Source of the DNA: Escherichia coli
GTDB taxonomy: Bacteria; Pseudomonadota; Gammaproteobacteria; Enterobacterales; Enterobacteriaceae
Assembly (NCBI GenBank): GCA_025544715.1
Contig: GCA_025544715.1_4109.7
DNA length: 10,467 nucleotides
Direction: 5' to 3' (one strand)
How positions within the stretch are numbered: position 1 is the first letter of the stretch; the number at the start of each line of letters is the position of its first letter. A model generated the notes under the pieces. The model had not been told where the DNA came from and did no database searches. It was given only the letters and a program-made list of their open reading frames with translations. Positions 1 through 10,467 of this stretch are shown piece by piece. Position numbers and translations under genes: made by a program.

Positions 1-8
1 TCAATAGA

Positions 9-206
9 TTATTTTAACTTTTTTCTGTCATTGATTAATGCTTTCAGTACTATACTAATGATTTGCAATGATTCATCAATGACTATAAAATTATTTTCTT
101 TCATTAGATGATAGTTACCATTGATTGTATATTCTAATGAGTACTGTTTACGTTTAATTTTTGATAATGTTTCTATTTGTTTTTGTACTGATTTCATGCT
201 AATCAT
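9..206 (-). CDS. hypothetical small protein (65 aa), very AT-rich
   Basis: ORF track; ATG at 206 with weak SD (cAGGAcg ~10 nt upstream); no cassette promoter; visibly lower GC than neighbouring genes. Confidence 0.35.
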   Translation of the reverse strand: MISMKSVQKQIETLSKIKRKQYSLEYTINGNYHLMKENNFIVIDESLQIISIVLKALINDRKKLK

Positions 207-279
207 TGTTAAACGTCCTGTAACGCATTCTAACGAGATAAACGGTTTAGTACTGGCATTGTATAGGGTAAATGATTAA

Positions 280-305
280 AGCCCACCAGCGTTAACCAGT
301 GGGCT
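280..305 (-). terminator. possible intrinsic terminator
   Basis: hairpin AGCCCAC..GTGGGCT followed on the minus strand by a partly U-rich tail (CUUUAAUCAUUU); weaker than the two canonical copies. Confidence 0.35.
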
Positions 306-311
306 ATAATC

Positions 312-455
312 TTACATCTTGCGGATAATCTTAACAGTATCTTTCACCGATTTACCGTCTTGCTGGCATTGCTCGATCATCGCGTATTGTTCTGCGGTCA
401 GATCTTCGCCAGTTTTAGCCAATACTGCATCGATGAATGAATCCAGTGCGATCAT
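312..455 (-). CDS. hypothetical protein (47 aa, MIALDSFIDAVLAKTGEDLTAEQYAMIEQCQQDGKSVKDTVKIIRKM)
   Basis: Translated by hand (below ORF-track cutoff); ATG 455 preceded by AAGAGAGAAA purine tract and sigma70-like promoter at 500-527; stop TAA 312-314; hairpin 280-305 downstream. Confidence 0.5.
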   Translation of the reverse strand: MIALDSFIDAVLAKTGEDLTAEQYAMIEQCQQDGKSVKDTVKIIRKM

Positions 456-499
456 TTTGTTTCTCTCTTAGGTTAAGTTAACTACTGTTTATAAAACTT

Positions 500-527
500 A
501 TTATACAGTACTATCAAACATTGTCAA
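500..527 (-). promoter_or_regulatory. sigma70-like early promoter, no stem-loop
   Basis: minus strand TTGACA (522-527), 16 nt spacer with AGTACT, TGTATAAT (-10 at 500-505). Confidence 0.6.
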
Positions 528-554
528 TAGATTTAATAGTACTGGTAATATATT

Positions 555-734
555 TTAGCGGTAATCGTCGTATGCTTTATTAACCTGGCGAATGTAACTT
601 TCAAAGGCTTCGTCTACCGTTTCATACTCCCGAACATAATCACCATAGGAAACCACATACATCCCTTTTTGTTCTTCAAACGTCATGATGATAGAATCCA
701 GGCCGATGATTTCAGTTTTTGCGATAATAGCCAT
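555..734 (-). CDS. hypothetical protein (59 aa; track ORF 555..803 trimmed to MAIIAKTEI...)
   Basis: ATG 734 has SD AAGGAAT 9 nt upstream and lies downstream of promoter -10 (775-780)/-35 (798-803); the track's longer start at 803 is upstream of the -35 and has no SD. Confidence 0.5.
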   Translation of the reverse strand: MAIIAKTEIIGLDSIIMTFEEQKGMYVVSYGDYVREYETVDEAFESYIRQVNKAYDDYR

Positions 735-774
735 TTTAGTATTCCTTAAATTAATATGTTGTCTTGATGTAGGT

Positions 775-803
775 ATTATGCCAGTACTATCAAACGTTGT
801 CAA
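775..803 (-). promoter_or_regulatory. sigma70-like early promoter (variant cassette without GGGGAG hairpin)
   Basis: TTGACA (798-803), 17 nt, CATAAT (775-780); near-identical copy at 3918-3946. Confidence 0.55.
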
Positions 804-822
804 TAGTACTGTGATAATATTT

Positions 823-1035
823 TTAGTTAATGATAGTCAGTGTAAAATTGTAATCCCCTGCCTGGTATAGTACTTTATCGCCGAACGTGCCGACACGTTT
901 CATATTGCAATAGATACCCATAACATTTTTTACATCTTTGATATTCCGAACGCCAGTGATATCCTTGTTGAAATTTTCATGATCAGAAAATAAAACTTGT
1001 TTTGCATTTTTCAGTACAGTGCGGATATTAGCCAT
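823..1035 (-). CDS. hypothetical protein (70 aa, MANIRTV...)
   Basis: ORF track; ATG 1035 directly after cassette stem-loop 1061-1080 and purine-rich SD; stop lies in upstream tract of next promoter. Confidence 0.6.
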   Translation of the reverse strand: MANIRTVLKNAKQVLFSDHENFNKDITGVRNIKDVKNVMGIYCNMKRVGTFGDKVLYQAGDYNFTLTIIN

Positions 1036-1060
1036 TTTGTTTTCTCTCTCTTTGTTAGTA

Positions 1061-1125
1061 GGGAAGTACTAATACTTCCCGTGCCTTGATGTAAACTATT
1101 ATACAGTACTAAAAACTATTGTCAA
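1061..1125 (-). promoter_or_regulatory. promoter + 5' UTR stem-loop cassette
   Basis: TTGACA 1120-1125, 16 nt, TATAAT 1098-1103; stem-loop GGGAAGTA/TACTTCCC 1061-1080. Confidence 0.65.
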
Positions 1126-1133
1126 ACTATTTT

Positions 1134-1334
1134 TTAAATTTTTTTCCATTTCATTTGCCCGGCCGGACGCTGAGCAATAGGAATAAACATATTGCTAATA
1201 TTACTGATATAACCTACCTGGAGATCACGCTGACTACCATACGCCCGACTTGCTGCATTTTTTGCCCCGCGTTCTGAATCGTATACGCCGTTAGATACTG
1301 AAAAACCTACTACACCGAAAGTGAATTGTTTCAT
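1134..1334 (-). CDS. hypothetical protein (66 aa, MKQFTFGVVGFS...)
   Basis: ORF track; ATG 1334 after stem-loop 1356-1374 and SD; stop TAA inside TTTTTTAA tract of cassette at 1120-1140. Confidence 0.6.
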   Translation of the reverse strand: MKQFTFGVVGFSVSNGVYDSERGAKNAASRAYGSQRDLQVGYISNISNMFIPIAQRPAGQMKWKKI

Positions 1335-1355
1335 TTTATATCTCTCTTTGTTAGT

Positions 1356-1414
1356 GGGGAGAACTATTCTCCCCTTGATGTAAACTATTATACAGTACTA
1401 TAAACTATTGTCAA
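1356..1414 (-). promoter_or_regulatory. promoter + 5' UTR stem-loop cassette
   Basis: TTGACA 1409-1414, 16 nt, TATAAT 1387-1392; stem-loop GGGGAGAA/TTCTCCCC 1356-1374. Confidence 0.65.
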
Positions 1415-1428
1415 ACTATTTTTTAATA

Positions 1429-1770
1429 TTATTCAAAATCTTCTGGACCGGACTGATAATCATCTTCACCGTATGCACTTTCTAACTTCTCGCCAGTGTG
1501 ATCATCAGTTAGTGAGTCATCCTCATAGTTCACGTCTACGCCCGTGATGTAAAACTGGCTATCGTCTGGATCATTGAAATTAATTTTCTGAATGTTTACA
1601 ATAACGGTATTGATGCCCAGGACACCGCCATCAGCAGTTACAAAGTACTGATATTTTTCACAACCGCCTGAATTGAAACCGTAATTGATTTCGGCCCGAC
1701 CATCATTTAAACGCAGTGCCTGAGCGATGATTTCGTTTTCAAAGTTAGATTGAGCAATTGCAATAGTCAT
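1429..1770 (-). CDS. hypothetical protein, acidic C-terminus (113 aa; track ORF trimmed to MTIAIAQSNF...)
   Basis: ATG 1770 with SD AAGGAAA 7 nt upstream, immediately downstream of stem-loop 1790-1808 and promoter (-10 1822-1827, -35 1844-1849); the track start at 1863 lies upstream of the promoter. Confidence 0.6.
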   Translation of the reverse strand: MTIAIAQSNFENEIIAQALRLNDGRAEINYGFNSGGCEKYQYFVTADGGVLGINTVIVNIQKINFNDPDDSQFYITGVDVNYEDDSLTDDHTGEKLESAYGEDDYQSGPEDFE

Positions 1771-1789
1771 GATTCGTTTCCTTATTACC

Positions 1790-1849
1790 AGGGGAAACCG
1801 TTTCCCCTCTCGATATAAAACATTATACGCGAATTGAGATAGTATGCAA
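1790..1849 (-). promoter_or_regulatory. promoter + 5' UTR stem-loop cassette
   Basis: TTGCAT 1844-1849, 16 nt, TATAAT 1822-1827; stem-loop AGGGGAA/TTCCCCT 1790-1808. Confidence 0.6.
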
Positions 1850-1903
1850 GTACTTTTTATCAAATACTTTAAAATAGTTTTCAGTACTCAAAGATTATAC
1901 AAT

Positions 1904-1947
1904 AGATACACTCCTGCACCCTGTGGGCTAGTGAGCTATCTCTCAAT
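1904..1947 (-). ncRNA. conserved element copy 1 (candidate small RNA or 5' leader)
   Basis: minus-sense GAGATAGCTCACTAGCCCACAGGGTGCAGGAGTGTATCT behind promoter 1954-1982; alignable with plus copy 6581-6618. Confidence 0.25.
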
Positions 1948-1953
1948 GAATAT

Positions 1954-1982
1954 ATAATAGCAAAATGGCTGACCGAAGTCAA
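1954..1982 (-). promoter_or_regulatory. sigma70-like promoter driving conserved element copy 1
   Basis: minus strand TTGACT (1977-1982), 17 nt, TATTAT (1954-1959); lies directly downstream of the stop at 1992. Confidence 0.4.
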
Positions 1983-1991
1983 CCACTTTTT

Positions 1992-2129
1992 TCATTTATT
2001 TTTAGCTTTTAGAATCGCCGCCTTTCGCGTCATGCCTTGCTTGATGTACTCCTTTACTTTCGCTTTACGTGCTTTCGCTTTATCTGCTTTCGTTTTAGGA
2101 GTACTGTAAATTATACCGTTAGGATTCAT
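1992..2129 (-). CDS. small Lys/Ala-rich basic protein (45 aa, MNPNGIIYSTPKTKADKAKARKAKVKEYIKQGMTRKAAILKAKNK)
   Basis: Translated by hand; ATG 2129 immediately follows the TAA of the upstream 29-aa ORF (TAAATG); GGTGA 6 nt upstream; stop TGA 1992-1994. Confidence 0.4.
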   Translation of the reverse strand: MNPNGIIYSTPKTKADKAKARKAKVKEYIKQGMTRKAAILKAKNK

Positions 2130-2219
2130 TTAAATCACCATAAAGAATAGATAGGTTACTAACAACGCCGCGATCAATGCACCGATCACCGCCGAACTGT
2201 AATAAGCCAATGATTTCAT
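2130..2219 (-). CDS. hydrophobic 29-aa peptide, predicted single transmembrane helix (MKSLAYYSSAVIGALIAALLVTYLFFMVI)
   Basis: Translated by hand; ATG overlaps the TGA of the upstream gene in an ATGA arrangement (translational coupling); uninterrupted hydrophobic core; no own SD. Confidence 0.35.
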   Translation of the reverse strand: MKSLAYYSSAVIGALIAALLVTYLFFMVI

Positions 2220-2368
2220 TTTTTAGCCTGAAAGTAATGTTTAATTTGTGCGGCGGTCAGTGCACAATTACGCAGGAAGTTTTCTGTATAACTGCGACGA
2301 GTACTGAAAGAGAATTGACCTTTGCCGTTACCGATAGTAACATCAAACCGAGCGTTGTATTGTTTCAT
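2216..2368 (-). CDS. hypothetical protein (50 aa; track ORF trimmed to MKQYNARFDV...)
   Basis: ATG 2368 with strong SD AGGAGA, downstream of stem-loop 2387-2406 and promoter (-10 2419-2424, -35 2441-2446). Confidence 0.55.
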   Translation of the reverse strand: MKQYNARFDVTIGNGKGQFSFSTRRSYTENFLRNCALTAAQIKHYFQAKK

Positions 2369-2386
2369 TTTGTTTCTCCTGTTATT

Positions 2387-2446
2387 GGGGAGAATCATTT
2401 CTCCCCTTCATGTAAAACATTATACAGTACTAAAAACTAATTGCAA
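2387..2446 (-). promoter_or_regulatory. promoter + 5' UTR stem-loop cassette
   Basis: TTGCAA 2441-2446, 16 nt, TATAAT 2419-2424; stem-loop GGGGAGAA/TTCTCCCC 2387-2406. Confidence 0.65.
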
Positions 2447-2449
2447 GTA

Positions 2450-2596
2450 CTATTTTTTAGATTTACGCAAACTTTCTACCATCTCAGGAGTAAGGCCAGG
2501 CGGGTAGGAAACCACTTCATCAACGAAACGTAAAGGGAATACCCCAGCGAAAGGTGAACATGCTTTCTTAGTATTACTCTTTTTTGATGCTTTCAT
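2450..2596 (-). CDS. small basic protein (48 aa, MKASKKSNTKKACSPFAGVFPLRFVDEVVSYPPGLTPEMVESLRKSKK)
   Basis: Translated by hand; ATG 2596 with SD AAGGAAT ~8 nt upstream, after stem-loop 2616-2635; stop TAG 2450-2452 abuts -35 of the next cassette. Confidence 0.5.
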   Translation of the reverse strand: MKASKKSNTKKACSPFAGVFPLRFVDEVVSYPPGLTPEMVESLRKSKK

Positions 2597-2615
2597 TTCA
2601 TATTCCTTAATTAGT

Positions 2616-2675
2616 GGGGAGAATCATTTCTCCCCTTCATGTAAAACATTATACAGTACTGAAAACTAATTGCAA
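2616..2675 (-). promoter_or_regulatory. promoter + 5' UTR stem-loop cassette
   Basis: TTGCAA 2670-2675, 16 nt, TATAAT 2648-2653; stem-loop 2616-2635, identical in sequence to the one at 2387-2406. Confidence 0.65.
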
Positions 2676-2875
2676 GTACTTTCTGAAAGTAAATGCTCAT
2701 AAGCTGCATTGACTACATTTTCAATAACCGACTGTACAGGAAGATCCCCCACGTCCTGGCTATAGTAGAAATCGCTTACAGTGGTGTTATCGTATGCAAA
2801 TACTTTACCAGGTACGGCATCAATCACATACATATTAACCTTTAAGATGTCGATTTTATCCTGTACAGTAAGCAT
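2666..2875 (-). CDS. hypothetical protein (69 aa)
   Basis: ORF track; ATG 2875 is 5 nt after the stop of 2881..3138 (operon partner); last codons and stop read through the spacer and -35 of cassette 2616-2675. Confidence 0.55.
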   Translation of the reverse strand: MLTVQDKIDILKVNMYVIDAVPGKVFAYDNTTVSDFYYSQDVGDLPVQSVIENVVNAAYEHLLSESTCN

Positions 2876-2880
2876 ATTAA

Positions 2881-3138
2881 TTAACCTTTTAAGTACTGGC
2901 TTAAGTAGTCTTGTTGATCTTCGGTGGTTGCCGCCATCTTCCCTAGTACTGGATTGATGATATAATCCTGATCCGCCTTATCAGTACTAGCAACCGGACG
3001 GATACGGGCCATTTCCTGGGCTTGTTCCACACTGTAACGCTCATAAAGGCGGCATTCTTCCGGTGTTAGCATTGCATCAATACGTTTCATTGGTTTAATG
3101 ATGCTTTCAACTTCATTGAGTACTTGATTAACGTTCAT
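2881..3138 (-). CDS. hypothetical protein (85 aa)
   Basis: ORF track; GGGGA SD 8 nt upstream of ATG 3138; no own cassette promoter, likely co-transcribed with 3190..3459; contains four AGTACT sites in three frames. Confidence 0.6.
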   Translation of the reverse strand: MNVNQVLNEVESIIKPMKRIDAMLTPEECRLYERYSVEQAQEMARIRPVASTDKADQDYIINPVLGKMAATTEDQQDYLSQYLKG

Positions 3139-3189
3139 GGTATAATCCCCAATATAAGCGGCCTAAATCAACCGCTAACGATGTTTTGA

Positions 3190-3459
3190 TTAATAGGTGT
3201 AGGGTTGACGCTCAAACAATGATTGCACGTTGTACGCCCCGCTAATGGGCTTCGCTGTCAAATCAATTTTATATTGTTCACGCTTAAAGATAATAAAACG
3301 ACAATTGTTCTTAACATCAAAATTGATTGAACGTTCCAGGAGTTTACCATCGTGCACAAATACAAGATAACCGCTCGCTACTTGTTTTGTAGTACTGGTT
3401 GCAACCATAGACCGACGAACATGTGTACCTGCATCGATTAAAGTACTGATATTTTTCAT
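3190..3459 (-). CDS. hypothetical protein (89 aa)
   Basis: ORF track; strong SD AAGAGGA 9 nt upstream of ATG 3459; preceded by a distinct stem-loop (3498-3526). Confidence 0.6.
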   Translation of the reverse strand: MKNISTLIDAGTHVRRSMVATSTTKQVASGYLVFVHDGKLLERSINFDVKNNCRFIIFKREQYKIDLTAKPISGAYNVQSLFERQPYTY

Positions 3460-3497
3460 TATACTATCCTCTTAAGTTAGTTTAATTTCTTTCCCCT

Positions 3498-3534
3498 ATG
3501 CAGACACTATATCAAAGTATCTGCATAAAGTAAA
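3498..3534 (-). promoter_or_regulatory. possible weak promoter plus distinct 5' stem-loop for operon 3459->2666
   Basis: minus strand TTTACT (3529-3534), 17 nt, TATAGT (3506-3511); inverted repeat ATGCAGA/TCTGCAT 3498-3526; not the cassette type. Confidence 0.3.
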
Positions 3535-3539
3535 GCTAA

Positions 3540-3884
3540 TTAAAGATCTTTTTTGCGTTTAACATCAGTTACCGAACTGTAAACAGTGATATTATTGTCA
3601 CGGCAAAAACGTGAAAGGTATGATCCGCGTGTAAACTCCTTCCCTTCCATATCAATAACCTTGCTAAATTCTTCCATTGCTACGGTGTCAAAGTGATCCC
3701 CATAACCATATTGGAACGGCACGTTTACCACTTCAATAAAATTACCATCGATTTCAACGTCTACACTTAAAGAAAAATAAGTGTTACCATATGAAGCCTG
3801 GAACCAACGCCGAGCGGCAATATGTACAACTTCAACAGAAGACAGGTTGATATTTTGTGCAGCGATGGTGTTGATGTTAGCCAT
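3540..3884 (-). CDS. hypothetical protein (114 aa, MANINTIAAQ...)
   Basis: ORF track; SD AAGAGGAAA; hairpin-less cassette promoter 3918-3946. Confidence 0.65.
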   Translation of the reverse strand: MANINTIAAQNINLSSVEVVHIAARRWFQASYGNTYFSLSVDVEIDGNFIEVVNVPFQYGYGDHFDTVAMEEFSKVIDMEGKEFTRGSYLSRFCRDNNITVYSSVTDVKRKKDL

Positions 3885-3917
3885 TTTTGTTTCCTCTTAG
3901 TTGTCTTGATAAAATCT

Positions 3918-3946
3918 ATTATGCCAGTACTATCAAACTATGTCAA
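3918..3946 (-). promoter_or_regulatory. sigma70-like early promoter (variant cassette without GGGGAG hairpin)
   Basis: TTGACA 3941-3946, 17 nt, CATAAT 3918-3923; near-identical to 775-803. Confidence 0.6.
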
Positions 3947-3965
3947 TAGTACTGTGATAATAATT

Positions 3966-4109
3966 TTACTTACTTTTTGCTTTCTTTACAGCTTCCACCT
4001 GGTCGGCCCACTCTTTACCCCATACTTGAGCGTTATAGTGATACTGACAAAGAGCAACGCCCCGTTTCAAACCAGTAATAGATTTTTTACCACATTGACA
4101 AGTTTTCAT
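3966..4109 (-). CDS. small Cys/His-containing protein, possible zinc-binding (47 aa, MKTCQCGKKSITGLKRGVALCQYHYNAQVWGKEWADQVEAVKKAKSK)
   Basis: Translated by hand; ATG 4109 with SD AAGAGGAAA after stem-loop 4128-4147; C-x-C ... C-x2-H spacing. Confidence 0.5.
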   Translation of the reverse strand: MKTCQCGKKSITGLKRGVALCQYHYNAQVWGKEWADQVEAVKKAKSK

Positions 4110-4127
4110 TTTTAGTTTCCTCTTAGT

Positions 4128-4187
4128 GGGGAGAACCATTTCTCCCCTTGATGTAATGTATTATACTTTATCTGACTTACTTTGCAA
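4128..4187 (-). promoter_or_regulatory. promoter + 5' UTR stem-loop cassette
   Basis: TTGCAA 4182-4187, 16 nt, TATAAT 4160-4165; stem-loop GGGGAGAA/TTCTCCCC 4128-4147. Confidence 0.65.
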
Positions 4188-4194
4188 GTACTTT

Positions 4195-4422
4195 TTAGTT
4201 TAATTCATCCAGGCATAAGATACGATCTACGCCGAGATCCGTTAAGCTAATGGTTGGCACTTGATAGGTTTCAATGTATTCTACACTAGCCCACTGACCG
4301 AACTCATTCACCGCCCAGGTATTCATTGCAAAATGTAATTCCGCACCTTTCTTATTAGTAATTACAGCAACAGTAGAAGAAGTGCCAGTAGTACCAGTTA
4401 CATAAGCGATTACGATAGCCAT
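4195..4422 (-). CDS. hypothetical protein (75 aa)
   Basis: ORF track; SD AGGAAT; promoter -10 4456-4461, -35 4479-4484. Confidence 0.6.
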   Translation of the reverse strand: MAIVIAYVTGTTGTSSTVAVITNKKGAELHFAMNTWAVNEFGQWASVEYIETYQVPTISLTDLGVDRILCLDELN

Positions 4423-4455
4423 TGTTTTGATTCCTATTCAGTAGTTGATGTATGT

Positions 4456-4484
4456 ATTATGTCAGTACTTAAAACTATTGTCAA
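4456..4484 (-). promoter_or_regulatory. sigma70-like early promoter, no stem-loop
   Basis: TTGACA 4479-4484, 17 nt, CATAAT 4456-4461. Confidence 0.55.
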
Positions 4485-4492
4485 ACTATTTT

Positions 4493-4645
4493 TTAAAGTT
4501 TATCAATGATTGATGCCGTTTCATTGATAGTCTTGCCGTGTTTTGCACACGCAATAACTGCTTTAAATTCCTTTGATGACCAATCTTTCTTGCTGCATAC
4601 TGACATTACTTGTAACGTGAAACAATCCAGTTCATAAGTATTCAT
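4493..4645 (-). CDS. hypothetical protein (50 aa, MNTYELDCFTLQVMSVCSKKDWSSKEFKAVIACAKHGKTINETASIIDKL)
   Basis: Translated by hand; ATG 4645 with SD GAGGA 8 nt upstream; cassette 4666-4718; stop TAA inside TTTTTTAAA tract of next cassette. Confidence 0.5.
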   Translation of the reverse strand: MNTYELDCFTLQVMSVCSKKDWSSKEFKAVIACAKHGKTINETASIIDKL

Positions 4646-4665
4646 CTTTATATCCTCAGTTAGTT

Positions 4666-4718
4666 AAGGTGTTTCGCCTTGATGTAATTAATTATACGCT
4701 AATCTCTTAATCGTGCAA
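4666..4718 (-). promoter_or_regulatory. promoter + weak 5' stem-loop
   Basis: TTGCAC 4713-4718, 16 nt, TATAAT 4691-4696; short hairpin AAGGTG/CGCCTT 4666-4680. Confidence 0.55.
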
Positions 4719-4825
4719 GTACTTTTTATTAGTTTTTATAAAATACTTTCTACGCCCTCAATCGCATTCTAACGACCATAACGCCACCAGCTAGGGCGAT
4801 GTATCAGATAATCAGTTTAATGCGT

Positions 4826-4839
4826 TAGAATCGATTCTA
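4826..4839. repeat. 14-bp perfect palindrome TAGAATCGATTCTA in a non-coding spacer
   Basis: self-complementary; overlaps an inverted copy of the TTCTAACG motif. Confidence 0.8.
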
Positions 4840-4871
4840 GGCGGTGCTAGTGGACTGGAATACTATAGACA

Positions 4872-4899
4872 CAAAAAAGCCCACTGTTTATAGTGGGCT
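4872..4899 (-). terminator. Rho-independent terminator
   Basis: minus strand AGCCCACT-ATAAAC-AGTGGGCT followed by UUUUUUGU; preceded by AGTACTGAATCA. Confidence 0.7.
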
Positions 4900-4920
4900 A
4901 GTGATTCAGTACTTTAATTG

Positions 4921-5403
4921 TTATGCTTCAACTTTGCGATGAGATTCGATCCATTCCTCACGGGTCAATCCGCTTTCTTTGATAGCATCCAGTACTACCG
5001 CGATGCAATTACCGCGTACTGGTACAGTGTATTCCTCGCCATTATCCAGAACTACAGTAACACGTTCTTGAATCCATTTTTTAGGTTTAGATTCTGGCTT
5101 ATCTTCACCATACTTAACCGCCAGGGCTTTATGTGCCATTTCGACAACTACTTCCAGATCCAATCCAGACACCGCCGCCTGGATACTTTCAATTGTTGCT
5201 TGCAGTTCTGCTTCACGGGCTTTTTTCTGTTCTTCCAGTTCTGCTACCTTTTTGGCTTGCAGTTCTTTCGCTTCGCTGTACGCAATGTTAAAATTGTTGC
5301 GTACTGCTTTCATGGTATCGTTATCCAGGTCAGCCAGCAATTCAGCAGCAATAACAGTATCGTTTGAAATCAGTGCTTTCAGGAATGATTTTACATTAGC
5401 CAT
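4921..5403 (-). CDS. hypothetical protein with central Glu/Lys/Ala-rich predicted coiled-coil (160 aa; start moved to MANVKSF...)
   Basis: The track start at 5418 is a TTG codon; ATG 5403 has SD GAGGA 9 nt upstream; promoter -10 TAGAAT 5527-5532, -35 5549-5554; intrinsic terminator downstream (4872-4899). Confidence 0.65.
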   Translation of the reverse strand: MANVKSFLKALISNDTVIAAELLADLDNDTMKAVRNNFNIAYSEAKELQAKKVAELEEQKKAREAELQATIESIQAAVSGLDLEVVVEMAHKALAVKYGEDKPESKPKKWIQERVTVVLDNGEEYTVPVRGNCIAVVLDAIKESGLTREEWIESHRKVEA

Positions 5404-5526
5404 TTTATAAATCCTCAATTAAAGTTTAGTTTACGTTAGTTAGTGTATCAAAGTTTTATTGACGTGTCCAGTTTTTCATTCGACTTACTGGCGGTCTACT
5501 TAGTGTTCCCCGTCTTGATGTAATAC

Positions 5527-5554
5527 ATTCTACGCCTTTTTGTGGTAATGTCAA
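5527..5554 (-). promoter_or_regulatory. sigma70-like promoter with long (~115 nt) leader
   Basis: TTGACA 5549-5554, 16 nt, TAGAAT 5527-5532; ATG at 5403. Confidence 0.5.
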
Positions 5555-5608
5555 CTACTTTTTTAAAACTATTTTCAAAGTATTCTAGTACTACAATCCT
5601 ACAATAAC

Positions 5609-5635
5609 AAAAAAGCCCACTGCTTATAGTGGGCT
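5609..5635 (-). terminator. Rho-independent terminator (near-identical copy of the 4872-4899 module)
   Basis: AGCCCACT-ATAAGC-AGTGGGCT followed by UUUUUUGUUAUUG; preceded by AGTACTGAATCA. Confidence 0.7.
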
Positions 5636-5652
5636 AGTGATTCAGTACTAGA

Positions 5653-5952
5653 TTATAAACAGTTAATTACTCCTGTATGCGTTACTTTCTCCGTATCCAT
5701 GACAGTGACAGAACCACGTTTAGCACTGGCATCATAATAAATTGTTGTGCTACCTTTATCATCTTCTTCATGGAACGGGCCGTTTTTAAATGCTTCCGGC
5801 TGCAATTCCAGATCCTTTAAAACAATCTCGCCTGTACTTTCATTGGTCATTGCTACTGTGCACTGAATGAATTTATCACTACTCACATCTAACGATGCGT
5901 TAACAGCGAAAGAGGAAACAGATAAAGCCAGGGCGATGATTGCAATTTTCAT
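5653..5952 (-). CDS. predicted secreted/periplasmic protein with N-terminal signal peptide (99 aa, MKIAIIALALSVSSFAVNA|S...)
   Basis: ORF track; hydrophobic N-terminus with AxA-like cleavage motif; its promoter cassette lies across the N gap at 6127-6186; terminator 5609-5635 downstream. Confidence 0.6.
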   Translation of the reverse strand: MKIAIIALALSVSSFAVNASLDVSSDKFIQCTVAMTNESTGEIVLKDLELQPEAFKNGPFHEEDDKGSTTIYYDASAKRGSVTVMDTEKVTHTGVINCL

Positions 5953-6110
5953 TTGNNNNNNNNNNNNNNNNNNNNNNNNNNNNNNNNNNNNNNNNNNNNN
6001 NNNNNNNNNNNNNNNNNNNNNNNNNNNNNNNNNNNNNNNNNNNNNNNNNNNNNGTTAACAGCGAAAGAGGAAACAGATAAAGCCAGGGCGATGATTGCAA
6101 TTTTCATTTG
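5899..6110. repeat. exact 57-bp direct duplication flanking the N gap (5899-5955 = 6054-6110)
   Basis: identical strings GTTAACAGCGAAAGAGGAAACAGATAAAGCCAGGGCGATGATTGCAATTTTCATTTG on both sides; most likely overlapping contig ends, so the true sequence probably joins 5955 to 6111. Confidence 0.8.
5956..6053. other. 98-nt run of N (assembly or scaffold gap)
   Basis: unbroken N run; both flanks are an identical 57-bp sequence. Confidence 0.95.
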
Positions 6111-6126
6111 ATTATCCTTAGTTACC

Positions 6127-6186
6127 AGGGGGAACCTCTCCCCCTTGCGATGTAAAATATTATACAGTACTAAAAACTATTATCAA
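6127..6186 (-). promoter_or_regulatory. promoter + 5' UTR stem-loop cassette (serves the gene across the N gap)
   Basis: TTGATA 6181-6186, 16 nt, TATAAT 6159-6164; stem-loop AGGGGGA/TCCCCCT 6127-6145. Confidence 0.6.
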
Positions 6187-6191
6187 GTACT

Positions 6192-6428
6192 TTATGATTT
6201 TTTATAAAACATTTCAGCAGTGATATTTTTACCCGTTGGCTGTACTTTATCCAGAATTTTTTGATGCCCTGGAAGTCCAAATGAATATGATCCGTAAACC
6301 GTAAACCAGTAGTTACCCTCAGTGTTTACATGTACAGCACAATAGGGAACGCCCCGCGATTCATCACCAATAAAGTGTGATACCGTTCCCGTTACATTAG
6401 CAGACGTTGATTTGATTTGTTCAAGCAT
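6192..6428 (-). CDS. hypothetical protein (78 aa)
   Basis: ORF track; SD AAGGAAT; cassette with stem-loop 6449-6467, -10 6477-6482, -35 6499-6504. Confidence 0.6.
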   Translation of the reverse strand: MLEQIKSTSANVTGTVSHFIGDESRGVPYCAVHVNTEGNYWFTVYGSYSFGLPGHQKILDKVQPTGKNITAEMFYKKS

Positions 6429-6448
6429 TTTCTTATTCCTTAGTTACC

Positions 6449-6504
6449 AGGGGGAACCGCTCCCCCTATGCAAAACATTATACGCGTTTAAAAACTAATA
6501 GCAA
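6449..6504 (-). promoter_or_regulatory. promoter + 5' UTR stem-loop cassette
   Basis: TTGCTA 6499-6504, 16 nt, TATAAT 6477-6482; stem-loop AGGGGGA/TCCCCCT 6449-6467. Confidence 0.6.
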
Positions 6505-6537
6505 GTATTTTAATAAAAAGTATTTGAAAAATAATTG

Positions 6538-6566
6538 TTGACAACTGCATCCAGTACTGGCATAAT
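6538..6566 (+). promoter_or_regulatory. plus-strand sigma70-like promoter, divergent from the 6449-6504 cassette
   Basis: TTGACA 6538-6543, 17 nt spacer containing AGTACT, CATAAT 6561-6566; no plus-strand ORF downstream. Confidence 0.5.
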
Positions 6567-6572
6567 TACTAC

Positions 6573-6680
6573 ATAAAGACGAGATAGTCACTAACCCACC
6601 GGGTGCATAGATCCGTCTATTAAATGATTCAGTACTGAAAAAGTAACGGGGAGTTATTATCTCCCCGCGTTGTTATTTGG
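6573..6680 (+). ncRNA. candidate small non-coding RNA (~105 nt) of the conserved-element family
   Basis: own promoter 6538-6566, conserved element 6581-6618, palindrome TTCAGTACTGAA 6628-6639, terminator hairpin 6647-6667 with U tract; longest ATG ORF is 4 codons. Confidence 0.35.
6647..6680. terminator. bidirectional intrinsic terminator
   Basis: CGGGGAG-TTATTAT-CTCCCCG hairpin; U-rich on the plus side (GUUGUUAUUU) and on the minus side (UUACUUUUUC); ends both the plus small transcript and minus gene 6673..6894. Confidence 0.6.
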
Positions 6681-6894
6681 TAAGGTATAAACAGAAGTCA
6701 CCTTTATTTGCTACGCCGCCAGTGTAACGCGATGAATAGTTAGAAACGTCCTGGACTTCTGCTATTACCAGTGTATCATCATTCAATTCGTCGCAGAAGC
6801 AAACGGCTGGATCTTTTACGCCGATCTTGTCGGCATGTTCCCGCATAGATTTAACCAGTGCTTCCAGTTGAGAAAGAGTAGTGATATTAGCCAT
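6673..6894 (-). CDS. hypothetical protein (73 aa; track ORF trimmed to MANITTLSQ...)
   Basis: ATG 6894 with SD GAGGAAA downstream of stem-loop 6914-6931; the track start at 6924 lies inside the stem-loop; bidirectional terminator 6647-6667 just after the stop. Confidence 0.6.
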   Translation of the reverse strand: MANITTLSQLEALVKSMREHADKIGVKDPAVCFCDELNDDTLVIAEVQDVSNYSSRYTGGVANKGDFCLYLTK

Positions 6895-6913
6895 TGTATT
6901 TTCCTCATTACCA

Positions 6914-6972
6914 GGGAGAACCATTTCTCCCCTCTATGTAAACTATTATACAGTACTGGAAACTAATTGCAA
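6914..6972 (-). promoter_or_regulatory. promoter + 5' UTR stem-loop cassette
   Basis: TTGCAA 6967-6972, 16 nt, TATAAT 6945-6950; stem-loop GGGAGAA/TTCTCCC 6914-6931. Confidence 0.65.
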
Positions 6973-6980
6973 GTACTTTT

Positions 6981-7184
6981 TTAATTTAATTGCTTTAAAA
7001 CATACTCAAAGACACCACGCACATCATTGATCATCGCCTGGCGGTTAGCAGGTAACGCACCAAGATCGCCACTATCCCAGGCATTGATAAAACTCCCCAA
7101 ATCATGATAGATTTTATTCTGTAAGCCGATCAACTGTAATTCTTTTTCTTCAAGCTCTTTAATACGGTCGATTAAAAGACTCAT
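6981..7184 (-). CDS. hypothetical protein (67 aa; trimmed to MSLLIDRIKELEE...)
   Basis: ATG 7184 with SD GAGGA; 17 nt after the stop of 7202..7489; shares a 20-nt RBS/start module with that gene. Confidence 0.5.
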   Translation of the reverse strand: MSLLIDRIKELEEKELQLIGLQNKIYHDLGSFINAWDSGDLGALPANRQAMINDVRGVFEYVLKQLN

Positions 7185-7201
7185 TAGATAATCCTCAGTA
7201 C

Positions 7202-7489
7202 TTAATTGTAAGATCCGCAACGGTTACAATAGTGCCCGTCTTCCTCGTCATCGTCAACGAATTGACTAACGAAATTATCTACTTTCTCTTTGAGATTCTG
7301 ATAATTGTTTTCTACTTCCTTTAAACGTTCCTGGTAGTATTCCAGTGCTTGCACATACGCCGCCTCAGCCGTTTTAGCTCTTAAGGCTAAATTCATGCCA
7401 CGCGTTTCATCGTACATCCAAAAGCCATCGGTGCACTCACTGATTGACAATGATTTGGTTAACACTTTATAGTCAATTACTTTGCTCAT
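7202..7489 (-). CDS. hypothetical protein with C-terminal C-x2-C (95 aa; trimmed to MSKVIDYK...)
   Basis: ATG 7489 with SD GAGGA 9 nt upstream; the track start at 7528 lies inside the hairpin 7508-7526; no own promoter, likely co-transcribed with 7546..7785. Confidence 0.55.
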   Translation of the reverse strand: MSKVIDYKVLTKSLSISECTDGFWMYDETRGMNLALRAKTAEAAYVQALEYYQERLKEVENNYQNLKEKVDNFVSQFVDDDEEDGHYCNRCGSYN

Positions 7490-7507
7490 TAGATAATCCT
7501 CAGTAAA

Positions 7508-7526
7508 GGCGGGAACCACACCCGCC
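7508..7526 (-). terminator. intercistronic GC hairpin (attenuator or processing site?)
   Basis: GGCGGG-AACCACA-CCCGCC between stop at 7546 and ATG at 7489; followed by UUUACU on the minus strand; preceded by the 14-bp palindrome 7531-7544. Confidence 0.3.
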
Positions 7527-7530
7527 ATTG

Positions 7531-7544
7531 ATTCAGTACTGAAT
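7531..7544. repeat. 14-bp perfect palindrome ATTCAGTACTGAAT
   Basis: self-complementary; related copies TGATTCAGTACT at 4902-4913, 5638-5649, 6625-6636 and in reverse at 10171-10185. Confidence 0.8.
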
Positions 7545-7545
7545 G

Positions 7546-7785
7546 TTACATTCCAACCATTGCAGCACGGATCGCCGTAGTGCTATACTTGAATCCGTCC
7601 GGCGTTGTAGTAGTACCGTTGGCTTTTAATCTGCGGTACATACATTGGGCCGCAATATCTTTAGTTTTACATTGTGCGATGCAACTTTGAGCAAGCCGAT
7701 ATAATGACTCACCGTTATTAATCCACAATGAAACATTCCAATGAGTTTTGTTTTTGTGCCCGTTGTAAGTTTTAGTACTAGCCAT
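7546..7785 (-). CDS. hypothetical protein, paralog of 9143..9382 (79 aa)
   Basis: ORF track; SD GAGGA; cassette 7808-7869; shares GHKNKTHWNVSLWINN and an identical C-terminal 19 aa with 9143..9382. Confidence 0.65.
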   Translation of the reverse strand: MASTKTYNGHKNKTHWNVSLWINNGESLYRLAQSCIAQCKTKDIAAQCMYRRLKANGTTTTPDGFKYSTTAIRAAMVGM

Positions 7786-7807
7786 TTTTAAATCCTCGTT
7801 TGATTGA

Positions 7808-7869
7808 GCAGGGGAACCATTCCCCCGCCTCGATATAAAGTATTATACGCCGTTAAACTTAGTTTGCAA
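7808..7869 (-). promoter_or_regulatory. promoter + 5' UTR stem-loop cassette
   Basis: TTGCAA 7864-7869, 16 nt, TATAAT 7842-7847; stem-loop 7808-7828. Confidence 0.65.
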
Positions 7870-7882
7870 GTACTTTTTTAAA

Positions 7883-8494
7883 TTAATATTCGATTGATTC
7901 TACTACGCCATCAATCACATTGAATTGATATTCGTTACCCTCGATCAGTGCTACGATGTTTTCAGTAGTGAATTGATCCTCATATGCATTCTCTAAATCA
8001 CGGTACAACTTGCGTGACAATTCACGAATAGTATCAGTGAGTAGTTCCTCAAGCTCATTAACTAACGTTTCTTGTTTTGCGGTTAAATCAGTGTAAGCCG
8101 ATTCAATGTACCCGCTTACAGTATTCTCATGCGAGTAGCGAGAGTGAGAACGCTTTACACTCATTGCCAAATCATCTTCATTCAGCAGGTGACGGATTGA
8201 GCGATACTTAGTTAACGCCTTAACCTTGCGTAAAAACTTCACTGCGTCAACGTGGTCAGTACTGATTGATGCACCGTCACCTTGCGACCAAAAACCACTG
8301 AATTGCAATTCCGCGTCAGTAATACCATACTCCGGCAACAATGTTTCTTTATAGTATTCATATACGCCCTCAGAAAAGAAATCATCACCGCTTGAACGTT
8401 CCCGATCCCGAACCAGTTCGATAGCTGACGTTTGTTGTTCTGCGTTCAATTCAGAAAAAGCCATAACATAAGTAGTAGTAGTGATAGTTTTCAT
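7883..8494 (-). CDS. hypothetical acidic protein (203 aa), largest ORF in the window
   Basis: ORF track; SD GAGGG 9 nt upstream of ATG 8494; promoter -10 8527-8532, -35 8549-8554, with a second complete cassette further upstream. Confidence 0.7.
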   Translation of the reverse strand: MKTITTTTYVMAFSELNAEQQTSAIELVRDRERSSGDDFFSEGVYEYYKETLLPEYGITDAELQFSGFWSQGDGASISTDHVDAVKFLRKVKALTKYRSIRHLLNEDDLAMSVKRSHSRYSHENTVSGYIESAYTDLTAKQETLVNELEELLTDTIRELSRKLYRDLENAYEDQFTTENIVALIEGNEYQFNVIDGVVESIEY

Positions 8495-8526
8495 TTTGTA
8501 ACCCTCATTCAGTAGTTGATGTAAGT

Positions 8527-8554
8527 ATTATACGCTTTTAAAAACAATTGTCAA
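8527..8554 (-). promoter_or_regulatory. sigma70-like early promoter, no stem-loop
   Basis: TTGACA 8549-8554, 16 nt, TATAAT 8527-8532. Confidence 0.55.
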
Positions 8555-8603
8555 ACTATTTTATCAGGGGAGTTTTTCGTAAGTCTTACTCCTGGACTAC
8601 TTA

Positions 8604-8671
8604 ACGGGGAGTTACTTATTCATTCCCCGTCCTGATGTAAAACATTATACGCCTTTAAACATAGTTTGCAA
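8604..8671 (-). promoter_or_regulatory. orphan promoter + stem-loop cassette with no ORF of its own (tandem with 8527-8554)
   Basis: TTGCAA 8666-8671, 16 nt, TATAAT 8644-8649; stem-loop ACGGGGA/TCCCCGT 8604-8630; the next ATG-initiated ORF is only 5 codons. Confidence 0.5.
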
Positions 8672-8708
8672 GTACTTTTTAAAAAATAGTTTTAATCACT
8701 TTTATATA

Positions 8709-8752
8709 GATACACTCCCGCACCCTATGGGCTATCGCCTTGTGTCCGGCTT
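8709..8752 (-). ncRNA. conserved element copy 4 (candidate small RNA or 5' leader)
   Basis: minus-sense ..GATAGCCCATAGGGTGCGGGAGTGTATCT behind promoter 8759-8787. Confidence 0.25.
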
Positions 8753-8758
8753 GTAAGT

Positions 8759-8787
8759 ATTATCTCACTAAGCCGGATAATGGTCAA
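8759..8787 (-). promoter_or_regulatory. sigma70-like promoter driving conserved element copy 4
   Basis: minus strand TTGACC (8782-8787), 17 nt, GATAAT (8759-8764). Confidence 0.35.
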
Positions 8788-8793
8788 GTACTT

Positions 8794-9060
8794 TTATTCA
8801 AGTACTGCAATCTTTTTAGTACTGTACACAGTAACACGGTTGCCCTTGCGGTCGTGCTTTATTTCTACCACGCGACGCGATACACTATCAGGACGCTTTA
8901 AAGCAGATAGCCAGTACTGAATAGATCGGGCTGTACTTCTCTTTACTACGGCCCAACGTTTACCACGTTCCGATTGTACGCCCATATCTTTAAACGTCGC
9001 CCCGTCCTGGCGTGCTGCAATCCGAGCAAGTTCACGCGTAGCAAAGTAAGTAATATTCAT
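8794..9060 (-). CDS. hypothetical basic protein (88 aa; trimmed to MNITYFATRELARIAARQ...)
   Basis: ATG 9060 with GGGG SD-like 9 nt upstream; the track start at 9114 lies upstream of the -10 (9097-9102). Confidence 0.5.
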   Translation of the reverse strand: MNITYFATRELARIAARQDGATFKDMGVQSERGKRWAVVKRSTARSIQYWLSALKRPDSVSRRVVEIKHDRKGNRVTVYSTKKIAVLE

Positions 9061-9096
9061 GCTGATACCCCTATCGTTGTTGTATAAAAGAAATCT

Positions 9097-9121
9097 ATTA
9101 TAAAGTACTATCACCGTGCAA
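9097..9121 (-). promoter_or_regulatory. degenerate cassette promoter (spacer only 13 nt)
   Basis: TATAAT 9097-9102 and TTGCAC 9116-9121 are too close for a canonical sigma70 promoter; looks like a cassette with ~3 nt deleted from the spacer. Confidence 0.25.
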
Positions 9122-9142
9122 TAGTACTTTTAATCTATTCTC

Positions 9143-9382
9143 TTACATTCCAACCATTGCAGCACGGATCGCCGTAGTACTATACTTGAATCCGTCCGGT
9201 GTTTTATCTTGTCCAGTCTGTTCTAAAAATAGCATCATATGACGGGCCGCATCATTGCGATTAGTGTTAGCGGCAATAAAGTCCAGGGCCAACCGATATA
9301 ATGATTCATCATTATTAATCCAAAGGCTTACATTCCAATGAGTTTTATTTTTGTGACCTAAGAACATTTTTGATTTAGCCAT
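9143..9382 (-). CDS. hypothetical protein, paralog of 7546..7785 (79 aa)
   Basis: ORF track; SD GAGGA 9 nt upstream of ATG 9382; cassette 9406-9462; near-identical nucleotide sequence to 7546..7785 at both ends. Confidence 0.65.
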   Translation of the reverse strand: MAKSKMFLGHKNKTHWNVSLWINNDESLYRLALDFIAANTNRNDAARHMMLFLEQTGQDKTPDGFKYSTTAIRAAMVGM

Positions 9383-9405
9383 TTTAAAATCCTCTGAATT
9401 ATGGC

Positions 9406-9462
9406 GGGGAACTATTCCCCACCTGATAGAAAGTATTATACATTAATCGAATTACTTTGCAA
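9406..9462 (-). promoter_or_regulatory. promoter + 5' UTR stem-loop cassette
   Basis: TTGCAA 9457-9462, 16 nt, TATAAT 9435-9440; stem-loop GGGGAA/TTCCCC 9406-9420. Confidence 0.65.
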
Positions 9463-9465
9463 GTA

Positions 9466-9657
9466 CTATTTTTTGCAATATTCGTAAATCTCTTTATATC
9501 CGCTTAGTACTACATCGCCCCGCTGCAATGTGATAGATTCGAAATCATCATGATTAACAGCGTTTAACCAGTTTAAAGCCTTCATCTTATTTGGGTATTT
9601 TTGTTCGTGCTGGTTTTCCCCATCAATCAACCAGTACTGTATAATTATCTCACGCAT
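9466..9657 (-). CDS. hypothetical protein (63 aa)
   Basis: ORF track; AAGGG SD; 11 nt after the stop of 9669..10031 (operon partner); stop TAG just upstream of the next cassette -35. Confidence 0.55.
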   Translation of the reverse strand: MREIIIQYWLIDGENQHEQKYPNKMKALNWLNAVNHDDFESITLQRGDVVLSGYKEIYEYCKK

Positions 9658-9668
9658 ACATATTACCC

Positions 9669-10031
9669 TTATTCGTAAATCTTGCCACTGTCAGCCCATA
9701 CCAGGAAACGCGGCATATTATCCCATGCATCTTGTTTCAAGTTTAAACCGTGTAATACTTCGGTACTTTCCATTCCTGGTACTGGTTTACTATACACCGC
9801 AAACATTTCGCCCATGTACTGATAAGCCATCGTTAAATCACTGGCGATCATCTTATGGATCATCGCATCAAGCATCACAGTAGCGGCGTATTGTTCACGC
9901 TTAAGCGGTAACATTTTAATAAGTTCCCGATAAGCTGAAATATGAATTTTTACAGTCTCAGCGGGGAGATCTTTCATCTCTTCACGAAAGTTAACCAGGT
10001 TAGCAATGATTTTAGTGATTTGAGTCGCCAT
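9669..10031 (-). CDS. hypothetical protein (120 aa)
   Basis: ORF track; ATG 10031 downstream of imperfect stem-loop 10052-10076 and promoter (-10 TAGAAT 10087-10092, -35 TTGCAA 10109-10114). Confidence 0.65.
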   Translation of the reverse strand: MATQITKIIANLVNFREEMKDLPAETVKIHISAYRELIKMLPLKREQYAATVMLDAMIHKMIASDLTMAYQYMGEMFAVYSKPVPGMESTEVLHGLNLKQDAWDNMPRFLVWADSGKIYE

Positions 10032-10051
10032 CGTTTTAATCTCTTAAAAGT

Positions 10052-10114
10052 GAGTCGGGAGCGTATCCCCCGTCTCGATGTAAAACATTCTACACCTTTC
10101 CCAATACGTTGCAA
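10052..10114 (-). promoter_or_regulatory. promoter + imperfect 5' stem-loop
   Basis: TTGCAA 10109-10114, 16 nt, TAGAAT 10087-10092; imperfect hairpin 10052-10076. Confidence 0.55.
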
Positions 10115-10348
10115 GTACTTTCTACAAATACTTTTAAAATAGTTTTCTTTCTATATAGGAGTACTATCATCCAGTACTGAATCAATCAAGGGAGTACAAT
10201 TATTCAGTACTATACCGTAAAACGGCCTCAGTCGCTTTCTAACGCATTAATACACCTAAGCTATACATTTGCACCACTCCCAACAATCCAGGGCGTTACA
10301 GGCCGTTTAAACGCGTTAAATTATTTTCAATTATTTTGTTTTTAGCTA

Positions 10349-10376
10349 TTGACTCAGTACAGAAAAAGCGTATAAT
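10349..10376 (+). promoter_or_regulatory. plus-strand sigma70-like promoter driving conserved element copy 3
   Basis: TTGACT 10349-10354, 16 nt, TATAAT 10371-10376; transcript start ATTACTACATAGACG.. matches that of the 6538-6566 promoter. Confidence 0.5.
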
Positions 10377-10382
10377 TACTAC

Positions 10383-10428
10383 ATAGACGCGAGAAAGCGG
10401 ATACCCCAGGGGGTGCCGAGATCCGTCC
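10383..10428 (+). ncRNA. candidate small RNA, conserved element copy 3 (3' end undefined)
   Basis: own promoter 10349-10376; element GAGAAAGCGGATACCCCAGGGGGTGCCGAGATCCGTCC 10391-10428 alignable with 6581-6618. Confidence 0.3.
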
Positions 10429-10467
10429 AAAATTCATAAAATTTAAAAAGGATACACTCCCGCACCT

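Follow-up and report, generated by a model that had tools for sequence, protein, structure and literature searches.

AGTACT as a putative signature word of enterobacterial RaK2/121Q-type jumbo phages

The nearest described analogue of the hyper-abundant phage hexamer AGTACT is the HIP1 palindrome of cyanobacteria (GCGATCGC), together with its alternate HIPs. As described in the available portions of two reports (PMC5861425, PMC4390886), HIP1 is, like AGTACT, a short palindrome that is hyper-abundant throughout the genome at approximately one copy per gene, occurs in coding DNA in all frames, is lineage-specific and is kept by selection rather than ancestry, with a function yet to be established, while its one-off variants are likewise skewed to the outer positions (available portion of PMC4390886). 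AGTACT differs in being a hexamer with AT-rich ends, in residing in a viral rather than a cellular genome that has otherwise eliminated palindromes, and in having no more than a candidate cognate methyltransferase. Its enrichment is 9-fold (44-fold for the 8-mer form), against 15-300-fold for HIP1. Neither a fixed promoter position nor a one-strand variant zone, both features of AGTACT, is mentioned for HIP1 in the available portions of the same papers (PMC5861425, PMC4390886).

Chi (GCTGGTGG, RecBCD) and KOPS (FtsK) share with AGTACT the character of a density-type signal running through coding DNA, in which positions turn over at a kept density, and their strand specificity is matched in the AGTACA zone described below. 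They are, however, asymmetric everywhere and replication-skewed, whereas the main form of AGTACT is perfectly palindromic and symmetrically flanked. The SlmA-binding sequence (SBS) GTGAGTACTCAC is palindromic, has the same central hexamer and a similar host range, and is read by a dimer, as is proposed for the phage word, but the latter is not an SBS, as the outer positions required by SlmA are absent and position 3 disfavours a purine. The TF1 protein of phage SPO1 selects phage DNA and has preferred early-promoter sites, although it discriminates via hydroxymethyluracil and not via a sequence word; by analogy, the proposed AGTACT reader may share its logic of combining phage-DNA selectivity and an early-promoter seat in one factor. 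PeSL (promoter-early stem-loop) cassettes of T4-type phages (PMC2839356) resemble the units of the locus analysed here, where small ORFans each stand behind a repeated strong sigma-70 promoter and a G/C-rich hairpin (at least 20 copies), and alternative cassette versions are swapped between relatives. Unlike in PeSL, the hairpin follows the promoter and lies in the 5' UTR, and the PeSL descriptions hold no AGTACT-type word pervading the rest of the genome. In the searchable literature, no paper describing an AGTACT signature was found.

Abundance of AGTACT in the window and in the 121Q genome

The stretch of DNA analysed (the window; 10,467 bases) belongs to an Asteriusvirus (121Q/PBECO4 group), of which it covers the early-gene region, and in the closest relative the matching region sits within a 20-kb terminal repeat. 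AGTACT is its commonest hexamer, with exactly 61 copies against 30 for the runner-up, in agreement with the approximately 61 reported, at the same coordinates, in a first-pass annotation. The expectation given there was 3-4 copies; dinucleotide-preserving shuffles give a mean of 2.84 (sd 1.67, maximum 8), and no other 6-bp palindrome in the window approaches this excess. Third- and fourth-order Markov models predict 21 and 51 copies, respectively, but do not explain the excess, since AGTAC and GTACT occur almost solely inside the motif. Within the coding sequences, 22 sites (including site 2675, which also abuts a -35 hexamer) are present versus 5.34±2.08 (maximum 13) in 2000 synonymous-codon shuffles preserving each protein sequence and the pooled codon usage, and the excess thus survives both types of null. 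The division initially drawn between about 21 copies in promoter cassettes and about 40 elsewhere was upheld with shifted figures, 27 and 34: 16 sites are located at or just upstream of a -35 hexamer, 11 in promoter spacers, 13 in other intergenic or gene-edge positions and 21 in unique coding sequence, so that not all of the excess is cassette-derived. The four sites ascribed to gene 2881..3138 (phases 2, 0, 2 and 1 from the highest coordinate downwards) and the tight clusters at 8787-8823 and 10160-10211 were likewise recovered. The extended forms CAGTACTG and TTCAGTACTGAA occur nine and two times.

In the complete 121Q genome AGTACT is the top-ranked hexamer, with 903 copies versus approximately 100 expected (~9-fold), or about one per 390 bp, and each 10-kb bin contains 11-65 copies. 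A sample of E. coli K-12 has three copies per 50 kb, the phage density being ~40 times higher. Coding sequences hold 736 copies versus 214±12 under a protein- and codon-preserving null, the excess being 3.2-3.8-fold in each codon phase. Ser-Thr pairs are encoded by AGT-ACT in 360 of 687 cases (102 expected), and the over-represented dipeptides QY (ranked first), ST (second) and VL (sixth) correspond to the three frames of (C)AGTACT. In all frames AGTACT is used in preference to synonymous codings, and dipeptide usage has been distorted by it. The flanking bases show dyad symmetry: position -1 is C at 44% and G at 10% of sites, position +6 is G at 47% and C at 6%, weak TTTC..GAAA flanks surround the word, and CAGTACTG is present in 194 copies versus three of GAGTACTC. 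One-off neighbours are mildly enriched rather than depleted, with outer-position variants the most enriched.

Zero copies of 24 other 6-bp palindromes and of GCGC are found in 121Q, while the unrelated coliphage phi92 has no AGTACT (10.9 expected); AGTACT persists in genomes otherwise cleared of palindromes. Enrichment opposes the usual palindrome purge, which implied a reader of the motif. The core of that first-pass inference, whose candidate readers were a modification enzyme, an architectural or transcription factor and a replication or packaging signal, stands, while the whole-genome and whole-clade extent, the cross-genus promoter register and the one-strand AGTACA zone had been missed.

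Promoter register and window sites

In two genera, early sigma-70 promoters hold two AGTACT copies whose positions about the -35 box are fixed (Table 1). The -35-abutting arrangement TTGCAAGTACT has eight occurrences on the + strand. In 121Q, AGTACT is carried by 31 of 66 sigma-70-like matches, and 16 of 20 promoter-spacer copies end 1 nt ahead of the -10 hexamer. The promoter copies could merely reflect cassette duplication and the general abundance of the word, but conservation of the register in GAP32, whose promoters have an identical twin layout with different flanks, argues otherwise.

Table 1. AGTACT sites and associated features in the window
Feature	Position	Strand	Sites and details
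Twin-site early promoter	2655..2680	-	Sites 2675-2680 and 2655-2660, starts 20 bp apart; last T of upstream copy is part of -35 hexamer TTGCAA; spacer copy stops 1 nt short of TATAAT; upstream copy overlaps final codons of gene 2666..2875
Twin-site early promoter	2426..2451	-	Sites 2446, 2426; upstream copy overlaps TAG stop of gene 2450..2596
Twin-site early promoter	6166..6191	-	Sites 6186, 6166; -35-like element TTGATA
Twin-site early promoter	6952..6977	-	Sites 6972, 6952; spacer copy CAGTACTG
Twin-site promoter, TTGACA type	3926..3953	-	Sites 3948, 3926, 22 bp apart; AGTACTATTGACA...AGTACTGGCATAAT; repeat family D12
Twin-site promoter	783..810	-	Sites 805, 783; 93% identity to 3926-3953 cassette; D12
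Twin-site promoter	9104..9128	-	Sites 9123, 9104, 19 bp apart; AGTACTATTGCAC...AGTACTTTATAAT
Promoter with spacer copy and remoter upstream copy	507..543	-	Spacer copy 507, upstream copy 538
Single copy adjoining -35 hexamer	10114..10119	-	AGTACTTGCAA
Single -35-abutting copies, as at 10114	9462, 8671, 7869, 4187
-35-abutting copies with variant hexamers	4718, 1849, 8787		TTGCAC (4718), TTGCAT (1849), TTGACC (8787)
Spacer-only copy	1105..1110	-	TTGACA...AGTACTGTATAAT; repeat family D1
Spacer-only copies, as at 1105	1394, 4464
Intergenic three-copy cluster	10160..10211	.	10160, 10173, 10206; upstream of the window's first promoter
TTCAGTACTGAA, 12-bp palindrome	7532..7543	.	Directly past stop codon; second copy 6628-6639; repeat family D11
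AGTACTGAATCA, related to TTCAGTACTGAA			Ahead of terminators at 5644 and 4908
Other intergenic or gene-edge copies	249..254	.	249, with further copies at 1065, 1883, 5587, 6553, 7197
85-aa gene	2881..3138	-	Sites 2892, 2945, 2983, 3119; codon phases 1, 2, 0, 2
88-aa gene	8794..9060	-	Sites 8801, 8818, 8913; phases 2, 0, 1
Cluster	8787-8823		Site 8787 and copies from gene 8794..9060
Remaining unique-coding copies, all three phases	46..9638	.	46, 140, 869, 1644, 2100, 2300, 3391, 3442, 4991, 7774, 8258, 9176, 9506, 9633

Clade distribution, site turnover and the AGTACA block

The excess occurs in fHe-Yen9-04, RaK2, GAP32 and all IMG/VR relatives whose major capsid protein (MCP) shares at least 89% identity with the 121Q protein; PA5oct, Atu_ph07 and all relatives with an MCP identity of 69% or less lack it. 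Pectobacterium phage CBB, a member of this group, was left out of the count. The excess-bearing phages infect Escherichia, Salmonella, Klebsiella, Cronobacter and Yersinia. Within a genus, 76-89% of sites are conserved versus 60-69% for the background; between genera only 24-25% are positionally conserved (17.5% for background hexamers), while the density stays at 7-18-fold. This turnover at kept density and the lack of depletion among one-off neighbours favour selection over conversion as the force maintaining AGTACT.

In five Asteriusviruses a block of 7–8.6 kb has every AGTACT replaced by the one-strand variant AGTACA, in 40-48 consecutive copies with zero AGTACT, and sites in the block are gained and lost among phages always as AGTACA and never as AGTACT. 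AGTACA outnumbers TGTACT by 45:15 at 169-200 kb of 121Q, and by 68:27 and 30:9 in the part of RaK2 that lies downstream of its early region; the two variants are symmetric outside the downstream zone.

Candidate readers and alternative explanations

The observations are tentatively best explained by AGTACT, preferentially as (C)AGTACT(G), being a signature word of enterobacterial RaK2/121Q-type jumbo phages that is selected at the DNA level and perhaps bound by a putative clade factor. The word would be recognised by a sequence-specific reader of duplex DNA that the clade makes or carries, most likely a dimeric DNA-binding protein with each arm on one 5'-AGT half-site. Of the two promoter copies, one occupies about -40..-35, where its last T is also the first of the -35 hexamer, and the other about -19..-14, 19-22 bp or roughly two helical turns away; a factor bound in this twin register would enclose the -35 element and thereby switch early transcription, most simply by shut-off. 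Through the approximately 900 copies dispersed over the genome, the same factor would be able to load on phage rather than host DNA, and binding there might also shield a restriction target purged by other coliphages. In the AGTACA zone, which lies downstream of the early region, disabling one half-site would give the reader or a partner polarity, although a purely symmetric operator does not predict such a block, and some 900 occupied in-gene sites might hinder RNA polymerase. No informative domains were found in the proteins of the window, and none of the 121Q proteins carries a helix-turn-helix, TetR, ParB or restriction-type label in RefSeq. Since host range and phylogeny are confounded, the reader may yet be a host factor.

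A possible, if doubtful, alternative is that AGTACT is a HIP-like epigenetic word, methylated by an orphan DNA methyltransferase that the phage encodes and whose mark shields it from ScaI/Eco255I-type restriction, the word having a further function or spreading via methylation-linked repair, a mechanism put forward for cyanobacterial HIP1. A genome purged of 24 palindromes would hardly tolerate ~900 unshielded restriction sites that other coliphages avoid, and 121Q encodes both a C5 methyltransferase (PF00145), shared with CBB (76% identity) and RaK2 (63%), and a Dam-family methyltransferase (PF05869). HIP words co-occur with cognate methyltransferases and share with AGTACT the favouring of outer positions among one-off variants (available portion of PMC4390886). 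RaK2 DNA is refractory to many restriction enzymes, but its bisulfite signal indicates methylation of CpG and not AGTACT (PMC3622015). Furthermore, phi92 carries a 51%-identical C5 methyltransferase yet lacks AGTACT, the Dam-like methyltransferase/cytidyltransferase gene pair also occurs in Atu_ph07, which has no excess, and protection accounts for tolerance but not for a 9-fold enrichment. Vsr-type repair drive was rejected, as the deamination products AGTATT/AATACT are not depleted (1.24-fold).

Rather unlikely is a polar single-strand signal, in which a translocating or priming machine reads the unit on a single strand, much as at Chi, at KOPS or where a primase starts, with the palindrome as the cheapest both-strand placement in a 90% coding genome and AGTACA used where one direction is wanted. 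The AGTACA block and the downstream skews in 121Q and RaK2 argue for this reading, as do the near-Poisson spacing of AGTACT sites, which is expected of density-type signals, and the ~12-fold enrichment of Chi in these phages, including 121Q. However, outside the zone AGTACA and TGTACT are enriched no more than other one-off neighbours, the +6 G preference retained beside AGTACA better suits a duplex half-site, and the fixed promoter register is left unexplained. A mirror-image TGTACT block was sought and is weak (six copies in 4 kb), and all zone genes are on one strand, making polarity with respect to replication, entry or transcription inseparable.

It is very improbable that AGTACT is the site of an Enterobacterales DNA-binding protein recruited or titrated by the phage genome. 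Restriction of the excess to enterobacterial phages, with relatives on Pseudomonas and Agrobacterium lacking it, is consistent with such a factor, and the obvious candidate is the nucleoid occlusion protein SlmA, whose site has an AGTACT core (PMC3020112). SlmA requires G1, T2 and a purine at position 3 (PMC3020112), and was rejected, as 121Q has zero matches to GTRAGYRCTYAC and 825 of 903 sites are without either outer GT/AC flank. The disfavoured G at -1, evident in the rarity of GAGTACTC relative to CAGTACTG, and the paucity of AGTACT in host DNA also argue against a host factor. To our knowledge, no other E. coli factor has this specificity.

An absence of function, in which AGTACT simply follows from the amplification of promoter cassettes, from codon or dipeptide preferences or from mutational bias, can be dismissed as scarcely credible: 27 of the 61 window copies do lie in repeated cassettes and the fourth-order Markov expectation nearly matches the window count, but the 21 window and 736 121Q coding copies, in all phases, far exceed the codon-preserving nulls, which together with the AGTACA block refute this reading, a cassette artefact included, the late structural genes are likewise enriched, one-off neighbours are not depleted, the excess is missing from relatives with a similar GC content, and composition bias cannot give AGTACA alone in one block of equal composition.

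Among the intergenic sites of the window, copy 1065 falls within a 5'-UTR hairpin, and the non-coding cluster at 10160..10211 is located close to an end of the sequence held in common with the terminal repeat of relatives.

AGTACT in the early-gene region

The hexamer AGTACT occurs 61 times in the window, compared to 2.84±1.67 (maximum 8) in dinucleotide-preserving shuffles, which bears out the approximately 61 copies and 15-fold excess claimed in the first-pass annotation. It is the top-ranked hexamer, the second-ranked being present in 30 copies, while the palindromes next in rank are TTTAAA (25) and TTGCAA (17). Within genes, 22 copies are observed versus 5.34±2.08 (maximum 13 in 2000 trials) in a synonymous shuffle in which all protein sequences and the pooled codon usage are preserved. 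As had been proposed, the excess therefore lies beyond the null and extends outside the repeated cassettes into unique coding sequence. The gene 2881..3138 does carry four copies in three codon phases, and the tight clusters reported alongside it were likewise found. The extension CAGTACTG is present in nine copies and the extension TTCAGTACTGAA in two. Third- and fourth-order Markov models predict 21 and 51 copies of AGTACT, respectively, but these expectations are circular because AGTAC and GTACT are almost absent outside AGTACT; a higher-order Markov explanation was rejected on this ground, as the sub-words consist of the motif itself. The shuffles, together with the copy numbers across the whole genome, rule out an artefact of the promoter cassettes or of codon usage.

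Megablast places the window among the Asteriusvirus (121Q/PBECO4 group) jumbo phages of E. coli. The top match is vB_EcoM_CRJP21, with 91% identity across 78% of the window, and relatives cover 36-78% of it, in pieces. In the CRJP21 record (OQ708376.1), the first 11.8 kb are 100% identical to 346,406-357,936, from which it follows that the deposited genome has a direct terminal repeat of ~20.15 kb, with 100% identity over the 11.5 kb checked and an AGTACT density of 6.4 per kb. The window's homologue lies within this repeat, and the early genes are therefore diploid in this record, as in T5-like genomes. The window itself is a row of small ORFans, each preceded by a repeated cassette, and all 29 plausible genes are located on the minus strand. 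Domain searches of the encoded proteins returned no informative domains, with only DUF7249 in two paralogues and weak matches to DUF1033 and DUF3846, and scans for Rfam families and tRNAs in the window found neither.

At least 20 copies of the cassette, comprising a sigma-70 consensus promoter, a G/C-rich 5' UTR hairpin and a Shine-Dalgarno sequence, occur in the window, and each of the cassette repeat families D1-D6 is represented by 5-13 copies. Folding energies of the hairpins range from -13.6 to -15.9 kcal/mol. In T4-type phages, PeSL cassettes (PMC2839356) likewise pair a repeated sigma-70 promoter with a stable stem-loop and are set among small ORFans where the genome is plastic. The PeSL stem-loop, however, is upstream of the promoter and terminates the preceding unit, whereas the hairpin in the window is situated between the -10 hexamer and the ribosome-binding site, in the 5' UTR. 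AGTACT holds a fixed register in these promoters. Across the genome of the Asteriusvirus 121Q (NC_025447.1), it adjoins the -35 hexamer or falls in the spacer in 31 of 66 sigma-70-like matches, rising to 24 of the 29 promoter-like matches in the early region, and the spacer copy ends exactly 1 nt before the -10 hexamer in 16 of 20 cases. The twin copies flank the -35 element at a spacing of 19-22 bp, close to two turns of the helix. GAP32, from a different genus, shows this arrangement too, as AAAGTACTTGCAA...GAGTACTtTATAAT, with differing flanks. Some cassettes contain an alternative spacer word, ACGCGTTT, and relatives exchange CAGTACTG and ACGCGTTT at homologous positions.

Several further features of the window are included in the table. 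The run of 98 Ns is bordered by an exact 57-nt duplication holding the start of the same gene, and is an unmerged assembly join rather than biology; the gene concerned is probably 5653..5952, with its promoter at 6166-6191. Two non-coding repeat families in the long intergenic regions, a 56-nt element and the GGGTGCGGGAGTGTATC element, have no match in Rfam. The two 79-aa DUF7249 paralogues are 95% identical over 64 nt at their 3' ends, where AGTACT in one corresponds to AGCACT in the other.

Locations of AGTACT, AGTACA and associated features in the window and in related phage genomes
Feature	Genome	Coordinates	Observation
AGTACT adjoining or just 5' of -35 hexamer	Window		16 copies; typically AAAAGTACTTGCAA
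AGTACT inside promoter spacers	Window		11 copies; form ...AGTACTGTATAAT
AGTACT elsewhere intergenic or at gene edges	Window		13 copies; several are TTCAGTACTGAATCA directly 3' of stop codon or before terminator
AGTACT within unique coding sequence	Window		21 copies; all three phases
Tight AGTACT clusters	Window	near 8787-8823 and 10160-10211	
Regulatory cassettes, examples	Window	2603-2697, 2374-2468, 6900-6994, 4115-4209	Hairpin GGGGAGAAATGATTCTCCCC
N run	Window	5956-6053	Duplication 5899-5955 = 6054-6110
56-nt element	Window	6562-6617, 10372-10427	Copies 77% identical
GGGTGCGGGAGTGTATC element	Window	1900-1930, 8700-8730, 10450-10467	
DUF7249 paralogues	Window	7546-7785, 9143-9382	
Chi sequence GCTGGTGG	Window	283-290, 4784-4791	Gene-sense strand
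Direct terminal repeat	CRJP21	1-20,152, 346,150-366,301	
Window homologue	CRJP21	1,257-10,787	
Longest AGTACT-free gap	121Q	161,800-169,384	
AGTACA block	121Q	161,980-169,173	AGTACA 41 in the whole gap, expected 3.6
AGTACA block homologues in other Asteriusviruses	L017; L018; L019; L020	3181-10349; 2979-10377; 2373-10785; 938-9538	
Second AGTACT-free stretch	121Q	155,502-159,569	4.1 kb
AGTACT, late region	Yersinia fHe-Yen9-04		Observed 82, expected 11
AGTACT	Klebsiella RaK2	1-50 kb	Observed 119, expected 12
AGTACT	Cronobacter GAP32	1-50 kb	Observed 253, expected 14

Genome-wide selection and the AGTACA zone

In the complete 348,532-bp genome of 121Q, AGTACT is present in 903 copies versus ~100 expected, ranking first among all hexamers, and CAGTACTG in 194 versus 4.4 expected. 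Every 10-kb bin contains 11-65 copies, late structural and replication genes included, with a density two to three times higher in the early region. The called genes account for 736 copies compared to 214±12 in a per-gene synonymous shuffle, and the excess is 3.2-3.8-fold in each codon phase. Ser-Thr dipeptides are encoded by AGT-ACT in 360 of 687 cases, against 102 expected from codon usage, and the over-represented dipeptides of the proteome include QY (first), ST (second) and VL (sixth), the three reading frames of (C)AGTACT. This independence of phase, together with the dipeptide bias, shows selection on AGTACT at the nucleic acid level, strong enough to bend the proteins.

The flanks of the 121Q sites are dyad-symmetric, with C at -1 in 44% and G at +6 in 47%, while sites tend to avoid G at -1 (10%) and C at +6 (6%). 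A weak TTTC...GAAA extension is slightly stronger in non-coding DNA, and GAGTACTC occurs in only three copies. Density hardly varies with position relative to the start or stop of a gene, except for dips at ribosome-binding sites and at the ends of genes. Gaps between sites follow a nearly Poisson distribution (CV 1.08) except for a peak at 18-23 bp derived from the promoter pairs, and regular spacing or helical periodicity was rejected accordingly. Depletion of AGTACT in mobile nuclease genes, a sign of amelioration, was not significant (11 versus 15.3 expected).

The excess extends to the tabulated Yersinia, Klebsiella and Cronobacter phages and to all IMG/VR relatives with a major capsid protein (MCP) at least 89% identical to that of 121Q, and is weaker at 72%. 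It is absent from Pseudomonas PA5oct (4 versus 13 expected), Agrobacterium Atu_ph07 (3 versus 5) and any relative with an MCP of 69% identity or less, and no substitute signature palindrome was found in any of these. The density of AGTACT is clearly maintained, while conservation of individual sites is weak. Between genera (~72% nucleotide identity) 24-25% of sites are positionally conserved versus 17.5% of background hexamers, and many are lineage-specific; within the genus the values are 76-89% versus 60-69%, the coding-only subsets being not significant. One-off neighbours of AGTACT are mildly enriched in 121Q, including the deamination products AGTATT/AATACT (1.24-fold), a pattern which fits mutation-selection balance. 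Biased repair of the Vsr/VSP type was rejected, as these transition neighbours are not depleted.

The longest AGTACT-free gap in 121Q is occupied by a block in which the variant AGTACA is strongly enriched, with all 41 copies on the gene-sense strand and the complement TGTACT absent. All three phases are represented among the copies, their contexts are unrelated, and their flank preferences are those seen for AGTACT. Five Asteriusviruses (121Q, CRJP21, G17, TH47 and fEgEco12) share this arrangement, with 40-48 consecutive AGTACA and zero AGTACT over 7.2-8.6 kb, and the homologous blocks of the latter four are 78-96% identical to 121Q over the aligned block. As the isolates are independent, the block is not a sequencing artefact. 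Between 121Q and fEgEco12, 17 of 40 AGTACA sites are kept, 23 of 40 are lost and 18 are new, and none is replaced by AGTACT, so that AGTACA must be selected and AGTACT counter-selected in this block. The block is situated beyond the terminal repeat, ~7.6 kb from the end of that repeat, and its genes are Asteriusvirus-specific, with domain searches of their products returning DUFs or nothing. A milder asymmetry of AGTACA over TGTACT is evident in the next 30 kb past the block (45:15 in 121Q 169-200 kb) and downstream of the early region of RaK2 (NC_019526.1; 68:27 and 30:9 in 244-300 kb), while the two words are symmetric elsewhere in both genomes. No clear change in GC or AT skew was observed at the block.

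A second AGTACT-free stretch in 121Q, a tandem array of paralogous genes of ~70 aa, contains no AGTAC and six TGTACT, a weak excess. With six copies in 4 kb, it makes a weak case for a mirror-image TGTACT block, which would point to a divergent origin.

Palindrome avoidance and candidate readers of AGTACT

Avoidance of palindromes is a textbook trait of phage genomes. The 121Q clade carries it to an extreme, 24 of the 64 six-base palindromes being without a single copy in 121Q (up to 47 expected) and GCGC having zero versus 178 expected, yet a single palindrome is its commonest word, an abundance bought at measurable cost to protein sequence. In phi92 (FR775895.2, 1-35,452), an unrelated E. 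coli myovirus, AGTACT is absent versus 10.9 expected, which suggests restriction pressure on AGTACT in coliphages and points, indirectly, to a restriction target of the ScaI/Eco255I type that coliphages of this host range normally purge. The same phi92 region also lacks AAGCTT, CAGCTG and CTGCAG. A 50-kb sample of E. coli K-12 contains three copies, so that, as estimated from this single sample, the phage density is roughly 40 times that of the host. An extreme purge coinciding with AGTACT as the commonest word argues for a sequence-specific reader of major importance to these 350-kb unmodified phage genomes.

The closest known phenomenon, as far as it is summarised in PMC5861425 and PMC4390886, is cyanobacterial HIP1, which is likewise hyper-abundant, frame-independent, lineage-specific and selected. 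Two hallmarks of HIP-class words are found for AGTACT, namely a perfect palindrome of top frequency and frame-independence in genes beyond codon and protein constraints. Unlike HIP1 as presented in those summaries, AGTACT keeps its promoter register from genus to genus and has a one-strand dialect, AGTACA, specific to one zone. These phages may thus offer a small, fast and genetically tractable system with the same phenomenon for the 30-year-old HIP1 problem. A literature search, with most subscription journals outside it, returned no link between AGTACT, or any over-represented palindrome, and these phages; the genome papers of RaK2, CBB and PA5oct mention neither, and for CAGTACTG only primer sequences were retrieved.

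The data require a sequence-specific DNA reader. The leading candidate, put forward tentatively, is a dimeric reader of duplex DNA specific to this phage clade. Under such a model the promoter pairs would serve as operators, the dispersed copies would mark or shield phage DNA, and AGTACA would be left with a single working half, conferring polarity. The RefSeq annotation of 121Q names no obvious sequence-specific DNA binder. A broader proposal, possible though carrying less confidence, is a previously undescribed form of sequence-based self-marking, in which the ~900 AGTACT copies and the one-strand AGTACA zone just past the terminal-repeat early region (exclusive over 7-8.6 kb in Asteriusvirus) may both be read by dedicated phage machinery. 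Such machinery would tie the control of early promoters to the protection of unmodified DNA and to a process with a direction, for instance replication, packaging or entry of the genome. The reader could be a new activity that binds, modifies or nicks DNA; activities of this sort have yielded tools and insight into phage self/host discrimination. Comparing AGTACT with AGTACA gives an internal control, and the signal is simple and directly testable.

A role as HIP1-like methyltransferase target is rather unlikely. Shielding of ~900 restriction sites seems necessary, and 121Q encodes a C5 and a Dam-family enzyme as candidates, but data from RaK2 (PMC3622015) point to CpG methylation, a homologue of the C5 enzyme coexists with zero AGTACT in phi92, and protection would leave the enrichment itself unexplained. 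This phi92 C5 methyltransferase is 51% identical to the product of 121Q gene 91. Somewhat more doubtful still is a single-strand signal akin to Chi/KOPS or a primase site, for which the palindrome would be the economical two-strand form. The AGTACA zone is its chief support, and it is only there that the signal is strand-specific, the main word being palindromic with symmetric flanks, contrary to a polar word of the Chi/KOPS type. Recognition by a host factor is improbable. The site of the nucleoid-occlusion factor SlmA shares the core, but needs G1, T2 and a purine at position 3 symmetrically around AGTACT (PMC3020112); 121Q has no match to the SlmA-type GTRAGYRCTYAC, 825 of its 903 sites have neither outer flank, and C is favoured and G disfavoured at -1. 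SlmA was rejected because the required flanks are absent and disfavoured. An excess devoid of function is very improbable given the in-gene shuffles.

Aside from AGTACT, the E. coli Chi sequence GCTGGTGG is ~12-fold over-represented in 121Q, with 18 copies on one strand and 11 on the other versus ~1.5 expected per strand. Nine of these are located in the early region, some inside terminator stems, and two copies occur in the window.

Follow-up and report, generated by a model that had tools for sequence, protein, structure and literature searches.

Introduction

T4-type PeSL cassettes are promoter-early stem-loop modules that are repeated before most early genes. In plasmids, the cer core is adjoined by accessory sequences of ~180 bp, which contain phased A-T tracts and to which PepA binds together with ArgR, wrapping the DNA (PMC2655662, PMC2831885). 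For E. coli, the palindromes of the deo operators have been given, and DeoR binds a partial TTAGAATA site (PMC5326754). In the section of the T5 paper considered here, inverted repeats and DnaA boxes are named without the motif described below being singled out (Davison, bioRxiv 10.1101/866236).

We analysed a stretch of 10,467 nucleotides (the window). It belongs to an Asteriusvirus (Rak2-like) jumbo coliphage and is the early-gene block inside that phage's direct terminal repeat of ~20 kb. The genes of the window lie on the minus strand. We placed the window inside the 20,152-bp terminal repeat of a complete relative, CRJP21 (346 kb), and the same repeat is annotated in a second record. The original prediction had pointed to motifs shared by three non-coding spacers of this block and proposed that they are sites for protein binding, replication or recombination rather than genes.

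Results

Two spacer motifs form a single element

We found that the two spacer motifs are adjacent halves of one ~32-40-bp non-coding element, because the copies align as a single unit. The short form of the consensus is GCGTTAGAAW-GCG-N4-AGG-N-CGTTT(T/A)A, and the full form is (T/C)GCGTTAGAA(T/A)-GCG-(A/T)T(T/C)N-AGG-N-CGTTT(T/A)A(C/G). The CG steps and T-runs of the element repeat each 10 bp and thus fall on the same helix face. The window carries three full copies (minus strand), one diverged copy (plus strand) and one half copy (plus strand), listed here with a degenerate "B-type" copy.

206-237, minus strand: E1, full, CTCGTTAGAATGCGTTACAGGACGTTTAAC; PWM 41.7; invariant in 5 Asteriusvirus genomes
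3147-3180, minus strand: degenerate B-type copy, CGTTAGCGGTTGATTTAGGCCGCTTATATTGGGG; BLAST to T5 6251-6276; CRJP21 8128 PWM 13.2
4745-4776, minus strand: E2a, full, GTCGTTAGAATGCGATTGAGGGCGTAGAAA; PWM 37.7
4821-4851, plus strand: E2b, TGCGTTAGAATCGATTCTAGGCGGTGCTAG, 3' half diverged; back-to-back with E2a; inverted-repeat z -2.9
10214-10246, minus strand: E3a, full, TGCGTTAGAAAGCGACTGAGGCCGTTTTACGG; PWM 45.4; aligns to ColE2-type cer-like site
10293-10313, plus strand: E3b, 3' half only, GCGTTACAGGCCGTTTAAACG; back-to-back with E3a

Most of the predicted motif positions held. CGC(A/T)TTCTAACG(A/C) is present at 4763-4775 and 10233-10245, with an inverted copy, GCGTTAGAATCG, at 4822-4833; the copy in the first spacer also exists, at exactly 224-236 rather than 222-234. 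TTAAACG(G/T)CCTGTAACGC is indeed common to two spacers, at 209-226 (plus strand) and at 10293-10310 on the other strand. The predicted 14-bp palindrome TAGAATCGATTCTA was confirmed at 4826-4839, inside E2b, as was the imperfect inverted repeat of the last spacer (10218-10236 against 10294-10312), which arises because E3b faces E3a back-to-back. The 12-mer has three exact copies in the window and five matches with at most two mismatches (1.5 expected), and the 18-mer has two matches with at most three mismatches (0.03 expected).

Two copies lie close to gene starts. The AGGA of E1 provides ORF 9-206, whose ATG is at 206, with its Shine-Dalgarno sequence, and the B-type copy, which resembles the T5 B site GCGTTTTAGGCCGCTTATTTTGGGC, stands directly ahead of the ATG at 3138. 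About 25 bp downstream of E2a is the next gene's own early promoter. The distance from CTAACG to TTAGAA in the E2a/E2b pair is 50 bp, equal to that of a pair in an IncX1 plasmid.

The element sites gave no tRNA or Rfam match (E<=1), and none of the three spacers holds a convincing ORF, in agreement with the view that these are non-coding cis elements and not genes. The S2 inverted repeat folded better than shuffles (z -2.9); the S3 inverted repeat did not (z -1.45). By our reading of the alignments, the GAAT-GCG-ATTC hairpin is not kept between copies. A structured RNA or tRNA was therefore rejected, as there is no Rfam match, tRNA or conserved hairpin.

Neighbouring signals and the AGTACT motif

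The signals around the element copies are as follows.

281-306, minus strand: hairpin, putatively the intrinsic terminator of the minus-strand gene upstream; read from the sequence, unlisted in the terminator scan
283-290: Chi site GCTGGTGG, inside the putative hairpin at 281-306
4784-4791, minus strand: Chi site, just upstream of E2a
4878-4899, minus strand: intrinsic terminator of gene 4921-5418 (terminator scan), transcriptionally just upstream of the E2 pair
10087-10119, minus strand: early sigma-70-type promoter of the first gene, AGTAC-TTGCAA-N16-TAGAAT (promoter scan)
10160-10211, strand not assigned: AGTACT/AGTACA units, varying in number between relatives
10349-10376, plus strand: sigma-70 promoter (TTGACT-N16-TATAAT) that points outward, diverging from the gene array (promoter scan, alignment)

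The putative hairpin lies ~45 bp ahead of E1, and both hexamers of the outward-facing promoter are invariant in 5 genomes. The early region is a mosaic of repeated promoter and terminator modules, with many repeated places per genome.

AGTACT is a phenomenon separate from the element. Four AGTACT-containing units spaced 15-21 bp apart had been described in the last spacer. Three of them are AGTACT (10160, 10173, 10206), whereas the fourth is AGTACA (10193), and the start-to-start distances are 13, 20 and 13 bp. Nor is the motif local: it has 61 copies in the window (2.8 expected) and is enriched 7.6-fold genome-wide. The units belong to this genome-wide phenomenon, which is largely tied to early sigma-70-type promoters and terminator flanks.

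The suggested link to a T4-type or other replication origin found no support. The spacers are free of DnaA boxes, the only two matches in the window (1654 and 4541) being within ORFs, and no LexA-type palindrome occurs in the window. Alignment of the element to the G4 complementary-strand origin gave best local scores of 10-16 on either strand, which are not significant, and a G4-type primase-dependent single-strand initiation signal was rejected on this basis.

The element is confined to the start of the terminal repeat

A motif search in relatives, which the original prediction had put forward as a check, showed the motifs to be conserved and non-random. In the 346-kb CRJP21 genome the 12-mer occurs only three times, at orthologous sites. 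PWM matches of at least 12 bits are found in CRJP21 only at record positions 1477, 6688, 8128, 8326 and 10551, with none in a shuffled genome; the PWM was trained on pattern-selected sequences, making its information content partly circular. None of the CRJP21 copies lies beyond the first 10.6 kb of the terminal repeat, and each is duplicated as a direct repeat in both terminal repeats. Because the element is confined to orthologous sites in these 10.6 kb, we conclude that it is not a general promoter class. The S2 pair is missing from phAPEC6. The Asteriusvirus relatives are ~90-98% identical, which is too close for phylogenetic footprinting.

Homologous copies occur in other phages and in plasmids

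T5-like phages carry near-identical elements in both terminal repeats; the 121Q copy matches them at 90% identity over 98% of 41 nt (E 8e-6). The copies in the T5 repeat are at 9350 (plus), 6271 (minus) and 5282 (plus), and the A copy borders the annotated injection stop signal on its left side. A tblastn search of the repeat ORFs against T5 first-step-transfer DNA returned four short marginal matches (E 0.002-0.008), which we discounted. On these comparisons, the identity of the element crosses lineages without protein homology. It is also present in phi92-like phages, T1-like phages and other contig families. With respect to the genes, it runs the opposite way in the T1-like phage tonnikala and in a Klebsiella Rak2-like phage, and one copy in phage alia points towards a convergent gene.

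In ColE2-type and IncF plasmids, a near-identical element abuts the XerC arm of cer-like sites. It stands directly left of GGTACGTACAA-CR-TTATGGTAAAT, with the ARG box ~70 bp further left, and the ~35-40 bp that adjoin the XerC arm on its left read TGCGTCAGGAAGCGACTGAGGGCGTTTTACGGGGTA. Identity to the ColE2-type cer-like site is 35/41 aligned positions for E3a and 32/36 for the 121Q copy. BLAST to the plasmid sites gave E values of 1e-3 (28-Gb collection) and 3e-4 (7-Gb collection). Local alignments to plasmid cer-like sites span only 23-41 bp. ColE1 cer has a weaker version in the same place (GCGCTGAACGCGTTTTAGCG adjoining GTGCGTACAA). Plasmids replace TAGAAT with CAGGAA, CAGAAA or CAGAGA, and the element-like stretch probably overlaps the -35 region of Pcer. 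On an E. coli chromosomal island, the element is fused to a short Xer-like core.

The near-identity to XerC-arm-adjoining plasmid sequence and to the T5 first-step-transfer repeats strengthens the idea of protein-binding or recombination-related sites. For recombination, the likeness to the XerC-arm flank stands, and an Xer core is lacking from the phage copies: the window contains neither an XerD arm (TTATG.TAAA) nor an ARG-box pattern. Because the phage copies have no ARG box or Xer core, the analogy to cer is limited to ~35-40 bp. A universal pair spacing, tested in IMG/VR, gave mostly chance matches.

Discussion

We tentatively propose, with a probability of roughly 0.4, that the element is an architectural DNA site that docks a bacterial (host) DNA-binding protein complex. 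It would be the same module as the recombinase-proximal end of the cer accessory arm of ColE2-type and IncF plasmids, uncoupled in the phage from any Xer core. Its copies stand at early transcription-unit boundaries, after terminators, as single sites or back-to-back pairs. By analogy with T5, we assume that the first ~10.6 kb of the 20-kb repeat are the earliest DNA to enter and be expressed; to our knowledge, two-step injection is not known for Rak2-like phages. A host protein would bind the element, and binding may organise, insulate or time early transcription or the handling of incoming DNA. PepA is the lead candidate binder, by context only. We know of no defined PepA consensus, and the element showed no similarity to the PepA-bound carAB operator. 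The equal 50-bp pair spacing in phage and IncX1 plasmid counts for a docking site, and the placement of some copies where a promoter and Shine-Dalgarno sequence would be expected counts against it.

Alternatively, each element could act as a compact sigma-70 promoter, in some cases containing its own ribosome-binding site, which we regard as unlikely. TAGAAT would then be the -10 hexamer (5/6 consensus matches), with a -14 G like that of the deoP1/P2 extended -10, GCG as a G+C-rich discriminator and a predicted start ~7 nt downstream, at AGG. E. coli deoP1 and deoP2 use TGTTAGAAT; E1, E2a and E3a are co-oriented with genes and follow terminators; ORF 9-206 has no recognisable promoter other than E1; and AGG precedes an ATG by 7-9 nt in four lineages (window E1, phi92-like alia, L103 and L029). 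However, no -35 hexamer lies 16-18 bp above any window copy, -15/-14 is CG and not TG, and the promoter scan listed none of the sites. The hexamer is TAGAAT in E1, E2a and E2b but TAGAAA in E3a, and A at -7 is also the majority state among T5 B sites and a minority state among T5-like A sites; the plasmid copies have CAGGAA or CAGAAA. Conservation extends ~25 bp downstream of the hexamer, the annotated T5 pre-early promoters lie elsewhere, and there are only 3-5 copies in 346 kb. Orientation is also against it, given the reversed T1-like and Klebsiella copies and the alia copy facing a convergent gene. Because the gene-relative orientation is not fixed and TAGAAT is replaced in plasmids, a DNA site fits better than a promoter or an RNA. 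The same plasmid copies, without TTAGAA, weaken the idea that the 5' half (CGTTAGAAT) is a DeoR half-operator, with DeoR octamers bridging copies until deoxyribose-5-phosphate from phage-induced host DNA breakdown relieves binding. This idea draws on a match of 8/9 bases to the half-site of deo O1/O2, which was verified in E. coli K-12 (which has two deo operators, 599 bp apart), on inverted half-sites with a 4-bp spacer in E2b and contig L013, and on T5, which by annotation carries dmp and degrades host DNA. We consider it a long shot: the contiguous 16-bp palindrome of the full operator (TGTTAGAA abutting TTCTAACA) is in no copy, only the half-site (C/G)GTTAGAA is found, its first base is C or G-C instead of T, and the strongly conserved GCG-N4-AGG-N-CGTTTTA has no counterpart in deo operators.

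A role of the copies in site-specific recombination, as degenerate or unconventional sites of Xer type or of another kind, is very unlikely in our estimation, even though their homology to the XerC-arm flank, the Xer-like core on the chromosomal island and the direct repetition of each copy across both terminal repeats, which could circularise the genome or resolve concatemers, all speak for it. The XerD arm was not found in the window, the sequence downstream varies by phage group (AGTACT units here, a LexA-like palindrome in T5), and the phage copies lack the ~180 bp of ARG-box-containing accessory DNA on which cer recombination depends. The elements could also be functionless, passively inherited pieces of mobile terminator-promoter cassettes, as the mosaic early region with its repeated modules and the absence of the S2 pair from phAPEC6 would allow, or T5-type DNA-injection stop signals, as the position of the T5 A copy would suggest. 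We find both quite unlikely. Near-identity in lineages without common genes, at few fixed sites, argues for selection and against passive inheritance, and the element also occurs in phages and plasmids without two-step DNA injection.

Set against the described systems, the element may resemble PeSL cassettes in being a conserved intergenic module by small early genes, with terminator/promoter surroundings, in a mosaic region. PeSL cassettes, however, precede most early genes, whereas the element has 3-5 copies and is distinct from the AGTACT-bearing early promoters. With the E. coli deo operators and deoP1-P2 it shares the GTTAGAAT core, including the TAGAAT -10 hexamer (PMC5326754); it lacks the other operator half, and its conserved 3' half has no relation to deo operators. 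Of the features of cer-type sites, the recombinase-proximal accessory-arm sequence is present and the core (TTATGNTAAAT), the ARG box and the remaining ~140 bp of the accessory region are not. Phage copies have TTAGAA(T/A) where plasmid cer-like sites have TCAGGAA or CCAGAAA and, unlike cer-type sites, form inverted pairs and stand at transcription-unit boundaries. Both have T-tracts phased at 10 bp, as described for cer (PMC2831885). The T5 repeats differ in that a perfect LexA-box-like palindrome and DnaA boxes come after the element. Otherwise T5 repeat regions 1-3 (first-step-transfer DNA, injection-stop region) are alike in being non-coding and conserved, in having similar sequence (T5 GCGTTAGAATGCGATCTAGGACGTTTTAGG, 121Q GCGTTAGAATGCGATTGAGGACGTTTTACGG), in having copies in both orientations, and in lying inside a long direct terminal repeat, together with the genes that are expressed first.

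Copies of one short element lie in all three spacers

All of the sequences listed in the original prediction were present in the window, and their positions were as described except for the first copy of the first motif, which lies at 224-236 instead of 222-234. The two predicted motifs are halves of a single non-coding DNA module of about 32-40 bp (consensus GCGTTAGAAW-GCG-N4-AGG-N-CGTTT(T/A)A), referred to here as the element, with motif 1 forming its 5' half and motif 2 its 3' half. The copies in the window are:

206-237, coding (minus) strand: E1, full copy, CTCGTTAGAATGCGTTACAGGACGTTTAAC
4745-4776, coding (minus) strand: E2a, full copy, GTCGTTAGAATGCGATTGAGGGCGTAGAAA
10214-10246, coding (minus) strand: E3a, full copy, TGCGTTAGAAAGCGACTGAGGCCGTTTTAC
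4821-4851, plus strand: E2b, diverged full copy with the 14-bp palindrome inside it
10293-10313, plus strand: E3b, 3' half only
3147-3180: degenerate copy

The motifs are not random: an 18-mer had two matches where 0.03 were expected. A 12-mer had three exact copies in the window and exactly three in the 346-kb unique genome of the complete relative CRJP21, at orthologous places. Both of the predicted inverted repeats are simply back-to-back element pairs; the repeat in spacer 2 (4740-4870) was more stable than shuffled sequences (z = -2.9), whereas that in spacer 3 (10140-10330) was not (z = -1.45). CG steps and T-runs recur at 10 bp within the element (CGTTAGAATG, CGATTGAGGA, CGTTTTACGG). 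Searches for tRNAs and Rfam RNAs gave no match at element sites.

The element in the terminal repeat of Rak2-like phages

By megablast the window matched the Asteriusvirus (Rak2-like) jumbo coliphages CRJP21, 121Q and PBECO4 at ~88-92% identity, and almost all of its ORFs are on the minus strand. The direct terminal repeat of the CRJP21 record, 20,152 bp long, is perfect (gp_1 = gp_584, 0 mismatches), and a second record with identical layout, vB_Ec-M-J, is annotated 'Direct Terminal Repeats 1-21525'. The window corresponds to ~1.26-10.8 kb of the CRJP21 repeat in reverse orientation. Because it maps inside the terminal repeat, we conclude that the window is a block of small early genes, most of them with a sigma-70-type promoter of their own and many with a terminator. 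A gene-free leader of ~1.7 kb runs from the genome end to the first gene, and spacer 3 forms its inner edge. A Pfam search with ten window ORFs was uninformative.

A whole-genome PWM scan of CRJP21 found strong element sites only at record positions 1477, 6688 and 10551 and weak sites only at 8128 and 8326, none of them beyond 10.6 kb into the terminal repeat; the same scan gave no site in a shuffled genome. With just 3-5 copies in 346 kb, confined to a few sites in the terminal repeat, the element is therefore not a general middle or late promoter class. It also differs from the promoter motifs of the CBB paper (TGAAACG, ATAAATA). Element copies are conserved in five Asteriusvirus genomes, with phAPEC6 being without the spacer 2 pair, and these relatives are too similar for phylogenetic footprinting inside Asteriusvirus to discriminate. 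A related copy, TTACAATGCGTTACAGGACGTTTTAGGGGTA, adjoins a gene start in a Klebsiella Rak2-like phage, where its orientation is reversed.

AGTACT, Chi sites and the leader

The original prediction described four AGTACT units as a local feature of spacer 3. We found three AGTACT and one AGTACA, spaced 13, 20 and 13 bp apart, and these are instances of a genome-wide motif whose number varies among relatives. AGTACT occurs 61 times in the 10.5-kb window (2.8 expected) and 893 times in the 346 kb of CRJP21 (117 expected, 7.6-fold), where it is the most over-represented 6-bp palindrome and at least eight others are at zero (CGTACG, CGGCCG, CCATGG, AGGCCT and AGCGCT among them). At early promoters it flanks the -35 (AGTAC-TTGCAA) and the -10 (AGTACTGTATAAT), and by a crude ORF mask most copies are inside ORFs. 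The unit region adjoining E3a has insertions and deletions among relatives, but the element does not vary. We conclude that AGTACT is a phenomenon separate from the element. In 21 kb of a Klebsiella Rak2-like phage it occurs 137 times. An AGTACT-bearing sequence with a 12-bp palindrome core, TTCAGTACTGAATCA(C/T), lies between stop codons and intrinsic terminators at:

4908-4925, minus strand
5644-5661, minus strand
6631-6648, minus strand
7535-7552, minus strand

Chi (GCTGGTGG) is found in the window at 283-290 and 4784-4791, both on the minus strand. It adjoins spacer 1 (207-281) and spacer 2, and in 121Q also spacer 3. The gene strand of CRJP21 has 18 Chi sites where 1.1 are expected, 9 of the 18 in the 20-kb terminal repeat (record 1-20152), and two Chi sites form an inverted pair ~580 bp in from the left end of the genome. 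This enrichment suggests protection of linear ends from RecBCD.

The gene-free leader, with which the terminal repeat begins, covers window positions 10032-10467 and beyond (10350-12087 in database sequence L001). Three sigma-70 promoters in it face outward, and downstream of each come short structured segments that end in CGYCCAAAATTC; near the genome end there is a block of iteron-like TAGCCGT(C/T) / TAGCCATC repeats. These features could be small RNAs, packaging sites or end-recognition sites. In the stretch 10349-10467 (plus strand), a TTGACT-N16-TATAAT promoter has -35 and -10 hexamers that are invariant in five genomes and a variable spacer. Its predicted transcript starts near 10383, contains a GCGGAT...ATCCGT stem, had no Rfam match, and is possibly a non-coding RNA directed towards the genome end. 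A near-identical leader, TTTACAT(C/G)AAGGGGAGAAATGATTCTCCCC, comes after many early promoters and is a conserved 5'-UTR hairpin directly after the predicted start site. Examples are:

~2395-2420, minus strand
2625-2650, minus strand
1365-1390, minus strand
6135-6160, minus strand
6920-6945, minus strand

The same element in T5-like and other phages

A pattern scan of IMG/VR placed the element in several unrelated contig families as well as in T5-like phages. T5-like phages have two inverted copies ~3 kb apart in each terminal repeat. The copies in T5 are:

9350-9368, plus strand: just after a terminator, where the annotated injection stop signal has its left edge
6271-6289, minus strand: in a divergent intergenic region
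5282-5300, plus strand: one mismatch

Beyond the element at 9350 and 6271 lie a perfect LexA-box-like palindrome and DnaA boxes. These palindromes, CTGTATAAATATACAG (9411-9426 and 6213-6228), are 25-45 bp downstream of the element and adjoin the DnaA boxes, and an unrelated 59-kb contig (L048) has the same palindrome at the same distance. In the section consulted of Davison's analysis (bioRxiv 10.1101/866236), conservation and DnaA boxes are stressed for the T5 repeat regions and the element motif is not singled out. Comparison of T5 first-step-transfer DNA with Asteriusvirus repeat ORFs (tblastn) gave no convincing protein homology; four short marginal matches (E 0.002-0.008) were discounted, and shared proteins were rejected as the explanation for a shared operator.

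A 41-nt BLAST query matched 502 phage records, 98 of them with at least 80% query coverage, including Tequintavirus-type, Stephanstirmvirinae (phi92-like) and Drexlerviridae (T1-like) phages. An IMG/VR scan for a fixed inverted-pair spacing gave mostly chance matches, and the spacings were evenly distributed; the sole cases to stand apart were 121Q and a 419-kb contig, the latter carrying another repeat. In this 419,707-bp jumbo-phage contig (3300044557_000292), intergenic inverted pairs of the form GCGTTCTAACGCG...GTGAGTAAAAAAACAC...CGCGTTAGAA(T/C)GC occur at least four times at 57-66 bp spacing, possibly a related but distinct repeat family.

The element adjoins Xer cores in plasmids

The 41-nt query also matched small ColE2-type (MOBQ4) plasmids and some large plasmids. 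Here the element lies ~180 nt upstream of rep and directly left of an Xer core (TGCGTCAGGAAGCGACTGAGGGCGTTTTACGG, then GGTACGTACAA-CAGGAG-TTATGGTAAAT), with an ARG box (GTGCATAGTTATGCA) ~70 bp further left. By its sequence, we identify this arrangement of element, core and ARG box as a cer-like multimer-resolution site. At cer, accessory sequences beside the core have phased A-T tracts and are wrapped by PepA and ArgR, and the Pcer promoter lies within the site (PMC2831885, PMC5935869, PMC2655662, PMC4393325). From the ColE1 sequence we infer that the Pcer -35 lies where the homology to the element is. In an E. coli chromosomal island (NZ_CP025892.1, ~1952300) the element is joined to a short Xer-like core; ~2.5 kb without annotated genes follows, and this fusion may mark the end of an integrated element.

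A putative docking site for a host complex

We hypothesized that a host protein complex docks on the element at the DNA level, a tentative reading to which we assign a probability of about 0.4. It is favored because the core GCG-N4-AGG-N-CGTTTTA is common to contexts with differing transcriptional layouts, because orientation relative to genes is not conserved, and because 'TAGAAT' is replaced by TAGAAA in several phage copies and by CAGGAA or CAGAAA in plasmids. It is favored further because the conserved positions are phased on a single helical face, and because the element is paired and, in T5, adjoins other host-factor sites. The cer context suggests PepA as a candidate docking protein; the PepA operator of carAB has no similarity to the element. 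The prediction of protein-binding or recombination-related cis elements instead of genes was right in spirit, and its suggestion of origins was wrong.

For some copies, a compact promoter is a less probable explanation, though the strongest of the alternatives: in E1 and three unrelated copies an ATG follows the AGG at 7-9 nt, and no other promoter is close to E1. That the element is a neutral cassette remnant or a T5-type injection-stop signal is improbable. More improbable still, if an attractive lead, is a DeoR half-operator; GTTAGAAT is the deo O1/O2 half-site, verified in K-12 (PMC5326754), but the full DeoR palindrome is absent from the element. We give a degenerate Xer site the same low standing; unlike cer-like sites, the phage copies are without an XerD arm and without an ARG box. 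A G4-type primase priming signal was rejected for lack of similarity to the G4 origin, an idea prompted by the ColE2 'ssi' literature. In a preliminary by-eye comparison with consensus sequences, none of Fis, IHF, ArgR, LexA, DnaA, PurR, CpxR, OmpR, ArcA or RcsB fit.

Unrelated virulent enterobacterial phages (T5-like, Rak2-like jumbo, phi92-like and T1-like) carry the element, in T5 and Rak2-like phages inside terminal-repeat, early-expressed DNA. A broader possibility, which we consider rather doubtful, is that in these phages and in cer-type plasmid sites alike the ~35-bp element is where a host complex docks, be it architectural or regulatory, and of PepA/DeoR type or other. Many kinds of mobile DNA would then exploit it so that expression of just-arrived DNA is organized, protected or timed, and in T5 it would be a missing part of the long-unexplained injection-stop and first-step-transfer control region. 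A literature search for the motif strings returned no relevant paper, and the identity of the element across T5 first-step-transfer repeats and cer-like sites appears undescribed in the literature searched. If a host factor binds it, three separately treated systems would be linked: the conserved but unexplained repeats in the first-step-transfer DNA of T5, the accessory arm of plasmid cer sites with the putative Pcer region, and the Rak2-like jumbo phages' early region, on whose regulation there is almost no work. A 35-bp probe would then be a testable handle on host recognition and organization of incoming phage DNA, and the element a compact marker by which early or first-entering DNA could be annotated in new phage genomes. 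Should it be only a weak promoter, the finding is an ordinary one.

Comparison with known plasmid sites

Rfam has no family for ColE1 cer, which has a weaker version of the element at the same position (GCGCTGAACGCGTTTTAGCG, then GTGCGTACAA). The ColE2-type cer-like site is closer, with 35 identical positions over a 41-column alignment with E3a. A back-to-back pair is also found in an IncX1 plasmid, with 50 bp from CTAACG to TTAGAA, a spacing equal to that of the spacer 2 pair in the window.

Follow-up and report, generated by a model that had tools for sequence, protein, structure and literature searches.

Host-takeover modules lie in the terminal repeats of some large virulent phages, as in the terminal redundancy of SPO1 and the pre-early region of T5. 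Stabilising stem-loops are found at the 5' ends of E. coli and phage mRNAs, the ompA leader being an example, and stable intercistronic hairpins occur in T4. For the Rak2-like CBB, a paper describes RpoD-like promoters accompanied by UP-like elements, located in the early region and in the terminal repeat of 22 kb; it lists only 18 promoters and no stem-loop (PMC5259590). Lambdoid morons are single accessory genes with their own promoter (PMC2839356). The closest described units are the PeSL cassettes of the T4-type phages RB49/phi1 (Arbiol et al. 2010, PMC2839356), also found in T4/PST and KVP40/nt-1 (Comeau et al. 2014, PMC4122927). In RB49/phi1 the stem-loop has no constant place, lying in some copies upstream of the -35 and in others as far down as just short of the start, and it acts as a terminator (PMC2839356).

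The window analysed here, a DNA stretch of 10,467 nt, comes from an Asteriusvirus, a 121Q/PBECO4-like jumbo coliphage of ~350 kb, and not from an RB49/phi1-type phage. It maps within the 21,525 bp direct terminal repeat annotated in vB_Ec-M-J. It is probably the early (host-takeover) region within the Asteriusvirus direct terminal repeat, with minus-strand transcription running inward from the genome end. All cassettes and genes of the array are on the minus strand, which the original prediction had left unspecified, and all ten of the proteins tested fall into families without a known function. As in SPO1, T5 and CBB, many tiny genes of unknown function, nearly each with a strong host-type promoter, form a module in a terminal repeat, the first part to enter the cell. 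A repeated leader hairpin and cassette-mediated shuffling are not reported in those descriptions.

Under a strict rule (at least 5/6 matches to TTGACA or TTGCAA, a spacer of 16-17 nt and at least 5/6 matches to TATAAT), the minus strand has 23 sites and the plus strand 5, against 2.2±1.5 (maximum 7) in dinucleotide shuffles. One of them, at 9338 inside a gene, is probably a chance match. The predicted array of about 21 promoter cassettes is therefore confirmed, with ~22 (22-23) near-identical sigma70-type promoters, 13 of them with an mRNA leader that contains a G/C hairpin. A repeat search recovered families of 13 copies x 61 nt, 11 x 70 nt, 7 x 95 nt and 6 x 91 nt. The spacing between units is 116-1271 bp, wider than the 150-600 bp first proposed. 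Cassettes stand before ~19 of the ~30 ORFs, so "nearly every gene" was an overstatement; those lacking their own cassette are at 9466-9657, 7202-7492, 6981-7186, 3190-3459, 2881-3138, 2666-2875, 2133-2219 and 1992-2129. In the complete TH47 genome, 18 of 19 promoter and hairpin units lie within one 30 kb stretch on a single strand, and 0.9% of random positions have a hairpin.

The cassettes share a common order of parts. Of the 23 sites, 12 have an A-tract ahead of the -35, and the -10 is followed by a conserved (T)TTACATC(A/G)AG, the hairpin, CTAAC/CTGGTAA, a purine-rich SD and ATG, the hairpin, SD and ATG having been correctly foreseen. The motif TGTATAAT, expected throughout, occurs in about half of the copies, with CGTATAAT or TGGCATAAT in the remainder. 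AGTACT does not always lie in the spacer as claimed, being there in only 11 of 22 copies; in TTGCAA-class cassettes it overlaps the -35 instead (AGTACTTGCAA). About 9 promoters carry two AGTACT copies 19-22 bp apart around the -35 and spacer. This hexamer is 6-8-fold enriched genome-wide across Rak2-like genera.

In the right-hand part of the window, the cassette at 10029..10126 (TTGCAA-N16-TAGAAT, hairpin CGGGGGatacgCTCCCG, -14.1 kcal/mol, z -3.4, then SD and ATG) precedes a gene for 120 aa (9669-10031, phrog_7352). The next, at 9380..9474 (AGTACTTGCAA-N16-TATAAT, hairpin GGTGGGGAAtagTTCCCCGCC, fold -16.0, z -3.5), precedes a 79-aa DUF7249/phrog_871 gene (9143-9382), and here the match to Justusliebigvirus VEcB extends through hairpin and promoter. 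A degenerate cassette of the hairpin-less class (9058..9135, site 9121; AGTACTATTGCAC, 13-nt spacer, TATAAT) precedes gene 8794-9060. No ORF was found behind the sites at 8787 and 8671. The former is a promoter TTGACC-N17-GATAAT followed by a small hairpin GCCggacacaaGGC and TAGCCCATAGGGTGCGGGAGTGTATCTAT (8700..8799), and the latter an orphan cassette (AGTACTTGCAA-N16-TATAAT, hairpin ACGGGGA...TCCCCGT; 8585..8683), in whose interval relatives have genes g26/g27/g28/g42. A hairpin-less cassette (8492..8566, TTGACA-N16-TATAAT) precedes a gene for 203 aa (7883-8494, phrog_5162). The one at 7783..7881 (hairpin GGCGGGGGAAtggTTCCCCTGCTC, repeat families D8/D9) precedes gene 7546-7785, a paralogue of gene 9143-9382.

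Further along, hairpin cassettes are found at 6892..6984 (two AGTACT copies 20 bp apart, GGGGAGAAatggTTCTCCCT; gene 6673-6894) and 6426..6516 (TTGCTA-N16-TATAAT, GGGGGAGcggTTCCCCC; gene 6192-6428). Another at 6105..6198 (TTGATA-N16-TATAAT, two AGTACT copies, GGGGGAGaggTTCCCCC) precedes a 99-aa gene whose start is duplicated across a run of N at 5946-6053, an assembly gap with identical 57-nt flanks (repeat family D10); the true gene is 5653-5952. The promoter at 5401..5566 (TTGACA-N16-TAGAAT) has a long leader (~120 nt) before a gene for 160 aa (4921-5403, phrog_27871). A cassette with a weak hairpin (4643..4730, AGTACTTGCAC-N16-TATAAT) precedes gene 4493-4645, missing in 4 of 8 relatives. It is followed by a hairpin-less one (4420..4496, TTGACA-N17-CATAAT, extended -10 TG; gene 4195-4422). 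The cassette at 4107..4199 (hairpin GGGGAGAAatggTTCTCCCC) and its gene 3966-4109 are also present in the Vequintavirinae phage A7_1. The hairpin-less cassette at 3882..3958 (AGTACTATTGACA...GATAGTACTGGCATAAT; gene 3540-3884) has 93% identity with the one at 774-829 (D14).

In the left part, the cassette at 2594..2687 (two AGTACT copies, hairpin GGGGAGAAatgaTTCTCCCC) precedes gene 2450-2596, missing in 3 of 8 relatives with a junction overlap of -74/-75. An almost identical cassette at 2366..2458 (family D3; gene 2216-2368) has a 46-nt identical run in common with it. Three more hairpin cassettes are at 1768..1861 (AGTACTTGCAT-N16-TATAAT, GGGGAAACggTTTCCCC; gene 1429-1770), 1332..1426 (TTGACA-N16-TATAAT, GGGGAGAAtagTTCTCCCC; gene 1134-1334) and 1033..1137 (TTGACA-N16-TATAAT, GGGAAGTAttagTACTTCCC; gene 823-1035). 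Gene 1134-1334 is present only in the window when compared with the eight relatives (junction overlap -55 to -104). The last two cassettes are hairpin-less, at 732..815 (CATAAT with extended -10; gene 555-734) and 453..539 (TTGACA-N16-TATAAT; gene 312-455).

The hairpin (8-10 bp, G-rich) begins 12-14 nt past the -10 in the 13 cassettes, which is also the modal offset over 280 promoter instances, 184 of them with a hairpin. These 13 leaders fold into a single hairpin of -11 to -16.5 kcal/mol, while 5 other leaders are wholly unstructured. For several copies the fold stands out only modestly from shuffles (z -0.7 to -2.2), since G and C runs pair easily. Stems vary yet remain complementary (GGGGAGAA/TTCTCCCC, GCGGGAA/TTCCCGC, GGTGGGGAA/TTCCCCACT, GGGAAGTA/TACTTCCC). 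According to the original prediction, pairing could sequester an SD-like 5' arm. In full-leader folds the genuine SD remains unpaired, and we infer from the folding that the pyrimidine 3' arm would pair with it only after loss of the 5' arm. As in ompA-type leaders, a short, stable GC-rich hairpin lies near the predicted transcript 5' end, ahead of a ribosome-binding site that is left unpaired. The single-stranded 5' tail predicted here (6-8 nt, with the start at the predicted A) is however longer than in classic protective leaders and exceeds the ideal for 5'-end protection.

The resemblance to PeSLs lies in the architecture (AT-rich tract, near-consensus sigma70 promoter, polyG/polyC stem-loop with G·T pairs, SD, ATG), in the clustering within one hypervariable region of small ORFans, in the location at indel boundaries between close relatives, and in orphan and degraded copies beside indels. 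The comparison made in the original prediction holds to this extent; the hairpin site differs, and a terminator role is less likely. The carrier is a Rak2-like jumbo phage, and a blastn search with a cassette matched no RB49-group phage, so the resemblance is without detectable sequence homology. In the window the stem-loop always lies at the same place past the predicted start and shows no sign of being built as a terminator, roughly one cassette in four lacks it, and the Asteriusvirus copies carry AGTACT palindromes.

Could the stem-loops be terminators or attenuators as in RB49/phi1, blocking read-through from the upstream cassette? Each gene would then be expressed mainly from its own promoter. 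The RB49 PeSL stem-loop reduced downstream lacZ about as much as the rrnB T1 terminator (PMC2839356), the window hairpins have the same polyG/polyC stem make-up, and they lie downstream of every upstream gene. We consider this unlikely, as a hairpin located beyond the start predicted for its cassette would attenuate that cassette's gene just as much, and five cassettes are hairpin-less. Moreover, no T-run follows any cassette hairpin, whereas separate terminators with T-runs exist in the window: a canonical intrinsic one on the minus strand at 5614..5635 (AGCCCACTATAAGCAGTGGGCT + TTTTTTG), another on that strand at 4878..4899 within an 87% repeat of terminator block 5590-5649 (D12), and a two-way hairpin at 6646..6668 (no strand assigned) that ends both gene 6673-6894 and an ORF-less plus-strand unit starting at promoter 6538. 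The fixed position and the lack of a U-tract make an mRNA-leader element more likely than a terminator. The conserved parts might instead be DNA sites by which a phage or host protein switches the early promoters off (or on) jointly, the candidates being the AGTACT palindromes that occur in pairs on both sides of the -35, and the inverted repeat GGGAA..TTCCC, with hairpin-forming potential a by-product of a palindromic operator. The paired copies fit this, as do the AGTACT density, which reaches 61-75 per 10 kb at its early-region peak, compared with ~20 elsewhere, and the GGGRA..TYCCC core, conserved by sequence as well as by pairing. Yet AGTACT is enriched throughout the genome, long ORFs included (499 vs 132±7.5), and was not found in the equivalent cassettes of VEcB, so it is an overlay outside the core function of the cassette. 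Internal stem mismatches, counted on related sequences, are G·T in 18 cases and A·C in 3, which fits pairing in the sense-strand RNA, and together with the variable loops this favours RNA pairing over a double-stranded operator. A shared DNA site is thus also improbable as the explanation.

The original prediction also proposed cassette-linked gene shuffling, and this is supported by the comparison with eight relatives. In synteny strings the indels are "cassette + gene" units, written promoter(hairpin)+gene, and 69 of 104 non-artefact breakpoints (66%) lie within the 23% of the sequence that cassettes occupy, an excess confounded with intergenic position because almost every intergenic gap has a cassette, so that cassette and between-gene breakpoints are not fully separable. 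Common ancestry of the relatives reduces these to about 10-12 independent events. The cassettes could accordingly be ordinary early promoters and leaders, alike by shared descent and consensus selection, with indels ending in them since only between-gene breakpoints survive. Several events do terminate outside cassettes (9661-9668, 7197-7546, 5620-5660), and identical runs between cassette pairs have a median of only 10 nt. We regard this as rather unlikely nevertheless. Where a relative has one cassette at a junction, it is a hybrid and matches each of the two window cassettes on either side, with overlaps of 55-104 bp. Among neighbouring cassettes, the two pairs that share the longest identical stretches (46 and 28 nt) are precisely those around the two genes with the clearest presence/absence pattern. 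The DUF7249 family sits behind different cassette classes in different phages, and homologues of eight window genes are reordered in A7_1 and VEcB, so that gene order is scrambled across phage families with the cassette grammar kept. These alignments support the cassettes as marks of gene gain, loss and reshuffling between related phages, in a PeSL-like manner. The genes travel with their own promoter as lambdoid morons do, but conserved repeats do not flank morons, and their insertion is attributed to illegitimate recombination, whereas the flanks here are homologous cassettes.

We therefore favour, as the likely explanation, early cassettes that combine a host-type promoter, an RNA-level leader hairpin and a recombination substrate for unit shuffling. 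Each of about 20 small ORFan genes would be headed by a ~90-100 bp cassette with a UP-like A-tract, a near-consensus sigma70 promoter, a start region TTTACATCaAG, the hairpin (13 copies), CTAAC, SD and ATG. Unmodified host RNA polymerase would read these promoters, giving every gene its own strong early promoter; this role is suggested by consensus strength, strand bias and position, and start sites, promoter strength and timing are predictions. The hairpin, transcribed within the leader at about +6 to +30, would act in the RNA and not as a classical terminator; its most likely function is that of a barrier, stabilising or processing, for locally started mRNAs at their 5' end and for read-through mRNAs on the 3' side. 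All the cassettes are long near-repeats with the same orientation, which, as the comparison indicates, lets homologous recombination delete, insert and reorder "cassette + gene" units. The unit type is common to unrelated large coliphages. The cassette arrangement is of a known kind, and what is new is the phage group and the layout.

Both halves of the window match the Asteriusvirus jumbo coliphages (121Q, PBECO4, CRJP21, ph0011, G17 and others; ~350 kb) by megablast, with 87-93% identity broken into many separate pieces. The homologous stretch runs from ~1.25 kb to ~11 kb in records that start at the physical end, and in vB_Ec-M-J it falls within the annotated direct terminal repeat of 21,525 bp. 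The minus strand carries every plausible gene, so that transcription would proceed from the genome end inward. For the ten largest products, matches are confined to PHROG or Pfam families of unknown function. No tRNA or tmRNA was found in the window, and no family was recovered from Rfam 15 (E≤1), the sole match being Trp_leader on a terminator (24.6 bits against a gathering threshold of 41, E 0.19). The run of N at 5946-6053 is an assembly gap, and the repeat search found its flanks (5899-5955 and 6054-6110) to be identical 57-nt copies. It is a scaffolding artefact that doubles the start of a 99-aa gene, the true gene being at 5653-5952. A pair of paralogues (7546-7785 and 9143-9382, 79 aa each, DUF7249, phrog_871) was also observed, with 3' ends 95% identical.

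A strict sigma70 rule found 23 sites on the minus strand and 5 on the plus strand, against 2.2±1.5 in 200 dinucleotide shuffles, and a looser promoter scan ranks the same sites highest. The site at 9338, within a gene, is probably due to chance. An independent repeat search recovered the cassettes as direct-repeat families (13 x 61 nt, 11 x 70 nt, 7 x 95 nt and 6 x 91 nt). From 5' to 3' on the minus strand, the unit consists of an A-tract (AAAAAATAGT or AAAAAGTAC), TTGACA or TTGCAA, a spacer of 16-17 nt, (T/C)G-TATAAT or TGG-CATAAT, a/g-TTTACATC-a/g-AG, the hairpin, CTAAC or CTGGTAA, and a purine-rich SD followed by ATG. The array announced in the original prediction is therefore real, given the excess over shuffles and the repeat families, but its description was imprecise. 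AGTACT, said to be always in the spacer, is there in 11 of 22 copies, and the TTGCAA class has a copy overlapping the -35. Cassettes precede ~19 of ~30 genes rather than nearly every one, and the measured spacings are 116-1271 bp instead of 150-600 bp. Two cassettes, at 8671 and 8787, have no ORF, and the one at 9121 is degenerate.

Several features are those of the promoter-early stem-loop cassettes (PeSLs) of the T4-type phages RB49 and phi1. At least 10 of the 12 positions of the sigma70 promoter consensus are matched at 22 sites, with an A-tract at 12 of 23, and an adjacent stable stem-loop (polyG then polyC, with G·T pairs) is present in 13 of 22 window cassettes. In the complete, unannotated TH47 genome, 18 of 19 promoter-hairpin units lie within one 30 kb stretch on a single strand, the background rate of the hairpin rule being 0.9% of random positions. 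This clustering and the proteins of unknown function correspond to the concentration in hyperplastic, ORFan-rich regions known for PeSLs.

Some promoter units lack an ORF. They are found in the window at 6538-6680 and 10349-10467 (plus strand) and at 8700-8787 and 1905-1982 (minus strand), and blastn recovers 3-6 of them, in both orientations, from the early region of each of eight relatives. Each has a promoter predicted to be strong, a hairpin of 3-4 bp and then a nearly invariant ACUA(A/G)CCCAYNGGGUGC. The stems covary between copies (GAC/GUC, GUC/GAC, CGC/GCG, GCC/GGC) and the orthologues are 77-97% identical. These units could be small RNAs or protein-binding sites.

When folded, 13 cassette leaders form a single hairpin of 8-10 bp (-11 to -16.5 kcal/mol), 5 are wholly unstructured, and in full leaders the genuine SD remains free of pairing. 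The modal start of the hairpin is 12-14 nt after the -10 among 184 promoter instances with a hairpin, which corresponds to ~+6 of the predicted RNA and places it within the predicted transcript. Pairing is retained across differing stem sequences. The internal mismatches are G·T in 18 cases and A·C in 3, as expected if the sense-strand RNA does the pairing. An alignment of 90 distinct hairpin segments (MAFFT and RNAalifold) gave only a partial consensus, since stem lengths differ, and was used for covariation of the outer pairs only. Hairpin loops frequently contain an ATG directly behind the SD-like GGGGAGAA (e.g., 2398, 4139 and 6924, minus strand). We considered this loop ATG (GGGGAGAAATG) as the true start, which it probably is not: the SD-ATG spacing is 2 nt, the downstream ATG is annotated in relatives, and only three cassettes have the loop ATG in frame with the ORF that follows, where it lies 10 codons upstream. 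Where it is in frame, ORF callers, including ours, begin genes inside the hairpin.

The hairpin would thus act as an element of the mRNA leader. It probably hinders the 5'-end-dependent decay of mRNAs that start locally and the progress of 3' exonucleases along read-through RNAs, although a predicted 5' tail of 6-8 nt is rather long for such a stabiliser. Loss of the 5' arm would free the pyrimidine 3' arm to pair with the SD, and we speculate that this loss would permit a processing-dependent shut-off. The alternative carried over from RB49 is termination, the PeSL stem-loop being an effective transcription terminator or attenuator (Arbiol 2010, PMC2839356). It fits poorly here because the hairpin would also act on the transcript of its own gene. 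The cassette hairpins, moreover, are not followed by the U/T-run on the transcribed strand that a GC-rich intrinsic terminator requires, which argues against termination as far as sequence can tell. The terminator scan reported 4878-4899, 5614-5635, 6646-6668 and 1962-1989, the first three being separate canonical terminators with T-runs that close transcription units, and 10056-10072, with a weak tail, as the only cassette hairpin.

A "terminator cassette" occurs at 4854-4913 and 5590-5649 (87% identical; AAAAAAGCCCACTnnTTATAGTGGGCT, then AGTGATTCAGTACT), each copy being followed by 150-250 nt of non-coding sequence and then the next promoter. The motif CGTTAGAATGCG is found in either orientation in non-coding spacers after terminators (~225-245, 4764-4780, 4815-4835 and 10230-10250).

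In the homologous region of the eight relatives, ORFs were called and clustered, and each region was written as a string of promoters (P), hairpin-bearing promoters (Ph), terminators and gene families. The relatives differ mostly by entire "P(h) + gene" units. Gene 1134-1334 is present only in the window, gene 2450-2596 is absent in 3 of the 8 relatives and gene 4493-4645 in 4, and at 8495-8793 the window has tandem ORF-less cassettes where the relatives have one to three genes. Such differences support a PeSL-like shuffling of units of cassette plus gene. With the N-gap artefact left out, 69 of 104 breakpoint ends are in cassettes, which make up 23% of the sequence; these ends are not independent (~10-12 events were counted) and almost every intergenic gap contains a cassette, so the association should be taken with caution. 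More specific are the overlaps, hybrids and identical runs. At the indels of 1134-1334 and 2450-2596, the relatives have just one cassette, which can be aligned with each of the two window cassettes on either side (overlaps of 55-104 bp). Base by base it is a hybrid, its upstream half resembling the upstream window cassette and its SD side the downstream one. Among adjacent cassette pairs, the two that share the longest identical runs (46 and 28 nt, the median over all cassette pairs being 10 nt) are those on either side of these same indels. Indels and replacements between close relatives with chimeric junction cassettes, as described for PeSLs, are therefore found here as well, over ~10-12 independent events and with cassettes in almost all intergenic gaps.

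Hairpins are also exchanged. Ahead of gene 823-1035, the hairpin at the orthologous site in relatives is of the GGGGAGAA or the GGGAAGTA type, or the two occur in tandem. In one relative (L003), two unlike leader hairpins, CGGGAAGTTTTTAAAACTTCCC then GGGAGAATAGTTCTCCC, stand in tandem upstream of the homologue of this gene. Tandem hairpins where other phages have either one suggest that the hairpin is an exchangeable sub-module.

The window contains 61 copies of the palindrome AGTACT where 3.4 would be expected (18-fold), e.g. at 2426/2446, 2655/2675 and 6952/6972. In early promoters two copies flank the -35, 19-22 bp apart. The TH47 genome has 917 copies against 119 expected, in the context (TT)CAGTACTG(AA), and its long ORFs 499 against 132±7.5 after synonymous-codon shuffling, with enrichment in all three frames. 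In 25 kb of RaK2 and of GAP32 the palindrome is ~6.4-fold enriched. The genome-wide enrichment is 6-8-fold across three Rak2-like genera, and none was seen in rV5-like or phi92-like early regions. No strong positional preference relative to gene starts or ends was found, the sites being spread almost evenly except for a 2-fold increase immediately downstream of stop codons. A drive of the very-short-patch deamination-repair type was rejected as the cause, since neither deamination neighbour, AGTATT (1.04) or AATACT (1.2), shows depletion. In TH47 the Chi octamer is also over-represented and strand-biased (CCACCAGC 17 and GCTGGTGG 6, against ~1 expected each), and the Chi-related hexamers CACCAG and CTGGTG are 3.5-4.8-fold enriched.

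By blastn, the cassette query matched 11-13 places per Asteriusvirus genome (20-26 where the record has both terminal repeats) along with a small number in other Rak2-like genera, in rV5-like phages and in phi92-like phages, and it matched no RB49-group phage. Some of the window has matches in phages of the Vequintavirinae and Stephanstirmvirinae, with 70-90% nucleotide identity. Eight window genes have homologues, in changed order, in the Vequintavirinae phage A7_1 and the Justusliebigvirus phage VEcB, where the upstream regions follow the same grammar (e.g., TTGACA-N16-TATAAT-ggTTTACATCGAGA-GCGGGAAtagTTCCCGC-CTCAC..AAGAGA..ATG). The DUF7249 gene of the window and that of VEcB follow a hairpin cassette, and that of A7_1 a hairpin-less one, indicating that genes and cassettes re-associate. 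This family is common to many rV5-like, phAPEC8-like and phi92-like coliphages at 76-90% nucleotide identity, and some of these matches take in the upstream hairpin and promoter too.

The array resembles PeSLs in its promoter, AT-rich tract, G/C stem-loop with G·T pairs and SD-ATG end, and in its hyperplastic ORFan region with indels and hybrid junctions (PMC2839356, PMC4122927). PeSLs are carried by T4-type (Tevenvirinae-like) phages, and recombination between flanking PeSLs produces encapsidated mini-circles (Arbiol 2010, PMC2839356). Their stem-loops lie within or around the promoter (upstream of the -35, overlapping the -35 or -10, between them, or just before the start) and are transcribed by read-through only (Arbiol 2010, PMC2839356). 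The hairpins of the window, unlike these, are inside the predicted transcript at a fixed place, and the phage is an Asteriusvirus by best-match taxonomy. The PeSL-like interpretation of the original prediction consequently holds for the concept (promoter, hairpin, indels and hybrid junctions), but neither for the phage type nor for the likely role of the hairpin. The array works like a PeSL array, yet outside the RB49 family, since stem-loop position, phage group and sequence relatedness do not fit. Papers on the Rak2-like phage CBB (PMC5259590) and on rV5 report sigma70-like promoters, with no leader hairpin and no cassette shuffling. Our literature search, with many subscription papers outside it, found only generic promoter lists; for Rak2-like, 121Q, rV5 or phi92 phages it yielded no earlier account of the cassettes or of an AGTACT excess.

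We tentatively propose, as a joint reading that we consider rather unlikely in its entirety, that the cassette is a "plug-and-play" expression module common to unrelated large coliphage lineages (Asteriusvirus, other Rak2-like genera, Vequintavirinae and Stephanstirmvirinae), with cassette-to-cassette recombination in co-infected cells moving and reordering early ORFans between lineages. In Rak2-like phages there may be a second layer, in which the AGTACT pairs bracketing the -35 belong to a clade-wide, genome-wide recognition system for a DNA-binding or DNA-marking factor that also controls early promoters.

The cassettes explain the poor assembly and annotation of the region, with its N gap and gene calls beginning in hairpin loops. 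As compact early promoters, predicted to be strong, and natural recombination landing sites, they may serve the engineering of jumbo coliphages, and the fixed hairpin position in the transcribed leader makes a clean testable case of RNA stability versus termination. If the reading is right, the PeSL-type shuffling of "regulatory cassette plus gene" would not be peculiar to T4-like phages. It would be a general route by which large virulent phages trade host-takeover genes across families sharing a host, the present case being one within the terminal repeat of jumbo phages of 350 kb.

Follow-up and report, generated by a model that had tools for sequence, protein, structure and literature searches.

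Early promoter cassettes resembling promoter-early stem-loops as probable exchange points for gene modules in an Asteriusvirus

The analysed stretch of 10,467 nt (hereafter the window) belongs to the early, ORFan-rich region of an Asteriusvirus (121Q/PBECO4-like jumbo coliphage), and its minus strand, which carries all credible genes, is punctuated by about 20 repeated cassettes. These cassettes are probably PeSL-type early regulatory elements (promoter-early stem-loop plus SD and ATG), with homologous recombination between them exchanging gene modules. A preliminary description had noted that the cassettes supply gene boundaries and had interpreted this as a sign of recombination within cassette sequence; the observation is confirmed and the interpretation partly supported. 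The arrangement itself was already known from T4-like phages, and the published PeSL model (Arbiol 2010, Comeau 2014) is matched here in another phage lineage.

Cassettes were located by repeat finding and a promoter regular expression (Table 1). They are about 100 nt long, lie on one strand, recur every 230-900 nt and are composed of an A-tract, sigma-70 -35 and -10 hexamers, TACATCAAG, a G/C hairpin, an SD and an ATG. Across the 20 copies, TTGACA-16-TATAAT was matched at 12/12 positions in four cassettes and at 9-11/12 in the others, and the A-tract was present in 18. Further conserved blocks were GTAC before the -35, AGTACTG before the -10 and TACATCAAG after the -10, and cassette-led genes carried AGGA/GAGG 5-10 nt before the ATG. 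Directly upstream of the -35, an AAAAAA(G/T)(T/A) tract fits the proximal subsite of a UP element, for which a consensus in sigma-70 promoters was reportedly defined by Estrem et al. in 1998. UP-element sigma-70 and T4 early promoters share with the cassettes near-consensus hexamers, a 16-17-nt spacer and, at about -41 to -46, an A-tract with a T-rich tract in front of it, but the spacer and flanks are conserved here far beyond promoter needs, which indicates common descent or gene conversion between copies. Overall similarity of adjacent cassettes was not above that of non-adjacent ones (p = 0.26). Each unit would comprise a strong host sigma-70 promoter with a UP-like A-tract, followed by a G-rich/C-rich 5'-UTR hairpin and then an A-rich ribosome-binding region. 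Multiple copies of the cassette occur throughout the RaK2-like jumbo phages.

Table 1. Minus-strand cassettes and polymorphic modules, in window coordinates
Feature	Coordinates	Strand	Elements	Gene led	Stop or distribution
Cassette	10032..10128	-	-35 TTGCAA 10109-10114; -10 TAGAAT 10087-10092; hairpin 10056-10072	9669..10031 (MATQ)	
Cassette	9383..9476	-	-35 9457-9462; -10 9435-9440; hairpin	9143..9382 (MAKS)	TAG 9466-9468 = stop of orphan gene 9466..9657
Cassette	8600..8685	-	-35 8666-8671; -10 8644-8649; long-loop hairpin	no own ORF; next cassette directly after	
Cassette	8495..8568	-	TTGACA-16-TATAAT 8527-8554; no hairpin	7883..8494 (MKTI)	
Cassette	7786..7883	-	-35 7864-7869; -10 7842-7847; hairpin	7546..7785 (MAST)	stop of 7883..8494 13 nt upstream of -35
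Cassette	6895..6986	-	-35 6967-6972; -10 6945-6950; hairpin	6673..6894 (MANITT)	A-tract TAA 6981-6983 = stop of 6981..7184
Cassette	6429..6518	-	-35 6499-6504; -10 6477-6482; hairpin	6192..6428	
Cassette	6108..6200	-	-35 TTGATA 6181-6186; -10 6159-6164; hairpin	MKIA gene	TAA 6192-6194 = stop of 6192..6428
Cassette	5404..5568	-	long leader; -35 5549-5554; -10 TAGAAT 5527-5532	4921..5403 (MANV)	
Cassette	4646..4732	-	-35 TTGCAC 4713-4718; -10 4691-4696; weak hairpin	4493..4645	
Cassette	4423..4498	-	TTGACA 4479-4484; CATAAT 4456-4461; no hairpin	4195..4422 (MAIV)	A-tract TAA 4493-4495 = stop of 4493..4645
Cassette	4110..4201	-	-35 4182-4187; -10 4160-4165; hairpin	3966..4109 (MKTC)	TAA 4195-4197 = stop of 4195..4422
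Cassette	3885..3960	-	TTGACA 3941-3946; CATAAT 3918-3923; no hairpin	3540..3884 (MANINT)	
Cassette	2597..2689	-	-35 2670-2675; -10 2648-2653; hairpin	2450..2596	
Cassette	2369..2460	-	-35 2441-2446; -10 2419-2424; hairpin	2216..2368 (MKQY)	TAG 2450-2452 = stop of 2450..2596
Cassette	1771..1863	-	-35 TTGCAT 1844-1849; -10 1822-1827; hairpin	1429..1770	
Cassette (B of polymorphic pair)	1335..1428	-	TTGACA 1409-1414; TATAAT 1387-1392; hairpin	1134..1334	stop of 1429..1770 14 nt upstream; cassette TAA two codons later, same frame
Cassette (A of polymorphic pair)	1036..1139	-	TTGACA 1120-1125; TATAAT 1098-1103; distinct hairpin	823..1035 (MANIRT)	A-tract TAA 1134-1136 = stop of 1134..1334
Cassette	735..817	-	TTGACA 798-803; CATAAT 775-780; no hairpin	555..734 (MAII)	
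Cassette	456..541	-	TTGACA 522-527; TATAAT 500-505; no hairpin	312..455	
Module	1136..1342	-	gene 1134..1334 + one cassette copy, 289-nt period		absent here in 11/11 relatives covering the site
Module	2457..2610	-	gene 2450..2596 + cassette, 229-nt period		absent in CRJP21, TH47, 121Q
Module	6195..6467	-	gene 6192..6428 + cassette, 318-nt period		absent in TH47, 121Q (overlap 45-85 nt)
Module	4436..4677	-	leader, gene 4493..4645, TTGACA promoter		absent in 7 relatives
Insertion	9442..9668	-	orphan gene 9466..9657 + new promoter half		window-specific

Thirteen of the 20 cassettes have an upstream gene that stops no more than 27 nt from the -35 (gaps of 3, 13, 8, 5, 8, 7, 19, -10, 3, 14, 8, 19 and 27 nt); ten of these stops are inside the following promoter or at most 14 nt away from it, in agreement with the at least nine described earlier for the upstream tract. 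Five genes end in a TAA that belongs to the cassette and lies at the 5' edge of its A-tract (1134, 4493, 6981, 4195 and 6192), and two end in a cassette TAG within AAATAGTAC (9466 and 2450). A single literal string had been proposed to hold the TAA at five sites; this was true of 1134 and 4493 (CTATTTTTTAA occurs only there) and not of the other three, since 4195 and 6981 carry GTACTTTTT(T)A instead and the TAA that forms the 7883 stop precedes the A-tract by 3 nt. The proposed stop of 2666..2875 within a promoter spacer was verified: the gene overlaps the -35 of cassette 2597..2689 and runs through it to the spacer TAG at 2666-2668, right after TTGCAA (AGT ACT TGC AAT TAG; ..STCN*). This cassette-encoded C-terminus (..TCN*, with the same spacer TAG) was kept in eight BLAST orthologues and in 121Q when compared by eye, and C-terminal tails change when another cassette follows the gene. 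An incoming ORF would be terminated by the T-AAAAAA junction, by a cassette TAG, or by a TGA, TAG or TAA inside the -35, spacer or -10.

Stops and cassettes do co-locate, but stop triplets were no denser in cassettes (4.7 per 50 nt) than in shuffles (4.5 +/- 1.4), all three frames were closed in 10/20 cassettes vs 46% of shuffles, and stop phases were unremarkable (gaps mod 3 split 3/4/6). TA(A/G) at about -10 was also found in all seven cassettes without an adjoining upstream ORF, six having a TAA between -8 and -11 and the seventh a TAG at -10. The AT content of the last five codons was 78% in abutting genes vs 66% in other gene tails (p = 0.006) and 58% in internal windows (p = 7e-6). A special enrichment or phase rule for embedded stops was not supported, and AT-rich promoter sequence accounts for them. 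Small early ORFs would stand head to tail with the AT-rich UP-like tract of each promoter overlapping the last codons of the preceding ORF; because this packing brings promoter tracts over gene ends, the embedded stops look like a by-product of the tract abutting coding sequence.

An MA start was found in 9 of 29 genes (p = 2e-4), with GCT used in eight of the nine (p = 4e-4), and ATGGCTAA(T/C) was present at 823..1035, 3540..3884, 6673..6894 and 4921..5403. The preliminary description had derived MAN and MA starts from the cassette continuing into coding sequence as recombining homology. The starts are real and confined to cassette-led genes, but this origin is not supported: N-termini stay with their genes, MANI and MANV are fixed within each family, and localised crossovers lie upstream of the SD. 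Between orthologues, codons 2-4 varied by 12% vs 9.8% for the rest of the protein, so they are no more variable. Highly expressed E. coli genes prefer GCT or AAA as second codon, as here (PMC1397820). The AAAATG-GCT-A.. and AAAATG-AAA starts would represent this high-expression start context, which accounts for the MA starts better than cassette homology does.

Packing and expression alone, with strong early signals in a compact genome, untargeted recombination and a breakpoint pattern produced by selection against disrupted genes, would be an unlikely explanation of the whole, although embedded stops, AT-rich C-termini and MA/MK starts would all follow from compactness. Shuffle-like stop density, unremarkable stop phases, the second-codon bias of highly expressed genes and N-termini inherited together with genes are all in its favor. 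Close relatives differ in this region, the best of them aligning in 15 pieces that together take in 78% of the window at 91% identity.

Comparison with 12 related genomes supports exchange of genes by recombination at cassettes. Breakpoint clusters were enriched in cassettes, with 25 of 58 there (cassettes being 17.7% of length; p = 6e-6), and breakpoints in coding bodies, the pattern named beforehand as contrary to such exchange, were depleted, with only 19 of 58 in coding sequence (67.7% of length; p = 5e-8), mostly within 25 nt of a gene end. Only gene-keeping indels were seen, so boundary enrichment alone is no proof of cassette homology as the mechanism; selection that keeps genes intact would alone shift surviving breakpoints towards gene boundaries. 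Five indels, however, are exact gene + cassette units and in register, the single cassette of the shorter genome aligning to both flanking cassettes over 45-100 nt. Random deletion followed by selection would not place both ends at equivalent cassette positions, which argues against packing and expression alone, as do the 86% similarity of the two cassette pairs with the most recent polymorphism, which puts both in the top three, and the experimental demonstration of cassette recombination for PeSLs (PMC2839356).

General homologous recombination between cassettes would insert, delete and replace ORF + cassette modules. Where crossovers could be narrowed, the SD bounds them on one side and the -10 or hairpin on the other, and each of the two junctions of module 4436..4677 lies between a -10 and an SD; the crossover of the 2450..2596 indel could be placed only between the -35 and the hairpin. 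At this site the single cassette of CRJP21, TH47 and 121Q aligns to both flanking window cassettes over 69-74 nt, and the cassette left at the 6192..6428 site in TH47/121Q is a mosaic of the two window cassettes. Unrelated ORFs were joined to one same cassette at the A-tract edge, with five different upstream ORFs joined to cassette 6895..6986 in relatives. In both JP4 and 121Q a homologue of 1134..1334 (83-86% aa identity) was found at a distance of 3.4-3.8 kb, which for 121Q means 3.4 kb from the syntenic site; the homologue also lies between promoter cassettes in JP4, the one genome in which its flanks were read. Vequintavirinae phage W70 has at least seven of the ORFs, arranged in another order, and cassettes of this same type.

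Some events rely on microhomology or on the ends of coding sequence and not on cassettes, as untargeted recombination would also predict. The 9442..9668 insertion is flanked by an 11-12-nt direct repeat, (A)GATTTACGAATA, its two junctions falling at a -10 and within the final codons of 9669..10031; the junctions of the 3540..3884 allele replacement lie 25 nt and 7 nt inside the gene; and SHEFM2K has an 8-nt AAGTACT junction.

A deletion junction exactly on AAGTACT would also suit a dedicated site-specific system, in which the cassettes, or their AGTACT palindromes or GGGG..CCCC hairpins, serve as integron-attC-like sites for a phage recombinase, nuclease or DNA-binding protein that moves ORF modules. 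AGTACT occurs 61 times vs 2.8 +/- 1.7 expected, twice per cassette at fixed positions, breakpoints within 4 nt of it are slightly enriched (10/57 vs 8.1%; p = 0.016), and a hairpin-binding protein has been a speculation of the PeSL authors (PMC2839356). Against this, AGTACT is equally dense in the cassette-free early region and inside coding sequence and is therefore not cassette-specific, its association with breakpoints is confounded by cassette location, and crossovers are dispersed along the cassette with no single site. A Pfam scan of the 28 window proteins returned one family above threshold (DUF7249) and no integrase, recombinase or nuclease domain. Such a system is highly improbable.

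Integron gene cassettes likewise form arrays of single promoter-proximal ORF modules that are exchanged whole, perhaps by way of circles, with a repeated structured element between one module and the next. The window differs from them in lacking a recombinase or integrase among its 28 proteins, in having a promoter per module and dispersed crossovers, and in that its repeated element is a promoter and not a recombination site; assignment to integron cassettes was rejected. Morons of lambdoid phages (Hendrix/Juhala) are also single accessory genes with their own promoter between resident genes, but they have no conserved flanks and their arrival is attributed to illegitimate recombination (PMC2839356), whereas here a repeated conserved cassette forms the flanks and junctions are found in register.

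The closest likeness is to PeSLs, known in the T4-like phages RB49/phi1, T4/PST and KVP40/nt-1 (Arbiol et al. 2010, PMC2839356; Comeau et al. 2014, PMC4122927). Both are repeated intergenic elements of about 100 nt in which the upstream gene's stop lies in an AT-rich tract, a sigma-70 -35/-10 is combined with a polyG..polyC stem-loop, and the 3' end forms the SD and ATG of the downstream gene. Both are concentrated in hyperplastic ORFan-rich regions varying between close relatives, with ORF + element indels and crossovers between the -10 and ATG (PMC2839356, Fig. 2 legend). In contrast to the T4-like hosts of the PeSL papers, the phage here is an Asteriusvirus (RaK2-like jumbo phage, ~350 kb), and extra blocks are present (GTAC, AGTACTG, TACATCAAG). 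PeSLs are credited with strong promoter activity, terminator or attenuator activity of the stem-loop and ORF mini-circles formed by recombination between flanking elements, whereas promoter activity and hairpin function of the present cassettes are predicted from sequence.

Predicted hairpins of -11 to -16.5 kcal/mol were found in 14 of the 20 window cassettes, the other six having none, another difference from PeSLs; nearly all of the hairpins are in the 5' UTR, on the downstream side of the -10, whereas those of phi1 are commonest between the boxes or over the -10. Across loci, 200 of 286 cassette instances carried a hairpin, with 69 distinct stems and pairing kept through compensatory changes on both arms. 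Only 3 of the 200 had five or more T in the next 8 nt, the following sequence being ACTAA or TGGTAA. Without a U tract the cassette hairpin was rejected as an intrinsic (rho-independent) terminator, and no terminator role of the kind claimed for PeSLs is apparent. Canonical terminators occur elsewhere on the minus strand, at 4878-4899 and 5614-5635.

Approximately 20 minus-strand copies of the cassette were located in the window by using a promoter regular expression together with alignment, and repeat finding returned families of 11-13 copies that were 61-95 nt in length. Read in the direction of transcription, the cassette is composed of T-AAAAA(A), then GTAC-TTGCAA or TAG-TTTGACA, a spacer of 16-17 nt often with AGTACTG at its end, TATAAT followed by (G)TTTTACATCAAG, a G-rich/C-rich hairpin followed by ACTAA or TGGTAA, and finally AGGA followed by AAAATG. 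Four copies were perfect matches (12 of 12 positions) to the sigma-70 consensus. In 14 cassettes a hairpin, with an energy of −11 to −16.5 kcal/mol, begins roughly 13 nt past the −10; the other six have none. Hairpins were detected in 200 of 286 cassette instances when the window was pooled with 14 other loci (from 12 Asteriusvirus relatives, a second stretch of phage JP4, and phage W70), and they comprised 69 distinct stems, with pairing kept through changes on both arms. Given that a T tract followed only 3 of these 200, the hairpins were not considered to be canonical terminators. With a single 94-nt cassette as query, as many as 28 matches per genome were obtained, and the cassette was also present in RaK2-like phages infecting Klebsiella, Salmonella, Erwinia, Serratia, and Yersinia.

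This architecture was compared to promoter-early stem-loops (PeSLs), which were defined as repeated elements in phi1 and RB49 (Arbiol et al. 2010, PMC2839356) and extended to other T4-like phages by Comeau et al. 2014. A PeSL starts at its 5′ end with the stop codon of the upstream gene in an AT-rich region, continues through sigma-70 boxes and a polyG/polyC stem-loop, and ends with an SD and a start codon; PeSLs cluster in ORFan-rich hyperplastic regions, and recombination between two of them results in ORF insertion, deletion, or replacement; the mapped crossovers lie 3′ of the −10 and 5′ of the ATG (PMC2839356). As read from sequence, the window cassettes share all of the sequence-level features that define a PeSL. 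No paper on PeSL-like cassettes in Asteriusvirus or RaK2-like phages was found in the literature searched; for CBB, 18 RpoD-like promoters with UP-like elements ahead of short early ORFs have been reported (PMC5259590).

Searching the window against 50,697 phage records using megablast returned 188 matches, the best of which were to the Asteriusvirus jumbo coliphages CRJP21, TH47, fEgEco12, 121Q, PBECO4, and G17. Any single record covered at most 78% of the window, at roughly 91% identity and in up to 18 pieces. In several relatives the region is located at the genome end, in or adjoining the direct terminal repeat. All credible genes are on the minus strand and are small (45-203 aa). DUF7249, present in two paralogues, was the sole Pfam family above threshold, and no window protein scored as a recombinase, an integrase, or a homing endonuclease in the same scan. 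No tRNAs or known RNA families (Rfam) were detected in the window, where the single sub-threshold match was to a Trp leader (E = 0.19). A run of N is flanked by exact duplicates of a segment that every relative carries in one copy only, with matches overlapping by 56 nt; the N run and duplicate are an artefact of a scaffold gap, and they split the MKIA gene (5653..5952 / 6107).

Breakpoints were determined for twelve syntenic loci of relatives using chained BLASTN matches, with the N-gap left out. Cassettes occupy 17.7% of the length and contained 25 of 58 breakpoint clusters (p = 6e-6), whereas coding sequence, which occupies 67.7%, contained 19 of 58 (p = 5e-8), mostly ≤ 25 nt from a gene end. 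In addition, five indels were exact ORF-plus-cassette modules: in each, the shorter genome has one cassette, which aligns to each of the two that flank the module in the longer genome. Three-way alignment placed the crossover for 1134..1334 in ACTAACAAAGAGAG, after the hairpin and before the SD, and the crossover for 2450..2596 anywhere from the −35 to the hairpin, while the event at 6192..6428 left a mosaic cassette. The cassette at 6945-6972 was joined in different genomes to five unrelated upstream ORFs, each stopping at the A-tract edge, and three of the five had (A/T)TT(A/T)AATTAA in common. A less probable alternative is that cassettes are simply promoters and translation signals in a compact genome, with breakpoints shaped by selection for intact genes. 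Such selection must contribute to the breakpoint pattern; the enrichment of breakpoints in cassettes and the module indels support the proposal of the preliminary description that genes are exchanged by recombination within cassettes. The polymorphic modules, of 229, 289, and 318 nt, provide concrete test cases for mini-circles and cassette recombination.

Coordinates of modules, exceptions, and other features in the window
Feature	Coordinates (strand)	Observation
Module	1134..1334	Missing in all 11 relatives covering the site; overlap 83-100 nt
Module	2450..2596	Missing in CRJP21, TH47, 121Q; overlap 69-74 nt
Module	6192..6428	Missing in TH47, 121Q; overlap 45-85 nt
Extra genes in WPEC5 and Turkey5		Window overlaps 69 nt and 80 nt, respectively
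Module	4493..4645	Both junctions 3′ of a −10 and 5′ of an SD
Gene deleted in SHEFM2K	6981..7184	Deletion across 8-nt AAGTACT microhomology
Gene replaced by divergent alleles	3540..3884	Junctions a few codons inside both ends
Orphan gene	9466..9657 (−)	63-aa ORF, plausible SD; found in window only
Stops at the cassette's own TAA	1134, 4493, 6981, 4195, 6192	TAA at A-tract 5′ edge
Stops at cassette TAG	9466, 2450	TAG in AAATAGTAC
AGTACT sites (examples)	1105, 2446, 2655, 6972, 8801, 10173	
DUF7249 paralogues	7546-7785, 9143-9382 (−)	79 aa each, 1.6 kb apart; 3′ 64 nt 95% identical; C-termini identical (..AAMVGM*); own cassette ahead of each
Run of 98 N	5956-6053	Between exact 57-nt duplicates (5899-5955 = 6054-6110)
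Candidate sigma-70-like promoters	6538-6566 (+); 10349-10376 (+)	TTGACA-17-CATAAT; TTGACT-16-TATAAT
Plus-strand promoter regions	6538-6682 (+), 10349-10467 (+)	~55-nt segment in common, downstream of promoters
Candidate small RNA	6572-6682 (+)	Folding energy −30.7 kcal/mol (z = −3.0); ends with hairpin 6647-6667 and T-rich tail
Repeated motif GATACACTCC(C/T)GCACCCT(A/G)TGGGCTA	1908-1935, 8712-8740, 10452-10467	In three gene-free gaps (1860-1990, 8690-8790, 10140-10467); AAAATAGTTTT-type sequence upstream of each copy
Canonical terminators, near-identical	4878-4899, 5614-5635 (−)	AGCCCACTATAA(A/G)CAGTGGGCT + TTTTTTG; inside 60-nt repeat (4854-4913 and 5590-5649); extra 231-nt gene in six relatives at site of second

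Exceptions to recombination within cassettes were also observed. The orphan gene 9466..9657, for which no homologue was found among the 50,697 phage records, is flanked by an 11-12-nt direct repeat, (A)GATTTACGAATA, at which it was inserted: one junction is in the terminal codons of 9669..10031 and the other at the −10 of the next cassette. The orphan gene's own last codons (..EYCKK*) are made up of the repeat and the cassette A-tract. The SHEFM2K deletion and the replacement of 3540..3884 are listed in the table. Adjacent cassettes, compared for the closer resemblance that local gene conversion would leave, had no significantly greater overall similarity (p = 0.26), although the two polymorphic cassette pairs were among the three most similar pairs (86%).

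The stops of at least nine genes had been described as falling inside the next cassette, and this was borne out. In 13 cassettes the stop of the upstream ORF was ≤ 27 nt from the −35, and in ten of these it was within 14 nt or in the promoter. The stop of 2666..2875, previously placed in the promoter spacer, is indeed a TAG immediately 3′ of TTGCAA, so that its last four codons (AGT ACT TGC AAT) are the GTAC-TTGCAA block. A TA(A/G) at about −10 was likewise carried by all seven cassettes with no ORF adjoining them upstream, as TAA in six cases and as TAG in one, and therefore belongs to the cassette. This element is the junction between T-rich and A-rich tracts, and the UP-element consensus of Estrem et al. 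1998 reportedly has a similar tract junction.

A special role for the embedded stops was not upheld. Selection for stops was rejected because both their density (4.7 per 50 nt of cassette vs. 4.5 ± 1.4 in shuffles) and the closure of all three frames (10 of 20 cassettes, 50%, vs. 46% of shuffles) were close to those in shuffles, and a fixed phase between upstream ORF and cassette TAA was not seen, the gaps modulo 3 being split 3/4/6. AT content over the final five codons was 78% in abutting genes, compared to 66% in other gene tails (p = 0.006) and 58% in internal windows (p = 7e-6), resulting in protein tails rich in K, N, L, and I. Because stops are not enriched over shuffles and gene tails are AT-rich, the embedded stops, while real, are a by-product of the AT-rich promoter-upstream tract overlapping gene ends. 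The reading of 2666..2875 into the spacer was conserved among relatives: eight BLAST orthologues and 121Q (read by eye) ended in ..TCN* at the same TAG. In one further orthologue the frame stayed open through the entire spacer, up to a TAG immediately ahead of the −10. Orthologues next to a different cassette had altered tails, with ..KQLN* becoming ..KVLDTKQ* in one case. In many early ORFans, C-terminal residues are dual-coded with the upstream tract of the next promoter, which bears on the annotation of early ORFans and on the reading of "conserved" tails.

Shared starts were confirmed as a pattern, with MA beginning 9 of 29 genes (p = 2e-4) and ATGGCTAA(T/C) at the start of four; their attribution to a cassette continuing into the ORF was not. 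MA starts in the window were confined to cassette-led genes (9 of 19, against 0 of 10 for the remaining genes; p = 0.009). Counted by family over eight annotated sequences (those of seven relatives plus the window), the figures for cassette-led and other genes were 10 of 34 and 3 of 31, respectively (p = 0.045). GCT was the Ala codon in eight of the nine MA genes vs. 30% of internal Ala codons (p = 4e-4), and the second codon was AAA in 8 of 29 genes (p = 2e-4). Among second codons in E. coli, the one most over-represented in highly expressed genes is GCU, and the one that most promotes expression is AAA (PMC1397820). The claim that the cassette supplies ATGGCTAAT was not supported, and the idea of codons 2-4 as an exchangeable cassette part was rejected, given that these codons were no more divergent among orthologues than the remainder of the protein (12.0% vs. 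9.8%) and that MANI/MANV was invariant inside its families. Because N-termini are fixed in families and second codons match those of highly expressed genes, the shared start is read as a probable optimised translation-initiation context accompanying strong early promoters, and not as cassette homology reaching the ORF. Neither embedded stops nor shared MA/MK starts by themselves show recombination.

The most unusual feature of the window is its excess of the palindrome AGTACT, which was found 61 times vs. 2.84 ± 1.67 in dinucleotide shuffles (roughly 20-fold). Each cassette copy carries it twice at fixed positions, just 5′ of the −35 and just 5′ of the −10, and 22 sites are within coding bodies. 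Its density was approximately 6 per kb in 12 of 12 Asteriusvirus early-region loci, cassette-free stretches included; a 40-kb core region of 121Q had 1.55 per kb, and a Vequintavirinae locus had 1.0 per kb. No prior description of the excess in Asteriusvirus or RaK2-like phages was found in the literature searched. AGTACT was rejected as a breakpoint site (10/57 vs. 8.1%, p = 0.016), the association being weak and confounded. It is conceivable, although we consider it improbable, that cassettes and AGTACT form one lineage-specific signal system, in which a factor encoded by the phage would recognise AGTACT. Such a factor could be a regulator of early promoters, an endoribonuclease that acts on early mRNA in a role analogous to that of T4 RegB, or a protein that promotes recombination. 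If so, this factor would set the timing of early expression and also assist in moving ORF modules, including across families, from Asteriusvirus to Vequintavirinae.

The plus-strand segment at 6572-6682 is a candidate small RNA, convergent with gene 6673..6894; it had no Rfam match.

Several window ORFs were also found elsewhere. Homologues of 1134..1334 (83-86% aa identity) were located 3.4-3.8 kb off in JP4 and 121Q, and inspection of the flanks in JP4 placed that copy again between promoter cassettes. At least seven window ORFs were shared, at 75-92% nt identity, with Escherichia phage W70 (Vequintavirinae, 137 kb), where they occur in a different order and are separated by the same promoter/hairpin cassette type. 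W70 is smaller than, and unrelated to, the window phage. Judged from these alignments, this sharing points to an exchange of ORF modules between E. coli phage families. PeSL-mediated modular shuffling is extended by the window from T4-like phages to the RaK2/121Q jumbo phage group, and the cassette type and several ORFs of the window reach a Vequintavirinae phage as well.

Follow-up and report, generated by a model that had tools for sequence, protein, structure and literature searches.

The OOP RNA of phage lambda is a short transcript from a host-type promoter; it runs convergently into a gene's 3' end and extends into coding sequence of its target. Small hairpin RNAs also lie just downstream of early promoters in the lambdoid nut sites (boxA/boxB) and in HK022 put; lambda nut combines boxA with boxB, a hairpin whose GNRA-like pentaloop is conserved, and HK022 put RNA makes its own polymerase terminator-resistant. 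T4-type phages contain promoter-early stem-loop (PeSL) cassettes (Arbiol 2010, PMC2839356; Comeau 2014, PMC4122927), for which a role in recombination and module shuffling has been proposed (PMC4122927). In PA5oct, a related jumbo phage, RNA-seq revealed two abundant non-coding RNAs from the terminal repeat (PMC7318152).

Here, a 10 467-nt stretch of DNA (the window) was analysed, in which an initial annotation had reported a repeated element. Judged from sequence comparison, the repeats behave as copies of one ~50-nt structured RNA domain, read from the promoter strand. The element is undescribed: neither Rfam nor tRNAs nor the literature searched provided a counterpart.

Phage identity of the window

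Asteriusvirus genomes were found to match the window at 90% identity, and the aligned part falls under their annotated direct terminal repeats (PMC13070987). This sequence match places the window within the direct terminal repeat (DTR), ~21 kb long, of an Asteriusvirus, a jumbo coliphage like 121Q and G17; the phage is not T4. The region encodes small ORFs with unassigned products, and early genes sit in the terminal repeat. Intrinsic terminators are dense in this early region, in which the element copies are spaced regularly, ~3 kb apart. The ordinary early genes of the phage have a GGGGAG...CUCCCC hairpin at the same extreme 5' transcript position as the element.

Copies of the element

All five copies were present at the positions first reported. 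The motif GGTGCRGGAGTGTATC gave three matches, at 1905-1920(-), 8709-8724(-) and 10451-10466(-), where 0.08 were expected and none of 200 shuffles had three. The motif GGGTGCNNAGATCCGTC gave two, at 6601-6617(+) and 10411-10427(+), against 0.09 expected and 3 of 200 shuffles with two. A covariance model run over every window position found exactly four full copies, the best remaining match scoring 9.3 bits. The copies consist of a 5' hairpin (HP1), a second hairpin (HP2) and an alternative helix (HP3), as follows.

1894-1951, minus strand: copy 1, gene direction, covariance model 56.5 bits
1945-1942 with 1935-1932, minus strand: HP1 of copy 1, UGAG/CUCA, loop AGAUAG
1928-1918, minus strand: HP2 of copy 1, GCCC-ACA-GGGU
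1921-1915 (GGGUGCA) with 1910-1904 (UGUAUCU), minus strand: HP3 (alternative helix) of copy 1
6571-6628, plus strand: copy 2, antisense to genes, covariance model 57.9 bits
6578-6580 with 6587-6589, plus strand: HP1 of copy 2, GAC/GUC
6594-6604, plus strand: HP2 of copy 2
6601-6605 (GGGUG) with 6614-6618 (CGUCU), plus strand: HP3 of copy 2
8698-8755, minus strand: copy 3, gene direction, covariance model 50.6 bits
8750-8748 with 8739-8737, minus strand: HP1 of copy 3, GCC/GGC, loop GGACACAA
8732-8722, minus strand: HP2 of copy 3
8725-8719 with 8714-8708, minus strand: HP3 of copy 3
10381-10438, plus strand: copy 4, antisense, member of a convergent pair, covariance model 51.3 bits
10388-10390 with 10397-10399, plus strand: HP1 of copy 4, CGC/GCG
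10403-10414, plus strand: HP2 of copy 4
10411-10415 with 10424-10428, plus strand: HP3 of copy 4
10445-10467, minus strand: copy 5, gene direction, cut at the window end with HP3 and a U-run remaining
10466-10450, minus strand: HP3 of copy 5, GGUGCG...GUAUCC, followed by the U-run at 10449-10445

The element measures ~50-58 nt from the transcript start, so that the ~40 nt of the initial annotation was too short; for copy 3 the 5' hairpin at 8750-8737 had been left out. The block GAGA(T/A)AG, once taken for a conserved box, is the variable loop of the 5' hairpin. Copies 4 and 5 do converge as described, with 22 nt between the plus-strand end at 10428 and the minus-strand start at 10451. Full-length orthologues of copy 5, promoter included, were found at G17 19405 and EC22.5-2 31002. 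In copy 5 itself, HP3 and the U-run look like the unit's own terminator, which would predict an RNA of ~60 nt.

Promoters and terminators

Sigma70-like promoters were found for the four complete copies, as claimed, with 10/12 to 11/12 consensus matches. The statement that four of the five copies have their own promoter was right for those four but not for the fifth, whose orthologue at G17 19405 has one.

1982-1954, minus strand: copy 1 promoter, TTGACT-17-TATTAT, 10/12, with TG; -10 at 1959-1954
1989-1962 (within 1954-1989), minus strand: terminator-like hairpin AAAGTGGTTGACTTCGGTCAGCCATTTT of copy 1, 12 pairs
6538-6566, plus strand: copy 2 promoter, TTGACA-17-CATAAT, 11/12, extended -10 TG
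6646-6680 (scan match 6646-6668), both strands: two-way intrinsic terminator from the terminator scan, fold z = -2.99
8759-8787, minus strand: copy 3 promoter, TTGACC-17-GATAAT, 10/12
10349-10376, plus strand: copy 4 promoter, TTGACT-16-TATAAT, 11/12

The promoter spacing was fixed, with TTGAC(A/T)-N16-17-TAnnAT ahead of every copy and the element starting a few nt downstream. The -35 box TTGACT of the copy 1 promoter lies inside the hairpin AAAGTGGTTGACTTCGGTCAGCCATTTT, forming a PeSL-like terminator/promoter composite. The same composite was found in G17 at 1461, 4213, 7482 and 10771, where it is annotated as ARNold terminators, and the terminator/promoter part of copy 1 was 90% identical over 40 nt to KVP40-type vibriophages. 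The copy 2 promoter and an ordinary gene promoter at 755-788 form an inverted repeat with 85% identity. The promoter-plus-HP1 variant of copy 3 recurs in Klebsiella phage fENko-Kae01 at 7254. It was also observed that the first ~8 nt (ACAUCAAG / AUUCAUUG) are common to the element and ordinary early transcripts, which probably reflects promoter or start-site constraints.

RNA architecture and covariation

HP1 has a stem of 3-5 bp and an A-rich or purine-rich loop of 6-8 nt, followed by a linker of 3-4 nt. Its loop differs in length and sequence among copies of one genome and between close relatives. The compensatory changes for which a structure-aware comparison with relatives had been suggested were found here: both sides change at 4/4 pairs, with >25 different compensating stems. 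The covariation score was 0.356, compared with 0.148 ± 0.011 for shuffled sequences and 0.03-0.10 with a slid partner, and stems of 3 bp or more were present in 87% of 82 distinct copies vs 44% after shuffling; these shuffle controls overstate independence, since copies are akin within and between genomes.

HP2 is a near-invariant hairpin, R-CCC-AYN-GGG-U, and because of this near-invariance its pairing is unproven by covariation, one CCU/AGG double change apart. The 12-nt core of the element is near-invariant in sequence and has no palindromic symmetry beyond CCC/GGG. In HP3, GGGUGC pairs with the tail G-Y-R-Y-C-Y and competes with HP2 for the GGG run. It was found that 90% of HP3 cells were paired, vs 34-64% with the tail slid. 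At least 5/6 pairs were present in 114 of the 120 distinct copies, and two tail positions were paired in all 120, exclusively as U-A/U.G or G.U/G-C/A-U. Since GGGUG is invariant, the support for HP3 consists of one-sided, wobble-compatible variation of the tail, which varies in no other way, and one swapped pair (C-G to G-C, contig L132); a pure sequence preference for the tail Y-R-Y-C-Y may be an alternative to pairing. HP3 can form in the sense-strand RNA only; its frequent G.U pairs would turn into C.A mismatches if the opposite strand were read. Both helices are possible, and mutually exclusive, in nearly all copies, with close predicted energies of -3.8 ± 0.5 (HP2) and -4.3 ± 2.2 kcal/mol (HP3). 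Most copies had no U-run after HP3 (the 8 nt behind it contain 2.3-3.1 U on average); a U-tract follows directly in a few, among them window 10449-10445, G17 19405, GAP32 17324, CBB 15207 and L128:9356.

The two strand-linked subfamilies proposed initially were not borne out, because relatives mix tails and orientations. The GUAUCU tail occurs on antisense stand-alone copies (RaK2 17965(-) and 10897(-)) and the CCGUCY tail on gene-direction copies (CBB 984(+) and BF 3690(+)). HP3 explains both tails, so that the subfamilies represent a single helix varying in ways that preserve its pairing.

Distribution among phages and database searches

The covariance-model search suggested earlier confirmed the family and extended it to RaK2/121Q-type giant phages and metagenomic relatives. 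There were 10-15 copies per genome in RaK2, GAP32, CBB, Serratia BF, Hallingskeid, fENko-Kae01 and metagenomic relatives. The model matches numbered 135. Distinct copies numbered 120, from at least 10 genomes and contigs of five or more phage genera, with model E-values reaching 1e-15. Wherever the repeat limits are known, the element is restricted to the terminal-repeat region: every match in CBB and fENko-Kae01 lies within the annotated terminal repeat. EC22.5-2, a complete genome of 352 kb, has all nine of its model matches and one variant within 30.8-49.6 kb. The element precedes the 203-aa gene 7883-8494 in RaK2, GAP32, CBB, BF and Kae01, a cassette-gene synteny. Among 74 IMG/VR loci with a homologue of this ORF, element matches were found only in RaK2-like-related contigs (five of 355-371 kb and four short fragments). 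Cassettes were 74-83% identical across genera, whereas genes downstream of the best-matching GAP32/RaK2 cassettes had no detectable similarity with those of the window.

The earlier remark that the copies match no known family also stood, with nothing above threshold in Rfam and nothing among tRNAs. When the whole window was searched with Rfam 15 (4227 models, E<=10), the best matches reached 17-28 bits vs gathering thresholds of 41-60, and none fell on the element. Scans restricted to window 6560-6690 and to RaK2 17890-18040 gave sub-threshold, terminator-driven matches only, and ARAGORN detected no tRNA or tmRNA in the window. A type III toxin-antitoxin RNA (ToxI-like), defined by ~36-nt tandem head-to-tail repeats adjoining an endoribonuclease toxin gene, was rejected, the copies being kilobases apart or convergent and never tandem.

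Genomic settings

Three settings were recognised: a copy between a terminator containing the -35 box and the gene's own promoter; ~100-nt units without ORF, antisense to genes and ending in a terminator; and convergent pairs of copies. Lone gene-direction copies made up 65 of the 135 matches, about half, with the next gene's own promoter 50-90 nt downstream. Under a strict rule (GC-rich hairpin and T-run within ~110 nt), a terminator followed 8 of 26 lone antisense copies vs 1 of 65 lone copies in gene direction. Visual inspection and the terminator scan add several further antisense copies, window 6571-6680 among them. Conserved terminators lie ~45 nt downstream of antisense copies.

The layout of a stand-alone small RNA gene (ORF-free, promoter, intrinsic terminator) was found at window 6538-6680 and at antisense copies of RaK2, Hallingskeid and Kae01, and was absent from the gene-direction copies 1894-1951 and 8698-8755. 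The copy-2 unit (6571-6680) is indeed free of ORFs from promoter to terminator, ~105-110 nt long, with like-designed units in RaK2, Hallingskeid and fENko-Kae01. Its terminator also serves the converging gene 6673-6924(-). By sequence, gene-direction copies are not discrete small-RNA genes, because they are terminator-less and run into the next promoter. The initial proposal of a small RNA family thus held as regards a structured RNA (HP1 covariation, tail pairing kept), but not as regards discrete genes for the terminator-less half of the copies (65/135), from which a discrete small RNA would arise only by processing.

Proposed role and alternatives

We tentatively favour, with somewhat less than even confidence, an early, many-copy RNA whose synthesis would be an end in itself, acting in trans or as a decoy. 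Promoter and RNA alone are common to the three settings, and genes behind gene-direction copies have their own promoters, which points to the RNA itself as the product. Host sigma70 RNA polymerase would transcribe the element from strong early promoters once the terminal repeat enters the cell. The RNA would begin within a few nt of the transcript start with HP1, the linker and then R-CCC-AYN-GGGUGC, whose GGG run could pair back with CCC (HP2) or forward with G-Y-R-Y-C-Y (HP3) at similar predicted stability. The invariant block would bind or titrate, in trans, a putative conserved protein or RNA partner. Antisense and paired units would give free RNAs of ~60-110 nt, and elsewhere the element would be the 5' domain of longer transcripts.

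The main rival, in which the 5' end of early transcripts would act as a switch in cis, was considered unlikely. HP2 would be an anti-terminator or anti-pause and HP3 a terminator or pause, with a factor on HP1 and the invariant block deciding read-through; in a milder form of this unlikely reading, the element would be a 5' stabiliser of mRNA. Two mutually exclusive helices nearly equal in energy would suit a switch, as would the terminator-like HP3 with immediate U-run (window 10466-10445 and the relatives named above) and the extreme 5' position otherwise taken by the GGGGAG...CUCCCC hairpin. However, U-runs are lacking in most copies, antisense and paired copies are not followed by a gene that they could regulate, and the gene's own promoter past gene-direction copies bypasses any leader. 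The terminator-dense region, the ~3 kb spacing and the promoter-proximal two-hairpin RNA with its covarying stem and purine-rich loop might instead suggest processive antitermination of the nut/put type, in which the nascent RNA, with or without a phage protein, makes polymerase ignore early-region terminators. This is improbable: the conserved terminators of antisense copies would be senseless for a terminator-resistant polymerase, read-through is not needed because every gene has its own promoter, boxA-like sequence is absent, and the HP1 loop varies even between close relatives.

A role at the level of DNA or transcription, as a promoter-proximal operator bound by a DNA-binding protein of phage or host, a recombination/module-shuffling cassette or an R-loop replication primer as at T4 oriF and oriG, was judged quite unlikely. 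It would agree with a near-invariant 12-nt core at a fixed distance from the promoter, a PeSL-like terminator/promoter part (PMC4122927), some cassettes common to genera whose neighbour genes differ, use of either orientation, clustering near the genome end, and G-rich RNA followed by AT-rich DNA. But HP1 compensation and a wobble-limited tail with many G.U pairs are signatures of selection on single-stranded sense RNA rather than duplex DNA, the core is no symmetric palindrome beyond CCC/GGG, and one would not expect a terminator 45 nt behind a primer RNA. Chance similarity, or a functionless by-product of promoter conservation, could draw on the ~8 nt shared with ordinary early transcripts, but it is effectively refuted by the comparative data: motif counts far exceed shuffles, the distinct copies span many genomes at the E-values given, and the element persists between genera that do not share some of its flanking genes.

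Comparison with known systems

The element resembles PeSL cassettes in joining a terminator-like stem-loop to a sigma70 early promoter close to consensus, a composite that recurs between small unassigned early genes. PeSLs lie in variable regions, are better conserved than the surrounding genes and are associated with gene replacement between relatives; here the unrelated genes behind the best-matching GAP32/RaK2 cassettes would fit this pattern, and the synteny with the 203-aa gene would not. The stem-loop/promoter composite was found at window 1989-1962 and at most gene-direction copies in G17, RaK2, GAP32, CBB, BF and Hallingskeid, and not at antisense copies. PeSLs end in the next gene's Shine-Dalgarno and start codon, whereas here a 50-58-nt element and then a second, ordinary promoter follow. 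Antisense and convergent copies have no PeSL counterpart, and no RNA structure is described for PeSLs.

Like nut and put, the element is a promoter-proximal hairpin RNA with a covarying stem and purine-rich loop; yet neither a conserved boxA-like block upstream of or beside HP1 nor a fixed GNRA-like pentaloop was found, antisense copies end at terminators, and each gene has its own promoter. The three segments, of which the middle GGGUGC pairs with either neighbour, and the few copies with a terminator-like HP3 and U-run recall an attenuator or riboswitch platform. Here the difference is that no Rfam 15 aptamer matched, and most copies have no U-run or directly downstream regulated gene.

The unit at 6571-6680 is, like OOP, short and ORF-free, with a host-type promoter, and converges on a gene's 3' end; element units overlap the shared terminator only, whereas with OOP the overlap includes coding sequence of the target. 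PA5oct ncRNA001/002, abundant from early infection (PMC7318152), are likewise ORF-free and located in the terminal repeat, but they are not homologous to the element, with no similarity in sequence or structure. In contrast to both OOP and the PA5oct RNAs, the element is multi-copy and also forms the 5' domain of gene-direction transcripts.

Identity of the DNA and copies of the element

A sequence search with the right-hand 4.4 kb of the window matched 185 phage records, of which the best was Escherichia phage EC22.5-2 (90.7% identity over 95% of the query). Nearly all full-length matches were Asteriusvirus jumbo coliphages (121Q, PBECO4, G17, fEgEco12 and others), and an origin from T4 was therefore rejected. 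In genomes deposited with defined ends, the match was located at ∼1.26–5.3 kb, under a 'Direct Terminal Repeats' feature. For fEgEco12, a direct terminal repeat (DTR) of 20,993 bp was reported, and both PhageTerm and restriction mapping supported it as confirmation (PMC13070987). On the basis of this position and this length, the window represents about half of that DTR, with its right end ∼1.2 kb from a physical genome end.

All credible genes of the window were small and on the minus strand; each had a sigma70 promoter close to consensus and, in the leader, a GGGGAG...CUCCCC hairpin. The window-encoded neighbour proteins, searched against Pfam and PHROGs, were all of unknown function and gave no functional clue. 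The ordinary early-gene cassette (repeat families D1–D3) was composed of a sigma70 promoter, a start at ACAUCAAG, the GGGGAG...CUCCCC hairpin, ACUAAC, a Shine-Dalgarno sequence and ATG, with examples at 1330–1420, 2370–2450, 2600–2680, 6107–6190 and 6900–6975.

The element, a repeated RNA domain of ∼50–58 nt behind sigma70-type promoters, was found in the window as follows.

Copies of the element in the window
1894–1951, minus strand: copy 1
6571–6628, plus strand: copy 2
8698–8755, minus strand: copy 3
10381–10438, plus strand: copy 4
10445–10467, minus strand: copy 5, cut off by the window end

All five copies were at the places where they had initially been annotated, and motif counts showed them to be far commoner than chance. 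When a covariance model built from 33 copies was run over every window position, the four full copies scored 50.6–57.9 bits and nothing else exceeded 9.3 bits. The promoters assigned to the four complete copies proved to match the sigma70 consensus at 10–11 of 12 positions, and the terminator noted behind copy 2 was present and was detected on both strands. Directly upstream of the copy 1 terminator/promoter lay a very basic 45-aa ORF (MNPNGIIYSTPKTKADKAKARKAKVKEYIKQGMTRKAAILKAKNK, 1992–2129, minus strand), which matched phrog_29913 (unknown function) and, among the relatives searched, was found in G17 only.

Searches of the window for tRNA, tmRNA and every Rfam family gave no match. A coding reading was rejected, because 1–2-nt indels occurred between copies in the loop of the 5' hairpin (HP1) and stop codons were present; the sole ORF overlapping the copies (10296–10430, minus strand, TTG start, 44 aa) was antisense to copy 4. 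As for mimicry of a host sequence, the 58-nt element had no blastn match in 5,426 complete E. coli genomes, a weak test with so short a query. Other candidates compared with the element were the CsrA GGA motif, the RfaH ops site, DnaA boxes, sigma70-dependent pause elements, the RegB GGAG site, ToxI, the riboswitches for preQ1 and guanidine, and pseudoknot 1 of tmRNA; all of them either fitted no more than a subset of copies or failed at a key position. The papers on RaK2-like phages found by literature search did not mention the element.

Structure of the element RNA

The sequence TTGAC(A/T)-N16–17-TAnnAT was found upstream of every copy. The position of the –10 box predicts a transcript start at the A of 'ACAU...' or 'AUUCAU...', which would place the element at the extreme 5' end of the RNA.

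HP1 had a stem of 3–5 bp and an A-rich loop of 6–8 nt. RNAalifold on the raw MAFFT alignment missed it, because the hairpins were out of register; it was recovered by covariance-model alignment and by a per-copy hairpin search with a shuffle control. In the model alignment, all four pairs varied on both sides, with GC, CG, AU, UA, GU and UG all used, and the covariation score was 0.356 compared with 0.148 ± 0.011 for shuffles and 0.03–0.10 when the partner was slid, values to be read with the bias of model alignments towards the structure supplied to them. In the per-copy search of 82 distinct copies, a stem of at least 3 bp was found in 87% (44% when shuffled) and one of at least 4 bp in 60% (18% when shuffled), the shuffle controls being generous since the copies are related to one another. 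More than 25 different stems were observed, e.g. GGAA/UUCC, GACG/CGUC, AGCA/UGCU, ACCG/CGGU and UCCUG/CAGGA. HP1 occupies exactly the position of the GGGGAG...CUCCCC hairpin in ordinary early genes, which suggests that the element evolved from an ordinary early-gene leader.

The second hairpin (HP2), R-CCC-AYN-GGG-U, was almost invariant. Its outer pair was divided about equally between A-U and G.U, and one copy carried the double change CCU/AGG; this putative hairpin is supported mainly by invariance.

Unexpectedly, an alternative helix (HP3) was found, in which GGGUGC could pair with the tail six nucleotides downstream. In HP3, 90% of cells were paired, compared with 34–64% when slid, and at least five of the six pairs were kept in 114 of 120 distinct copies. 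In these 120 copies, the tail base opposite the U was only A (80) or G (40), and that opposite the next G was U (88) or C (30), with U in two copies where this G was changed to A. In L132, a contig among the relatives' sequences, the sixth pair was swapped from C-G to G-C. The one-sided variation and the swapped pair support HP3 as a predicted helix. Because most of its pairs are G.U, HP3 is possible only in RNA from the promoter strand. The two subfamilies described initially were explained by this one helix, as GUAUCU and CCGUCY each pair with GGGUG.

HP2 and HP3 have the GGG run in common, and their predicted energies were similar (–3.8 ± 0.5 and –4.3 ± 2.2 kcal/mol, respectively). RNAalifold favoured HP2, and single-sequence folds chose either one. 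A closing stem AGACG/CGUCU in the single-sequence fold of copy 2 was rejected, as it was unconserved in other copies and competed with HP1. Pseudoknot pairing of the HP1 loop with the tail (AGAUA/UAUCU) was likewise rejected; it fitted some copies only and showed no covariation across loop types.

Distribution and genomic settings

The covariance model gave 91 hits in the window and eight complete or partial phage genomes (G17, RaK2, GAP32, CBB, Serratia BF, Erwinia Hallingskeid, Klebsiella fENko-Kae01 and EC22.5-2), with 10–15 copies per terminal-repeat region. All nine real hits in the complete 352-kb EC22.5-2 genome fell between 30.8 and 49.6 kb, and a plain pattern search of the whole genome recovered these nine again, together with one variant and a single terminator that was unrelated. 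In CBB (repeat 1–22,456) and fENko-Kae01 (repeat 1–19,736), in which 10–15 kb beyond the repeat was also searched, every hit was within the annotated repeat. Among 74 IMG/VR loci with a homologue of the 203-aa ORF (window 7883–8494), the element was present only in contigs related to RaK2-like phages (five of 355–371 kb and four short fragments) and was absent from the other 65 loci, which were on other phage contigs. An exact-pattern scan of IMG/VR with GGGTGCNNNAGTGTATC returned 108 stretches, almost all of them chance matches in unrelated contigs; it was informative only for 121Q, RaK2 and BF.

Genomic settings of the element (tallied over 135 hits, not de-duplicated)
Setting 1, gene direction, alone: 65 hits, including window copies 1 and 3
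Setting 2, antisense, alone: 26 hits, e.g. window 6571–6680 and, on the minus strand, RaK2 17965 and 10897, Hallingskeid 12277 and 5064, Kae01 10993 and 3300
Setting 3, convergent pairs: 22 pairs, one of them window copies 4 and 5

In setting 1, the –35 box was inside a terminator-like hairpin (window 1989–1962; annotated ARNold terminators in G17), and an ordinary gene promoter followed 50–90 nt 3' of the element. Setting 2 was an ORF-free unit of ∼95–110 nt, with a two-way terminator ∼45 nt after the element that was common to the converging gene. A strict terminator rule was passed by 8 of the 26 setting-2 hits versus 1 of the 65 setting-1 hits. In convergent pairs of CBB and GAP32 the cores were 57 nt apart, and one such pair was ∼1 kb from the genome end. 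In copy 5, UUUUU came directly after HP3, which therefore looks like the terminator of a putative ∼60-nt RNA.

In relatives that infect hosts other than E. coli, a Fur-box-like palindrome was observed in the spacer of convergent pairs. That of RaK2, GAGAATGATAATGATTCTC, agreed at 16 of 19 positions with the Fur-box consensus, GATAATGATAATCATTATC.

Fur-box-like palindromes
RaK2: 8145–8167
Hallingskeid: 2612–2630, 3157–3168
Kae01: 1036–1054, 7312–7323
BF: 1030–1048

Other repeats in the region

The palindrome AGTACT occurred 61 times in the window. In EC22.5-2 there were 919 occurrences versus ∼119 expected, and versus 48–215 for other palindromes of equal base composition; 133 of the 919 were in 20 kb spanning the terminal-repeat region. 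AGTACT adjoined both promoter boxes, –35 (TTGCAAGTACT) and –10 (CAGTACTGgCATAAT), and was also found ∼10–15 nt after each element. It may serve as a site of protein binding or of modification.

Chi sites (GCTGGTGG) were present on the minus strand at 283–290 and 4784–4791. The EC22.5-2 genome contained 28 versus ∼2 expected, nine of them in the ∼19-kb terminal-repeat region (30.3–49.7 kb) and co-oriented with the genes. On our reading of Chi polarity, RecBCD would recognise these clustered sites if it entered the repeat at its far end.

A second non-coding repeat, with invariant TAACGC ... ∼45 nt ... CGTTAGAA(T/A)GCG..AGG.CGT, may be another structured RNA family. Two of its three copies were between a terminator and the next promoter, and in the copy at 4735–4880 the two boxes were complementary, so that a 9-bp stem is possible.

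Copies of the second non-coding repeat
195–310, minus strand
4735–4880, minus strand
10205–10345, minus strand

Repeat families D10, D13 and D17 comprised a paralogous gene pair (7546–7785 and 9143–9382; repeat segments 78% and 95% identical) and a duplicated 60-nt terminator module, AAAAAAGCCCACTG.TTATAGTGGGCTAGTGATTCAGTACT (4854–4913 and 5590–5649). An N run at 5956–6053, inside a small gene, was flanked on both sides by an exact 57-nt duplicate (5899–5955 = 6054–6110); the whole of 5899–6110 looks like a scaffold-gap artefact rather than biology.

Just past the position of the window's right end, G17 19600–20900 was part of ∼1.9 kb without annotated gene adjoining the genome end. Repeated TAGCCGTC and CGCCCAAAAT(T/C)C motifs were observed in this end region, the latter resembling the tails of end-proximal element copies. 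These motifs may be packaging or end-recognition repeats.

Function of the element

The element was better conserved across phage genera than some adjoining genes and was placed behind the strongest-looking host-type promoters; it is clearly under selection. Compensatory substitutions, variation limited to wobble pairing and a constant placement after promoters make it highly probable that selection acts on the sense-strand RNA, which is the firm part of our interpretation. A role at the DNA level, as an operator, recombination cassette or R-loop origin, would leave the RNA-type covariation unexplained; shuffling, a role proposed for the promoter-early stem-loop (PeSL) cassettes of T4-type phages, may nevertheless be an additional use of the cassette.

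Nothing but the promoter and the RNA was shared by all three settings, the gene in setting 1 had its own promoter, and settings 2 and 3 had no downstream gene at all. For these reasons we favour an RNA that would be made for its own sake and act in trans, perhaps as a many-copy decoy whose conserved partner would recognise the invariant CCCAYNGGGUGC block. The leading alternative is a cis-acting switch, with HP2 as anti-terminator and HP3 as terminator or pause helix; this would account for the alternative pairing and for the small number of copies in which a U-run follows HP3, but not for the majority of copies. Conserved terminators follow the antisense copies, which makes an antiterminator of the nut/put type unlikely.

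It is conceivable, though we consider it improbable, that the element belongs to a novel class of RNA, bistable and acting as regulator or decoy, and that it captures or reprograms a conserved Enterobacterales host factor in the first minutes of infection. Such an RNA would be fired from 20–30 host-type promoters (10–15 per repeat, two repeats per genome), the factor might, for example, be an RNA-binding defence protein, an RNA-decay protein or the polymerase itself, and the CCC/GGG/YCY switch would set which face is displayed. If true, this would be an RNA-based host-takeover or anti-defence device without a described counterpart. How RaK2/121Q-type jumbo phages take over the host early in infection is essentially uncharted, and hardly any gene of their 20-kb terminal repeats has a known function. 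The element offers a defined RNA of ∼50 nt with a testable fold (HP1; HP2 versus HP3), and annotators gain a covariance-model-ready family for intergenic regions left blank in some records.

Conservation and comparison with known systems

The terminator/promoter/element cassette of copy 1 was 74–83% identical in RaK2, K64-1, GAP32 and CBB, and the genes downstream of the best-matching GAP32 and RaK2 cassettes had no detectable similarity to those of the window. Other cassette-gene pairs were syntenic, with the element preceding the 203-aa gene in five genera. The promoter and HP1 type of copy 3 were those of the 7254 copy in Klebsiella phage Kae01, not of the same-place copy in G17.

Two abundant non-coding RNAs, supported by RNA-seq, were reported in the terminal repeat of the related jumbo phage PA5oct (PMC7318152); no homology of the element to them was found. 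The terminator/promoter half of the element cassette was a PeSL-like composite (PMC4122927). A PeSL, however, ends in the ribosome-binding site and start codon of the next gene, whereas the element cassette does not. Given the PeSL-like half, the absent PeSL ending, the lack of a Rfam, tRNA or tmRNA match and the unrelated PA5oct RNAs, the element was classed as a putative early cassette of the PeSL type that bears a structured RNA not described before, with some copies as candidate stand-alone small-RNA genes. The PeSL idea of mobile terminator/promoter cassettes would thereby be extended to cassettes with an RNA payload.

Follow-up and report, generated by a model that had tools for sequence, protein, structure and literature searches.

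A trio of small genes, one for a predicted 29-residue membrane peptide, forms a probable transcription unit in the terminal repeat of Asteriusvirus

Three tightly packed open reading frames (ORFs) of 50, 29 and 45 codons in a jumbo coliphage raise the question of whether such small frames are genuine genes expressed as a unit and, if so, what the hydrophobic product of the middle one might do. The locus lies in a stretch of 10,467 nucleotides (the window), which belongs to an Asteriusvirus jumbo coliphage of the PBECO4/121Q group and is matched by 37 Asteriusvirus records at 90-96% identity. Our main reading, to which we give a probability of roughly 70%, is that the trio represents a genuine tricistronic transcript of ~455 nt within the Asteriusvirus direct terminal repeat, most likely transcribed by the host RNA polymerase with sigma70, which would place it early in infection. 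The promoter and the three ORFs are located where an earlier note on this DNA had placed them, all on the minus strand, with the promoter and a 5' stem-loop filling 2446-2387. The unit comprises the following features, in the order of transcription:

2419-2446, minus strand: sigma70-type promoter, -35 TTGCAA (2446-2441), 16-nt spacer, -10 TATAAT (2424-2419)
2387-2406, minus strand: stem-loop in the 5'-UTR, GGGGAGAAATGATTCTCCCC, -13.9 kcal/mol
2376-2380, minus strand: Shine-Dalgarno (SD) sequence of ORF1, AGGAG, 7 nt before the ATG, pairing with the 16S 3' end at -7.4 kcal/mol
2216-2368, minus strand: ORF1, 50 aa, ATG at 2368, TGA 2218-2216, phrog_7119
2130-2219, minus strand: ORF2, 29 aa, MKSLAYYSSAVIGALIAALLVTYLFFMVI, ATG overlapping the ORF1 TGA (ATGA), TAA 2132-2130
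1992-2129, minus strand: ORF3, 45 aa, ATG adjoining the ORF2 TAA (TAAATG), TGA 1994-1992, phrog_29913
1955-1989, minus strand: terminator-like hairpin (1989-1962) followed by UUUU, 12-bp stem, UUCG loop, -15.9 kcal/mol

In relatives with mapped genome ends, the trio is found inside a direct terminal repeat of ~21 kb, ~9-10 kb from the left end. The repeat of phage vB_Ec-M-J covers positions 1-21525 and contains the trio at 9968-10350, and that of fEgEco12, for which restriction digests confirmed a length of 20,993 bp, belongs to a genome with the trio at 9106-9488. Two copies of the trio are present in ten phage records, which are those including both repeats. The phage early region assumed by the earlier note fits this location and the many sigma70 promoters of the window, and the arrangement of the trio is typical of phage early regions. 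A tRNA scan of the window detected none, an Rfam search returned no match in the trio region, and our search of the Asteriusvirus literature retrieved no transcriptomics, no functional data and no mention of the three ORFs.

That close relatives might have lost the reading frames had been named beforehand as the outcome that would speak against the trio. Of 25 relatives fetched, 24 had all three frames intact and the remaining one is a poor assembly, and the ATGA and TAAATG junctions read from the window by the earlier note were likewise invariant in 24/25. In-frame pN/pS amounted to 0.08 for ORF1, 0.20 for ORF2 (a selection signal from 15 sites in all, with 5/2/8 variable sites by codon position) and 0.25 for ORF3, in comparison to 1.05-2.7 in shifted frames. 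The seven replacements in ORF2 are mostly conservative (K/R, S/T, V/L, I/V, L/M and T/A, plus G/V), and its frame has the full length of 29 codons in 35 of 35 matching phage records. Across 27 Asteriusvirus loci the spacing of ORF1, ORF2 and ORF3 is fixed (149 and 90 nt), while cassettes on both flanks have been gained or lost, so that the three-ORF arrangement, proposed for checking in related phages, forms an invariant block. Judged from these alignments, all three ORFs are under purifying selection and behave as coding genes.

Existing annotations treat the locus unevenly. Genes of the trio are listed as hypothetical proteins in 121Q (gp286, gp287), phAPEC6 (gp521-gp519), fEgEco12 (g021-g023) and others, and the PHROG label of both phrog_7119 and phrog_29913 reads 'unknown function'. 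ORF2 is without a PHROG family and omitted from many annotations; it is already a CDS of 29 aa in phAPEC6, E9.1, fEgEco12, WPEC3, WPEC5, JP4, SHEFM2K, SD-1_S14 and ELP-22. Two other gene models were rejected. A 60-aa version of ORF1 in the mechanical ORF list, starting from an ATG at 2398 in the hairpin loop, has an N-terminal extension that is out of frame in 4/25 relatives and missing from distant homologues, and the length of 50 aa given by the earlier note is correct. An antisense CDS of 87 aa, annotated in UE-S1 in place of ORF1, is spurious, its frame being broken in five relatives.

The promoter hexamers match the consensus at 10 of 12 positions, with a spacer within the 16-18 nt of sigma70 promoters. 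Eleven copies of the promoter pattern were counted in the window versus 0.07 expected. Both hexamers of the trio promoter are identical across 25 relatives, and variation is confined to the spacer. The spacer contains AGTACT, and an A/T-rich stretch lies upstream of the promoter. About 6 nt past the inferred transcription start (~2412) the RNA would fold into the 5' stem-loop, with arms GGGGAGAA-AUGA-UUCUCCCC pairing over 8 bp. A hairpin occurs at the same position after 13 of the 19 minus-strand promoters, with stems that differ yet stay complementary, and substitutions among relatives in the stem-loop of the trio fall on both stem arms. The stem-loop is probably an mRNA-stabilising or regulatory element; lacking a U-tract, it is no terminator.

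At the other end, 2 nt past the ORF3 stop, begins the terminator-like hairpin, a feature absent from the earlier note. Its stem includes four G-C pairs and is followed by a short U-tract (UUUU), as in an intrinsic terminator, and the record of phage G17 annotates the same hairpin as a terminator. The stem is invariant in 24 of 25 relatives and the loop alone varies. A second promoter-like site, TTGACT-17-TATTAT (1982-1954), coincides in part with the hairpin; because of this overlap and the presence of just four U residues, read-through is possible.

The earlier note had argued from tight coupling that the three ORFs are expressed together. A single transcription unit, bounded by the promoter and the terminator-like hairpin, is supported by the sequence features, and translational coupling is plausible for ORF2, but not required for ORF3. 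The SD energy of ORF2 (-2.5 kcal/mol) falls within the background of -3.6 +/- 2.5 kcal/mol, i.e., it has no SD of its own, in comparison to -7.4 kcal/mol for ORF1 and mostly -5 to -8 kcal/mol for the other promoter-proximal genes checked. A coupled cistron is expected to combine a stop/start overlap or adjacency with the absence of a downstream SD. ORF2 shows both and, lacking an SD, probably depends on coupling for its translation, whereas ORF3 shows adjacency alone and need not depend on coupling, since it has its own extended SD, UGGUGAU (-9.1 kcal/mol), within the last codons of ORF2 (about 2139-2133). Termination-reinitiation at overlapping stop/start codons (ATGA or TAATG) is well known in bacterial and phage operons. 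The ORF1/ORF2 junction resembles such cases in its ATGA overlap, its SD-less downstream cistron and its invariance, with coupling here predicted from sequence; ORF3, with a strong extended SD of its own, departs from them.

ORF1 encodes a basic (pI 10.2), soluble product that aligns with the phrog_7119 profile at an E-value of 7.3e-28 (residues 1-50 on positions 3-52 of 52), a family also found in RaK2-like and rV5-like myophages. Matches to ORF1 were obtained by tblastn in 178 phage records; a word-indexed protein search returned just three relatives for ORF1 and six for ORF3, and scans of IMG/VR and metagenomes added few further loci. The family shares an invariant I-G-N-G-x-G loop and a Lys-Lys C-terminus. 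The structure is confidently predicted as a small beta-rich domain (pLDDT 91.6) that is weakly SH3-like. Pfam, NCBIfam and PADLOC searches gave nothing above threshold for any of the three ORFs. The Pfam family PF25317 SAM_SMF (DprA SAM domain) scored 20.1 bits against ORF1, below its gathering threshold of 27 bits, and sub-threshold matches in 8 of 15 family members (best E-value 3.6e-5) are a hint of a two-helix motif, no more. Weak matches of ORF1 to DotG/IcmE and homeodomains in a PDB sequence-profile search were repeat-like or of a generic helix and were rejected for function.

ORF3 is the Lys/Ala-rich basic protein of 45 aa that the earlier note had described, with 14 K+R and a pI of 10.55. 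It matches the phrog_29913 profile over positions 1-45 of 45 (E-value 3.1e-32), and allelic forms of 45, 44 and 47 aa occur. The predicted structure consists of a disordered N-terminus followed by a helix-turn-helix hairpin (pLDDT 80.5); one PDB sequence-profile match (E-value 0.32) was rejected for function. Homologues of ORF3 were found in Asteriusvirus only. With ORF3 restricted to the genus, and ORF1 found elsewhere either by itself or next to different partners, the trio, judged by its distribution among sequenced phages, is not an ancient unit.

The peptide encoded by ORF2 had been called purely hydrophobic. It is 29 aa long and hydrophobic (GRAVY 1.80), more so than any other small ORF on the coding strand of the window, but not purely so, as its polar N-terminus, MKSLAYYSS, precedes ~20 hydrophobic residues. 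Averaged over 19 residues, Kyte-Doolittle hydropathy peaks at 2.73 (residues 11-29), in a single segment long enough to span a membrane. ORF2 is thus plausibly a single-pass membrane peptide, predicted to insert into the inner membrane and probably oriented N-in/C-out. Small residues recur every three to four positions (A10, G13/A14, A17/A18), a spacing that suits helix-helix packing.

Comparison with other phages extends the pattern in part. A hydrophobic mini-ORF adjoins or overlaps the stop of the ORF1 homologue in the L030/L031 lineage (72% ORF1 identity) and in RaK2, K64-1 and L035 (54%), and the mini-ORFs of these two other RaK2-like lineages appear similar to ORF2; tblastn with the L030 peptide found no match in the phage collection. 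ORF1 stands alone in rV5, CR3, KP13-7 and L039, and in L038 it is coupled, at 54% identity, to an unrelated soluble protein of 59 aa via the same GCTAAAAAATGA junction; from this distribution, the pairing of ORF1 with ORF2 is not obligatory. The mini-ORFs of RaK2 and L030 could be regulatory DNA left open by chance, since their 5' halves coincide with promoter-like sequence (TTGACA-17-TATTAT in RaK2, TTGATG-17-TACTAT in L030). They would then be T-rich intergenic promoter regions without homology to ORF2, and the Asteriusvirus ORF2 a young gene confined to the genus. Direct comparison of the window and RaK2 peptides gave no significant similarity, and the three RaK2-type sequences are ~99% identical, too alike for a selection test. 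Against such a chance origin, the peptides of the window and of L030 form an ungapped alignment that runs to a common C-terminus, LFFxxI-stop, beyond what composition predicts (P~6e-4), L030 and RaK2 peptides resemble each other at P~0.01, and the stop/start overlap or adjacency with ORF1 is kept in all three lineages. We consider non-homology unlikely. Either way, ORF2 of the window keeps its status as a coding gene.

Related peptides after ORF1 also bear on the idea that ORF2 is a ribosome relay from ORF1 to ORF3, which unmasks the ORF3 SD while the peptide itself is functionless. The tight packing, the SD-less ORF2 and the position of the ORF3 SD in its last codons, where folding of the transcript leaves it in part base-paired (P unpaired 0.1-0.2 at GGUGAUU), would suit a relay. 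The amino acids of a relay should be free to vary, yet the low pN/pS, the conservative replacements and the constant length of ORF2 in 35 records argue otherwise, and the L030/L031 lineage, which lacks ORF3, nevertheless has a related hydrophobic peptide after ORF1. The accessibility of the three ribosome-binding sites in the folded transcript does not separate the competing models, and we regard a pure relay as improbable.

Equally poor, in our view, are the prospects of ORF2 as a membrane-damaging peptide, i.e., one that works in the manner of a type I toxin or a holin/antiholin, by depolarising the host inner membrane or making it permeable, instead of modulating a specific host protein. 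Its hydrophobicity, its single segment of transmembrane length and its size and composition recall small hydrophobic E. coli toxins, among which TisB has 29 aa. However, no toxin, holin or defence family was matched in Pfam, NCBIfam, PHROGs or PADLOC, ORF2 has no charged C-terminal tail, no endolysin or spanin is encoded nearby, no antisense RNA gene was identified (with no Rfam match in the region), and an early-type promoter in a terminal repeat would set an odd time for membrane damage. Two specific assignments were rejected: a holin, given the C-terminal end FFMVI, the small hypothetical genes as neighbours and the early-promoter setting, and a known type I toxin (Hok, TisB, Ibs or Ldr), given that Pfam, NCBIfam, PADLOC and Rfam searches gave no match.

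Very improbable is an additional membrane-anchored ORF1-ORF2 fusion, made by a -1 slip on the A-run before the ORF1 stop (GCU AAA AAA UGA): the stop follows a run of six A residues, the reading frame of ORF2 is -1 to that of ORF1 and L038 keeps the GCTAAAAAATGA junction despite just 54% ORF1 identity, but the heptamer departs from the canonical X XXY YYZ pattern, the A-run is explained by the Lys-Lys C-terminus of the family, no family member carries a fused transmembrane tail, and no one frameshift model fits all lineages, as the downstream ORF of L030 is in the +1 frame and the RaK2 junction (TAATG) has no A-run.

For the tricistronic unit we propose the following course. Transcription would start near 2412, and the 5' stem-loop, common to most promoters of the region, probably protects or regulates the mRNA. 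Ribosomes would load at the strong SD of ORF1 and reach ORF2 via termination-reinitiation at the AUGA overlap, which would tie ORF2 output to that of ORF1. ORF3 would start directly after the ORF2 UAA, aided by its extended SD, which ribosomes translating ORF2 may unmask, and transcription would end at the hairpin directly 3' of ORF3. The predicted products are a soluble basic mini-domain (ORF1), a single-pass inner-membrane peptide (ORF2) and a genus-specific basic helical hairpin (ORF3), and their expression would probably be early.

Known systems offer models for what the products may do. The pre-early (first-step-transfer) region of phage T5 is located in a terminal repeat and contains very small genes with strong host-type promoters, some of which act in host takeover. 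The region of the trio is likewise a long direct terminal repeat dense in very small genes behind host-type promoters. It differs in that nearly every small gene of the window has its own promoter and 5' hairpin and in that no sequence relationship to T5 was found; two-step DNA entry is, to our knowledge, not known for Asteriusvirus. KdpF (29 aa), CydX (37 aa) and AcrZ (49 aa) are small inner-membrane accessory subunits or regulators of bacteria, often encoded in the operon of their partner. ORF2 shares with them the size class, the single transmembrane helix and the small residues spaced along it; there is no homology, and their operons hold membrane-protein partners, whereas the neighbours of ORF2 encode small soluble proteins. 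Gp11 of phage PhiNM1, a small membrane protein of a phage early region, inhibits MurG and DivIC in S. aureus (PMC11237401). It provides a plausible model for the action of a tiny transmembrane peptide, although host and phage type differ, sequence similarity is absent and ORF2 is far shorter and almost without a soluble part.

The earlier note had put forward host-membrane or superinfection functions for such peptides, which the present results neither strengthen nor weaken. As a guess, and a doubtful one, ORF2 might act on a host inner-membrane protein in takeover or exclusion, possibly together with ORF1. A more elaborate version, which we hold to be quite unlikely, sees in ORF1 and the micro-transmembrane peptide the two parts of a module conserved among RaK2-like jumbo phages. 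Stoichiometric coupling would bring the soluble mini-beta-barrel with its IGNGxG loop to a membrane anchor or partner of 29-38 aa, and the two would jointly target a machine of the host inner membrane during the initial minutes of infection (takeover or superinfection exclusion), with tuning by a lineage-specific third gene (ORF3 or ORF339).

As a finding, the trio is genuine but unremarkable, and no major question is opened or settled by it. It provides a clean, comparatively validated case of a gene of fewer than 30 codons, for a predicted membrane peptide, in a jumbo phage. ORF2 is passed over by many annotation pipelines and one puts a spurious antisense ORF over ORF1, so that the genus alignment could help correct Asteriusvirus annotations. 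The ORF1 family is compact, folds confidently in prediction and is spread over RaK2-like and rV5-like coliphages considered for therapy, and screens for host-takeover functions, by expression and toxicity, would find in the trio small and inexpensive targets.

Re-reading of the minus strand, which carries every gene of the window, bore out the coordinates and junctions given in the earlier note for three coupled ORFs behind one cassette promoter. The elements of this trio are:

2446-2441 and 2424-2419, minus strand: sigma70-type promoter, TTGCAA and TATAAT with a 16-nt spacer
2406-2387, minus strand: perfect 5' stem-loop GGGGAGAA-ATGA-TTCTCCCC, 8-bp G/C stem, -13.9 kcal/mol
2380-2376, minus strand: Shine-Dalgarno (SD) sequence AGGAG of ORF1
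2368-2216, minus strand: ORF1, 50 aa
2219-2130, minus strand: ORF2, 29 aa, its ATG shared with the ORF1 TGA as ATGA
2129-1992, minus strand: ORF3, 45 aa, its ATG immediately 3' of the ORF2 TAA
1989-1955, minus strand: 12-bp hairpin with UUCG loop, then UUUU, -15.9 kcal/mol, 2 nt past the ORF3 stop

The counterpart of the last hairpin is annotated as a terminator in phage G17. A mechanical ORF list had given a 60-aa ORF1 starting at an ATG in the 5' hairpin loop. In 4 of 25 relatives this extension is not in frame with ORF1, and distant homologues lack it, so the sequences indicate that the length of 50 aa is right. The 60-aa form called in phage A4 (locus L020, 922-1104) is likely an annotation error.

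A 901-nt stretch around the trio matched 37 phage records at 90-96% identity, all of them Asteriusvirus jumbo myophages of E. coli or Salmonella (PBECO4, 121Q, phAPEC6, G17, fEgEco12 and others). The trio lies at 9968-10350 in vB_Ec-M-J, within the annotated direct terminal repeat (1-21525), and at 9106-9488 in fEgEco12, whose terminal repeat of 20,993 bp was called with PhageTerm and borne out by restriction digests (PMC13070987). Two trio copies are present in records covering both terminal repeats.

The window contains 11 copies of the promoter pattern (0.07 expected), and a looser search returned 19 sigma70-type promoters on the minus strand, among them those at 10114, 9462, 8671, 7869, 6972, 6504, 6186, 4187, 2675, 2446, 1414 and 1125. 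Nearly every small gene of the window has its own. At 13 of the 19, a G/C-rich hairpin follows about 12 nt past the -10 hexamer, with stems that differ among copies and keep their complementarity, so that promoter plus hairpin looks like a shared 5'-UTR module of terminal-repeat genes. The hairpin was rejected as a terminator because no U-tract follows the stem; it may instead stabilise or regulate the mRNA as a 5'-terminal hairpin. In CBB, a related RaK2-like phage, RpoD-like promoters are concentrated before short hypothetical genes, some on the terminal repeat, and this clustering was interpreted as a marker of the early region (PMC5259590).

Several further features of the window were recorded. 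A promoter-like site with a ~50-nt element (core TA(G/A/C)CCCAnnGGGTGC) is present in four copies, two per strand:

1870-1990, minus strand
8680-8800, minus strand
6530-6650, plus strand
10345-10465, plus strand

No Rfam or tRNA match was obtained for these elements, which could represent short non-coding transcripts or sites of protein binding. Several relatives have, at the copy immediately 3' of ORF3, an annotated 33-aa CDS starting within the terminator hairpin; this CDS is probably spurious. Two paralogous 79-aa minus-strand genes at 7546-7797 and 9143-9394 (repeat families D9 and D10) are 95% identical across a terminal 64 nt and 78% identical across a further 107 nt. At 4854-4913 and 5590-5649 lie two copies, 87% identical including flanks, of a strong terminator hairpin (AGCCCACT-loop-AGTGGGCT, then TTTTTTG; repeat family D13). 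At 5956-6053 there are 98 consecutive N between two identical 57-nt direct copies (5899-5955 and 6054-6110), which suggests a gap left by scaffolding or an error of assembly. The stretch falls within the start of a small minus-strand gene, or repeats that start; the N-terminus encoded there resembles a signal peptide (MKIAIIALALSVSSFAVNA...).

The three-ORF arrangement is conserved in related phages, a check that the earlier note had proposed: start-to-start spacing was constant in 27 of 27 Asteriusvirus loci, at 149 nt for ORF1-ORF2 and 90 nt for ORF2-ORF3. The surroundings of the trio vary across these loci. The 48-aa cassette upstream is absent from 121Q, PBECO4 and SD-1_S14, an additional cassette separates the 48-aa gene from ORF1 in WPEC5, ELP-22 and A4, and three phages have a different gene downstream. 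Such cassette exchange probably took place at the repeated promoter modules.

Coding status was assessed on an alignment of the homologous stretch of 25 GenBank relatives and two metagenome contigs. All three frames were intact in 24 of the 25 relatives, the exception being CMSTMSU, an 'UNVERIFIED_ORG' entry in which single-base indels are numerous; loss of the frames in close relatives, named in the earlier note as a refuting outcome, would have spoken against the ORFs, and their retention favours them.

Selection on the three ORFs (pN/pS in frame; variable sites at codon positions 1/2/3)
ORF1: 0.08; 4/2/15
ORF2: 0.20, a signal from 15 variable sites only; 5/2/8
ORF3: 0.25; 10/8/25

Read in either of the other two frames, the ORFs gave pN/pS values of 1.05-2.7. 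The seven replacements in ORF2 were K/R, S/T, V/L, I/V, L/M, T/A and G/V, and its 29-aa frame was found at full length and at least 89.7% identity in 35 of 35 matching records (tblastn). An antisense 87-aa ORF, annotated in UE-S1 in place of ORF1, is disrupted in 5 relatives (CMSTMSU not counted) by a lost start, a frameshift or a new stop, and its amino acid is altered wherever the ORF1 change is synonymous; these comparisons indicate that it is not a gene. The UE-S1 record (locus L001, 3261-3464), in which this CDS is called over ORF1 while both ORF1 and ORF2 are missing, likely contains an annotation error. ORF2 is left out of many relatives' annotations, and some records also lack ORF3 or all three.

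ORF1 (pI 10.2) belongs to phrog_7119 (profile match, E 7e-28) and had tblastn matches in 178 phage records, with identities as follows:

Asteriusvirus: 96-100% (one record 90-95%)
Klebsiella phages RaK2 and K64-1: 54%
rV5-like Vequintavirus, rV5 gp191 among them: 47-49%
Certrevirus and Pectobacterium phages: about 46%

A profile of the family matched only 16 of 1.84 billion representatives, of which about 12 are 54-85 aa long; these matches share the motif [VI]-T-I-G-N-G-x-G ... F ... S-Y-T ... L-T-x-x-Q-I-x-x-Y-F. Sixteen 'Campylobacter phage' records within MG065635-MG065682, one of 75.6 kb and most of about 135-143 kb, contain a homologue of ORF1 whose identity and score equal those obtained for rV5-like E. 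coli phages; the host labels of these records look doubtful.

Of the small ORFs on the window's coding strand, ORF2 (MKSLAYYSSAVIGALIAALLVTYLFFMVI) has the highest hydrophobicity (GRAVY 1.80; best 19-residue hydrophobicity 2.73) and is most likely an inner-membrane peptide. Its only charge is a single Lys near the N-terminus, and by the positive-inside rule its topology should therefore be N-in/C-out. Small residues at 10, 13/14 and 17/18 recur at a spacing of 3-4 positions. ORF3 (14 K+R, pI 10.55) falls in phrog_29913, with matches restricted to Asteriusvirus. Its N-terminal third exists as two sharply different alleles (45-aa and 47-aa forms; relatives at loci L007, L010-L014, L018 and L022) distinguished by a 6-nt indel and about 15 substitutions within 30 nt; the remainder is nearly identical, and the pattern suggests a mosaic from recombination. 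In a 44-aa form, a 1-nt difference near the stop gives ...KAKK in place of ...KAKNK. In the predicted structure (pLDDT 80.5) the N-terminus is disordered, and two helices, 14-30 and 35-44, are joined by a QGMT turn. Family searches gave no match of ORF1, ORF2 or ORF3 to any defence, toxin or holin family, and a membrane-damaging, toxin- or holin-like ORF2, which its hydrophobicity would allow, is a weaker reading.

The tight coupling proposed in the earlier note is supported in part. The ATGA and TAAATG junctions are invariant in 24 of 25 relatives, and ORF2 pairs weakly with the 16S 3' end, at -2.5 kcal/mol against a background of -3.6 +/- 2.5 for all ATGs (longer anti-SD). The SD of ORF1 reaches -7.4 kcal/mol, most other promoter-proximal genes checked lying at about -5 to -8. 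ORF2 thus appears translationally tied to ORF1 and would be made by termination-reinitiation. ORF3, however, has its own SD (UGGUGAU, inside the last codons of ORF2; -9.1 kcal/mol) and could initiate independently. The folded transcript has part of this SD base-paired, although accessibility values do not discriminate, and ribosomes completing ORF2 would unmask it. Such unmasking would suit an ORF2 that is a pure ribosome relay, a weaker reading beside the in-frame constraint on the peptide.

Outside Asteriusvirus, the Logan metagenome contigs L030 and L031 encode an ORF1 homologue (72% identical) and, one base past its TAA, a 33-aa hydrophobic ORF MKKWLMLVLTYSTITITAAVMAVLAVFLFFTLI with an AAGGA SD 8 nt upstream. 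An ORF1-ORF2 fusion by frameshift is also a weaker reading, the downstream ORF of L030 lying in the +1 frame. The L030/L031 peptide gives an ungapped alignment with the last 23 residues of ORF2, with a common ...LFFxxI-stop, and the L030 score was reached by only about 0.06% of composition-preserving shuffles. RaK2, K64-1 and one metagenome contig (ORF1 54%) hold an unannotated 38-aa hydrophobic ORF that overlaps the ORF1 stop (TAATG) and the start of the next gene (ATGA); the RaK2-type sequences are about 99% identical to one another. This peptide resembles that of L030 (P~0.01), and direct comparison with ORF2 gave no significant similarity. In RaK2 and L030 a promoter-like TTGAyn-17-TAyTAT coincides with the 5' half of the hydrophobic ORF, and these stretches could be regulatory DNA open by chance; that they are non-homologous to ORF2 is nonetheless weaker than common descent. 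The third gene in both lineages is a 101-102-aa protein (RaK2 ORF339), not ORF3. Two observations count against an obligate pair: no hydrophobic ORF was found after the ORF1 homologue in rV5, CR3, KP13-7 and L039, and in L038 (Logan SRR7532985 contig, 180-520) the ORF1 homologue (54% identical) ends with the identical GCTAAAAAATGA stop/start overlap; its coupled partner, in place of the TM peptide and ORF3, is an unrelated soluble protein of 59 aa (MIYGYISFGGSFIETSKTERGAK...). L038 has promoter modules as in the window, and its next gene is a homologue of window 1429-1770.

With anatomy, coding status and conservation of the trio established, the best-supported reading is one tricistronic mRNA of the terminal-repeat gene array, encoding three real micro-proteins. 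Host polymerase would transcribe it, and expression would therefore probably be early. As a working guess, which we hold to be rather unlikely, the ORF2 TM peptide might pack against a host inner-membrane protein. PhiNM1 Gp11, an early phage membrane protein that acts on MurG and DivIC (PMC11237401), offers a model for such action through host membrane-protein contact.

ORF1 and ORF3 were already in PHROGs, and several GenBank records list the products of the trio as hypothetical proteins. Both tiny early gene arrays and small membrane peptides of phages are familiar features. New here are the sequence-evolution evidence for the 29-aa ORF2 as a gene, its probable dependence on coupling, the recurrence of a hydrophobic ORF after ORF1 in two further lineages, and a confidently predicted fold model for the ORF1 family.

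Follow-up and report, generated by a model that had tools for sequence, protein, structure and literature searches.

The locus and its gene pair

The window considered here, meaning the whole 10.5 kb stretch of DNA that was analysed, is by its 87–91% identity to Asteriusvirus genomes evidently that of a 121Q/PBECO4-like jumbo coliphage of this genus, and carries two genes, hereafter A and B, of 240 nt each, separated by 1.6 kb and read in the same direction (Table 1). In relatives with mapped genome ends, a direct terminal repeat (DTR) of ~21 kb encloses the early region that holds both genes: in vB_Ec-M-J the A/B region falls within a terminal repeat annotated at 21.5 kb, and fEgEco12 has a DTR of 20,993 bp (PMC13070987). 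NCBIfam gave no match for A, B or either intervening gene, and neither an Rfam family nor a tRNA was detected in the window.

Table 1. Features of the A/B locus, with positions counted from the first nucleotide of the window.
Feature	Position	Strand	Description	Basis
Paralog A, intact DUF7249 gene	7546..7785	−	79 aa; accessory allele class; centre QSCIAQCKTKDIAAQCMYRRLKANGTT; net charge ~+8	ORF list
Paralog B, intact DUF7249 gene	9143..9382	−	79 aa; resident allele class; centre DFIAANTNRNDAARHMMLFLEQTGQD; net charge ~+3	ORF list
A 3' segment	7546..7605	−	codons 61–79 and stop; TPDGFKYSTTAIRAAMVGM	58/60 identical to B
B 3' segment	9143..9202	−	counterpart of A 7546–7605	alignment, population comparison
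A variable centre	7606..7689	−	codons 33–60; from the latter half of helix 2 through the loop to helix 3	49/84 nt differ from B
B variable centre	9203..9286	−		49 nt from A
A N motif	7690..7761	−	codons 9–32; GHKNKTHWNVSLWINNGESLYRLA	dN/dS vs B
B N motif	9287..9358	−		alignment, dN/dS, population data
203-aa gene between A and B	7883..8494	−	phrog_5162; function unassigned	ORF list, PHROG
87-aa gene between A and B	8794..9057	−	phrog_8127; read from ATG	ORF list, PHROG
108-aa gene downstream of A	7202..7528	−	phrog_19040; weak DUF1033	ORF list, Pfam, PHROG
A cassette, sigma-70-like promoter	7842..7869	−	TTGCAA-16-TATAAT	pattern search
A cassette, stem-loop	7808..7829	−	GC-rich, between promoter and RBS; GGCGGGGGAATGGTTCCCCTGC	folding (−16.5 kcal/mol); repeat families D2/D4
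B cassette, sigma-70-like promoter	9435..9462	−	TTGCAA-16-TATAAT	pattern search
B cassette, stem-loop	9403..9423	−	GC-rich, between promoter and RBS	folding (−16.0 kcal/mol); repeat family D2

The initial annotation had read A and B as a paralog pair with mosaic nucleotide identity, and the open reading frame list and alignment confirm the pair in its coordinates, shared minus strand and 79-aa products. The proteins share 52 of 79 residues and the genes, aligned without gaps, 165 of 240 nucleotides (68.75%), with the likeness ending at the start and stop codons and flanks that are ~30% identical. Divergence is not uniform along the pair: identity reaches 97% in the last 60 nt (58/60, in exact runs of 36 and 20 nt, the longer at the 3' end), 81% across nt 25–93 (56/69, longest exact run 17 nt) and 43% across nt 94–180 (37/87), and an independent repeat finder recovered the same two blocks of likeness (D7 and D8). 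The diverged centre that had been described is thus real, as are the identical C-terminus (T61–M79 is the same in both proteins) and the single G/D replacement, G25D being the sole change across G9–A32. The accompanying claim that both ends are almost identical at the DNA level holds for the 3' part and overstates the 5' part.

Conservation across the DUF7249 family

Against Pfam PF23907 (DUF7249), which has a curated gathering cutoff of 27 bits, A reaches 52.2 bits and B 42.1, and the phrog_871 profile matches residues 1–79 of each (E = 8e-30 for A and 3e-29 for B); with scores above the cutoff and E values of about 1e-29, their homology is not due to chance. The family comprises early phage proteins of ~76 aa, for which 362 phage records were found. 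A search for further members showed it to be abundant, with about 2,255 cluster representatives (50% identity clusters) at E ≤ 1e-3. DUF7249 genes are located in early regions, one of them adjoining a SAM lyase gene. A literature search found no mention of DUF7249, and in ten longer members examined against Pfam it is the sole domain, giving no fusion clue to function.

A profile of 80 diverse DUF7249 sequences, with identity down to 53%, contains 16 invariant and 17 nearly invariant residues, of which 30 fall within residues 9–32 and 61–79, the exceptions being A45, A46 and L53. All 16 invariant residues (G9, W16, N17, S19, L20, W21, N23, N24, L28, T61, P62, D63, Y67, I72, A74 and A75) are found in both A and B. 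The suggestion of a conserved scaffold is therefore well founded: G9–A32 and T61–M79 are nearly invariant throughout these 80 members, and the centre is variable. Because the terminal motifs are so conserved family-wide, most of the A/B mosaic can be put down to ordinary purifying selection. Both proteins align end to end with the family and differ from it in no structural respect; what sets them apart is the presence of two copies per genome and the mosaic exchange.

Synonymous divergence and recombination in the ends

The segments of the pair differ greatly at synonymous sites. The N motif has pS 0.62, dS 1.34 and dN 0.10, the centre dS 2.27 and dN 0.99, and the C motif pS 0.15, dS 0.17 and dN 0. 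For the 5' motif, purifying selection alone suffices to explain the likeness, since its synonymous sites are near saturation, and a dS of 1.34 gives no sign of recent conversion there. At codons for identical residues, 12 of 27 had changed outside the C motif as against 2 of 17 inside it, a single-pair test of the 3' end that is marginal (Fisher p = 0.044). Family-wide constraint on the 3' end at the nucleotide level was rejected as a cause: among 83 unique family sequences, codons for identical residues differ at a rate of 0.61 in the C motif and 0.58 in the N motif. Given a dS of 0.17, compared with 1.3–2.3 elsewhere, and no codon constraint across the family, the 3' 60 nt appear to require recombination.

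Further evidence comes from relatives, sampled non-exhaustively from BLAST lists as 14 Asteriusvirus loci (the window and 13 others) and six others; the population set consists of 22 unique A/B sequences from the window, the 13 other Asteriusvirus loci and one Phapecoctavirus. Fixed differences between A and B number 43, with 41 of them within nt 91–179, 39 in codons 33–60 and none within nt 181–240. Shared polymorphisms number 13, all within nt 27–84 and 183–225 and six of them in the 3' segment, so that fixed and shared sites are distributed very differently between centre and ends (Fisher p = 5.6e-11). A linked block of five sites at nt 54–60 (TCATTG / TCCTTA / AGCCTT) occurs in both the A and B classes, and the PHI test detects recombination in the set (p ≤ 0.0005). 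Some of the shared third-position polymorphisms could be parallel mutations, and a GENECONV-type test would need longer runs of shared sites than these.

The segments also disagree in their relationships. In the centre, B groups with Phapecoctavirus alleles: its distance is 9–14 nt to L003, L131 and L132 (9 nt for L003), as compared with 49 nt to A. The 3' 60 nt place A with B, two nucleotides apart, and here the Phapecoctavirus B-like alleles differ from B at 8–9 positions (L003 at 9; incongruence p = 3.5e-5). B orthologues vary more at synonymous sites of the ends than at those of the centre (pS 0.52 and 0.06 between the window and 121Q). Chimeric genes are known, and the crossover of the L128 chimera lies within an invariant 26-nt run of the N motif. 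In Phapecoctavirus 10C3_SA_NWU, nt 1–27 are B-type and nt 28–240 are identical to A of vB_Ec-M-J, within Phapecoctavirus-like flanks, and phAPEC8_ev052 has a B-like centre under an A-like head. The proposal of gene conversion or recombination therefore stands for the ends at the level of the population, on shared polymorphisms, the PHI test, chimeras and incongruent segments. Of recent conversion there is no sign in the 5' motif, with its dS of 1.34, and at the 3' end of this genome it is suggested by two differences as against 4–6 in nine other genomes.

A and B differ on average at 4.70 positions of the 3' segment within genomes and 4.66 between them, and at 11.9 and 11.6 positions of the N motif; no sign of intragenomic concerted evolution was found in any segment, within- and between-genome distances being equal, and its classical form is therefore not demonstrated. 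Most exchange may take place between phages that infect the same cell. The locus resembles interlocus gene conversion between duplicated genes, as modelled for small multigene families, in its shared polymorphisms in the ends, a 3' tract free of fixed differences, with these falling in another part of the gene, and incongruent segment trees; synonymous divergence is reduced in the 3' motif though not in the 5' one. It departs from that model in that copies from the same genome are no closer than copies from different genomes, and in a donor pool that includes single-copy alleles of other phage genera. Since distances are equal and donors cross genera, recombination within a shared allele pool fits better than strict intragenomic conversion.

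Weighing the explanations

The account that we consider probable takes A and B as two old allele classes within DUF7249, with a mosaic that arises from purifying selection combined with homologous recombination in the ends. Each gene would sit in its own cassette of promoter, stem-loop and RBS within the hyperplastic early region of an Asteriusvirus. Very strong purifying selection acts on G9–A32 and T61–M79 and leaves codons 33–60 loosely constrained; by itself this yields conserved ends and a divergent centre at the protein level, and it accounts for a 5' part that is 81% identical in DNA. The family profile demonstrates this layer of the mosaic. The conserved coding ends in turn serve as substrates for recombination or gene conversion, in which A and B exchange with each other as well as with alleles of other coliphage genera, and homologous recombination in the ends is established at the population level. 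Its consequences are that heads, centres and tails occur in varied combinations, that A and B have become homogenised over their 3' 60 nt within the Asteriusvirus lineage, and that the centres stay as two clonal and deeply diverged haplotype classes. The recombination involved is ordinary phage mosaicism.

Purifying selection on its own, with the mosaic simply the conservation profile of the family and no A–B recombination or conversion, would account for a pattern that matches that profile exactly, for saturated synonymous divergence in the N motif and for A–B distances that are equal within and between genomes. We nonetheless regard it as quite unlikely, given the low dS of a C motif whose synonymous sites vary freely across the family, the confinement of all 13 shared polymorphisms, including the linked five-site block, to the ends, the PHI result and the head/centre chimeras, and the conflicting relationships of centre and 3' segment. 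A recent conversion in this very genome, carrying ~30–57 nt of the 3' end from A onto B or the reverse, is possible yet doubtful. Nine other genomes have 4–6 differences in the last 60 nt where this one has two, the B copy of the window lacks A198, T210, G222 and G225, which are typical of B, and has the A state at all four, and there is the exact 36-nt run at the 3' end; against this, random A/B pairs taken from different genomes get down to a single difference, the shared consecutive informative sites number just 4 and 3, too few for significance, and the B copies of UB and G17 also lack G222 and G225 in phages that have no A.

The spacing of 1.6 kb, equal length and common orientation might recall a tandem duplication that this phage underwent recently, after which the centre diverged fast. 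This candidate was rejected on its excessive synonymous divergence (dS 2.27 in the centre, 1.34 in the N motif), and flanks that are dissimilar except for generic promoter units, a B centre far nearer to Phapecoctavirus alleles than to A and an A slot that is empty or otherwise filled in relatives leave it hardly credible; we infer that A did not arise by recent duplication in place. Very unlikely, too, is the view that the centre is a specificity module on a conserved scaffold, under diversifying selection or targeted hypermutation of the arms-race or DGR kind, as the initial annotation had partly proposed with its diversifying central segment. The region from the second half of helix 2 to helix 3 is indeed variable family-wide, most genomes keep two divergent copies, and their centres differ strongly in charge (5 K+R and 1 D+E in A; 3 K+R and 4 D+E in B). 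However, omega is 0.05–0.47 among B-like alleles (a lone pair at 1.17 reflects an imported patch), A-type centres have pN 0.025 against pS 0.128, and centres are clonal inside each type. Centre mismatches have none of the adenine bias that marks DGRs and involve all four bases (A 21, C 12, G 8 and T 8 in copy A; A 15, T 13, C 11 and G 10 in copy B), and the 10.5 kb window has no reverse transcriptase gene, its longest open reading frame being 203 aa. Positive selection and DGR-type hypermutation in the centre were rejected on omega, pN/pS and this mismatch spectrum.

Accessory cassettes and wider meaning

Among 13 Asteriusvirus loci sampled, B is present in all and A in 10. UB has nothing in the A slot, G17 has a different gene there, Turkey5 has two cassettes and 121Q a homologue of the window's open reading frame at 6192–6428. 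A search with a 17-nt promoter spacer found no match, the actual spacer being 16 nt. The window holds 8 cassette units under strict criteria and at least 13 under looser ones, with stem-loops of −11.7 to −16.5 kcal/mol. On the sequences of the junctions, A is probably an accessory cassette whose gain, loss or replacement proceeds by exchange between the repeated promoter/stem-loop units.

Such units recall the promoter-early stem-loop (PeSL) cassettes of T4-type phages (Arbiol et al. 2010, PMC2839356), defined there as repeated units of an AT-rich tract, a sigma-70-like promoter, a stable GC stem-loop, an SD sequence and a start codon, and the modular shuffling described in those phages (Arbiol et al. 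2010, PMC2839356; Comeau et al. 2014, PMC4122927). The units in the window have an AT-rich tract, predicted sigma-70 promoter, GC stem-loop, SD and start codon, lie upstream of small ORFan genes within a hyperplastic early region, and border the indels and replacements of the A slot among relatives. They differ in belonging to Asteriusvirus and Stephanstirmvirinae rather than Tevenvirinae, and part of the A/B exchange lies inside coding sequence, in conserved motifs, not in regulatory units. In Asteriusvirus and Stephanstirmvirinae, too, PeSL-like cassettes appear to give the early terminal-repeat region its organisation. The upstream edge of the slot is the 3' end of the 203-aa gene, and the downstream edge is the 108-aa gene, which starts 17 nt past the stop codon of A and has no promoter of its own.

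The overall importance of the locus is limited to that of a small, clean and quantified example. It illustrates that mosaic nucleotide identity between paralogs can stem mostly from the conservation profile of their family, with the 3' 60 nt alone here apparently requiring recombination. Conserved motif-coding stretches down to ~26 nt can also act as crossover points between phage genera, a 213-nt tract being identical in an Asteriusvirus and a Phapecoctavirus.

Predicted fold and candidate function

AlphaFold2 (AF2) models gave a confident four-helix fold for both copies (pLDDT 87.2 for A and 89.8 for B), with identical predicted helices at 13–24, 26–38, 42–55 and 69–75. On these models the DUF7249 protein would be a compact four-helix early protein, possibly HTH-like, and small helix-turn-helix or winged-helix DNA-binding domains (the GyrA/ParC winged helix, Myb/SANT and transposase HTH) are among its nearest systems. 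A role in host takeover or anti-defence, exerted through the invariant polar surface of the terminal motifs, is faintly suggested. It is conceivable, if unlikely, that the invariant ends act as homology arms by which coliphage genera (Asteriusvirus, Phapecoctavirus and others) swap the variable helix-2/helix-3 module of an early takeover or anti-defence protein, and that keeping two divergent modules per genome, the basic A and near-neutral B, lets the phage deal with more host targets or variants of defence. As an abundant family with ~30 strongly conserved residues and an early-region location, DUF7249 is a reasonable candidate for functional study. A sequence-profile search of the PDB gave no match, and Foldseek returned nothing at E ≤ 0.001 against PDB and BFVD; the best BFVD match was an uncharacterised cyanophage protein that is probably itself a DUF7249 member.

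Identity and selection along the gene pair

Paralogs A and B (Table) are a genuine DUF7249 gene pair, and two ordinary processes together account for their mosaic identity. Purifying selection acts very strongly on two terminal motifs throughout the family, and homologous recombination in those conserved stretches shuffles gene segments among paralogs and coliphage genera and has homogenised the final 60 nt of the two copies in Asteriusvirus. The pair adds a new, well-documented example of processes already known, with no new kind of element. The ORF list, alignment and repeat finder bear out the coordinates, 79-aa length and paralogy given in the initial annotation, the repeat finder independently recovering both blocks as its families D7 and D8. 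The proteins share 52 of 79 residues, and ungapped DNA identity (68.75% overall) is unevenly distributed. Both end blocks had been called almost identical: this is true of the 3'-terminal 60 nt (58/60, with exact runs of 36 and 20 nt), but overstates nt 25-93, where 56 of 69 positions agree (81%). The centre has indeed diverged (37/87 or 43% at nt 94-180), and likeness stops at the start and stop codons.

Table. Features of the window and of related loci, with A versus B divergence by segment
Feature	Position	Strand	Details
Paralog A	7546-7785	(-)	240 nt / 79 aa
Paralog B	9143-9382	(-)	240 nt / 79 aa
N motif (G9-A32), A vs B	codons 9-32		pS 0.62, dS 1.34, dN 0.10
Centre, A vs B	codons 33-60		pS 0.71, dS 2.27, dN 0.99
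C motif (T61-M79), A vs B	codons 61-79		pS 0.15, dS 0.17, dN 0
203-aa gene	7883-8494	(-)	bounds A slot
108-aa gene	7202-7528	(-)	bounds A slot
ORF after 108-aa gene	6981-7220	(-)
78-aa ORF	6192-6428	(-)
Regulatory units, examples	1084-1144, 2405-2465, 4127-4196, 6912-6981, 7809-7878, 8611-8680, 9402-9471		before minus-strand genes
A slot, UB			empty
A slot, G17			different 267-nt gene
A slot, 121Q (L122)	2073-2309		gene 272, homologue of 78-aa ORF
A slot, Turkey5			267-nt gene (as G17) + A
Chimeric gene, vB_EcoM_10C3_SA_NWU (L128)	3001-3240
DUF7249 gene, PGT2 (L135)	2123-2362
Second ORF, IMG/VR contig L059	2122-2286
Second ORF, IMG/VR contig L065	1914-2087
Run of 98 N	5956-6053
57-nt exact duplicates	5899-5955, 6054-6110
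Signal-peptide-like ORF	5653-5952	(-)	MKIAIIALALSVSSFAVN
56-nt direct repeat	6562-6617, 10372-10427		77% identity
Long intergenic stretches	6429-6672, 10143-10467
60-nt repeat	4854-4913, 5590-5649		87% identity

In an alignment of 80 DUF7249 members, with identity to the query down to 53%, 16 residues never vary and a further 17 are nearly invariant. As 30 of these 33 fall in the two terminal motifs, the amino-acid mosaic of A and B is the family's own conservation profile, and the proposed conserved scaffold is upheld; the remaining three (A45, A46, L53) probably make core contacts in helix 3. Nei-Gojobori estimates per segment, which separate selection from shared ancestry, show uneven divergence (Table). 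Because synonymous sites in the N motif are near saturation, protein constraint wholly explains the 5' similarity. In the C motif, codons for shared residues differ in 2 of 17 cases versus 12 of 27 elsewhere (p=0.044); a family-wide codon or RNA constraint as the cause of the 3' identity is ruled out by the corresponding rates among 83 unique family sequences (0.61 in the C motif, 0.58 in the N motif).

Recombination and rival readings

The gene was sampled from the window, 13 other Asteriusvirus loci, and Phapecoctavirus, Justusliebigvirus, Vequintavirus and IMG/VR relatives. The 22 unique A- and B-type sequences show 43 fixed differences, of which 41 map to nt 91-179 and not one to nt 181-240; the 13 polymorphisms common to both classes all fall within nt 27-84 and 183-225 (Fisher p=5.6e-11). 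One of them, a linked block spanning nt 54-60 (TCATTG / TCCTTA / AGCCTT), occurs in both classes and cannot be produced by parallel point mutation; the PHI (pairwise-homoplasy) permutation test gives p<=0.0005. Segments also conflict (p=3.5e-5): in the centre B differs from the Phapecoctavirus-like allele L003 by 9 nt and from A by 49 nt, and in the 3' 60 nt it differs from L003 by 9 nt and from A by 2 nt. Synonymous diversity among B orthologues is higher in the ends than in the centre (window vs 121Q: pS 0.52 vs 0.06), as expected if patches were imported into the ends and the centres were clonal.

Chimeras are found between genera. The Phapecoctavirus vB_EcoM_10C3_SA_NWU gene has a B-type head (nt 1-27) and from nt 28 to nt 240 matches the A copy of Asteriusvirus vB_Ec-M-J exactly, with likeness to the window restricted to the gene and Phapecoctavirus-like flanks unrelated to Asteriusvirus. 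Its 5' crossover lies within a 26-nt run (nt 28-53) almost invariant among sampled coliphage alleles, and the chimera points to gene transfer across phage genera in the very recent past. An A-like head (ITKTYN) is joined to a B-like centre in phAPEC8_ev052 and KKP 3954.

The gene conversion first proposed thus stands, at population level, as recombination in the ends, through end-confined shared polymorphisms, the PHI result and chimeras, but not as recent conversion of the 5' motif in this pair, nor as concerted evolution within genomes. Within- and between-genome differences are 4.70 and 4.66 in the 3' motif and 11.9 and 11.6 in the N motif; sharing a genome makes two copies no more similar than coming from different ones, so classical concerted evolution is not demonstrated, and exchange between co-infecting phages accounts for these distances equally well. 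The window's own 3' pair may nevertheless be the product of recent local conversion: it has 2 differences versus 4-6 in nine other genomes, and at four sites its B copy has the nucleotide of A, unlike most B copies, although random between-genome pairs get down to 1 difference in this segment and the runs of informative sites are not long enough for testing. The saturated synonymous divergence, together with the cassette context of A, rules out a recent tandem duplication. The suggestion of a diversifying centre fails: omega is 0.05-0.47 among B-like alleles, A-type centres have pN 0.025 against pS 0.128, and no DGR signature was seen in the A/B centre mismatches, which involve all four bases; the lack of any window ORF above 203 aa also counts against a DGR.

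Genomic setting and cassettes

The window holds only small genes, all on the minus strand, and is 87-91% identical to Asteriusvirus jumbo coliphages (among them 121Q, PBECO4, G17 and Turkey5). In vB_Ec-M-J the homologous region sits within an annotated 21.5 kb direct terminal repeat; that of fEgEco12, confirmed by restriction mapping, is 20,993 bp (PMC13070987). A and B are each preceded by a putative TTGCAA-16-TATAAT promoter, a GC-rich stem-loop and a GAGG ribosome-binding site before the ATG. At least 13 such units of 60-95 nt (repeat families D1-D6), comprising an AT-rich tract, a TTGCAA/TTGACA-16-TATAAT promoter-like site and a GC stem-loop, precede nearly every small gene. They resemble the PeSL (promoter-early stem-loop) cassettes of T4-type phages, and the design recurs around the Phapecoctavirus homologue, with units in Phapecoctavirus loci L128, L002 and L003.

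The contents of the A slot differ among relatives (Table), with stem-loop/promoter units at its junctions, and B is found in 13/13 loci examined; this makes A an accessory cassette and B the resident copy. Gene 272 of 121Q exemplifies a cassette, here that of the window's 78-aa ORF, which a close relative carries in another place. The 108-aa gene, whose product matches DUF1033 weakly and below threshold, lacks its own promoter, starts 17 nt past the A stop and shares 19 nt with the next ORF, so A and these two genes are probably co-transcribed from the putative A promoter.

Family and predicted fold

A and B belong over their whole length to Pfam DUF7249 (52 and 42 bits; cutoff 27) and to phrog_871. 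The family is large: the suggested search for further members found tblastn matches in 362 phage records, including single-copy genes of Stephanstirmvirinae and Vequintavirinae coliphages, podophage-size genomes (~40-45 kb) of Ralstonia, Aeromonas and Enterobacter, and T4-like cyanophages, and profile matches (E<=1e-3) to 2,255 representatives at 50% identity clustering. NCBIfam and PDB sequence searches gave no match for A or B, ten longer members carry no Pfam domain besides DUF7249, and the literature searched does not mention the family. On IMG/VR contigs L059 and L065 a second, highly divergent DUF7249-like ORF lies ~400 nt downstream of the canonical copy, retaining TPDG..(F/Y)S without the GHKN..WNVSLW N motif; paralog pairs thus exist in other phage lineages too.

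AlphaFold2 gives one and the same confident model for both proteins (mean pLDDT 89.8 for B, 87.2 for A), with predicted helices at 13-24, 26-38, 42-55 and 69-75 and a short hairpin at 60-66; by Foldseek (E<=0.001) the predicted fold appears to have no significant relative in PDB or BFVD. In the 42.7 kb Escherichia podophage PGT2 the DUF7249 gene is third from the left end, with a SAM (S-adenosylmethionine) lyase gene two genes downstream: the neighbourhood is early and anti-restriction, and the position is compatible with, without proving, an early host-takeover or anti-defence role. For this small, basic, helical, early protein we infer as possible a DNA-binding or anti-defence role.

Other repeats in the window

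The run of 98 N between 57-nt duplicates looks like a scaffold gap or assembly artefact; it duplicates the 5' end of the signal-peptide-like ORF. Rfam and tRNA scans gave no match. The 56-nt direct repeat, not among the promoter units, has its copies in unusually long intergenic stretches, with a plus-strand TTGACA-17-CATAAT site immediately upstream of the first, where a small plus-strand transcript is conceivable. The 60-nt repeat, containing the hairpin AAAAAAGCCCACTG..TAGTGGGCT, is a twice-used terminator-like unit.
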